44,991 nucleotides of DNA from Chiloscyllium plagiosum (taxonomy: Eukaryota). Positions 1 through 44,991 of this stretch are shown one piece after another. The DNA is taken from contig NC_057749.1 in the NCBI RefSeq assembly GCF_004010195.1, forward strand, positions 17,843,597 to 17,888,587, read 5' to 3'. The notes below the pieces were generated by a model, which was not told the DNA's origin, did no database searches, and saw only the letters and a list, made by a program, of their open reading frames with translations. The position numbers were made by a program, and so were the translations under genes. Each line of letters begins with the position of its first letter. Position 1 is the stretch's first letter.

Positions 1-135
1 AGCCCTATCAAATTCCACCCACCATCTTTACAGCGACCACTGCCCACCTGCCAGTATCTCACAGAGCGATGGTGATTGAGGAAGCAGCCTGGATCTCTGA
101 CTGGACCATCATGCAGTGATGATGGCATAGAGTTC

Positions 136-1107
136 AGAGTGTGGTGAAGGACAAGGACAGAACCCCCCCCCCCCCCCCCCCACTCCTGGTCCTCACCTTC
201 CACCCCACCAACCTCCGCATATAACGTATCATCTCTATTTCCTCCACCTCCAAACGGACCCCATCACCAGAGATAGATTTCCATCCCCACCCCTATCAGC
301 GTTCCAGAGAGACCATTCCCTCCATGACTCCCTCATCAGGTCCACACACCCCACCAGCCCATACCTTACTCCTGGCACCTTTCCCTGCCACTGCAGGAAG
401 TGCAGAACCTGCACCCACACCACTCCCCTCACCTCCATCCAAGGCCCCAAGGGATCCTTCCACATCGGTTGGAAATTTACCTGTACCTTTACTAATGTCA
501 TCTATTGCATCCGTTGCACCCGGTGTGGTCTCCTCTACATCAGGGACACAGGACGCCTTCTTGTGGATCGTTTCAGAGAAATCTCTGGGACACCTGCACC
601 CACCAGCCCCACTGCCCCGTGGCTGAACACTTCAACTCCCCCTCCCACTCCGTCAAGGACATACAGATCCTGGGCCTCCTCCACCGCCGAACCCTTACCA
701 CCCAATGCCTGGAGGAGGAACGCCTCATCTTCCGCCTTAAGACCCTGCAACCACATGGGATAAATGTGGATTTCAACAGCTTCCTCATTTCCCCATCCCC
801 TAACATTATCCCAGTCCCAAGCCTCCAACTCGGCACTGCCTTCCGGACCCATCACTCCCCCCCTGACCTGTCACCTTCTCCCTCACCTTTATCCACCTAT
901 TGCTTTCCCAGCTACCTCCCTCCAATCCCAGCCCCCTCCCATTTATCTCTCAGCCCCCTTGGCCCACAAGCCTCATTCCTGATGAAGGGCTTATGCCCGA
1001 AACGTCGACTCTCCTGCTCCTCGGATGCTGCCTGACCTGCTGCGCTTTTCCAGCACCACACTCTCGACTCTGATCTCCAACATCTGCAGTCCTCACTTTC
1101 CCCTCTG
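136..1107 (+). mobile_element. Penelope-like element (PLE), 5'-truncated, with decayed GIY-YIG endonuclease and 3' pseudo-LTR
   Basis: ~458-780 translates, with a frameshift, to FTCTFTNVIYCIRCTRCGLLYIRDTGRLLVDRFRE...PVAEHFNSPSHS...EEERLIFRLKTLQPHGINVDFN, a typical PLE GIY-YIG C-terminus. Flanked by a 13-bp direct repeat TGGCATAGAGTTC (123-135, 1108-1120). Confidence 0.9.
975..1010 (+). ncRNA. Minimal type I hammerhead ribozyme motif in PLE pseudo-LTR
   Basis: ATTC-CTGATGA(979-985)-A-GGGC-TTAT-GCCC-GAAA(999-1002)-CGTC-GACT. Shows the conserved core boxes, a 4-bp stem II, palindromic ACGT stem III, a GUC cleavage triplet (1004-1006) and a short stem I. Confidence 0.8.
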
Positions 1108-2329
1108 TGGCATAGAGTTCCCCAGATGGAGAAACCTTTTCCATCAGATGATGGGTTTTTGGGCTGCTACATGGGATCCTGCCTCTTGGAGACTTCAGGT
1201 GACCATCATTGGACCAAAACTCTCTCATTGTGAGCAGCGATTTCCCCTGGTTTTCAGGAAGCCGAGGGCAAGAACAGTCAGCGACTTCACATCTCGGCAG
1301 AGCCCTCTACAATCAGCAGGGGCTGTGTTAAAGTAGAAATGAGCGTTTCCTTATGTCAGTCCCATTCACCCAGGAAGGAATGGGTTAAAATAATCACACC
1401 TGATTAAAATCAGTGACATGCAGATATAGCAATCACTGATCCCTTCTGACAAACACAGCAACATGAGTAAAATAAGGAGCCTACACTTACTGAATAGGAT
1501 AAAAATGATACAATTAAGAAACCTTTATTACTACAATCAGAACTGGCCTGAAGGCAACAGCCTGAATTTCAGATGCATTCATTGCTTATCACTCCTGTTA
1601 TAGAACTGGCCCCATCTTCCTAATGACACCAGTGTCACCATCTTCCAAGAGAAATAGCTTCCACTCTTCAACGAGTCTCTGGAGATGAATATTGTAACTT
1701 TTTTTTATGATGTGAAATTAGCTGTCTAGGCTTCTGGGCAATTTATAGATGGAAGATCCTTATATATCACGGAGGCGAATGACAATAAAATGTGCATTAT
1801 ACTTAGCAATTTAAATTTTTGTCAAAATGCATTTGGTGCTGGTTAGTCAAGCACAGATGGGACATTCAATTTGAGTTGATTCGAGGTTCCACTAGCTTCC
1901 TTGAGAAGGGTGTTTGTGCCTCCAAATCTGATCATACACTTTCCTCATTCTTCCTTCACCCAGACTACCTGCTTGTCCACAACAGCACCAGTTTACCAAA
2001 GGAGTTCAGTAAGTGAACGTATCGCAGGGAATTCATTGGAGTTTAACCAATTGCATTGATCTATTTGGTGCATGGTTTTAGATTTCAGAACATTCCACTT
2101 ACCACATCCACTCCCTGCTCGGGACTGTTTATTGCAACATAGTGCACTGGAGCCAAAACACAGTCCCTTTTGAATTTAGGAATACAGGAAATGGGATTAT
2201 GTGGCTGTTCAGACATGTCCCATTGGTTAATACCATGACAGGTGATCTGTTATGGCCTTCGGTCTCAATGGCTATTCTCTTATTCTGAGCCCCCTGTGTC
2301 CCTGGTCTGGACCCCCACTCACAACCATA

Positions 2330-2860
2330 ATGAGACCATTAGACACAGGAGCTGCAGTAGGCCATTCAGCCCACAGAGTCGACTCCACCATCCAATGGGA
2401 TCATGGCAGCTCTGAGAATCCACTTTCCTGCCCTTTCCCCATCACCCTCGAATTCCCCTTCCTGATTAAACATCTGTCTCTCTCAGCCTTGAATTATCCT
2501 TAATGACCCAGCCTCGACAGCCCTCTGTGGTAAAGGATTCATAGACTCACCACCCTCAGAAAAGAAATTCCTCATCCTCATCCCTGTCTTAAATGGGCAA
2601 TCACTTACTCTGGCCCTTGACCCTCCCACAAGGGTAAACTATCTTTCGACACTTACCCTGTCAAGGCCTCGAAGTATTTTGTATGTTTCAATAAAGACAC
2701 ATCTCACTCTTCTAAACTCCAATGAGCACAGGCCCAGTCTACTCCACATTTCCTCATATGCCAGTCCCTCCATCCCTGGGATCAGCTGAGTCAACCTTCT
2801 CTGGACTGCTCCCAATGCCGGTGTATCTTTCCTCAGATACAGGCTCAGAACTGGTCAGTT
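2330..2860 (-). mobile_element. CR1-type LINE 3' fragment, decayed
   Basis: Similar to the reverse complement of CR1 3' ends elsewhere in the window (gtaggccattcagccc..., ctgtctctctcagccttgaat, cttctaaactccaatgag). Confidence 0.65.
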
Positions 2861-3734
2861 TGTTCATGGTAAATGAGGACTGAGTGGCAATCAGGACATT
2901 TGGAGAATTTAACACCTGTGAATTGTGCTATTGGGTCCATTCTTGATTGTCCACATTACCCCCTGAAGCTTTGGTGGTCATTTAATGGGAAAGAATGAAC
3001 TTGTCGGAGTTACTGATCAAAGAAACCTCGAGTTTGCAACCACACTGAGCACTTGGTGCCTTTCCTTGGTCTGTTGGCGCTGAATGACTCAAGGAGTTTA
3101 CTTTTTCAGTAATTTCACTCATAGTGAAGGGAAATTAAACACTTTTCTTCCATATCTGCTGTCCTACATTTGCATCAGTGAAGGAGTGAACACAGTGTAA
3201 CAATATGCAGTCATTAGTCACGGTGATTCATTGGAATGCCAGCAGCACAGCCATACTCAAAAGATAGCACCAGCTCAGGAACTAAATCTGCCGGGACCGC
3301 TTCATAATCCTCCCCATGGAACGGTGAGTGCTCCAGCTGTTAATAACCACGTGTGCATTAGGAAACGGAAGCCTGTGTACATGCAGCCTGCCACACCTTG
3401 TGTTTTCAGCTTGGTTCACCTGGGCCTACTCAAAATTCTAACAGCTCCAACACCTTTTCCTGCCAGTCCACCCCTCCTCCCTTCTCCATCTCTCTTCCCC
3501 TCATCCCCTCACTGAGTCTTCCCCATCACAGGAGTATCCCACAGCGAAAGGACTCAGTCAACTTCATGTGATTATTTTATTGAAATGCACCAGCAGTAAG
3601 CTACACCAATAGATCTCTCCCCAGCCTTCAAAACACAGTAAAAAACCGCAGCAGATTCAAATTGAATTCAAACACATTCAATGAATGCTTTAAACTCAGA
3701 AAAGAACAGTCCAATGCTCTTTGCCACTGTCCTG

Positions 3735-4090
3735 TAAGGGATGATTGAGTTGCCGGGGTTGATATCCCGTGGGGTTTAGAAGAATGTCTAATATATAAAT
3801 ATGTCAATATTAAAAATATCTACAATAGTTAAGAAGCTAAAGGCAGTAAAGTTGAAAAACTGACCCCCCTTTGGGGAATCTAAAACATGGGGACCACACT
3901 CTTAGAAAAATTGATCTCCATTATGGACTGAGATGAGGAGACATTTCTTCATGTGAAAGGTTGCAAACGTTTTGGAATTTAATTGTTGCGTATATTCAGG
4001 AGAGAGATTTATCGATCTTTTGGGTAGGTATAGGATTCTGGGATTTGGGCAATGGGAAGGTCAGCTTGTTGAATGAGGGTCTCCTAATTC
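3735..4090 (+). mobile_element. CR1-type LINE 3' fragment, highly decayed
   Basis: Remnant motifs gggtttagaagaatg and ggactgagatgaggagacatttcttc resemble CR1 ORF2 3' ends. Confidence 0.45.
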
Positions 4091-5312
4091 TTGGACTTTC
4101 TTTTAAGTCTGAGAGCATTGATATTCAAGGGGGAATCTTAAACAATTGTTATTACATATACTGTCAATAGGTAGATACAGAAGGATCTAGATAGAGAGTT
4201 ATCGACACGTTTTCATCTTGCATTAATATTTTTCGTGACTCTGGGAGATAGCTGAGTCTGCTTTATCATTTCCCAGGAGGATCCCAATCTGATTAACTAA
4301 CCAGAAGATAAGTTTAATGAACACATTCAGCCCCTTTTGATATTCTTTCACTGGTGGCCACAGATTGCCGGGATTTTCATCACAGTCAATCAGATGGAAA
4401 GTATTTGTCATACATCCAAGTGTACACGCCACATGGCCACTGTCTGTTCAAAGCCAGTATGACTCCTCAATCTGGCCGGTACTTTAAAACTCTTGCACAG
4501 CAACATGCCAGAATTTCCAATGATTTCAATAGCAAGTGGAGAAATATAAAAAGCTCTGATTTGCTAAAATCTGTCCTGTATTGTTGCAGAGTTGATATCT
4601 CATCATTGCCTCCCTGACAGAGAAAGAGATGAAATTCTCTCAGCCCTGATCTTGTGTGAAATGAAAAACTGAGGTAGGTTAAGCGAAAGAGAAGGAGATC
4701 ACATTCACAGCATCAGCCACCAAACAGAAATCTTCCGAATCAAATAACCTGCGATTTCCAACAAGACACTCATCCTTCTCTGCTGCCCTGCCAAACGAGA
4801 TGATTGGTCAAGCAATAATGCAGCAATTGTCTCCCTACAGGGAGCACTGTCCAAGAATCACTCCGACTTCATTACTGATCAGTGTTACCACTCACTGGGG
4901 CCAGTGTGCTGTAAGTCCAGCCCCTTTCCTCCTGTCATTCTGTACCAAAGTAAAGCAAGAGTAGGCCATTCAGCCCTTCAAGCCTGCTCCACCATTCAAT
5001 CTGACCATAGTTCCCCACTTTCTCCCTATATCCGTTGATCCATTTAACCCTAAGACATATATCTAACTCCTTCATGAAACCAGTCGATGCAGACACTGGG
5101 ATTGCTCTCCTTATGGCATGCAGAGTTTTTTTGGGTTGGGGAGAGGTTTTATGGAGGGAAAGCAGACAAAAAGAACATATTGTCACTGGCCCAAGATTCC
5201 AATTGTCGCTTCAGATCACTGGCTAAGGATCGAGGGTCGAGATAAGAAATGATTTGTCTCAGTTGGAATCCGCTGCCTTACCAGGTGATGGGAGTTGACT
5301 CAACAGGAATTT

Positions 5313-5442
5313 CCTGATGAAGGGCTTTTGCCTAAAATGTCGATTCTCCTGTTCCTCGGATGCTGCCTAACCTGCTGTGCTTTTCCAGCATTACTCTAAT
5401 CTTGACTCTAATCTCCAGTATCTGCAGTACCCACTTTTGCCT
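5313..5442 (+). mobile_element. Solo PLE pseudo-LTR (short hammerhead-bearing element), decayed core
   Basis: Colinear with 978-1100. CTGATGA is kept, but CCCGAAACGTC has become CCTAAAATGTC (CpG decay). Probable TSD AGGAATTT (5305-5312, 5443-5450). Confidence 0.8.
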
Positions 5443-5559
5443 AGGAATTTTCAAATGGGGATCAGATAAATACTTCACAAAAAAATAACTGCATCTCCCA
5501 AGGGGGAAGGGTAGGGAGAGTGGGACCAATTCTTTTGAAGGAGCCAATGTAGCTGCACT

Positions 5560-5830
5560 GGCCATAAGCCTCTTTCTGCCCATCCCTAATTGTCCAGAGG
5601 GCAGTTAGGAGTCACCTGCATCAGATGGGCCAATGTCATAAGTGGGCCAGACCAGGTTAGAATGGCAGATTTCCTCTGCAAAGGATCACAGTGAACCAGA
5701 CAGGTTTGTCTGACAATCAGCAATGGTTTCCTCAGAATTAGCCTTTTACTTTAAGATTTGTGTTGAATTAAAATTCCACCATCCCCAGATGAATAATCTA
5801 GTGAGGGTACGAACGGGTCATCACCTCCCC
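5560..5830 (-). mobile_element. tRNA-type SINE-like fragment
   Basis: Motifs gcccatccctaattg, gggccagaccagg..atggcagatttcct, gtgaaccaga and aattccaccatc. Related fragments lie at ~23895-23950 and ~42010-42330. Family assigned from memory of shark SINEs. Confidence 0.45.
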
Positions 5831-5959
5831 TTGTAACAACAGAGAGAGAGAGAGAGAGAGACTCACTGCCAGTGACTGCAGGAGGAAGTAGATGCTGGAT
5901 CCTGCTGCTAGGAACAGGTTAGGTCATGATTGGAATACCACAGTGAATTCTCATCTCAA

Positions 5960-6466
5960 TGCTATAAGAAAGATGTTGTGAAACTTGAAAAGATTTGCAA
6001 AGATGTTGCTAGGGTTGGAGGGTTTGAGCTATAGGGAAAGGCTGAATAGGCTGGGGCTGTTTTCCCTGGAGCGTTGGAGGCTGAGGGGTGACCTTATAGA
6101 GGTTTACAAAATTATGAGGGGCATGGATAGGATGAATAGATAAAGTCTTTTCCCTGGGGTAGGGGAGTCCAGAACTAGAGGGTATAGGTTTAGGGTGAGA
6201 GGGGAAAGATATAAAAGCGACCTAAGGGGCAACTTTTTCACACAGAGGGTGGTACGTGTATAGAATGAGCTGCTAGAGGAAGTGGTGGAGGCTGGTACAA
6301 TTGCAACATTTAAAAAGCATCTGAATGGGTATATGAATAGGAAGGGTTTAGAGGGATATGGGCCAAGGGCTGGCAAATGGGACTAGATTAGTTTTGGATG
6401 TTTGGTTGGCGTGGATGGGTTGGGCTGAAGGATCTGTTCCCATGCTGTTTGACTCTATGAGTCTAT
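5960..6466 (+). mobile_element. CR1 LINE 3' end
   Basis: Near-colinear with 17970-18487 (RLGLFSLE.RRLRGDLIEVYKI coding remnant) and ends in a gactctatgagtctat tail. Confidence 0.85.
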
Positions 6467-7710
6467 AACAACAAGAACAGCAATACTCCCTGATAGTGTC
6501 TTTACATCCATCAAATAGATGAATAGAGTTGTGTTTTACAGAGCATCTTTAAAGGACAAAGGGGGTGCCTGAGAGACTGAAATGTATCAAAAGTGATCCA
6601 GGATGAGAGTGAGCTGTCGTGCTGGAGAAATGTGCAAAGAAACCGTGGAGAGATTTCGAATCACAGAGGAGAATCGAGAGTTGCTTGGGAACTAATGTGG
6701 GCCAGTGAGCACAGAGGTTGAAGGGGCAATGTTGTTTATGACGCCTCTTGCAGCTGAAGAGCTTCCAATGACCAATAACTCCATTCTCTGGGCTATTATC
6801 AGAGGAATCATGAACAGTCACAACTCGAGGTGTTGATGGAACCCAGATCACATGAAATAATAGCAACTCTTTAAAGAAAAGCGAGGAGAAAAATACAATT
6901 CAGGTCTTTTTGAAAACAGCAATAGAAAGGTCATTTGGAGGCAGCAGTCAGAGGTTGCTTTGTACTTGCTCGATCCCTGGGGTATTTACAATGACTGGAC
7001 TATTCTATTCAGTAACTAACAGAGACTCACAGCCACTGCTGTCTGCTGCTGATAACTCACAATTCAGGCATCATCTCCCGTACTGAGCCCACAGGCCAAA
7101 CCCTGGACTTCTTTCTCTCTCACACACACACAGTCCAGTCCATCCTTTATTCTTTTACATTCAAGAGTTGCTTTGTGAAAAGACAGAAGGGAGAAAGAAC
7201 AGTTTGCCAGATATCTGCAAACTGGAGCCCAACATATGCAGATGCGACCTCTATTTAAATAAGAGGGCAGAGTTGCTGTTTGTTTAACATGTGCTGCACA
7301 GTCAGAATGTTCTGAATTGACAACAGCAACACATTTTCAGAATCACTGGAGTCTTTGACCTGTGGCTGCTAACTTAAAACTGTCTTGTCCACTCCTTCCA
7401 AAATCCCCGCTCCGTTTGGCATCGAGTGGTCATTGGCTGTGCCGGGGTCAATGATTCCCAGGTGATGCCATGCTATCTGGGGTCACAAAGCTGCTCTGAA
7501 TAGTGCTCCTGTTCTCAGTCGCACATACACACTATCTCCATGCCCCCTGCTCAAATACTGCCCACGTTTGGTGTGGTATTGGCTGGGTAAGGTGAGGCAC
7601 AAGTGGTGCATAGACATTGGATGTTCAGCTGAATTGGCTCATTTCTTTGTAAAGGCCTTTGTGTAAAACGTGTAAACCCCAGCCTGGAACCTGCAGGATG
7701 CTTGCATTTT

Positions 7711-8012
7711 TTTTTGTAAATATATTTATTAGCAAATTTTTTTAACTTTACAAACATATAAAATTAGTGAAAAATACAATCAATAACAAATATCAGTATA
7801 ATAAAAAAGAAAAAAACACACAAATTACAATACAACTACTGTCTACTAACAACTAACCTACTCTATAATACAAAACAAACCCTAACACTGCGCAAAGCAG
7901 CACCAATGAATAAGGAAATAATGAATAGATCAAAAAAAGAAAGAAATGCAAAAAACGAACAAAAAAACCCACAAAATACAGAACAGCTATGCTCACAAAC
8001 AAAGGAAAGGGA
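7711..8012 (-). mobile_element. 5'-truncated poly(A) retroelement 3' end (L1/Tx1-like)
   Basis: Minus strand ends AATAAA-tatatttac-A9. Flanked by an 18-bp direct repeat GCAG(G/A)ATGC(T/C)TGCATTTT (7693-7710, 8013-8030) with a TTTT/AA target, typical of an L1-type endonuclease. Confidence 0.65.
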
Positions 8013-8559
8013 GCAGAATGCCTGCATTTTAAAAATATCTGAAAATTAAAAAGCTTGTCTTGGTGTTGGTGATCCTGGGACAGCAGTGTTGTCATTCCAT
8101 TCCCACAGTGGGGATTTCCCAGGGAGAGTAACACCTCACGGAGATCTTGCACAGCCCTGAAGCTGTGCCTCAGACTCCAAACTTGAAAAGAAGACAAGCT
8201 CCTTTTCAATTAATTTCTTTTTATCCTTATTGTACCTCAAGATGGTGCCAGATTGTGGCGACAAAACACATTCCACTGTATCTTCGAGGTAGATGGACAA
8301 TAAATCACTCACTCGGTTTCCAGTACTCCCCATGTCTGGTGCTTATTGCCTGCTGGAGGTGGAGACATTTATAAAGAATACTCCTCTATTTCTGTTTGTG
8401 GTTTGGTTTGGTCACCATGCTGGTGTGCACTCTGCACTGGCACCATCAGGCTGCCTGAACAGAGAGGTTACAGACTGTGCCTATCCACCCCAAGGGAGCA
8501 GGGCTCCCAGCCGAGCGTTGGCCTGTACAGTAACCCTGTGTGAAAACTCCAGGCAGTGA

Positions 8560-8930
8560 TGCTGCTGGAAGCTGTAGCCCGTGGTCCCTGGGCTCTGTCT
8601 GAGTTGGAGGTTGTGGTTATCAGCTGGTCCTTTCCCTGAACTATCCTCCATGCACTCTCTCTGGGATGAGCTGTGAAACAGATGGCTCCTGTCTTCTCTC
8701 AAACGGGTGTCTGCTCTTTGTCTTGGGGCCTGTACACCTCCCTCAACCAACAACACTCAGCAAGGATTATCTGTTTATCACCTCATTGCTGTTTATGGGA
8801 TCCTGCTGTGCCCAAGCAATCTGCTCTATTTCCTACATTACTGCAACGGGCTTCTGACCTTGGCTGTAAATTGTTTTGGGACATCATGCAAGGTGCTAGG
8901 GAAATGAAAGTTTTCCTTGTTTTCTCGGCA
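8560..8930 (+). mobile_element. DeuSINE-like (SacSINE1/AmnSINE1-type) decayed SINE
   Basis: Motifs ccctcaaccaacaacact, cattgctgtttatgggatcctgctgtgc, tttcctacatta and ttggctgtaaa...tttgggac recall the Deu domain and its 3' tail. Similar minus-strand remnants lie at ~9180-9490, 12790-12975 and 15170-15420. Confidence 0.5.
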
Positions 8931-9077
8931 GTGTCTTAGTGACCAACCAGGAGGCGGAGGGTTTGATTCCCTCAGGGCCAGCTGAAATGAGAAGTTCAGA
9001 GCCTGCCCCACCTCCCCTGGAACCATTTCCCCAGGCATTCCTCTAACAGCCCTCACTCTTGGTGTTTGTGTCCCTCC

Positions 9078-9137
9078 TGTCTCTCTCTCTGTCTCTCTCT
9101 CTCTCTCTCTCTGTCTATCTCTCTGTCTCTCTCTCTG
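9078..9137. repeat. (CT)n/(CTGT) microsatellite
   Basis: Direct reading. Confidence 0.9.
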
Positions 9138-9618
9138 ACTCAGGGTCAATAATGAGCGAGAGAGGAGACACAATCTCCCAATGTGCTCTGACAACCACCA
9201 ACCACATTTCAATGTTAAAAACCAATCAGTGTTCAGCAAGCTCCCACTGTATGGGTGCTGGTCCAGGGGAAAGTATTAGCCGGGGAAGAGTGGTACCTTG
9301 GGATCTTCTCAGATCCCCTCAGAAGCCAGGCATGGCATCAGTTTAATGTGGAATGCCAACTGCAGAGTTTCCTCCAGTGCAGCTCTCCCTCGGGACGGTA
9401 CTGCAGACATCCTGCTTGCTCAGATCTCGGGAGTATTGTCTAAACTCACAATTGCAAAGGACAGAGCCTGAGCCCACAGCTCAGCCACTCACCCCTAGGT
9501 CATCTCATGTCTCAGTAATGTAACCCCCACAGACACAAAGATCCCCTCCAGGTTATTCCAACCTTTTGAACAAAGGTCTCCTTTTCCACAAATGAATTCA
9601 CCTTCTTGGTGATAAATG

Positions 9619-9683
9619 GTGTGTGTGTGTGTGTGTGACAGTGTGTGTGTGTGAGACAGTGTGTGTGAGAGAGAGAGAGAGAG
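9619..9683. repeat. (GT)n-(GA)n compound microsatellite
   Basis: Direct reading. Confidence 0.9.
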
Positions 9684-10794
9684 CGCAAGACTGCAAATTC
9701 TCATGGCTGATTGTTTCCTTTGCAAATGAGCAGAAGGCTTCTCAGAGTGAGAAACAGTGCAGATGGTGAAAGGAATCCAGTCAGCATGGGATCTGGTTGG
9801 AAGCTCCGTCCCTGTGCTGGGTTCTCACGCCTGGCCCTGTCAGCATTGCTCTGGGTTAAACATTCACAAACTCACTAAAACCCTGTCACTAAAATCCAGT
9901 GTGAAACGCCAAACTGTGTTTACACTCCGAAACACCACCTTGCATTCCCCATGTCCTACTCCTGGTTTCCTGGTGAAGCAGTTTACACCTTGTTCTCTGT
10001 CAGTTACTGACCAAACACACAGCAGCTGACAGTGCAGAGTTTTCCCTCACACTGAGACCCAACCGCCATCATGGTGGGGATGGAGGGAAGGGGAGAGAGA
10101 GAGAAGGAGAGAGGAAGGGAGGGAGATAGAAATGGATGGACTGAGTGGAGGATGAAGAGAAAGAGAAAGAAGGCAAGGAGGAAGGGAGACGCTCATTTTG
10201 CAATCCAAAGACCGTAAGAAATATGAACATGAGTAGGCCATTCGGCCCCTCGAGTCTGCTCCTGCCCTTTCCTGGGTTCCCTGACTAGTCAAGAATCTCT
10301 CTGTCTCAGCCTTAAATATCCACTCGGACTCTGTGTCCACAGCTTTCGGTGGTAAGGAGTTTCAAAGCCTCACAATCCTCAGAGAAGCAATTCCTCCTCA
10401 TCTCCGTCTGAAACTGGTGCCTTTTTATCCTGAGACTGTTCTCTCTGGCCCTAGACTCTCCCATGAGGGGGAGCACCCTCTCAGCATTGGTCCTGTCAAA
10501 CCCCTTAAGAATCTGATATGTCTCAATGAGATTATCTCACACTCTTCTAAACTCCAGGGGAGTAGAATCTTAAACTGTTTAACCTTTGCTCATAAGACAG
10601 TCCCCCTTTCACACGAGGGATTATTCTCCTGAACTCCCTCTGAACTGCCTCCAGTGACATGTATTTTTTCCTCAAATAAGGGCATCAAAATGCTCACAAT
10701 GCTCCGGGTGTAGTCTCAACAACATCTTGTACGGTTACTGTCAGACTTCTCATCTCTTACACACCTTCCTGATGCCCCTGTGTGCTACCTTTCT

Positions 10795-12100
10795 AGAACA
10801 TAGAACATTACAGTGGAGTACAAGCCCTTGGGCCCTGGATGTTGCACCGACCTGTGAAACCAATTTGAAGCCCAGCTAATTACACTATTCCATTTTCGTC
10901 CATATGTTTATCCAATGGCCACTTAAACGCCCTTAACATCAGAGAGTCTACTCCTGTAACAGGCAGTGCGTTCCATGTTCCTACTACTCTCCGAGTAAAG
11001 AAACTACCTCTGACATCTGTCCAATATCTATCACCCCTCAATTTAAAGCTATACCCCTTCGTGCTCGCCGTCATCATTCTTGGAAAAAGGCTCTCCCTGT
11101 CCACTCTATCTAACCCTCTGATTATCTAATATGTCTCTATTAAGTCACCTCTAAACCTTCTTCTCTCCAACAAAAACAGCCTCAAGTCCCTCAGCCTTTC
11201 CCCATAAGACCTTCCCTCCATACCAGGCAACATCCTCGTAAATCTCCTCTGAATCCTTTCCAGAGCTTCCACATGCTTCTTATAATGCGGTGACCAGAAC
11301 TGCACGCAATACTCCAAGTGCGGCCGCACCAGTGTTTCGTACAGCTGCAGCATAACCTCCTGGCTCTGAAACTCAATCCCTCTACCAATAAAAGCTAATA
11401 CATTGTATTAACCTCATTCCTGCTCCATGGATGCTGTCCGACCTGCTGTGCTTTTCCAGCACCACGCTCTTGATTCTGATCTCCAGCATCTGCCATCCTC
11501 ACTTTCACCTAATACAACGTAAGTTTTCTTAACAACCCTGTCAACTTGGGTGGCAACTTTCAAGGATCTATGTACCTGGACACTGAGATCTTTCTGCTCA
11601 TCTACACTACCAAGAATCTTACCATTAGCCCAGTGCTCTGTATTCCTGTTCCTCCTTCCAAAGTGATTCACCTCACACTTTTCCACATTAAACTCCATTT
11701 TCCAATGCTCAGCCCAGCTCTGCAGCTAATCTATGTCCCTCTGTAACCTACAACATCCTTCATCACAACTCTTCCAACCTTTGTGTCATCTGCAAATTTA
11801 CAAACCCATCCTTCTATGCCCTCTTCCAGGTCATTTATAACAATGACAAACAGCAGTGGCCCCAAAACAGATCCTTGTGTTACACCACTAGTAACTGAAC
11901 TCCAGGATGAATATTTCCCATCAATCACCACCCTCTGTCTTCTTACAGCTGGTCAATTTCTGATCCAAACCACTAAATCACCCTCAATCCCATGCGTCCA
12001 TATTTTGTATAATAGCCTACTGTGGGGAACCTTACCAAACGCCTTACTGAAATCCATATACACCACATCAACCACTTTACCCTCATCCACCTGTTTGGTC
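10795..12100 (-). mobile_element. CR1 LINE, 5'-truncated, decayed RT
   Basis: Minus-strand ORFs give VDVVYMDFSKAFGKVPHSRL, SGVTQGSVLGPLLFVIVINDL, CKFADDTK, MEFNVEKCEV and LYETLVRPHLEYCVQFWSP. TAGAACA tail repeat at 10794-10807. Confidence 0.92.
11411..11508 (+). mobile_element. Solo PLE pseudo-LTR inserted in CR1, hammerhead core deleted
   Basis: Colinear with 971-1100 but reads CCTCATTCCTG|CTCC, lacking the core segment. Probable TSD CTAATACA(TT/AC)GTA (11395-11407, 11509-11521). Confidence 0.8.
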
Positions 12101-12999
12101 ACCTTTCTGTGTTTCATATACACGTTCTCCCAAGTCTCTTTGTGTTGCAGTTTTTGACAGTTTTCCTCCATTTAAATATTACTCTGTTCTTTGTCCTCCC
12201 TTCCAAAATGAACAATTACACATTTTCCCACATTATGGTTCATTTGCCAACTCTTTGCCCATTTACTGAACCTATCAATATTTCTCTGTAAACTGTTTGT
12301 ATCCTTCTTGCAACCTGCCTAGTTTTGTGTCATCTGCAAATTTGGATGTAGTATATTTGCTTCCTTCCTCATTACTATATATTGAAAACGGGCGCGGTCC
12401 CAACACAGATCCTTAGTCCGGCAACCTGAGAAAGAACCCCTTACTTCACTCACCGTTTCTTCACTGTGAGTTAATTTCAATATGCTGATCCAACACCATG
12501 GGGTACCTTGTCAAACGCCTCCTGCAAGTCCAAATACAACATATCTACTGGTTCCCCTTTATGTTCTCTGGTTGAAACTTATATAAAAAACTCTAATAAA
12601 TTTGTCAGATATGATTTCCCTTTCATGAAACCATACCAACTCTGCTTAATTAGATAATGGCTTTCCAAATGTTCTGCTAACTCTTCCTTAATAGTTGATT
12701 CCAACTGTTTTCCAACAACAGATACTACACCCATAACTCCCTGCTTTTTGCCTCCCTCTCTTTTTGACTTCCTGAAGTGTTGAACTATTGAAACACAGTC
12801 ACTGATGTAGGAAGGCCTGCTGCCAATTTGCACACAGTAATCTTCCCAAAAGCAGCTCTGAGATAAAGGATGAGTTAGTTTGTCCTTGTCAGCGATAAAG
12901 TGTGAGGGATATTGAGTAGGACCCCAATGGAACTGAGTCTGCTCACTCTGCACTCTGTCAGTCCCACCTCCCTCCATCCCGGGTTGTTCCTATAACATG

Positions 13000-13129
13000 G
13001 AGGAGAAAGTGAGGGCTGCAGATGCTGGAGATCAGAGCTGAAAATGTGTTGCTGGAAAAGCGCAGCAGGTCAGGCAGCATCCAAGGAGCAGGAGAATCGA
13101 CGTTTCGGGCATAAGCCCTTCTTCAGGAA
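13000..13129 (-). mobile_element. Solo PLE pseudo-LTR with intact hammerhead motif
   Basis: Minus strand reads ATTC-CTGAAGA-A-GGGC-TTAT-GCCC-GAAA-CGTC-GATT...CTCACTTTCTCC. Perfect 12-bp TSD TCCTATAACATG (12988-12999, 13130-13141). Confidence 0.9.
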
Positions 13130-14084
13130 TCCTATAACATGTCAGTTAGACATCATCCTGATGTATTGTAACACACTTTGACCTCAGGACCCTCCTTCCC
13201 ATTTGGGGAATCTGATCTGGTAAGATCTGGTTCAGACTGACAGACACAACAAGCAACAACAACTGAATAACTGTAAAAAAGAGACAGATACTGAACTGAC
13301 ACATCTTCTAATGGGGCTCAATAAAAGCCATGATATCTAGGCTGACATTAATAAAACTGACAACTGATTGATGAACATAATTAAAGCCTGTTCTTTGAAG
13401 GAGAATGTCATGCATGTCTGACAGTGAATAATGATTCCCTTAGCTTTCAACTAACTCAATGGTTTCTGTACTAATAACCCTGGCATAGAGGACTCCATAT
13501 TGTGTTGAACCCAGTGTATTATATCCACAGTGGTTTTTCACAGACACTCACTGAGGTAATAGTCTTCATGTGGACTTTTGTCAGTCAGACAGTGAGGATG
13601 TTAGACTGGGATAGAGTTTTACAGACAGGACTGATGTTGCCCTCAGTCACACACTCACTCACTGGGTAATAACCAAGAATCTGCTGTTCCCCTCCAAAAA
13701 CAGAGGAACCTCAGTAAAACTCTGACACTTACAGTGCAGATACATAGCTGTTCCTAGTATCTCACTGTAGCTCGCCTTTCTCTCAGTGCTTACACCCCCA
13801 GTCCATCTCCTTGTCTAACTTTTGTTCTAACGCTCCTCTGTGCTTGCATCTTTCCCCAACTCCCCACTTGTTATTACATTCTCCTTTCTCAGTTTGGTGA
13901 TACACTGCCCTCCTTTCAATAAAACAACAGGCATTTCGCTCGATGCCCTTATGGCTTCAGAACGTGTCAAAACCACTGTGCAATCACTTTTCAGAGTGTT
14001 GCAATCTGGGAAGCAGAGCTACCAATTCCCCGCAGCACGCTCCTATATTCACTGATGTGATCAGGTGATCTGTTCTTATTTCAG

Positions 14085-15135
14085 AAACAGAAACAGAAGC
14101 TGCTGGAAAAGTTCAGCAGATCTAGCAGTATCTGTGAAGACGAATAAGAGTTAATGTTTCAGGTCTGCTGACCCGTCCACAGAACTGACGGTAGCTAGGA
14201 AAATGTTGGTTTATATGCAGAAGATAGGGTGGGAGGGGTGAGTCAGGAGTAAATGATAGGTGGGGGTAGAGCCCAAAGAGAGAGAAGAACAGTTGGACAG
14301 ACAAAGGAGGGATAACGATTTGTCCAGGAGGGTGAATAGCTGTTAATGGAGACTGTTAGTGGCTAATAATAGGTAGTGTGTATTATGGCATAACAAAGCC
14401 TTGTGTGTGGGCTGGGGAACTAGGATATGGAAGAGTTCAAGCCCTAAAATTATTGAACTCAATATTGAGTCAGGAGGGCTGCAGGGTCCCCAGGTGGAAG
14501 GTGAACTGTTGTTCTTCCAGCTTACACTGTGCTTCACTGGAACACTGCAGCAAGGCTGTGACGGAGATGTTGGGCTGTGAAAGTGGCAGGCAACTGGAAG
14601 CTCAGGGTCTTTTTTGCAGGCAGAACGTAGATATTCTGTGAAGCAGTCACCCAGTCTACTCTTTGTTTCCCTAATATAGAGGAGATCACATTGTGAGCAG
14701 TAAACTAGATTGTGAAAAGTGCAGGTAAAGTGCTGCTTCACCTGGAAGGTATGTTTAGTCCCTTGGATCCTGAGGAAGGAGGGGGGGGTGGGGGGGGTGT
14801 GGGCGGGGGGGTGGTGGACAGGGGAGAATGTGTCTGGTGGCATCTCGTTGGAAGTGGTAGAAATGGTGGCTGATGATCTGGGTGTGGATGCTGGTGGGAT
14901 AGTAGGTAAGGATAAGGGGAACCCTATTGCTGTGTGGGAGGGAAGAGATGGGGTGTGGTCAGAAATGTGGGAGATGGGTTGGACCCGACTGAGAGCCCCT
15001 GTTGACAACAGTGCTGGGGAATATGCAGCTGGGGAAGAAGGTTCTGAGGAAGGGTCATCGGACGCGAAACATTAACTCAGATTTTTTTTCTTCACAGACC
15101 TGCTGAGCTCTTCAAGTAACTCCTGTTTTTGTTTC
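14085..15135 (-). mobile_element. Second-family Penelope-like element with GIY-YIG remnant and inverted pseudo-LTR at its 5' side
   Basis: ORF 14343-15008 contains KHTFQVKQHFTCTFHNLVYCSQCDLLYIRETKSRLGDCFTEYL...PVACHF. 14085-14186 and 15041-15135 are inverted copies of one terminal repeat. Confidence 0.85.
15041..15077 (+). ncRNA. Minimal hammerhead ribozyme motif, second PLE family (partly decayed)
   Basis: GTT-CTGAGGA-A-GGGTC-ATCG-GACGC-GAAA-CATT-AAC. Core boxes are present and stem I is GTT/AAC; stem II has one mismatch, and stem III ACAT is probably CpG-decayed ACGT. Confidence 0.55.
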
Positions 15136-16274
15136 TAATTTACAACATTCTCAGTTTTTACCTCTTCTTACTTATTGATGCTGAGGCAGAGATGTTGGCC
15201 AGGACACTACAGGTATTGCCTTAGTGATACTTTCTAACAGTGATGGGGAGATGCTTTATGTCCATAGAGAAGGACAGGCAGGACCTCAGTATCACATCGC
15301 AGTGCACTGTTCCCCAGTGTTGCACTGGAAAATGTTCAGTTTCCAGTGTTCAGTTCAGTTTATGTCTCTGGCATGAGTGTGTTTTGGATCCATAACTTCC
15401 TGACTCTTTAGGACAGCCAGTTTCTGTTTCTCTCTCAGTGTTCTGGAAGCAGCAGCATAAGCCCCAGTAACGTGTCACTTGGAAGCAATGTTTGGTGAAG
15501 CCCACACAAGAGTACAGTCCGTAGAGGACCCTGGGCTAGTGCCTCCAGTGAAGACCCCAAACAAACAGACCTTCGTTTTAAAGATCAACATGAGCTGGGG
15601 TGGGGGGATGTGAAAGCAGTTCAGTGGGGTCAGTGGGGTGGGCCCAGGGGCAAAGGGATGGTGCCTGAAGTAGGCCAATGCCTACAATGGTGGGTCCAGC
15701 TCGGGCAGCAGTGAGGTGGTGGGGGCTAAGGACATGGACTGGCTCAGAAAGATATTCTGAACTTTTTAACTTCTTTATTTTTATTATATATTCCAATGAT
15801 CTGTAATGCTGGACTATTTATTTATTTTTCAATTTTTAAAATAATTCATTGTTAAGAATCTGTCCCTTTGTACCTCGTAAGCAGCGACTTGTTAACTTTC
15901 ACCGTACTGTGTAAGTATATTTGACAATAACGCCAATTCAATTCAATTTGATTCAATCTGAGAAACGTTTGTCCCATTGAATCTGAGGCTGTGGTAACTG
16001 ATAGCACTGACCTAACAGCCTGAGCTTCAGGTTCCAAGTCCACTTCTGGTTTCTCTTTCAAATTATACTCTGGGCGATTCTTGACACCCTCCCAACTTCG
16101 ACTACCATCAGTTTAGCCGAGATCCAACCACATACTCAAGGACTCACTCATTGAATAGTTCTGAGGGCAGAAGGGTTTAAAGAGTATGGGGCAAAGGCAG
16201 AAACTGGGGTTTGATTTGGATGATTAAATTTAATTTCCGCCATACGCCATGGTGGGATTTAAACTCCAGTCCAC

Positions 16275-16470
16275 CTGAGGACCAGTTTTATCCTTATCCA
16301 TAACTATCTTAAAACTTACAGAATTATGATCGCTGTTCCCAAAGTGCTCCCTCAGTGAAACTTTGATCACCTGGCCAGGCTCACTTACCACTACAAGGTC
16401 TAGTTTGGCCCCTTCCCTCGTTGGACTGTCTATATTTTGTTTCAAGAAACCCTCCTGGATGCATCGAACA
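16275..16470 (-). mobile_element. CR1 LINE fragment (endonuclease C-terminal region)
   Basis: Minus ORF EFVRCIQEGFLKQNIDSPTREGAKLDLV...EHFGNSDHNSVSFKI contains the APE SDH motif. Confidence 0.85.
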
Positions 16471-17061
16471 AATTCTACCCCATCAAAGCAGACGCAGACA
16501 CAATAGCAACATTTCAGAGGCACCTGGACAGCTCCATGAACAGACAGGGAATAGAGAGACTATGGACTGTGTACATAGTTTTCATACTCTTTTCAAAAGG
16601 CATCATGCACCTGCACAGTCATGGTGGCTGAAGGGCTGTTCCTGTGCTATGTTCTTTGTAAGCCCCTGGCACTAAGGGAGTCCCAGTGAATATTGTGGAT
16701 TGTGCAACAGCCCTGCTGTTTTCACACCTTTCCATGGTCTACCTACATATCTGTTCCTCTATATCCTGCTGGCTATTGAGAGGCTGAGAGTATAACGCCA
16801 TCACAGAGATTGCATCTTATTCCTGAGTTCTACCCGGAGCGCCTCAACGGATGAGCCCTCCATGATGTCCTCTCTTAGTGCAGCTGTGAGATTCTCCTTA
16901 TTCTCCCCCAGCCCTCTTACATCGCTCTCTGTCACGCCTGAAACATCTGAGTTCCCATCCACCTGCCATAGAGCCGTAGGTCAGCATGTCGTGTGACTGA
17001 GGGGAAGGAAGAGATTAAATCAAGGAAATCTAATAGGAATAACAGGCAGGGAAAGGGCAAA

Positions 17062-18487
17062 GGCTGGAGATTGGCTAACGTGGTGCCACTGTTTAAGAAG
17101 GGTGGTAAGGACAAGCCAGGGAACTATAGACCGGTGAGCCTGACGTTGGTGGTGGGCAAGTTGTTGGAGGGAATCATGAGGGACAGGATGTCCATGTATT
17201 TCAAAAGGCAAGGACTGATTCGGGATAGTCAACATGGCTTTGTGCGTGGGAAATCATGTCTCACAAACTTGATTGAGTTTTTTGGAGAAGTAATGAAGAA
17301 GATTGATGAGGGCAGCAGTAAATGTGATTTACATGGTTTTCAGTAAGGTGTTCGACAAGGTTCCCCATGGGAGACTGGTTAGCAAGGTTAGATCTCATGG
17401 AATACAGGGAGAAGTAGCCATTTGGATACACCACTGGTGATGGTGGCGGGTTGGTTTTCAGACTGGAGGCCTGTGACCAGTGGAGTGCCACAAGGATCGG
17501 TGCTGGGCCATTTCGTCATTTATCTAAATGATTTGGATGTGAACATAAGAGGTACAGTTAGTAAGTGTGCAGATGACACCAAAATTGGAGGTATAGTGGA
17601 CAGCGAAGAGGGTTACCTCAGATTACAACAGGATCTTGATCAGATGGGCCAATGGGCTGAGGAGTGACAGATGGAGTTTAATTCGGATAAATGCGAGGTG
17701 CTGCATTTTGGGAAAGCAAATCTTAGCAGGACTTATACACTTAATAGTAAGGTCCTGGGGAGTGTTGCTGAACAAAGAGACCTTGGAGTGCAGGTTCATA
17801 GCTCCTTGAAAGTGGAGTCGCAGGTGGATAGGATAGTGAAGGCAGCGTTTGGTATGCTTTCCTTTATTGGTCAGAGTATTGAGTACAGGAGTTGGGAGGT
17901 CATGTTGCGGCTGTACAGGACATTGGTTAGGCCACTTTTGGAATATTGCGTGCAATTCTGGTCTCCTTCCTATCTGAAAGATGTTGTGAAACTTGAAAGG
18001 GTTCAGAAAAGATTTACAAGGATGTTGCCAGGGTTGGAGGATCTGAGCTATAGGGAGAGGCTGAACAGGCTGGGGCTGTTTTCTCTGGAGCGTCGGAGGC
18101 TGAGGGGTGACCTTATAGAGGTTTACAAAATCACGAGGGCATGGTAGGGTAAGTAGACAAAGTCTTTTTCCTGGGAGGGTGGGGAGGAGTTCTGAACTAG
18201 AGGGCATAGGTTTAGGGTGAGAGGGGAAAGATATAAAAGAGACCTGAGGGGCAACTTTTTCACACAGAGGGTGTTGCGTGTATGGCATGAGCTGCCAGAG
18301 GAAGTGGTGGAGGCTGGTACAATTTAAAAGACATCCGGATAGGTATATGAATAGGATGCGTTTAGAGGAATGTGAGACAAGTGCTGACAAATGGGACTAG
18401 ATTGGGTTGGGATATCTGGTTGGCATGGATGAGTTGAATTGAAGGGTCTGTTTCTATGCTGTACATCTCTATGACTCTATGACTCTA
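17062..18487 (+). mobile_element. CR1 LINE, 5'-truncated, RT with stops and frameshifts
   Basis: WRLANVVPLFKKGGKDKPGNYRPVSLT, QHGFVRGKSCLTNLIEFF, SGVPQGSVLG, ADDTKIGG, YRTLVRPLLEYCVQFWSP; (CTCTATGA)n tail at 18467-18487. Confidence 0.95.
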
Positions 18488-18890
18488 ATAAACATGGTGG
18501 ATCTGGTGGTCTGAAGTGTGGGTTTAAACTAAGTTGTATTGGGGTGTGGGTAAGAGGACATGTGAGAGAAAATGTGATAATTTAAAGAGATACGAGGTAA
18601 TGGAGGAAGGTAATGGCTTAGCTAATAGAGTGTGATAGCATATTCAGAGTACAAACTCAGAGTGCAGAGATAGAGCTAGTAAAAGATAGAGTTAAAGGCC
18701 ATGTAGCTGAATATACACAGCATCTACAACAAAACTTATGCATAATTAGGCCAGATGTTAATAATGAGCATTTAAGATGTGATTGATAGGAGAGGGACAT
18801 GGCTGTAGGCTGACCAAGACTCACACTGACATTTCAAAACTTCAGCAGCAAATCCAAGCTGGTTCACACCTGTGTCACTTCCGAATGGGA

Positions 18891-18944
18891 GTTGTACACT
18901 ATTGTACACTATTGTACACTATTGTACACTACTGTACGCTATTG
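18891..18944. repeat. 10-bp tandem repeat (ATTGTACACT)
   Basis: About five copies, read directly. Confidence 0.9.
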
Positions 18945-19024
18945 AGAGGTAACGAGAGCCCAGACACCAAGGTGTGCAAGCACTCAAATTACAGTAAAAT
19001 ATCGTGTCCTCTGGAACTCAGACA

Positions 19025-19165
19025 TAAAAACCAAAATAGCTGGAGAAACTCAGCAGGTCTGGCAGCATCTGTGCAGAAAGAAACACATTTACCTTTCTGA
19101 GTCCAGTTTGACACTTCTTCAAAACTGAAAGGAGTTGGGAAATGGGGTGGTGGGTTTATACTGTA
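19025..19165 (-). mobile_element. Decayed PLE pseudo-LTR-like fragment
   Basis: gctggagaaactcagcaggtctggcagcatctgtg...agaaa matches 41870-41915 and resembles 14098-14140. Confidence 0.55.
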
Positions 19166-19340
19166 AACAAGGAGGTTCACCTGACAGTGAGGTACTCTGG
19201 AGGAGGTACTCTGGCTGATAATCAAGGTTTGAGCTACGATAATGGGGCATGGATGTCAAAGATACAATCAGTAAAGACACAATCATTATAACTCTGATAG
19301 TTGGGAGGCAAGAACCAAAGGTAAGCGGGAATCTCAGAGT

Positions 19341-19487
19341 TACAGAGATCGGAAAGGGTAATGAGGACGGGGGAGGTTACTGACAGATTATACCAGAGAT
19401 AGGAAAGGGTAATGGGGGTAGGGGGTGGTCACTGACAGATTATAACAGAGATCGGAAAGGGTAATGGGGGGGGGAGGTCACTGACAC
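19341..19487. repeat. ~52-bp minisatellite, about 3 copies
   Basis: Recurring cagagatcggaaagggtaatg...ggtcactgacagattata. Confidence 0.8.
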
Positions 19488-19654
19488 AGGGGTGAGAATG
19501 CAAAAAGCGAGCTGTTATCAGACAAGGAGGATGTTTGTAGGAGACTAGCCAGCTGTGAGTTTCACGCCTTACTTGCAATGAATAAGCTGCTAGGAATGGT
19601 CCTGGAGAGGTGATGTATGTCTTTTAATGATGGTCAACAGATTCAAGGTAAGAG

Positions 19655-19880
19655 TGTCATGATTGGAACAAGATGAGCCAAGTGGACCTCAGAATGGGAG
19701 TTCCCTGATTTGGGCTGTTAGTCTGGTCTGATTGAGGAGTCCTGGCTGACAGATATAAACAGGCATATTGGGGGCTCTGTTCACTCTGAGACCTAGCTCT
19801 GAGGGGGCAGGATCAATGTCAAGGACTCTCCCCGTGTGAATAAAGGGGGACTTGGCGATGGGACACTGGGGAGTTTTTCA
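19655..19880 (+). mobile_element. Solo-LTR-like element (~230 bp)
   Basis: TG...CA termini, internal TATAAA and AATAAA, near-TSD AAGAG/CAGAG. A second diverged copy lies at 42670-42907. Confidence 0.65.
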
Positions 19881-20739
19881 CAGAGGGACGGGAAAAGGCA
19901 CATGGGTTTTTATCATCCCAAAGTGAAGGAAGAGACTTCCTTGCAATGAGGCCTGGCATTTAGCTTTGAGTGAGTGAATCCTGTTTACTTTACCCCCTCA
20001 GACCTGTTGGCTAAATCCTGAAGGGATTTACCGTCTTTATTCAGGAAGCATATTTCTGAAACTTCGGATGAAACTCGATCATTTATCAGAATTAGCTCTG
20101 GGAAAGCAAAACAATCAGCAGGGGAATAAAAAAGAACCCATTAATTCACCACTTTACAAATGAGGATTGTGTTATAGAACCCAGCAGGAAGGAAAGGGAA
20201 GGGGATCTGAATGTGTAAAGTAAGTAAGCCTTACCAGAGAGCTCCTTATTAATGCTAATGCCTGCTTAGTAATGGACTCCCCATTGACAGGGAAAACAGC
20301 CAAACCATCAGTCGCCTCCAAACCAGGCGGGTGGTCAGTCAGGCAAAAAACTACATTTGGATCAATTAGCACAACCAGCTTGAAGAGATTTATCTGTATT
20401 ATTCCTATTTCCTTACTTATCTGTCCTGATCGAAGCTCTGACTCAGAAGGAAGGGCAGACAGATTCAGGTCTCTGACACCTCTTGTACAGGAGGTGATGA
20501 GGCTCCTGCAGAACATCACAACCATCTCACTATTTTATGGAACTAGACCCTCACGTTTCAGTGTCTCTGTCCACCTTCTAGTGAACTCTGGATGTTGCCA
20601 GAGCTCCAATTCAGTCTAACTCAGGGTCACTCCTTCAGAAAAAAAATCAGAAAACACCATCCCCACAGAAAATGAGGCAGTTGCAACATTTAAATGTTAT
20701 GTTCAAGTCCCCTCACAACAAACCATAACACCTGAACAG

Positions 20740-21215
20740 CCTTCCTGGTTACTTGCTGTACCTGCACACTGACTTTCTGCGATTCATGTACAAGAACAGA
20801 TCCCTCTGCCTTTCAAAGGTCAATAATCTCTCACCATTGAGACAATTTTATATTCTCTCTGCCAAAATGGATATTTTCACACTTTCCCACATTGCACTCC
20901 ATTGTAGATCTTTGTCTACTCACATAACCTATCCTTATCCCTTTGCAGCCTCCTGACATCTTCCTCACATGGACTCTCCGAGCGACCTTTGTGTCAATAG
21001 TAGGTTTGGCAATCATACCTTCTGTTTCTTCATCCAAGTCATTACAGAAACTGTAAACAGTGGAAGCACCAATTCCATTGGCACATCACTTTTGCCAACC
21101 TGCTAAATACCCATTAATGGCACCTCTCTGTTTTCTGCCAATCTTCTATCAATGCCAATATGTTACTCACTACACCATGAGTTTCTCTTTGCCACAAAAC
21201 CTTCAATGCAGCACG
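20740..21215 (-). mobile_element. CR1 LINE RT fragment, decayed
   Basis: Minus ORF MDEETEGMIAKPTIDTKV...MECNVGKCENIHFGREN parallels the CR1 KFADDTK / MEFN..KCEV.HFG motifs. Confidence 0.75.
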
Positions 21216-21299
21216 CTCTCAAATTTGGGAAACCTCTTCCTCAAAAGGCAGTGGAAGCAGAGTCTGCAGATACTTTCAAGCTAGAAATGGATAAGCTGC

Positions 21300-21395
21300 T
21301 TAATAAGGAAGGGGCTGTGTGGTTAATAAGGAGGGGGCTGTGTGGTTAACGAGGAGGGGGCTGTGTGGTTAATAACAAGGGGGCTATGTGGTTAA
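21300..21395. repeat. ~23-bp minisatellite running into an assembly gap
   Basis: TAATAAGGAGGGGGCTGTGTGGT, about four copies. Confidence 0.85.
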
Positions 21396-21713
21396 NNNNN
21401 NNNNNNNNNNNNNNNNNNNNNNNNNNNNNNNNNNNNNNNNNNNNNNNNNNNNNNNNNNNNNNNNNNNNNNNNNNNNNNNNNNNNNNNNNNNNNNNNNNNN
21501 NNNNNNNNNNNNNNNNNNNNNNNNNNNNNNNNNNNNNNNNNNNNNNNNNNNNNNNNNNNNNNNNNNNNNNNNNNNNNNNNNNNNNNNNNNNNNNNNNNNN
21601 NNNNNNNNNNNNNNNNNNNNNNNNNNNNNNNNNNNNNNNNNNNNNNNNNNNNNNNNNNNNNNNNNNNNNNNNNNNNNNNNNNNNNNNNNNNNNNNNNNNN
21701 NNNNNNNNNNNNN
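21396..21713. other. Assembly gap
   Basis: Run of N. Confidence 1.
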
Positions 21714-21898
21714 TTTCGCAAGTTAGATAGGTGAGGGGAGGTGAGGTGAGGGGAGGGGAGGGGTGGGGAGGGGAGGGGTGGGGAGGGGAGGGGAGATGGA
21801 GCCTGTTCCTATTCCTTATTCATATGTTCATTCGTATGTTTGTGCGTTAATGTGTTTGTGTGTTGCCATGCCCTAATGTTTATATGTTCATATGTTGG

Positions 21899-22014
21899 AG
21901 AACTGCAGATGCTGGAGATCAGAGTTGAGAGCATGGTGCTAGAAAAGCACAGCAGGTCAGGCAGCATCCGAGCAGCAGGAAAATTGATGTTTCGGGCATA
22001 AGCCCTTCATCAGG
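21899..22014 (-). mobile_element. Solo PLE pseudo-LTR with hammerhead core
   Basis: Minus strand reads TC-CTGATGA-A-GGGC-TTAT-GCCC-GAAA-CATC. 15-bp TSD ATGTTCA(T/G)ATGTTGG (21884-21898, 22015-22029). Confidence 0.85.
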
Positions 22015-23964
22015 ATGTTCAGATGTTGGTATGTTTCAATATGTGGATGTACAATCATTTTAACAAAAGGCTCAAAATTAATTGAAGTGGTGAACTTTGA
22101 CTGGAACCATATCGATCTTGTCTATAAAGTTCTGCCTGGAGAGGCTTGGGACCCACAATCCCCCAACTCTGCCCCATCACTAATACCAAGCTGATGGTCA
22201 AGTGGAGAACTCTGGTCCTTGATGGAGATTAGACTGTCAGAAGATGCTGTTCCACCCTTTAGCTGTTGTGGGCCTGGAGAATTGGAAATGACAGGATTGT
22301 GACTCACATTGTGACCTGCCAGGGATGTCAGCCTGAGAACTTCATTCCCCACCCACAGGGACCCTTCAATGACAACATACATTGGTCTTGTTTCTGTATT
22401 AACTCAGCAAGCAAAGCAGGCTCATTCCAGCCTACACCACCCTGCCATACACTTACCCACCGTCCCAATTCACTGTGCCAACAGGAAGCCAGGCAAAGCT
22501 CTGTTCTAATACCCATCCAGTGACAGGATAGCTCATTGTACACAAAGGCAGGAATGTCCCATCCCAATCCCCAACCCAGCATACATTTCACCAGGGAGTA
22601 GGTCACCTATCAATGGAACAGCATCTCATGGAGTGTGTGAAAGTTGGAGGAGGTGGAGTGTGGGATGGGAGTGGGGAGTTGGGAGTGTGTGGGAGTGGGG
22701 GAGAGGGAGTGGATGGAGCAGGATGGGCTGGGGATGGTGGGGGGGGGGGCAAGTGGTATTGGGGAAGGATGTCAGTAAAATCACTATTGGTGAATGTTTG
22801 GTCATTCCTGTGAAGGATGTCATTATGCTGAGTTAGTTCCTGACTTTAAAACAGGAATTCTTGTTTCCTCTACTCCTACTGGCACTGACGCGTGGGCTTT
22901 AATAATTAACCCATTCATTTTCAACCGCAGTTTTATCCCTCTCCCCACCGGGGTAACACCAGTCTCAAATCAACATCCTCATAAGGAACATACTCATCCC
23001 AGGAACGCGTGCCTCAGGGAGTGGATGGGACACTCACTGGGCACATGCCAACACAGTTCAGAGACAAATCCTCATTGAGCTCCATCCACAAGGTCAGATA
23101 CTGCCCCCCATTTCACCAGCTCAGCCTCCTGCTTTCACCCTTCCATTAGTCTTCATCACCAGGAACACCTTCTCAAGAGCTCACTTCTCCTGACATCATC
23201 AACCCACTGTGGAGCTGGGGGGGTGTTGAACCCAGGCCTCTGGCTCAGAGGCAGGGACACTACCACTACAAGAGCTTCATTTCTTTTTCTTCTAGCAGAG
23301 CTCGTACACACAACTGAACGCTTTTGTTCTTCTTCACCAAACCCTCCCACGGTAATTTCCAGCCGTTAACCACCACCATTAAATCACCTGTGTTTTCCAA
23401 TGGATTCATCGAAGACAATGGAGACCATTGAAGGGGAGGGAGAGAGGGGAGGGGGCTAAATGAAATGGAGTTGGAAAGAGTTCACTTCTATTCTGTTCGC
23501 CTGAACAAAGGGACTTGGCTCCATTCACTGACTGTTGCTCCAATACAAAGAGGATGAAATCCCAGAACAATTAGTCACATTAACTCTAATTGCTGCATTA
23601 AAGTGACTCCAGGGTCATCTCTTTGTGTAGGCTAATGAGGACTTTATTCCACTCAGCTCTCCCCTGGGGGCCGAGCTGATTACCTGGATCCCTGTGAGCT
23701 GGATCTCCACTCTGTACACGATCAGCCACAATCCCTGAGTCAAGATCTGACCAGCACCGTGTCATTCCTCACCCATCTGTAACAAACAGTGAGCTCAGCC
23801 AGTGGCTTTCCACACTCAGAATTCACCGCAGCAGGCTGGGTTGGTTTTAATCATCCATCCCTCAATCCCCAGACTGAAAGGACCACTTCAGAGGACTATT
23901 AATGAGTCTGACTGGAGTCACATACTGGCCCAGACTGGGTAAAGGTGAAAGGACAGGCTCCTAC

Positions 23965-25230
23965 TATTGACTACAGTTGAACACTATAATTCCAAACAAA
24001 TGCACCTGTAAATTCTGGGACCTGGGACTCTGTTCCCAACTCTGTGACTGGATTCTCAACGTCCTGACCAACAGACTGTAGACAGTGAGGAGAGGAGACC
24101 ACACCTCCTTTACTATAATCCTCAACACAGGAGCCCTGTAAGGTTGTGTACTCAGGCCCCTGCTATATTCCTTGTACAGTGTGGCCAAATTCCATCCCAA
24201 CTCCATTTACAGGCTCGCTGATGGAACCACCATTGTAGGTTGTACCTCAGACAACAATGAGATGGAAAACAGGAAAGGGATTGAATGTTTAATGCCACGG
24301 CATAAAGACAACAATCCCTCAGGAAAATGAAAGAGCTGGTCATTGCGTTCAGGAAGTGGAGTGCAGGGTTTGCCAGTGCCTCTATCAGTGCCATTGAGAT
24401 GGTCAAGAGCATCACGTTCCTCGGAGGGACAGTCACCGACAGACTGTCCTGGTCCACCTAAGTTGGCACTCTGGTCAAGAAAGCACAACAACATCTCTAC
24501 CTCCTCAGGAGGCTAGGGAAATTCAGCATATCCACAAGGACTCTTACCAATTTTTGTAGATGCACCATAGACAGCTTCCGATCTGGGTGCACCATGGCTC
24601 AGTATGGCAACTGCTCTGCCCAGGACCACAAGAAACTGCAGAGAGTTGCGAACACAGCCCAGTCCCTCACACAAACCAACCTTCCATTCATTGGATCCGT
24701 CTACCCTTCCTACTGCCTCAGGGAAGCAACCAACATCATCACAGAGCCCTCCCACCCTGGTATACTCTCTTCCAATCCCTCTTCCATCATGCAGTAAACA
24801 CAAAAGTCTGAATACACATATGGTTAGATTCTTCCTCGCTGTTGTCAGACTTTTGAATGGACTTGAAAATGTGTTGCTGAAAAAGTGCAGCAGGTCAGGC
24901 AGCACCCAGGGAACAGGAGAATCGACGTTTCGGGCATAAGCCCTTCTTCTTATGCCCGAAAAGTCGATTCTCCTGTTCCCTGGATGCTGCCTGACCTGCT
25001 GCGCTTTTCCAGCAACACATTTGCAGCTCTGATCTCCAGCATCTGCAGTCCTCACTTTCTCCTTTTGAATGGACTTCTCAAATGTTAATGTTGATCTCTC
25101 CCTCTCTCACTCTGCACCTTTCCCATTGCTGTAACACTGTATTCTGCACTCCGTTCTGTTACCCCGCTGCACTTTGTATGGTACAACCTGCCTGGACAGC
25201 ACACAAAGCTGAACTACTCACAGTGCCTCG
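23965..25230 (+). mobile_element. Rex1/Babar-type LINE, decayed RT and 3' end
   Basis: Frameshifted remnants read IDYS..NTIIP, DLGLCSQLCDWILNVLTNR, IILNTGA..GCVL, VKKAQQHLYLLRRLGKF, TLTNFCRCTIDS and YGNCSAQDHKKLQRVANTAQ. Confidence 0.8.
24865..25061. mobile_element. Inverted (hairpin) double PLE pseudo-LTR insertion
   Basis: 24864-24940 is the reverse complement of 24949-25025 (about 77 bp, 5 mismatches, 8-nt loop). Perfect 15-bp TSD CTTTTGAATGGACTT (24850-24864, 25062-25076). Confidence 0.92.
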
Positions 25231-26454
25231 GTCCAGTGTCTCAGTCCATGCGAGAACAATCAATGCTTAGGAAGACCACGTGAGGGAGCTAGATTGCCCT
25301 GGTCTGTCAGTCCCCCCCACTCAGATCATTACTGTGTTCATTCCCCTGTGTGGAGATATTTCCCAAACACCGTGCTCGGAGATGGTGAACCAGGTGGAGT
25401 CAAACCGCTGCACCACAAGAACACTGTTTCCCCCCTCCCCCCGTCCCGAGTGATGTCGATCGAGGATGAGGGATGGAGCTGGGATAAATCACCTTGCAGA
25501 GACCCCCTGATTTATCTGTTTATCTCATGGTGATTGATGCAAGCTCCAAATTTTCTTATTCCCTGTTCCTTGCCCTCACTATCTCTTCCCTCCCCAAATC
25601 CCTTGCTGTCCCACAATCAGGCAGAAAGGTTTCCAATGACAGGGATAGCAATGGCCAAACCTCCACCCACACTCACATCCTGCAATGGTTACACAATGTT
25701 TATCCAAAGAAGAGATATGTGTGTGTGTGTGTGTAGGGGGATGGGAGAGAAGAGGGTGGGGGAAGGGGGAGGGAGGAGAGTGAGGGGCGCTGGTCTCTGT
25801 GTATGTGTGTGTGGGGGTGGGGGGGCAGTGGTGGGGGGAGCTGGTGTGCGTGCTGCATAGCTCTGACTCCTTGAACCTCGGCAGGGCTGGGAGATGTGCG
25901 TGCCTTCCTCCTGCAGCAATGAAACCAAGGGGGAGGGCTGAAGGGGACGTTCGCGGTTATGAATGTTGCATTCACCTCAATAAACAGTCCATCAGCCCCA
26001 CACTGAACAAACAAAGACAGAGAGAGAGAGAGAGATTAATTAGGGCATTTCATCACAAGTCCCAGGGGCATCAATAAGGGGAGACTCACACCAGCTTCAT
26101 TTAAAAATAAACTGGCTCAAACAGGATTGAGGCAAGGACACAGCACAGCCAAGTTTTCTGTGATTTGGTTTGTCTTTGTGAGCTCAGAGCCCAGCATGTT
26201 ACCTGAGGGAAATATTGGGTTGTAAAGTCTATACCGTGTATTGGTCCCTCTGTTGGAGCTGTCCTGGCACGCAGCAGCTGATAATGAACGGTTCTTCACC
26301 CATCAACCATCAGCTACACACTCAACAAGCTCACAGGCCGAATCACTGACCGTCCTCTCTGTGTCTCTATTCAGGACTGGAGACCTATTTATACCGAGGG
26401 GGAGTGAGAGGGTGAGTGGGGGAGTGTGAGGGTGAGTGTGAGGGAGTGAGAAGG

Positions 26455-26840
26455 NNNNNNNNNNNNNNNNNNNNNNNNNNNNNNNNNNNNNNNNNNNNNN
26501 NNNNNNNNNNNNNNNNNNNNNNNNNNNNNNNNNNNNNNNNNNNNNNNNNNNNNNNNNNNNNNNNNNNNNNNNNNNNNNNNNNNNNNNNNNNNNNNNNNNN
26601 NNNNNNNNNNNNNNNNNNNNNNNNNNNNNNNNNNNNNNNNNNNNNNNNNNNNNNNNNNNNNNNNNNNNNNNNNNNNNNNNNNNNNNNNNNNNNNNNNNNN
26701 NNNNNNNNNNNNNNNNNNNNNNNNNNNNNNNNNNNNNNNNNNNNNNNNNNNNNNNNNNNNNNNNNNNNNNNNNNNNNNNNNNNNNNNNNNNNNNNNNNNN
26801 NNNNNNNNNNNNNNNNNNNNNNNNNNNNNNNNNNNNNNNN
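26455..26840. other. Assembly gap flanked by GTGAG(G)-type simple repeats
   Basis: Run of N. Confidence 1.
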
Positions 26841-27831
26841 GATTAATTGAGTGAGTGAATGAGGGAGGAATTGAGTGAGTGACAGAGGGGGACAGTGGCT
26901 ATGGAGTGTGTTACTCAATGGGCGTTTGCCCTGGGCCTTTGCCAGCTGGTGTAGCTGGGTGACAGACTGCTCAGTGCAAAGACAGTATCACAAACTGACT
27001 GGACCAATCTCATCATCTCTCCCTCCTTCCACTCTCAGCCCTTTGGGTACCTCTCCCTGTTCTCCGTCCCCCACCCTGCCAGTCTGGGGGAGGGGACAAT
27101 GCTCTTGTGGTTCAGTTTGTGGTAAGTGTTCACACTCAGGGCCTCGCACCATCACAGAATATTCCACCTGCTGACTCCCACTACCCAGGCCACAGGGCTT
27201 GTGCCTGTAGGTGCCAGCCCTGGTACACAGTGGAAACGGTAACTGCCTGCCCACATTGAAGATGTAACTCAAGGGCATCCCTCCAAAACGGCATTGTGTG
27301 GGAAAGATGGACCAGGAGCCCTTCACAAATATCAGCATGAAGGAGCACATCAGCCTGTGACCAAACCCAGGCCCAGGAATGTTCTCCTCAATGCTGCTGT
27401 AAACAGTCTAAAACCAGGAATACCATCTCACACTGGGATTCGGCAGGTTCACTGACATCAGTGTCAAACCATCTCATGGCTAACAAATGGAAAGAAACCC
27501 TTTCTGTTGTTGTTGGACCAGGTGTAATAATGACAGTAATAATAGTAATAATCATCAGTCAGTTGTTACCCTCAACAGGACAATGCCAGTCCAGGACCTT
27601 GCTCCCACTCCCACACCCCCCACCCCGACCTGAAGGAGCTGTGAAGGGGGAAGGTCCACACCAGCATTGATCATAAACCCCTCCATCAACCCACTGCACT
27701 CCCCTGATCAGACTCAACTTTCCATTTCCTGGCGTTTGGGGTCCCAGGGGACCCAGGGGTACTGTCTCCACACAGACATTGTCCAGATTCCCAGCTAGTT
27801 CCAGTGGTCAATCAACAGGAGCTACTCAGGG

Positions 27832-28169
27832 CAGGCCAGGCCAGGCCAGACCAAACCAGGCCAGGCCAGGCCAGACCAAACCAGGCCAGGCCAAGCCAGA
27901 CCAGGCCAAGCCAGACCAAACCAAACCATGCCAGGCTAGGCCAGACCAAACCAGGCCAGGCTAGGCCAGACCAAACCAGGCCAGGCCAGCCCAGGCCAGG
28001 CCAAGCCAGACCAAACCAAACCATGCCAGGCTAGGCCAGACCAAACCAGGCCAGGCTAGTCCAGACCAAACCAGGCCAGGCCAGCCCAGGCCAGGCCAAG
28101 CCAGACCAAACCAAACCAGGCCAGGCTTGGCCAGACCAAACCAAACCAGGCCTGGCCAGCCCAGGCCAG
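27832..28169. repeat. Pentanucleotide repeat (CCAGG with CCAGA/CCAAA/CCAAG/CTAGG variants)
   Basis: Direct reading. Confidence 0.95.
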
Positions 28170-28499
28170 TGCCCAGCAATCCTGGAGCGCACTTGGAACT
28201 GTGGGCAACTCACCTGCACACGGAGCAATGAAGTGGAAATGTTGAACTTGTTCAAGAGTTAAACTGAACTGGCTCTTTTTTCCAAACAAGAGGACCCTCC
28301 AATTCTGGGTCACGTTCCTGCTCTGTCTCTCTCCCTCATTCATAACAACCTGCATTTCGATAGCACCTCCCAAAACCCCAGTGCAACCTTCCAAGGTGCC
28401 TCACAGGAGAGATACATGATGAGATGTTAGGGTGGGTAAGCCAAAGCTGAGCCAATAGGATCAGTTTTAAACGATGCCATCAAGGAACGGAGACTGTTC

Positions 28500-28740
28500 T
28501 GGACCTGAGGAATGGCCTGAGCAACTCGTCGACCCTTCTTTATACATTTACCCCCTCTCAGTCGCCTTTACTCCAAGGGACATAACACCCAAGGGGATGT
28601 TAAGATCTCTATCGTTGTTTTCAAACTATTCTCCATGCCTCAGCCTCTCCATCCCTTTCATCTCCTCCAACATCCCAACCTCCAAGAGCTCCTCCAATTC
28701 TGGCCTTTGGATCATTTGCCGATTGCCGTCGCCTTACCAT
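28500..28740 (+). mobile_element. L2-type LINE ORF2 C-terminal fragment
   Basis: Remnants VKISIVVFK and SSSNSGLW resemble the L2 motif FKILILVFKSLHG.AP.YL...RSSNSGLL. The sequence runs directly into the 21-bp array. The comparison motif is recalled, not searched. Confidence 0.55.
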
Positions 28741-31700
28741 GGATGACCATCTCCCTACCATTGATGACCATCGCCCTGCCATTGGTGACCATCTCCCTAC
28801 CATTTGTGACCATCGTCCTGCCATTGATGACCATCGTCCTACCATTGGTGACCATCGCCCTTCCATTGATGACCATCACCCTGTCATTGATGACCATCTC
28901 CCTGCCATTGAGGACCATCGCCCTACCATTGAGGACCATCTACTTACCATCGATGATCATCGCCCTACCATTGCCGACCATCGCCTTACCATTATGACCA
29001 TCTCCCTACCATTGGTGACCATCGCCCTGCATTGGCGACCATCGCCCTACCATTGATGAACATTGCCCTGCCATTGATGACTATTGCCCGATCATTGGTG
29101 ACCATTACCCTTCCATTGATGACCATCATCATACAATTGTGACCATCGCCCTACCATTGGTTACCATTCCGTGCCATTGGTGACCATCACCCTGCCATTG
29201 TGGACCATTACCCTAACATTGGTGACCATCACCCTATAATTGGTGACCTTTACCGTGCCATTGATGACCATCTCACTACCATTGGTGACCATTGCCATGC
29301 CATTGATGGCCATCGCCCTGCCATTTGTGACCATCGCCCTGCCATTGGTGACCATTGCCCTACCATTGACGACCATCTCCCTTCCACTGGTGACCATCCA
29401 CTTACCATTGATGATCATCGCCCTATCATTGACGACCATCTCCCTTCCATTGGTGACCATCCACTTATCATTGATAATCATCGCCCTACCATTGACGACC
29501 ATCTCCCTTCCATTGGTGACCATCTTCCTACCATTGATGACCATAGCCCTGCCATTGATGGCCATCGTCCTACGATTGGTGACCATCACCCTTCCATTGA
29601 CGACAATCACTCTGCCATTGGGGACCATCGCTCTAACATTGGTGACCAGGACCCTTCCATTGATGACCATCGCACTACCATTGATTACCATCGCCCTACC
29701 ATTGATTACCATCATCCTACCATTATTGAACATCACCCTGGCATTGGTGATGATCACCCTGCCTTGGTGTCCATCACCCTACCATTGATGACCATCTCCC
29801 TACCATTGGTGACCATCGCCCTGCCATTGGTGACCATCCCCCTACTATTGGTGACCATCGGCCTACCATTGGTGAACATCACCCTACCATTGATGACCAT
29901 TGCCCTGCCATTGGTGACCATCGCCCTACCATTGTGACCATCGGCCTACTATTGGTGACCATCATCCTACCACTGATGACCATTGCCTTACCATTGGTGA
30001 ACATCACCCTACCATTGATGACCATTGGTGACCATGACCCTACCATTGATGACCATTACCCTACCTTTGGTGACCACCGCCCTACGATTGATGACCATCA
30101 CCCTACCATTGATGACCATCACCCTACCATTGGTGACCATCTCCCTCCCATTGTGGACCATTGCCCAAACATTGATGTTCATCACCCTGCCATTAATGAC
30201 CATGTCGCTCCCATTGTGGACCATTGCCCTAACATTGATGACCATCACCCTGCCATTGATGACCATCGCCCTACCATTGATGACCATCGCCCTACCATTG
30301 GTGACCATCACCCTACCATTGATAACTATCGCCCTACCATTGGTGACCATCACCCTACCATTGATAACCATCGCCCTACCATTGATGACCATCACCCTGC
30401 CATTGATGACCATCGCCCTACCATTGATGACCATCACCCTGCCATTGGTGACCATCGCCATACCATTGTGGACCATTAGTTGAAACTTTATTGCTGGAAC
30501 AGCACAGCAGGTCAGGCAGCATCCAGGGAACAGGAGATTTGACGTTTCGGGCACAGGCCCTTCTTCAGGAATGAGCAGAGAGTGTTCAGCAGGAGAAGAT
30601 AAAAGGTAGGGAGGAGGGACTTGGAGGAGGGGAGTTGGAAATGGTTGGTCAACATGATTAGAAGGTTGTGGGGAGATTGAGGAGGCAGGGAGAGATCAAA
30701 TCATAGTGACGAGTAGGGTTTGGAGAAAGGTGGCCAATCACAGTGCAGGAACAGGTTCACTTGAGGGACCAGATGAGGTCCTGTTTCTGCTGTGTAGGGT
30801 TTTGATTTACAATCTGTAACTTGCTGATTTTAGGAGGTTTGAATCACTCCCATATCCCAAACACTTTGGAATTGCCCAAACATTGATGTTCATCACCCTG
30901 CCATTAATGACCATCTCGCTCCCATTGTGGACCATTGCCCTAACATTGATGACCATCACCCTGCCATTGGTGACCATCACCCTACCATTGATAACTATTG
31001 CCCTACCATTGGTGACCATTACCCTACCATTGATAACCATCGCCCTACCATTGATGACCATCACCCTGCCATTGGTGACCATCGCCATACCATTGTGGAC
31101 CATTACCCTACCATTGATGACCATCGCCCTGCCATTTGTGACCATCACCCTGCCATTGGTGACCATCACCCTGCCATTTGTGACCATTGCCCTGCCATTG
31201 GTGACCATCGCCCTAACATTGGTAACCAGCGACCTACCATTGATGACCATCACCCTACCATTGACGACCATCTCCCTTCCATTGGTGACCATCCACTTAC
31301 CATTGATTACCATCTCCCTACAATTGGTGACCATCACCCTACCATTGACGACCTTTGCCCTACCATTGATGACCATCGCCCTAACATTGGTGACCAGCGC
31401 CCTACCATTGATGACCATCGCCCTACGATTGATGACCATCGCCCTGCCATTGGTGACCAACTCCCTACCATTGGTGACCATCTCCCTACCATTGATGACC
31501 ATAGCCCTGCCAATGATGACCTTCACCCTACCATTGGTGACCATCACCCTGCCATTGGTGAACATTGCCCTGCATTGGTGACCATCGCCTGACCATTGGT
31601 GACCATCTCCTTACCACTGGGGACCATCGCCCTAACATTGGTGACCATCACCCTTCCATTGTTGAACATCACCCTGGCATTGGTGACGATCACCATACCA

Positions 31701-34700
31701 TTGTGACCATCGCCCTACCATTGGTGACCATCACCCTACCATTGTTGAACATCACCCTGGCATTGGTGACGATCACCCTGCCATGGTGTCCATCACCCTA
31801 CCATTGGTGACCATCGCCCTGCATTGGTGACCTTCGCCCTATGATTGATGACTATCGCCCTAACATTGGGGAACATTGCCCTTCCATTGATGACCATCGT
31901 CCTACCATTGGAGACCATCGCCCTGCCATTGATGACCATCACCCTGCCATTGGTGATATCGCCCTACCATTGGTGACCTTCTCCCTACCATTGGTGACCA
32001 TCACCCTGCCATTGGTGACCATCGCCCTACCATTGATGATCATCACCCTGCCATTGGTGTCCATTTCCCTACCATTGGTGACCAGTGCCCTACCATTGAT
32101 GACCATCAGCCTATCATCGGTCACCATCACCCTACCATTGGGGACCATCTCCGTACCATTGGTGACCTTCTCCCTACCATTGGTGACCATCACCCAACCA
32201 TTGGTGACCATCATCCTGCCATTGGTGACCATCGCCCTACCATTGGTGACCATCGCCCTACCATTGATGACCATTTCCCTACCATTGGTGACCATCGTCC
32301 TACCATTGGTGACCATGACCCTACCATTGATGACCATCGCCCTACCATTGGTGATCAACGCCCTGAAACTGATGACCATCACCCTACCATTGGTGACCAT
32401 TGCCCTGCCATTGGTTACCATCGCCCTACCATTGGTGACCATCACCCTATCCTTGATGACCATTGCCCTACCATTGGTGACCATTGCCCAACCATTAGTG
32501 ACCATTGCCCTACCATTGATGACCATCACCCTACCTTTGGTGACCATCTTCCTACCATTGGTGACCATCGCCCTACCATTGATGACCATCGCCTTGCCAT
32601 TGGTGACCACCACCCAGCCATTGATGGCCATTGTCCTACCATTGGTGACCATTACCATGCCATTGATGACAATTGCACTACCGTTGGTGACCATCACCCT
32701 GCCATTGATGACCATTGCCCTACCATTGGTGACCATTGCCCTACCATTGATGACCATCTCCCTACAATTGATGACCATATCCCTACCATTGGTGACCATC
32801 GCCCTACCATTGGTTACCATCGCCCTACCATTGGTGACCATCACCCTACCATTGTTGAACATCACCCTGGCATTGGTGACGATCATCCTGCCATGGTGTC
32901 CATCACCCTACCATTGGTGACCATCTCCCTACCATTGATGACCATCGCCCTGCCATTGGTGACCATCGCCCTGCCATTGGTGACCATCGCCCTATGATTA
33001 ATGACCATCGCCCTGCCATTGGTGACCATCGCCCTATGATTGATGACTATCGCCCTAACATTGGGGAACATTGCCCTGCCATTGATGATCATTGTCCTAC
33101 CATTGGTGACCATCGCCTTGCCATTGGTGACCATCACCCTACCATTGGTGACCATCTCCCTACCATTGGTGACCATCACCCTGCCATTGATGACCATTGC
33201 CCTGCCATTGGTGACCATCGCCCTACGATTGATGACCATCACCCAACCATTGGTGACCATTGCCCTACCATTGATGACCATCGCTCTACCATTGATGACC
33301 ATCGCCCTGCCATTGGTGACCATCGCCCTGCCATTGGTGACCATCACCCTACCATTGATGACCATAACCATGCCATTGATGACCATCGCCATACCATTGG
33401 TGACCATTACCATGCCATTGATGACAATTGCACTACCGTTGGTAACCATCACCCTACCATTGGTGGCCATTGCCCTACAATTGATTACCATTACCCTACC
33501 ATTGGTGACCATCTCCCTTCCATTGTGGACCATTGCGCTACCATTGATGACCATCACCCTACCATTGATGACCATTGCCCTACCATTGGTGACCATTACC
33601 ATGCCATTGATGACAATTGCACTACCATTAGTGACCATCGCCCTGTCATTGGTGACCATCGCCCTATGATTGATGACCATCGCCTTGCCATTGGTGACCA
33701 TCACCCTATGATTGATGACTATCGCCCTAACATTGGGGAACATTGCCCTGCCATTGACGACCATCGTCCTATCATTGGTGACCATCGCCCTGCCATTGGT
33801 GACCATCACCCTACCATTGGTGACCATCTCCCTACCATTGGTGACCATCACCCTGCCATTGATGACCATCGCCCTGCCGTTGGTGACCATCGCCCTACGA
33901 TTGATGACCATCACCCAACCATTGGTGACCATTGCCCTACCATTGATGACCATCGCTCTATCATTGATGACCATCACCCTACCATTGGTGACCATCTCCC
34001 TACCATTGTGGACCATTGCCCTATCATTGATGACCATCACCCTACCATTTATGACCATTGCCCTACCATTGATGACCATTGCCCTACCATTGATGACCAT
34101 CACCCTACTTTTGGTGACCATCTTCCTACCATTGGTGACCATCGCCCTACTATTGGTGACCATCGCCATACCATTGATGACCATCACCCTACCATTGGTG
34201 ACCATTGCCCTGCCATTGGTTACCATCGCCCTACCATTGGTGACCATCACCCTAACATTGATGACCATTGCCCTATCATTGGTGACCATCACCCTACCTT
34301 TGGTGACCACCGCCCTACGATTGATGACCATCACCCTACCATTGATGACCATCACCCTACCATTGGTGACCATCTCCCTCCCATTGTGGACCATTGCCCA
34401 AACATTGATGTTCATCACCCTGCCATTAATGACCATTGCCCTACCATTGATGACCATCACCCTACCTTTGGTGACCATCTTCCTACCATTGGTGACCATC
34501 GCCCTACCATTGATGACCATCGCCTTGCCATTGGTGACCACCACCCAGCCATTGATGGCCATTGTCCTACCATTGGTGACCATTACCATGCCATTGATGA
34601 CAATTGCACTACCGTTGGTGACCATCACCCTACCATTGGTGACCATTACCCTACCATTGATAACTATCGCCCTACCATTGGTGACCATTATCATCCCATT

Positions 34701-36093
34701 GATGACAATTGCATTATCGTTGGTGACCATCACCCTACCATTGATGACCATCACCCTACCATTGGTGACCATCACCCTACCATTGATAACCATCGCCCTA
34801 CCATTGATGGGCATTACCATGCCATTGTTGACAATTGCACTACCGTTGGTGACCATCACCCTATCATTGATGACCATTACCCTACCATTGGTGACCATCT
34901 CCCTACCATTATGGACCATTGCCCTACCATTGATGACCATTGCACTACCATTTATGACCATCACCCTACCTTTGGTGACCATCTTCCTACCATTGGTGAC
35001 CATCGCCCTGCCATTGGTGACCATCACCCTACCATTGATGACCATAACCATGCCATTGATGACCATCGCCCTACCATTGGTGACCATTACCAAACCATTG
35101 ATGACAATTGCACTACCGTTGGTGACCATCACCCTACCATTGGTGACCATTGCCCTACAATTGATGACCATTACCCTACCATTGGTGACCATCTCCCTAC
35201 CATTGTGGATCATTGCCCTACCATTGATGACCATCACCCTACCATTGATGACCATTGCCCTACCATTGGTGACCATTACCATGCCATTGATGACAATTGC
35301 ACTACCATTAGTGACCATCGCCCTGCCATTGGTGACCATCGCCCTATGATTGATGACCATTGCCTTGCCATTGGTGACCATCGTCCTACCATTGGTGACC
35401 ATTGCCCTGCCATTGGTGACCATCACCCTACCATTGGTGACCATCTCCCTACCATTGGTGACCATCACCCTGCCATTGATGATCATCGCCCTGCTGTTGG
35501 TGACCATCGCCCTACGATTGATGACCATCACCCAACCATTGGTGACCATTGCCCTACCATTGATGACCATCGCTCTATCATTGATGACCATCGCCCTGCC
35601 ATTGGTGACCATCTCCCTGCCATTGGTGACCATCACCTTAACATTGATGACCATAGCCCTGCCATTGATGACCAGCGCCCTACCATTGGTGACCATTACC
35701 ATGCCATTGATGACAATTGCACTACCGTTGGTGACCATCACCCTACCATTGATAACCATCACCCTACCATTGGTGACCATCACCCTACCATTGATGACCA
35801 TCACCCTACCATTGGTGACCATCACCCTACCATTGATAACCATCGCCCAACCATTGATGACCATTGTCCTACCATTGTTCACCGTCGCCCTACCATTGTT
35901 GACCATCGCCCTGCCATTGGTGACAATCACTCTGCCATTGGTGTCTATTGCCCTACCATTGATGACCAACTCCCTACCATTGGTGACCATTGCCCTATCA
36001 TTGATGACCATCGCCATACCATTCGTGACCAACTCCCTACCATTGGTGACCATCGCCCTGCCATTGATGACCATCGGCCTATCATTGGTGACC
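28727..36093. repeat. 21-bp tandem array (consensus CCATTG(G/A)TGACCATC(G/A)CCCT(A/G)), ~330 units, interrupted at 30478-30870
   Basis: Direct periodicity of 21 bp, giving heptad ORFs LPLVTIA, DHRPTIG and antisense GRAMVTN. Confidence 0.98.
30478..30645 (-). mobile_element. PLE 3' fragment with hammerhead motif, inside the 21-bp array
   Basis: Minus strand reads CTCATTC-CTGAAGA-A-GGGC-CTGT-GCCC-GAAA-CGTC-AAAT...GATGCTGCCTGACCTGCTGTGCTGTTCCAGC. Confidence 0.85.
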
Positions 36094-36846
36094 AAAATGC
36101 TACCCACTAGGCAGCTAATCTTCTGTTCCCTGGAGCCTGGCTTGAGAGCTCTCACAGCCAGAAAGGCCGTGACAAAGTTTCAGACAGGGAGTTCCAGTGA
36201 GGGCTGGTGATGGGGGTGCCAAGGCGCTTGAGGGAGTTGGTCCTCTCTGGCCCCACTGTAGCTGAGATTAACTGGAGAGAGTCCGCTGTTCAGCCACAGA
36301 GAGATTAAAATCACAGCCAACTGACTGCAGTTACACTTGGTGTCTTGCTGAATTTTGAGCCGTGAATTATCAGGGATTTCATTCGGGCAATCTTGAGGTT
36401 TCTGAATGAAAAATGAGTCTCTTTGTGGAAGATTCTGCAACAGAATCAAGCTGAGCCTGGGTGTTATTTATCAAAGGGAGCTCGGATCACAGAGTGAAAT
36501 AAAAATATCCTGTGAGCTTTGATTACAGTGTCTGTGAAAGGGAGATGACACAGTGTGGGAGAACTGCCTGCGACACAATGGGTGCTCCATTTAACCCTTC
36601 AGGTATCACTCAAGCTGAACACCTCAGCCCAGGATTGCTCTCCATCCCCCTCCCCACCCAGACCTCTGACATGGCCTCGTTTACCCCACCTCACCCCCAT
36701 TCTAGCAAGAAACTGGCAACTGCCATAGATCCCTCCCAAAGGCAGTTACGGCGAGGTGAATGAATTGAGGGGATCAAATGGTGGGACTTTCTGATTTGGA
36801 ATAATCTGACACGATGGGCCAAGCCAAACAGGCAACTGAACCTTAA

Positions 36847-38272
36847 CACCCAGCCTCTGACAGGAACTGCACGCTGTACCCAGCCTCTGACAGGAACCGC
36901 ACACTGTACCCAGCCTCTGACAGGAACCGCACGCTGTACTCCGCCTCTGACAGGAACTCCAAGCTGTACCCCATCTCTGACAGGAATCCAACACTGTACC
37001 CAGCCTCTGACAGGAACCCCACACTGTACCCAGCCTCTGACAGGAACCCCACACTGTACCCAGAGTCAGACAGGAACCTCATGCTGTACCCCGTCTCTGA
37101 CAGGAACACCACACCATGTCCAGCCTCTGACACGAACCTCACGCTGTACCCAGCCTCTGACAGGAACCGCACACTGTACCCAGAGTCAGACAGGAACCTC
37201 ACGCTGTACCCCGTCTCTGACAGGAACACCACACCATGTCCAGCCTCTGACACGAACCTCACGCTGTGCACAGCCTCTGACAGGAACCCCACACTGTACC
37301 CCGTCTCTGACAGGAACCCCACATTGTACCCAGCCTCTCACAGGAACCGCACACTGTACCCAGAGCCAGACAGGAACCTCACGCTGTACCCAGCCTCTGA
37401 CAGGAACCATACACTGTACCCAGAGTCAGACAGGAACCCCACACTGTACCCATCCTCTGGCAGGAACCCCACACTGTACCCAGTCTCTGACAGGAACCCC
37501 ATGCTGTACCCAGCCTCTGACAGGAACCCCATGCTGTACCCAGCCTCTGACAGGAGCCCCACACTGTACCCAGAGTCAGACAGGAGCCCCACACTGTATC
37601 CAGTCTCTGACAGGAACCCCACACTGTACCCAGCCTCTGACAGGAACCCCATGCTGTACCCAGCTTCCAACAGGAACTGCACGCTGTACCCAGCCTCTGA
37701 CAGGAACCCCACGCTGTACCCAGAGTCAGACAGGAGCCCCACACTGTATCCAGTCTCTGACAGGAACCCCACACTGTACCCAGAGTCAGACAGGAACCGC
37801 ACGCTGTATCCCGTCTCTGACAGGAGGCCCACGCTGTACACCGTCTCTGTCAGCAACCGCACACTGTACCCAGCCTCTGACAGGAACCCCACGCTGTACC
37901 CACTGTCAGACAGGAACCCCACACTGTACCCAGCCTCTGACAGGAACCCCTCGCTGTACCCAGAGTCAGACAGGAACCCCACACTGTACCCCATCTCTGA
38001 CAGCAACTGCACACTGTACCCAGAGTCAGACAGGAGCCCCACACAGTACCCAGTCTCTGACAGGAACCCCACACTGTACCCAGAGTCAGACAGGAACCCC
38101 ACGCTGTACCCAGAGTCAGACAGGAACCCCACGCTGTACCCCATCTCTGACAGCAACCGCACACTGTACCCAGAGTCAGACAGGAACACCACACTGTACC
38201 CAATCTCTGACAGGAACCCCACACCGTGCCCAGTCTCTGACAGGAACCCCAAGCTGTACTCAGTCTCTGAAT
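36847..38272. repeat. 30-bp tandem array (ACACTGTACCCAGCCTCTGACAGGAACCCC), ~47 units
   Basis: Exact 30-bp register throughout, with no indels visible. Confidence 0.98.
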
Positions 38273-38525
38273 CAGCACGTGTGCTATAGGCTGATACTGA
38301 ATGGATAAGAAAAAGAATAAAATTCATTGGCAAGTCAATTCTGCCACAGATATCAGATTTAACAAGACATGCTACTGTCTATGATGTCCCTTTAAAACTG
38401 TCTTCTCTTTGCCCGCCAATACAGTGCCTCCTAACATCTTGCTCCACTGACACTATCGAGCAAGTCACCAAGAGCTGAGACTGGTCCACACTGTGTGGGC
38501 CTCTCCCAGGCTGAAGACAGTCCGG

Positions 38526-39263
38526 CACACTCACACACACACCCACACTCACACACACTCACACTCACTCACACACACTCACACACTCACTCACACACAC
38601 CCACACTCACACACACACACACTCACTCACACACACTCACACACTCACTCACACACACCCACACTCACACACACTCACACTCACTCACACACACTCACAC
38701 ACTCACTCACACACACCCTATACACACACACACTCACTCACACGCACACACGCACACTAACACACACACACACTCACTCACACTAACACCCACACCAACA
38801 CCCACACTCACTCACACTAACACGCATACACCATCTCACATGCNNNNNNNNNNNNNNNNNNNNNNNNNNNNNNNNNNNNNNNNNNNNNNNNNNNNNNNNN
38901 NNNNNNNNNNNNNNNNNNNNNNNNNNNNNNNNNNNNNNNNNNNNNNNNNNNNNNNNNNNNNNNNNNNNNNNNNNNNNNNNNNNNNNNNNNNNNNNNNNNN
39001 NNNNNNNNNNNNNNNNNNNNNNNNNNNNNNNNNNNNNNNNNNNNNNNNNNNNNNNNNNNNNNNNNNNNNNNNNNNNNNNNNNNNNNNNNNNNNNNNNNNN
39101 NNNNNNNNNNNNNNNNNNNNNNNNNNNNNACACACTCATACTACGCTCACACTCACACACACTCACACTCACACACACGCTCACACTCACACACACGCTC
39201 ACACACCCTCACTCACATACACACACGCTCACACACACTTACACATGCTCACACATGCTCACA
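38526..39263. repeat. (CA)n/(CACT)n microsatellite containing an assembly gap (38844-39129)
   Basis: Direct reading. Confidence 0.95.
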
Positions 39264-39404
39264 TTAATGGCTCATTACAACGAGAGTGAGTGGAGAGCCC
39301 TCCTGCTACAATCCACTACAGAAAACCAGTGGGACATGCTCATGGGTCAGAGTTCACGGTGAGAGCAGCAATCCTTTCTGGGGCTGGTCACTGAGGGACG
39401 GGGA

Positions 39405-39800
39405 TGGGGAGGAATGAATTCACTCAGATGGTCCTGAATGTTTGGGATTGTTTACCCCACAGGGCTGTGAGTGTTTGGTGTTGAGTTTCTTTGAGACTGA
39501 GGTTAAGCAGATGTTTGGTTGGGAGTGTGCAGGGAGATGTTGGACTGGGATGGTAGGCTGTCAGATCTGAAAGCTCTTTCTACAGTTCCTGGTTCAGTCT
39601 GAATCGACAGAGAGTGGTGGGTGTGTGGAATGCACTGCCAGCAGTGATAGTACAGTCAGATGCACTAGGAACATTTAAGTGACTCTTGGATAGGCGCATG
39701 GAAGATAATACAATGAAGGGTAAGGAGATCAGGCTGATCTTAGAGTAGGATAAAAGGCTGGCACAAGGGTGAGGGCTGAAGGGCCTGTACTGTTCTATTC
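39405..39800 (+). mobile_element. CR1 3'-end fragments
   Basis: gagagtggtgggtgtgtggaatgcactgccagcag, acatttaag..actcttggataggcgcatg and gggctgaagggcctgtactgttctatt. Confidence 0.6.
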
Positions 39801-40423
39801 ATTGGATGGACTTGGCTACAAGGAAATGAAACATTTCTGCGTTAAAGCATATTTGATTGAATGATTCCTCATCCTGTTCACAATTGGCTGGGGAACCCCA
39901 GTGTGTTGTAAATGCTGGTATTTCTGTAACAACCACCTGTACAGTGGATGGGCCTGAAAGCTCCAACACTCTAACTGGCTTCAGTACACTTGGCCTCCTG
40001 TTACTGAGGCTTGTAGAAATGTTATTCAGCCAGACAGTTTCTGCCTGTCGCATGTTCACCATGACTCCTCTCAACAAACCTACCCTCGTGCTCTCTGTTA
40101 TGTGATGAGGTGCTGACGCATTCATTCACTGCTTCTGCTAATTCCTCCAGCTCCAATCTTTCTGTTCTGGCCTTGCTCATTTCATCTACAGTGAAGCCTC
40201 ATTTCCCACAATTCCAGTTTCAACAAATGACCCTATTGCCAGATATTTTCCAGTCAAAGGACTATCAAAATATTCCTCAAGACTTCCCGACAACCAATAG
40301 CACAGATGCTGCAAACCTGAAACCAAACCAAAAAACGTCTGCTCAATGGGTCAGGCAGCATCAGCAGTGAGGAAGGAGCAGATATTGTACAGCAGCTCAG
40401 TGAGCTCTGGCAGAAAACGGGGG

Positions 40424-40663
40424 GCTTTACTCTGTATCTGACCCCGTACTGTCCCTGTCCTGGGAGTGTTTGATAGGGGACAGTGTAGAGAGAGCTTTAC
40501 TCTACCTGACCCTGAACCATCCCTGTCCCTGGGAGTGTTTGATAGGGGACAGTGTAGAGAGAGCTTTACTCTGTACCTAACCCCGTGCTGTCCCTGTCCT
40601 GGGAGTGTTTGATGGGGGACAGTGTAGAGGGAGCTTTACTTTGTATCTGACCCTGTCCTGTCC
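40424..40663. repeat. ~70-bp minisatellite, ~3.4 copies
   Basis: GCTTTAC recurs at 40424, 40494, 40563 and 40633. Unit GCTTTACTCTGTATCTAACCCCGTGCTGTCCCTGTCCTGGGAGTGTTTGATGGGGGACAGTGTAGAGGGA. Confidence 0.92.
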
Positions 40664-41854
40664 AGACAGTTTTTGATGCTGGGAGGTTGGAAAAGCTATT
40701 GTTATAGAAATGGTAGAAATTATTTTCTCTACACCATCCTGTCATAATGTCATGTCACTTCCTGAGCTGAGTCCATTAAACTGGCACACCTCAGTGAGCC
40801 ATCACAGAAATACCCGATTTAATACCACCTGGGAGGGCAAGAGGGTTAATACGGCAGGGAGTGTCGAGGGATAGGGAGTGGGGGCAGATGGGTAGGAGGT
40901 AGAGGGATAAAGGGTAGAGGATCAGGGGATAATGGGGTAGGGTTAAAGGGGTAAAGGTGAAAGGGTAGCAGGTGTAAGGGTAGGGAGGAGAGGGGTAAGG
41001 GTTGAAGTGTAGGGGCTGAGGGTCCTTGATGGTCCCTATGAAGCTGCTAATGTACAGTTCAGGAGGAAGGGCAATGGGTAGGGCCCTTCAGATGCTGTGT
41101 CCATGAGCTCCCTGTGGAACAATAACAGTGATCTTCTGATGGAGATATTATTGAAACTGTCTTCTCTGTCCAGGCTCCTTCATCCAGTAGAAAGACAGGC
41201 CTGAATCTGCCCATAAACTGGCCAAGGAGCAATCTTGATAAAGTCTGATGAAGGGTTTCACCTCAGACTTGGTGAGGTTTCTCACGGTATCTTCCTAAAC
41301 CCTCCTCATTCCCAACGCACCTTATTCCTGTATCTCCCTGTACTCTTCTACTCATCTCACACTGACCACAGGCAAACGTACTGACCACTACCCAGAACCT
41401 CCTGGGGCTCCTGGTTACATTGCCATCTTTAAAGCCCGACTGTGATGCTCAGTCAAGCACTGGTCACCCGCAGTTGCCTTGCAGGTTTACTTGCCCTGGA
41501 CAGGGAGGGCACAGGGCAATAGTGACTGTACTTTGTCGACTCATCCTGGAGGTCCAACTGTTCAGGACAGGGGAGTGGAAGGGGTCATACACTGCCAGTC
41601 CCTGGAGTGTACCCTGAGACGTGGGTGAGGGTTCCATGGTAGCGAGTGGTGAGCTGCCGCACTGACTTTCACATCGTTTCTCTCCGGTGGGTGAGAGAAC
41701 AGCAGACTGCATAACAACGAGGTGAGACAGTACCGTGATGGAGATGTTAATACCTGCTCATCATTTGGATTTATCCACAGGAACGTGGGCATCAATGGTT
41801 CAGCCAGCACACATTGCCTGCCCCCAGCTTAGAGCCAACTGCTTTACTGTGGGA

Positions 41855-42290
41855 AACAAAACCCGAACTGGCTGGAGAAACTCAGCACATCTGGCAGCAT
41901 CTGTGGAGAGAAAGCAGATATAGCATTTTGGGTCCAGTGACCCTTCTTCCGTTCTGACACTGTCTCCATGGTCGCTATGGAGATTCTCCAGCAGTTTCTG
42001 TTGTGGTATCAGGGTCATCATTACATCTGTGAATTCCCAGTTTTTAATTGAATCCAAATTCCACTCTCTGTCACGGGAGGATTTGAACGCAAATCCCCGG
42101 AACATCAACATCAACAAAAACAGAAAGTGCAGGAGAAGTTCAGCAGATCCGGCAGCATCAATGGAGAGAAAGCAGAGTTAGTATTTCAGTCTAGGAACCC
42201 TCCCGCAGACAAATCTTTGGCAGATGCTGTCAGATCTACTGAGTTTTCCCAGCAATTTCCTTCTGATTTCCTGCATCTGCTGTGCTTTCA
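41855..42290. mobile_element. Cluster of decayed PLE pseudo-LTR copies (41855-42005; inverted pair 42113-42285) interleaved with a SINE
   Basis: Two copies of gc(t/a)ggagaa..tcagca.atc.ggcagcatc..tggagagaaagcaga. In the second, the left arm is followed by its reverse complement cagatgctgtcagatctactgagttttcccagc. Confidence 0.55.
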
Positions 42291-42669
42291 GTCTTCCCCA
42301 GGACATTATCTGACTCTCTGGATTACTAGACAAATGATAATACTGCTCGGCCAGTTATGTGTGAGAGGTCCTTGCCCCATTCAGCACTTGGTTGGGAGAT
42401 GGGTTTTTTTTTCTGCTGTTTAATGGCTGCAACATGTGCTTCTTCTAAGGTTCTCAGCATTGGCCCCCAGCGCTTAGCAGGTGTAATTTGAACGAACAAT
42501 AACAGGTTGGTTCCACTAGGAGGCAAAGCTCCTCACAATGGGGGGGGGGGGGGAGAGGAATGGGGGAGGAGTTTGGTGGCTTGAGTTGAAATCAAATAGG
42601 GATGCCTTGATGGATATTTCCCATGTGCAGGACTGCCGACGTGCCCAGTGCAGTGTTCGGTTCCACTTG

Positions 42670-42907
42670 TGTAGTGACTGCAACAGGCTCAGTCAACTGG
42701 ACCTCGTAGAATATGAGTTCCCTGACTGGGGCTGTCACCCTGGTCCAAACAGAGAGCCCTGGCTGACAGCTAGAAACAGGAGTGCCAGGGGTTCAGGTCA
42801 CTCTGAGAGCTGGCTCTGAGGGAGCTCGATCAGTGTCAAGGATTCTCCCCCGTGTGAATAAAGGGGGGATTCGGTGATGGGATACCAGCCTCTGTGCAGT
42901 TGTTTCA
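42670..42907 (+). mobile_element. Solo-LTR-like element, second copy
   Basis: Colinear with 19655-19880 (tggacctc..agaat..gagttccctga, cctggctgacag, tcactctgaga, cccgtgtgaataaagggg) with TG...CA ends. Confidence 0.65.
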
Positions 42908-43730
42908 GTCTGTGTGGGATTTTTAATGTTTCTTGTCTTTGCTGCTCCACTTGGGATCACATCGCAATAACCAAGATCAATTCCAGGGGCACGGAGACTG
43001 TTGCAATTTCCAGCTGACATTTAGGAGGAATTTGATTTCCTGGGTAAACACCAGCACATCAATGTCTCGTCGACACTGACTATTCTTTGCCTCTGCCCAG
43101 GAGAATCTACTTCTCCAGCCGTGGGAACACATTGCACCTTCCCCCTCCCTCAAACAGGTTGATAAAAATTTGACAAAAGGAAAGGTCAGCGCAACAAACT
43201 AGGAGTATCCATGGTCCACCCCAGCCCTGCCCAGAACGTTACATCCCTGGAAAATGTTTACTAACACTCAGTGACCCAGCAGAGCCAATGAGACTGCTGC
43301 ATATACCAAGCTTCACCCCAATTACCCTCCTCCAACGAGCTCCCAGTGTTGTGCTGCACGTTTGGAAGAGTTATCACACATTGAGCTGAGCACATATCAC
43401 TCTGTCAGGTTCATGTCAATGAGCCCATCGTGCTCCTTGATCAGGCTTTGCTCTACATTGTCCCGTTTCAAGTTATTTTGCGTGAACATCACTTTTAATT
43501 TAAGGGTCTCTTTCTTTTATTTTTCTCTCAGAGCGGAGTGAGCCTGTGGGATTCTTTATCACTTGGGCTATGGAGGCTGGGTTACTGGCCTGATCAAGGC
43601 TGAAGAGAGATATTTTCAGTCAGGACAGGGAAAAGGCAGGAGATTGAAAATGAGGATTATCAGATCGGCCATTGGATGCCCCAGTCCTGCTCTAATGTCT
43701 CATGTTCTTAATGATGTTGTCATTTTGAAG

Positions 43731-43880
43731 TTAACATTGCTGCTTTTCCTCCTCTCCCACTCTCAATGGCCTTGCCCCATCATCTACTTGTTTTTTCCGG
43801 AGGCCAAATTGGGTAACACGCACACTATGACCCAGCCCAAGGATAATGGCATAGCAAGTTAACAATACGATTGACGGCAT
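43731..43880 (-). pseudogene. Possible truncated env N-terminus
   Basis: ATG about 70 nt after the pol stop gives MPSIVLLTCYAIILGLGHSVRVTQFGLRKKQVDDGARPLRVGEEEKQQC*, with a signal-peptide-like start at the expected env position. No further env or 3' LTR is visible. Confidence 0.4.
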
Positions 43881-43948
43881 TTTGTCGCGACACCTGTAGC
43901 CAGAGGGCACAGTTCCTTTAGACTCGCCAAAGTCCGATTAGTTTGTTT

Positions 43949-44991
43949 TCAGGGTCTCTGTTCCTTAGATGCCTTTGTCAGAGAGGTTCGTTCGTCCTCC
44001 GTCGGTTGTGGCACTGGTCCCTTGACTCGAGTGTAATGTGTCCAGCCCTTTTCGGCCATACGGACAGCCGTTTCGGTCGTCAAAAGTACCAGGAAGGGAC
44101 CGTCCCAAGTTGGTTCGAGGGTACGTTGCTTCCAGCTTTTAATTAGGACCCACTGACCCGGATGACGGTGTGCACCACAAACTCGAGGGGCGGAGTCTGT
44201 GCCAAAAGTCCCTGTTGGCGTAAACGAGATAGAGCAGACCCCAGAGCCACCACATATTTTTGCACAAACATATCCCGAGACTCGAATACAGGAGGTTCCC
44301 CCTTCGGCCCATGGAATGGGAGGCCAAACAGCATTTCGAAAGGGGAGACGCCCAAATCCCGCCTTGGCTGGGTGCGAATTTGCAATAGGGCAAGGGGTAG
44401 GCATTTGGTCCAAGGCAGGCCGATTTCACTAGTGAGTTTGGTTAGCTGCTTGTTGATGGTCTGGTTCATTCTTTCGACCTTGCCCGAGGAGGGGGGATGA
44501 CAGGGGGTGTGCAAATCCCAGTCAATCCCCATTGCTTGCACTATATTCTGGAGGACGGTCGAGGTGAAGTGGCTCCCCTGGTCAGACTCAATAGCGCGGG
44601 GTAGCCCAAATCGTGGGATGATTTATTTGAGTAGAATTTTGCTAACCTGAGTCGCTGTTGCCGTGGCAGTGGGGAAAGCTTCCACCCATCCTGGAAAGCT
44701 TCCACCCATCCTGTCAGGTGATCTACTATTACTAATAGATACTTCAGGCGACCTATGGTGGGGAGCTCAGTGTAATCTACCTGGACATACTCAAACGGCC
44801 TATAAAATCGTGGGATGATTTATTTGAGTAGAATTTTGCTAACCTGAGTCGCTGTTGCCGTGGCAGTGGGGAAAGCTTCCACCCATCCTGTCAGGTGATC
44901 TACTATTACTAATAGATACTTCAGGCGACCTATGGTGGGGAGCTCAGTGTAATCTACCTGGACATACTCAAACGGCCTATAAGCCGGACTC
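43949..44991 (-). pseudogene. pol: Endogenous retrovirus pol, integrase domain (class I, gamma/epsilon-like), disrupted
   Basis: PFEYVQVDYTELP...KYLLVIVDHLTGWVEAFP...IIPRFGLPRAIESDQGSHFT...HPPSSGKVERMNQT has D,D(35)E spacing. The C-terminus reads PGQWVLIK...LEPTWDGPFLVLLTTETAVR...WTHYTRVK. It carries an in-frame TAA, a frameshift near 44165 and internal duplications, and continues beyond the window edge. Confidence 0.95.

Follow-up and report, generated by a model that had tools for sequence, protein, structure and literature searches.

What are the short, hammerhead-bearing repeats of this locus, and how did they come to be inserted apart from the remainder of the element that they derive from? 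In the window, by which we mean the whole 44,991-bp stretch of Chiloscyllium plagiosum contig NC_057749.1 that was analysed, end-pieces of a Penelope-like element (PLE), 85-130 bp long, lie scattered, and the complete units have a hammerhead motif at their 5' start. A preliminary description had reported a hammerhead-bearing repeat family here, and this observation was confirmed. Copies were placed in the window by BLAST and repeat finding (Table 1); q denotes a coordinate in window copy 1. The 3' repeat was located at all the sites where it had been said to recur, but the copy at 30478 turned out not to be solo, since it runs to ~30644. The full core through GUC is indeed present in the three copies named for it, at 979, 13102 (-) and 30544 (-). 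At up to 3 mismatches, the core pattern gave 6 matches in the window, and none was obtained in 100 shuffles. At least 5 further copies in the window are older and decayed and belong to a sister family, family F.

Table 1. Features of the PLE-derived units in the window (positions from the first base of the window)
Feature	Position	Strand	Remarks
5'-truncated PLE	136-1107	+	ORFs; protein alignment; TSD
Terminal unit, copy 1	975-1107	+	inside 5'-truncated element 136-1107
Minimal type I hammerhead motif	975-1010	+	core pattern and alignment
Conserved middle box	1024-1058	+	GAUGCUGCC(U/A)GA(C/A)CUGCUG...UUCCAGC; kept in three diverged families
Tail, optional ~45-nt 3' extension	1060-1107	+	box UCCAGCAUCUGCAG; kept across families
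Short unit, long form	5311-5442	+	hammerhead decayed, 3 mismatches to core pattern; TSD AGGAATTT
5'-truncated unit, q1012-1104	11418-11510	+	without hammerhead; long form with tail
Complete short unit, long form	13000-13130	-	intact core; AUUC start; 12-bp TSD (score 12); unique flank
Short unit	21898-22015	-	3' end within tail (q1094); 14-15-bp TSD, 1 mismatch (score 13)
Head-to-head pair, one insertion event	24870-24949 and 24949-25063	- and +	15-bp TSD CTTTTGAATGGACTT, score 15
5'-truncated PLE copy, 167 bp, CUGU-loop subtype	30478-30644	-	intact core; short 3' form
Family F, old, decayed	~14040-14195 (near 14132)	-	5-bp helix II
Family F, old	~15030-15200 (near 15093)	+	recognisable hammerhead half
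Family F, old	~18975-19130 (near 19069)	-	
Family F, old	~41810-41965 (near 41901)	-	
Family F, old head-to-head pair	~42065-42320	42159 (-)/42223 (+)	tail box on plus arm only

The parent element and its terminal unit

The element at 136-1107 contains the end of the RT-EN linker, a zinc-finger linker, part of the GIY-YIG endonuclease, the 3' UTR and the terminal unit. Its GIY-YIG coding part is interrupted by a frameshift (ORF list), and a 13-bp TSD, TGGCATAGAGTTC, was read from the sequence at 123-135 and 1108-1120. An ORF translation from the window aligned with the linker and EN of a 904-aa RT and GIY-YIG protein at 46% identity over 114 aa (E 6e-26), and Pfam gave weak GIY-YIG matches (E 0.0097 and 0.075). 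With the RT fragment of a sister copy as query, 178 proteins were matched at E<=0.001; the top matches bear shark or ray names, and the proteins of ~800-950 aa among them carry PF00078 and PF01541. By its predicted protein, the parent is an endonuclease-bearing PLE with reverse transcriptase, zinc-finger linker and GIY-YIG nuclease. The protein matches and the alignment agree with the earlier proposal that the terminal unit is the 3' end of such an element. The label of a terminal repeat was not borne out, as we saw neither a full-length element with two direct repeats nor a 5' copy of the unit in a full-length element; in the single near-full-length copy that we examined, an inverted arm is present in its place. 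This arm belongs to the same subfamily as the body and continues ~30 nt beyond the hammerhead, which indicates that long RNAs serve at the second nick as well.

The unit comprises the last 85-130 nt of the PLE, namely the hammerhead, the middle box and the optional tail. In copy 1, helix I is formed by AUUC (975-978) and GACU (1007-1010). C3-A9, CUGAUGA (979-985), is followed by an extra A (986), helix II GGGC/GCCC with loop UUAU (987-998), GAA (999-1001), A15.1-CG-U16.1 (1002-1005) and C17 (1006), and the predicted cut falls between 1006 and 1007. The 5' end of the unit is the 5' strand of the 4-bp helix I. The middle box, which has a small predicted hairpin (CUGCUG/CAGCA), is presumed to serve in RT/EN recognition and as the first initiation region; the 3' ends of short forms fall just past it, at q1051-1066. 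The tail box can pair with the middle box in both MFE and centroid folds.

Insertion structure of the short units

The very high copy number proposed from the window was borne out genome-wide, where the core CUGANGA-A-GGGC-loop-GCCC-GAAAC-GUC has 87,506 exact matches and the middle-box 19-mer 232,719, as against 0 for the reversed control in each case. Insertion anatomy was studied in a sample of 61 copies in 224,769 bases, in which the 5'-end classes of 41 copies were sorted by hand. Twenty-nine of these 41 core-bearing copies end 0-8 nt upstream of the core, and the other 12 extend into PLE-internal sequence. In line with what had been supposed, this shared edge argues for a discrete short unit that random truncation does not explain. 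Among the same 41 copies, all containing C3, 15 are arms of pairs and 14 have unique flanks; 13 of the latter start at q971-978 and one at q985. In most copies the copied part starts 0-4 nt before C3 (helix I first base), sometimes with filler. A PLE-internal 4-mer lies upstream in 48,277 of 100,281 ATTCC+core copies genome-wide and in 7 of 14 in the sample. The 3' ends are bimodal, at q1051-1066 in 26/61 and q1099-1120 in 21/61, and a tail box follows the middle box in 29/69 (sample).

TSDs are 10-15 bp long, and a TSD score of at least 10 was obtained in 18 of the 45 events tested, including 9 of 12 pairs (mismatched-flank controls, 0.7%). All 12 paired events are head-to-head, with none tandem or tail-to-tail; tandem copies were found in 0 of 49 insertion events, and a head-to-tail junction in only 2 contigs. 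In each of the 10 pairs having both middle boxes the tail is on a single arm (chance ~7e-4 by arithmetic), and private variants are common to both arms. The pair at 24870-25063 is an example, with a short minus arm lacking the tail, a long plus arm bearing it, 94% complementarity between the arms and a junction within the hammerhead. TSDs, bimodal 3' ends and head-to-head pairs with a one-sided tail are published PLE hallmarks, and the proposed mobilisation by PLE machinery is upheld by TSD-making insertion of this type. Four marks have been described for canonical PLE insertions (Craig et al. 2021, PMC8557442): they are heavily truncated at the 5' end, include an inverted copy that is itself 5'-truncated, bear a tail of 30-40 bp at one of their ends, and have their transcription start within the pseudo-LTR. 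We count all four structural marks as seen here, the transcription start at q975 itself by analogy; unlike in that description, partial tandems or direct pseudo-LTRs occur in 0/49 sampled events, and the tail is ~45 nt.

We consider it probable, at roughly 70%, that the units are retrotransposed end-pieces of endonuclease-bearing (Neptune-like) PLEs, made from short RNAs that start at the hammerhead edge. The PLE RT/GIY-YIG protein would nick both DNA strands, and the RT would prime on the RNA at either of two internal start sites, past the middle box or past the tail, to which the two 3'-end classes would correspond. Copying would proceed to the 5' end of the short RNA, and inverted pairs would arise by priming from both nicks. 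The most likely reason for a short RNA with this 5' end would be that transcription of the element starts within its terminal region, as in Drosophila Penelope and Chlamys. By this analogy we infer a start at q975, the context of which we take to be initiator-like (YYANWYY).

In PAc, the Poseidon PLE of Anolis carolinensis, two adjacent internal RT start sites have been described, and the genomic 'tail' corresponds to the sequence that separates them (Frangieh et al. 2024, PMC11167929). A two-start-site pattern of the same kind would account for the tail and the two 3'-end classes here. The PAc hammerhead, which is dispensable for insertion in vitro, overlaps the ORF start (PMC11167929), whereas that of the present units follows the EN coding part and is ~130 nt away from the 3' end.

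Alternatively, there may be no separate short RNA, and the RT may copy long PLE transcripts and then stop or switch template in a programmed way after the hammerhead; a bound protein, or a jump to the other cDNA that starts second-strand synthesis, could be the trigger. Long RNAs are common templates, as the copied sequence continues through the hammerhead in ~40% of core-bearing copies; the second-nick arm and the body of the near-full-length insertion are of one subfamily, and shared private variants in pair arms would be expected if one RNA or cDNA served both ends. However, RT pauses usually precede a structure instead of directly following it, helix II has no more than 4 bp, the near-full-length arm does not halt at the hammerhead edge, and solo units with TSDs abutting q975-978 need no second template. 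We hold this explanation to be unlikely.

The discrete 5' end and very high copy number of the unit, together with its conserved boxes, presumably required for recognition, might also be expected of an independent SINE-like, non-autonomous ~120-bp family that has master copies and an internal promoter of its own and parasitises the proteins of PLEs. Precedents are the non-autonomous PLE derivative MRC1 of Chlamys (PMC8557442) and retrozymes from PLE terminal repeats (bioRxiv 10.64898/2026.07.22.740005). Against this, every loop/N7 subtype was found both as short units and in longer PLE copies attached to PLE-internal sequence (UAAU was solo-only in the sample, but not genome-wide), and in the small sample the short units showed no diagnostic substitutions of their own. 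As the subtypes are common to both, the units look like by-products of every PLE subfamily, without master copies of their own, and the independent lineage suggested in the preliminary description appears quite unlikely. Moreover, a tRNA, 7SL or 5S head is absent (Rfam search), and the unit contains a run of four T, which would stop pol III.

Recombination between direct repeats of full-length elements, comparable to the origin of solo LTRs, would leave solo units with their TSDs, as observed, and direct pseudo-LTRs have been described for PLEs (PMC4209133, PMC8557442). It does not readily account for two alternative 3' ends, one-sided tails, a single TSD flanking head-to-head pairs, or 5' ends that vary by 0-4 nt with occasional filler. 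First-look candidates for the EN end (143,056) and the N-terminal end (16,043), a rough comparison and not copy numbers, fit truncation at insertion better than later deletion. We regard this origin as highly improbable.

Conservation and activity of the hammerhead motif

Minimal hammerheads in PLE terminal repeats have an extra nucleotide after A9 and palindromic 15.2-16.2 positions (Cervera & de la Pena 2014, PMC4209133). As had been claimed, the present motif carries the published features: a type I core with helix I of 4-5 bp, an unpaired A between A9 and G10.1, a G10.1-C11.1 pair, and palindromic ACGU with no real helix III. Rfam hammerhead models gave no match in the window even at E<=10, nor did other ribozyme families in Rfam at that threshold. 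Helix I is paired at only 3 of 4 positions in the commonest subtypes, and 2.3-1.3 is unpaired in 11 of 23 distinct rows.

Family F, with 355 exact cores, likewise starts 4 nt before C3. It shares its layout with the main family, and its helices I and II show compensatory changes. Three pairs are changed on both sides, namely helix I 2.1-1.1 (CG 12, UA 7), helix I 2.3-1.3 and helix II pair 4 (CG 15, UA 8), although these separate just two families and so amount to a small number of independent events; for helix II the counts carry a bias, as exact core and helix II patterns served to select the rows of the alignment (A2). Pairing was found in 89.8% of alignment cells, as against 5-49% with partners slid. 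These comparisons indicate that selection maintains the hammerhead in the source elements.

In one single-cell polyA run, RNA reads cover the element on both strands and 96% continue into unlike flanks; no pile-up of RNA 5' ends was reported at the predicted cut and depth shows no step there, so neither unit-length RNA nor cleavage was seen. The absence of tandems in 49 events implies that these loci do not form the cis dimers through which cleavage has been proposed to occur. Together with the Rfam result, these observations fail to bear out the ribozyme activity put forward in the preliminary description. Inserted copies keep the whole ribozyme, so their templates were uncut and cleavage is not what defines them. 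It is possible, though we would put it only tentatively, that the motif does not cleave in vivo and is kept as an RNA structure, a protein-binding site at the template 5' end, or promoter DNA. Published minimal PLE hammerheads are poor cleavers in vitro (PMC4209133), and insertion by the Anolis PLE in vitro is unaffected by catalytic mutants (PMC11167929). On the other hand, the Anolis hammerhead does cleave with its protein present (PMC11167929), every catalytic-core position is kept in two families that differ elsewhere, and the source lineages retain both the ACGU palindrome, which contains a CpG, and the cleavage triplet (GUC or GUU) despite fast CpG decay in dead copies.

Relation to other hammerhead-bearing elements

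The family is a further, very abundant member of an already described kind, the minimal hammerheads of PLE termini, and reaches hundreds of thousands of copies here. In Sm-alpha, the SINE-like element of Schistosoma mansoni, the hammerhead is canonical and active and makes loop-loop contacts, and the element has a pol III-type head; neither such a hammerhead nor such a head is present here (Rfam search). Sm-alpha resembles our units in being a short, dispersed, high-copy, non-autonomous retroelement with a type I hammerhead (PMC6155905). As with PLE minimal hammerheads elsewhere, mostly dispersed single motifs, taken as truncated PLEs, are accompanied by opposite-strand pairs ~100-700 bp apart (PMC4209133). 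That account gives ~4,000 motifs in coelacanth and ~9,000 in Xenopus, as compared with the 87,506 exact cores here, and a helix II of 7-8 bp in the Schistosoma families, as compared with 4-5 bp; in its available portions, a discrete 5'-end position of the motif in the inserted unit is not described. Animal non-LTR retrozymes are likewise short, non-coding hammerhead derivatives related to PLE terminal repeats and occur as dispersed monomers (Cervera & de la Pena 2020, PMC7229834; Li et al. 2026 preprint), but they are defined by tandem arrays giving circular RNAs, whereas the present units are not tandem.

Two minus-strand copies of the window differ from the complete units. In that at 21898-22015 the core (at 21989) is intact through GAAAC and GUC has become AUC by CpG decay. 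The copy at 30478-30644 reaches PLE-internal sequence, 69 nt upstream of the hammerhead, and sits in a 21-bp satellite array.

Copies of the terminal unit in the window and the genome

The repeat noted in the preliminary description was confirmed by pattern search, alignment and repeat finding across the whole window, and its copies are listed in the table. Each corresponds to the last ~85-130 nt of a Penelope-like element (PLE), comprising a hammerhead, a middle box and an optional tail of ~45 nt. The hammerhead core, CUGANGA-A-GGGC-loop-GCCC-GAAAC-GUC, was recovered as an exact pattern at all three sites where an intact core had been described, and core-like motifs with up to three mismatches were found six times in the window against none in 100 shuffles. 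The repeat at 30478 was present as described but does not stand alone, since it runs on to ~30644 into element-internal sequence. The window also holds at least five copies of an older sister family, which were absent from the earlier list.

Features of the unit and its copies in the window (q, position in copy 1, the unit at 975-1107)
Feature	Position	Strand	Remark
Hammerhead	q975-1010		block 1; conserved across three families
Middle box	q1024-1058		block 2; includes small predicted hairpin
Tail box	within q1075-1093		block 3; able to pair with middle box (predicted fold)
Unit at end of 5'-truncated element 136-1107	975-1107	+	core intact from 979
Unit copy	5311-5442	+	alignment/repeat finding
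Unit copy	11418-11510	+	alignment/repeat finding
Unit copy	13000-13130	-	whole core through GUC intact at 13102 (-)
Unit copy	21898-22015	-	alignment/repeat finding
Head-to-head pair	24870-24949 (-) joined to 24949-25063 (+)	both	alignment/repeat finding
Unit copy	30478-30575	-	whole core through GUC intact at 30544 (-)

Other repeats were observed in the same DNA. A large tandem array with a 21-bp unit (28594-36094; ~270 registers, 60-83% identity) is broken by the PLE fragment 30478-30644 and then by other sequence up to ~30870. GT/GA-rich and CA/CT-rich simple repeats at 9619-9683 and 38558-38797, which pair as inverted repeats, are ordinary microsatellite-like sequence. At 40362 (-) there is a middle-box-like match with three substitutions and no recognisable hammerhead or tail nearby, which may be a very old copy or a chance match.

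The very high copy number proposed for the family was borne out by a genome-wide count. In the 3.56-Gb assembly containing the window, exact matches to the 28-nt core pattern number 87,506 (43,730 forward and 43,776 reverse), against none for the reversed control, and those to a 19-mer of the middle box 232,719. An unbiased sample, made up of the window and 200 kb from nearby (224,769 non-N bases), contains 61 copies that can be detected when the window copy serves as query. Scaling the sample density gives a total of roughly 0.4-0.6 million copies, an extrapolation rather than a count, from a sample in which both motifs are about twice as dense as in the genome. The copy number is ~10 times the largest minimal-hammerhead counts in the available sections of PMC4209133, and exceeds the 14,255 axolotl retrozymes given in the accessible part of a 2026 preprint (bioRxiv 10.64898/2026.07.22.740005). 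The genome offers an unusually large natural data set, with several subfamilies, no fewer than 87,506 intact cores and compensatory changes in the older sister family.

Anatomy of the unit and its hammerhead

Alignment of natural copies of three diverged families revealed three conserved blocks separated by variable sequence. The predicted fold of the whole unit is not unusually stable (z = -0.13). The hammerhead reads, in order, AUUC, CUGA(A,U)GA, A, GGGC-loop-GCCC, GAA, A-CG-U and C, followed by the predicted cut and GA(U,A)U. We compared 31 natural copies (23 distinct rows) of two families, selected by exact core and helix II patterns, so that neither core nor helix II is an unbiased test in this set. 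The core columns (C3 U4 G5 A6 N7 G8 A9, G12 A13 A14 and A15.1-U16.1) and an extra unpaired A after A9 are invariant, and H17 at the predicted cut is C or U. Helix II is either GGGC/GCCC (4 bp) or GGGUC/GACCC (5 bp), is closed by G10.1-C11.1 and pairs in 100% of cells. For helix I, whose columns lay outside the selecting pattern, 4 bp are possible (AUUC with GAAU or GAUU; AGUU with AACU) and 76.1% of cells pair; position 2.3-1.3 is unpaired in 11 of the 23 distinct rows, with a U-U or U-C mismatch in common subtypes. The palindromic ACGU (15.2-16.2) is invariant in both families and there is no intramolecular helix III. Dimers in cis are not available, as none of the 49 insertion events in the sample is tandem.

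The preliminary description had suggested a search with hammerhead models; over the whole window those of Rfam gave no match, whether the limit was the gathering threshold or E<=10, and the same search returned no other ribozyme family. The miss is expected because the motif is without helix III and loop contacts, and its membership among hammerheads is therefore based on the minimal descriptor in the literature. PLE ends were reported to carry minimal hammerheads in 2014 (PMC4209133), and those of metazoan PLEs, as given in the available sections of that report, share with the present motif the extra nucleotide after A9, the G10.1-C11.1 pair, a short helix I (putative in the present motif), the lack of helix III and the palindromic ACGU. 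In another stretch of the genome (L027 5292-5351 (-)), PLE-internal upstream sequence is joined directly to CGUCGAUU..., with the hammerhead from C3 to A15.1 precisely missing.

The older sister family, with 355 exact cores genome-wide, keeps the layout but not the sequence: C3 is preceded by AGUU, helix II has 5 bp (GGGUC/GACCC), and GUU then AACU stands at the predicted cut. Its copies likewise begin at the first nucleotide of helix I. Pairing was found in 89.8% of cells over the same 31 copies, compared with 5-49% after sliding the partners. Helix I pair 2.1-1.1 is changed on both sides (CG 12, UA 7), as are pair 2.3-1.3 and helix II pair 4 (CG in 15 distinct rows, UA in 8), and these both-sided changes separate the two families only. 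The pairing is evidence that the hammerhead fold may be under selection, drawn from two families only, from pattern-chosen rows and with helix I mismatched in common subtypes.

Insertion marks, the 5' edge and the identity of the short unit

Target-site duplications (TSDs) were scored from flank matches. A match of at least 10 was found for 18 of 45 testable events against 0.7% of controls, in which flanks were paired from different events, and 9 of the 12 head-to-head pairs were among the events reaching this score. The 3' ends in the sample are bimodal, with 26/61 at q1051-1066 and 21/61 at q1099-1120, and a query-independent motif count placed a tail box after 29 of 69 middle boxes. Orientation is similarly restricted: among the 49 events there are 12 head-to-head pairs and none that is tandem or tail-to-tail. 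The two arms of a pair have private variants in common. The tail is on exactly one arm in all ten pairs that keep both middle boxes, for which we computed a chance of ~7e-4 at a tail frequency of 0.42. A near-full-length copy follows the same plan: its 14-bp TSD encloses an inverted short arm that lacks the tail, followed by the body and a tailed 3' end.

PLE insertion marks described in the available text of PMC8557442 include 5' truncation, an inverted 5' copy and a 30-40-bp tail on one side, and an Anolis PLE has two adjacent internal start sites for reverse transcription (PMC11167929, in the part available). The TSDs, 3' ends, orientation and one-sided tails point to copies made by PLE-type insertion. 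The two classes of 3' end, together with strictly one-sided tails, would amount to a genomic read-out of the two-start-site mechanism observed in vitro for the Anolis element (PMC11167929).

The head-to-head pair at 24893-24997 folds into a long hairpin. Weak matches to the microRNA precursor model mir-680 on both strands there (E 0.12 and 0.25, far below gathering), the only ones that Rfam gave for any copy, are artefacts, since the hairpin is the pair itself. With 12 in 225 kb, such pairs are common and could be mis-annotated as hairpin RNA genes or feed small-RNA pathways; in annotation, units and pairs alike are likely to be left unclassified or taken for such genes.

Random truncation had been named as the alternative for the short copies, and their 5' ends speak against it. 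A raw histogram, with 28 of 61 ends at q971-981, was set aside as an overcount, since several copies of other subfamilies extend further upstream in sequence that does not resemble the query. We therefore re-sorted by hand, from comparison of upstream flanks, the 41 sampled copies containing C3. Unique flanks were seen in 14, of which 13 start at q971-978 and one at q985; 15 are arms of pairs, joined at the hammerhead or just inside it; and 12 run on for 21 nt or more into the interior of the PLE. Across the genome, a PLE-internal 4-mer lies directly upstream in 48,277 of 100,281 ATTCC+core copies (~1% expected by chance), and the same test gave 7/14 in the sample, indicating that the sample is representative. 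The 5' ends of the flank-sorted copies thus cluster no more than a few bases from the nucleotide that opens helix I, and few begin at the predicted cleavage site. The structural point is simple: insertions start with the opening base of helix I and keep an uncut ribozyme, so that models in which hammerhead cleavage trims the transposition template must explain uncut products.

The further proposal of a SINE-like family found no support as regards a separate lineage, of which there is no sign because every subtype was found both short and long. Units with a UAAU loop were considered as a solo-only lineage and rejected, as such loops were also seen in copies preceded by PLE-internal sequence. 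Four T in a row lie within the unit. Identity as a pol III SINE was discarded, no tRNA-, 7SL- or 5S-derived head being seen in that no such Rfam family overlaps any copy at E<=10. A non-LTR retrozyme was likewise rejected because tandem arrays are missing from the 224,769 bases (0/49 events). A head-to-tail joint ('goes back 127') was seen in two contigs of one deep sequencing run. The unit is the minimal-hammerhead PLE terminus described in 2014, and its insertion anatomy is textbook PLE. What goes beyond the available sections of PMC4209133 and related papers is the scale, the start of the unit at helix I and the older family with compensatory changes. We found no description of this family in a literature search on Penelope in sharks or Chiloscyllium and on elasmobranch hammerheads, Repbase, Dfam and supplements lying outside its scope; for the whale shark, the accessible text merely lists Penelope among transposon superfamilies.

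Template RNA and parent element

In the mechanism we propose, the PLE protein would nick both strands, reverse transcription would start at one of two internal sites, and copying would proceed to the 5' end of an RNA beginning at the hammerhead edge. The sequence context at the 5' edge of the unit resembles what we take to be an initiator element, and a stop of reverse transcription just after a 4-bp hairpin would be unusual. For these reasons, and by analogy with Drosophila Penelope and Chlamys, a transcription start at the hammerhead edge is the favoured explanation. In both of those elements the start site is placed within the terminal repeat (PMC8557442, in the part available). That the short units instead arise on long RNAs, by a programmed stop or a template jump, seems improbable to us; long RNAs are clearly used as templates too, as seen in the copies reading through the hammerhead and in the near-full-length copy. 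The ribozyme cannot be what trims the template, since the products retain it whole.

In the most far-reaching reading, the hammerhead might be a functional, cap-proximal module at the exact 5' end of a pol II PLE mini-RNA of ~130 nt, which would serve as the main substrate of the PLE machinery rather than the full-length transcript. We put the probability of this reading at about one in five. If true, the units would form a SINE-like family that sustains itself, numbers a few hundred thousand copies and is larger than any hammerhead-bearing family reported in any genome; the ribozyme could then act on the capped RNA, for instance cutting off the first 32 nt to switch an RNA between fates. In one polyA single-cell RNA run the element was found on both strands, mostly within other transcripts, with 96% of reads running into unlike sequence; this library, unfit for short non-polyadenylated RNA and unsuited to judging cleavage, gave no pile-up of ends or depth step at the predicted cut 13098/13099. 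Sequencing runs of four organism labels share about one third of sampled words, equal to the element's share of the stretch, which we regard as a lead only.

The parent was examined at the protein level. Upstream of copy 1 an ORF encodes a Cys-rich linker and a GIY...YIG-type motif. Pfam returned no family for the window's own endonuclease fragments, and matches to GIY-YIG on decayed copies were below the cut-off (E 0.075 and 0.0097). The reverse transcriptase (RT) fragment of a sister copy matched 178 proteins at E<=0.001, the best named matches being sharks and a ray, as would fit a probable elasmobranch genome, and gave no match in a PDB sequence search. Homologues of ~800-950 aa combine PF00078 with PF01541, and the window ORF aligns with the linker and endonuclease of one such RT/GIY-YIG homologue (46% identity over 114 aa, E 6e-26). 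Endonuclease-bearing PLEs are built in this way, with the GIY-YIG nuclease C-terminal to the RT; judged by this combination in a single ORF among its homologues, the parent is an endonuclease-bearing PLE. A preliminary genome-wide scan gave 143,056 candidates for the endonuclease end of the protein against 16,043 for its N-terminal part, which fits heavy 5' truncation. Recent activity is suggested by the many N-terminal matches that lie in open frames of more than 900 aa and are 91-95% identical to a shark protein.

In other stretches of the genome (L035 1008-4815, L045 1-372, L019, and L032 768-1030), the parts of PLE copies that encode the RT fall on long N runs, and in L045 readable sequence resumes at the hammerhead; these runs may be assembly gaps. 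A stretch reported with a 1,521-aa open frame proved to contain 3,807 N and yielded no full-length structure. An apparent repeat-ORF-repeat arrangement in the stretch L009, with copies 4.2 kb apart, was resolved into independent truncated copies with unrelated DNA between them. At 166-181 of the window a run of ~20 C lies within the coding part, where relatives encode ...DRTPLVLTFHPTN..., and is a homopolymer expansion in a dead copy. At 496-1035 (+) of the window and at 4371-4643 (+) of L009, the frame for the endonuclease end runs without a stop across the 3' UTR and the hammerhead. Both frames close with one and the same TGA, located in the middle box (GCCUGACC), which may reflect chance in C/T-rich sequence or the true end of the ORF.
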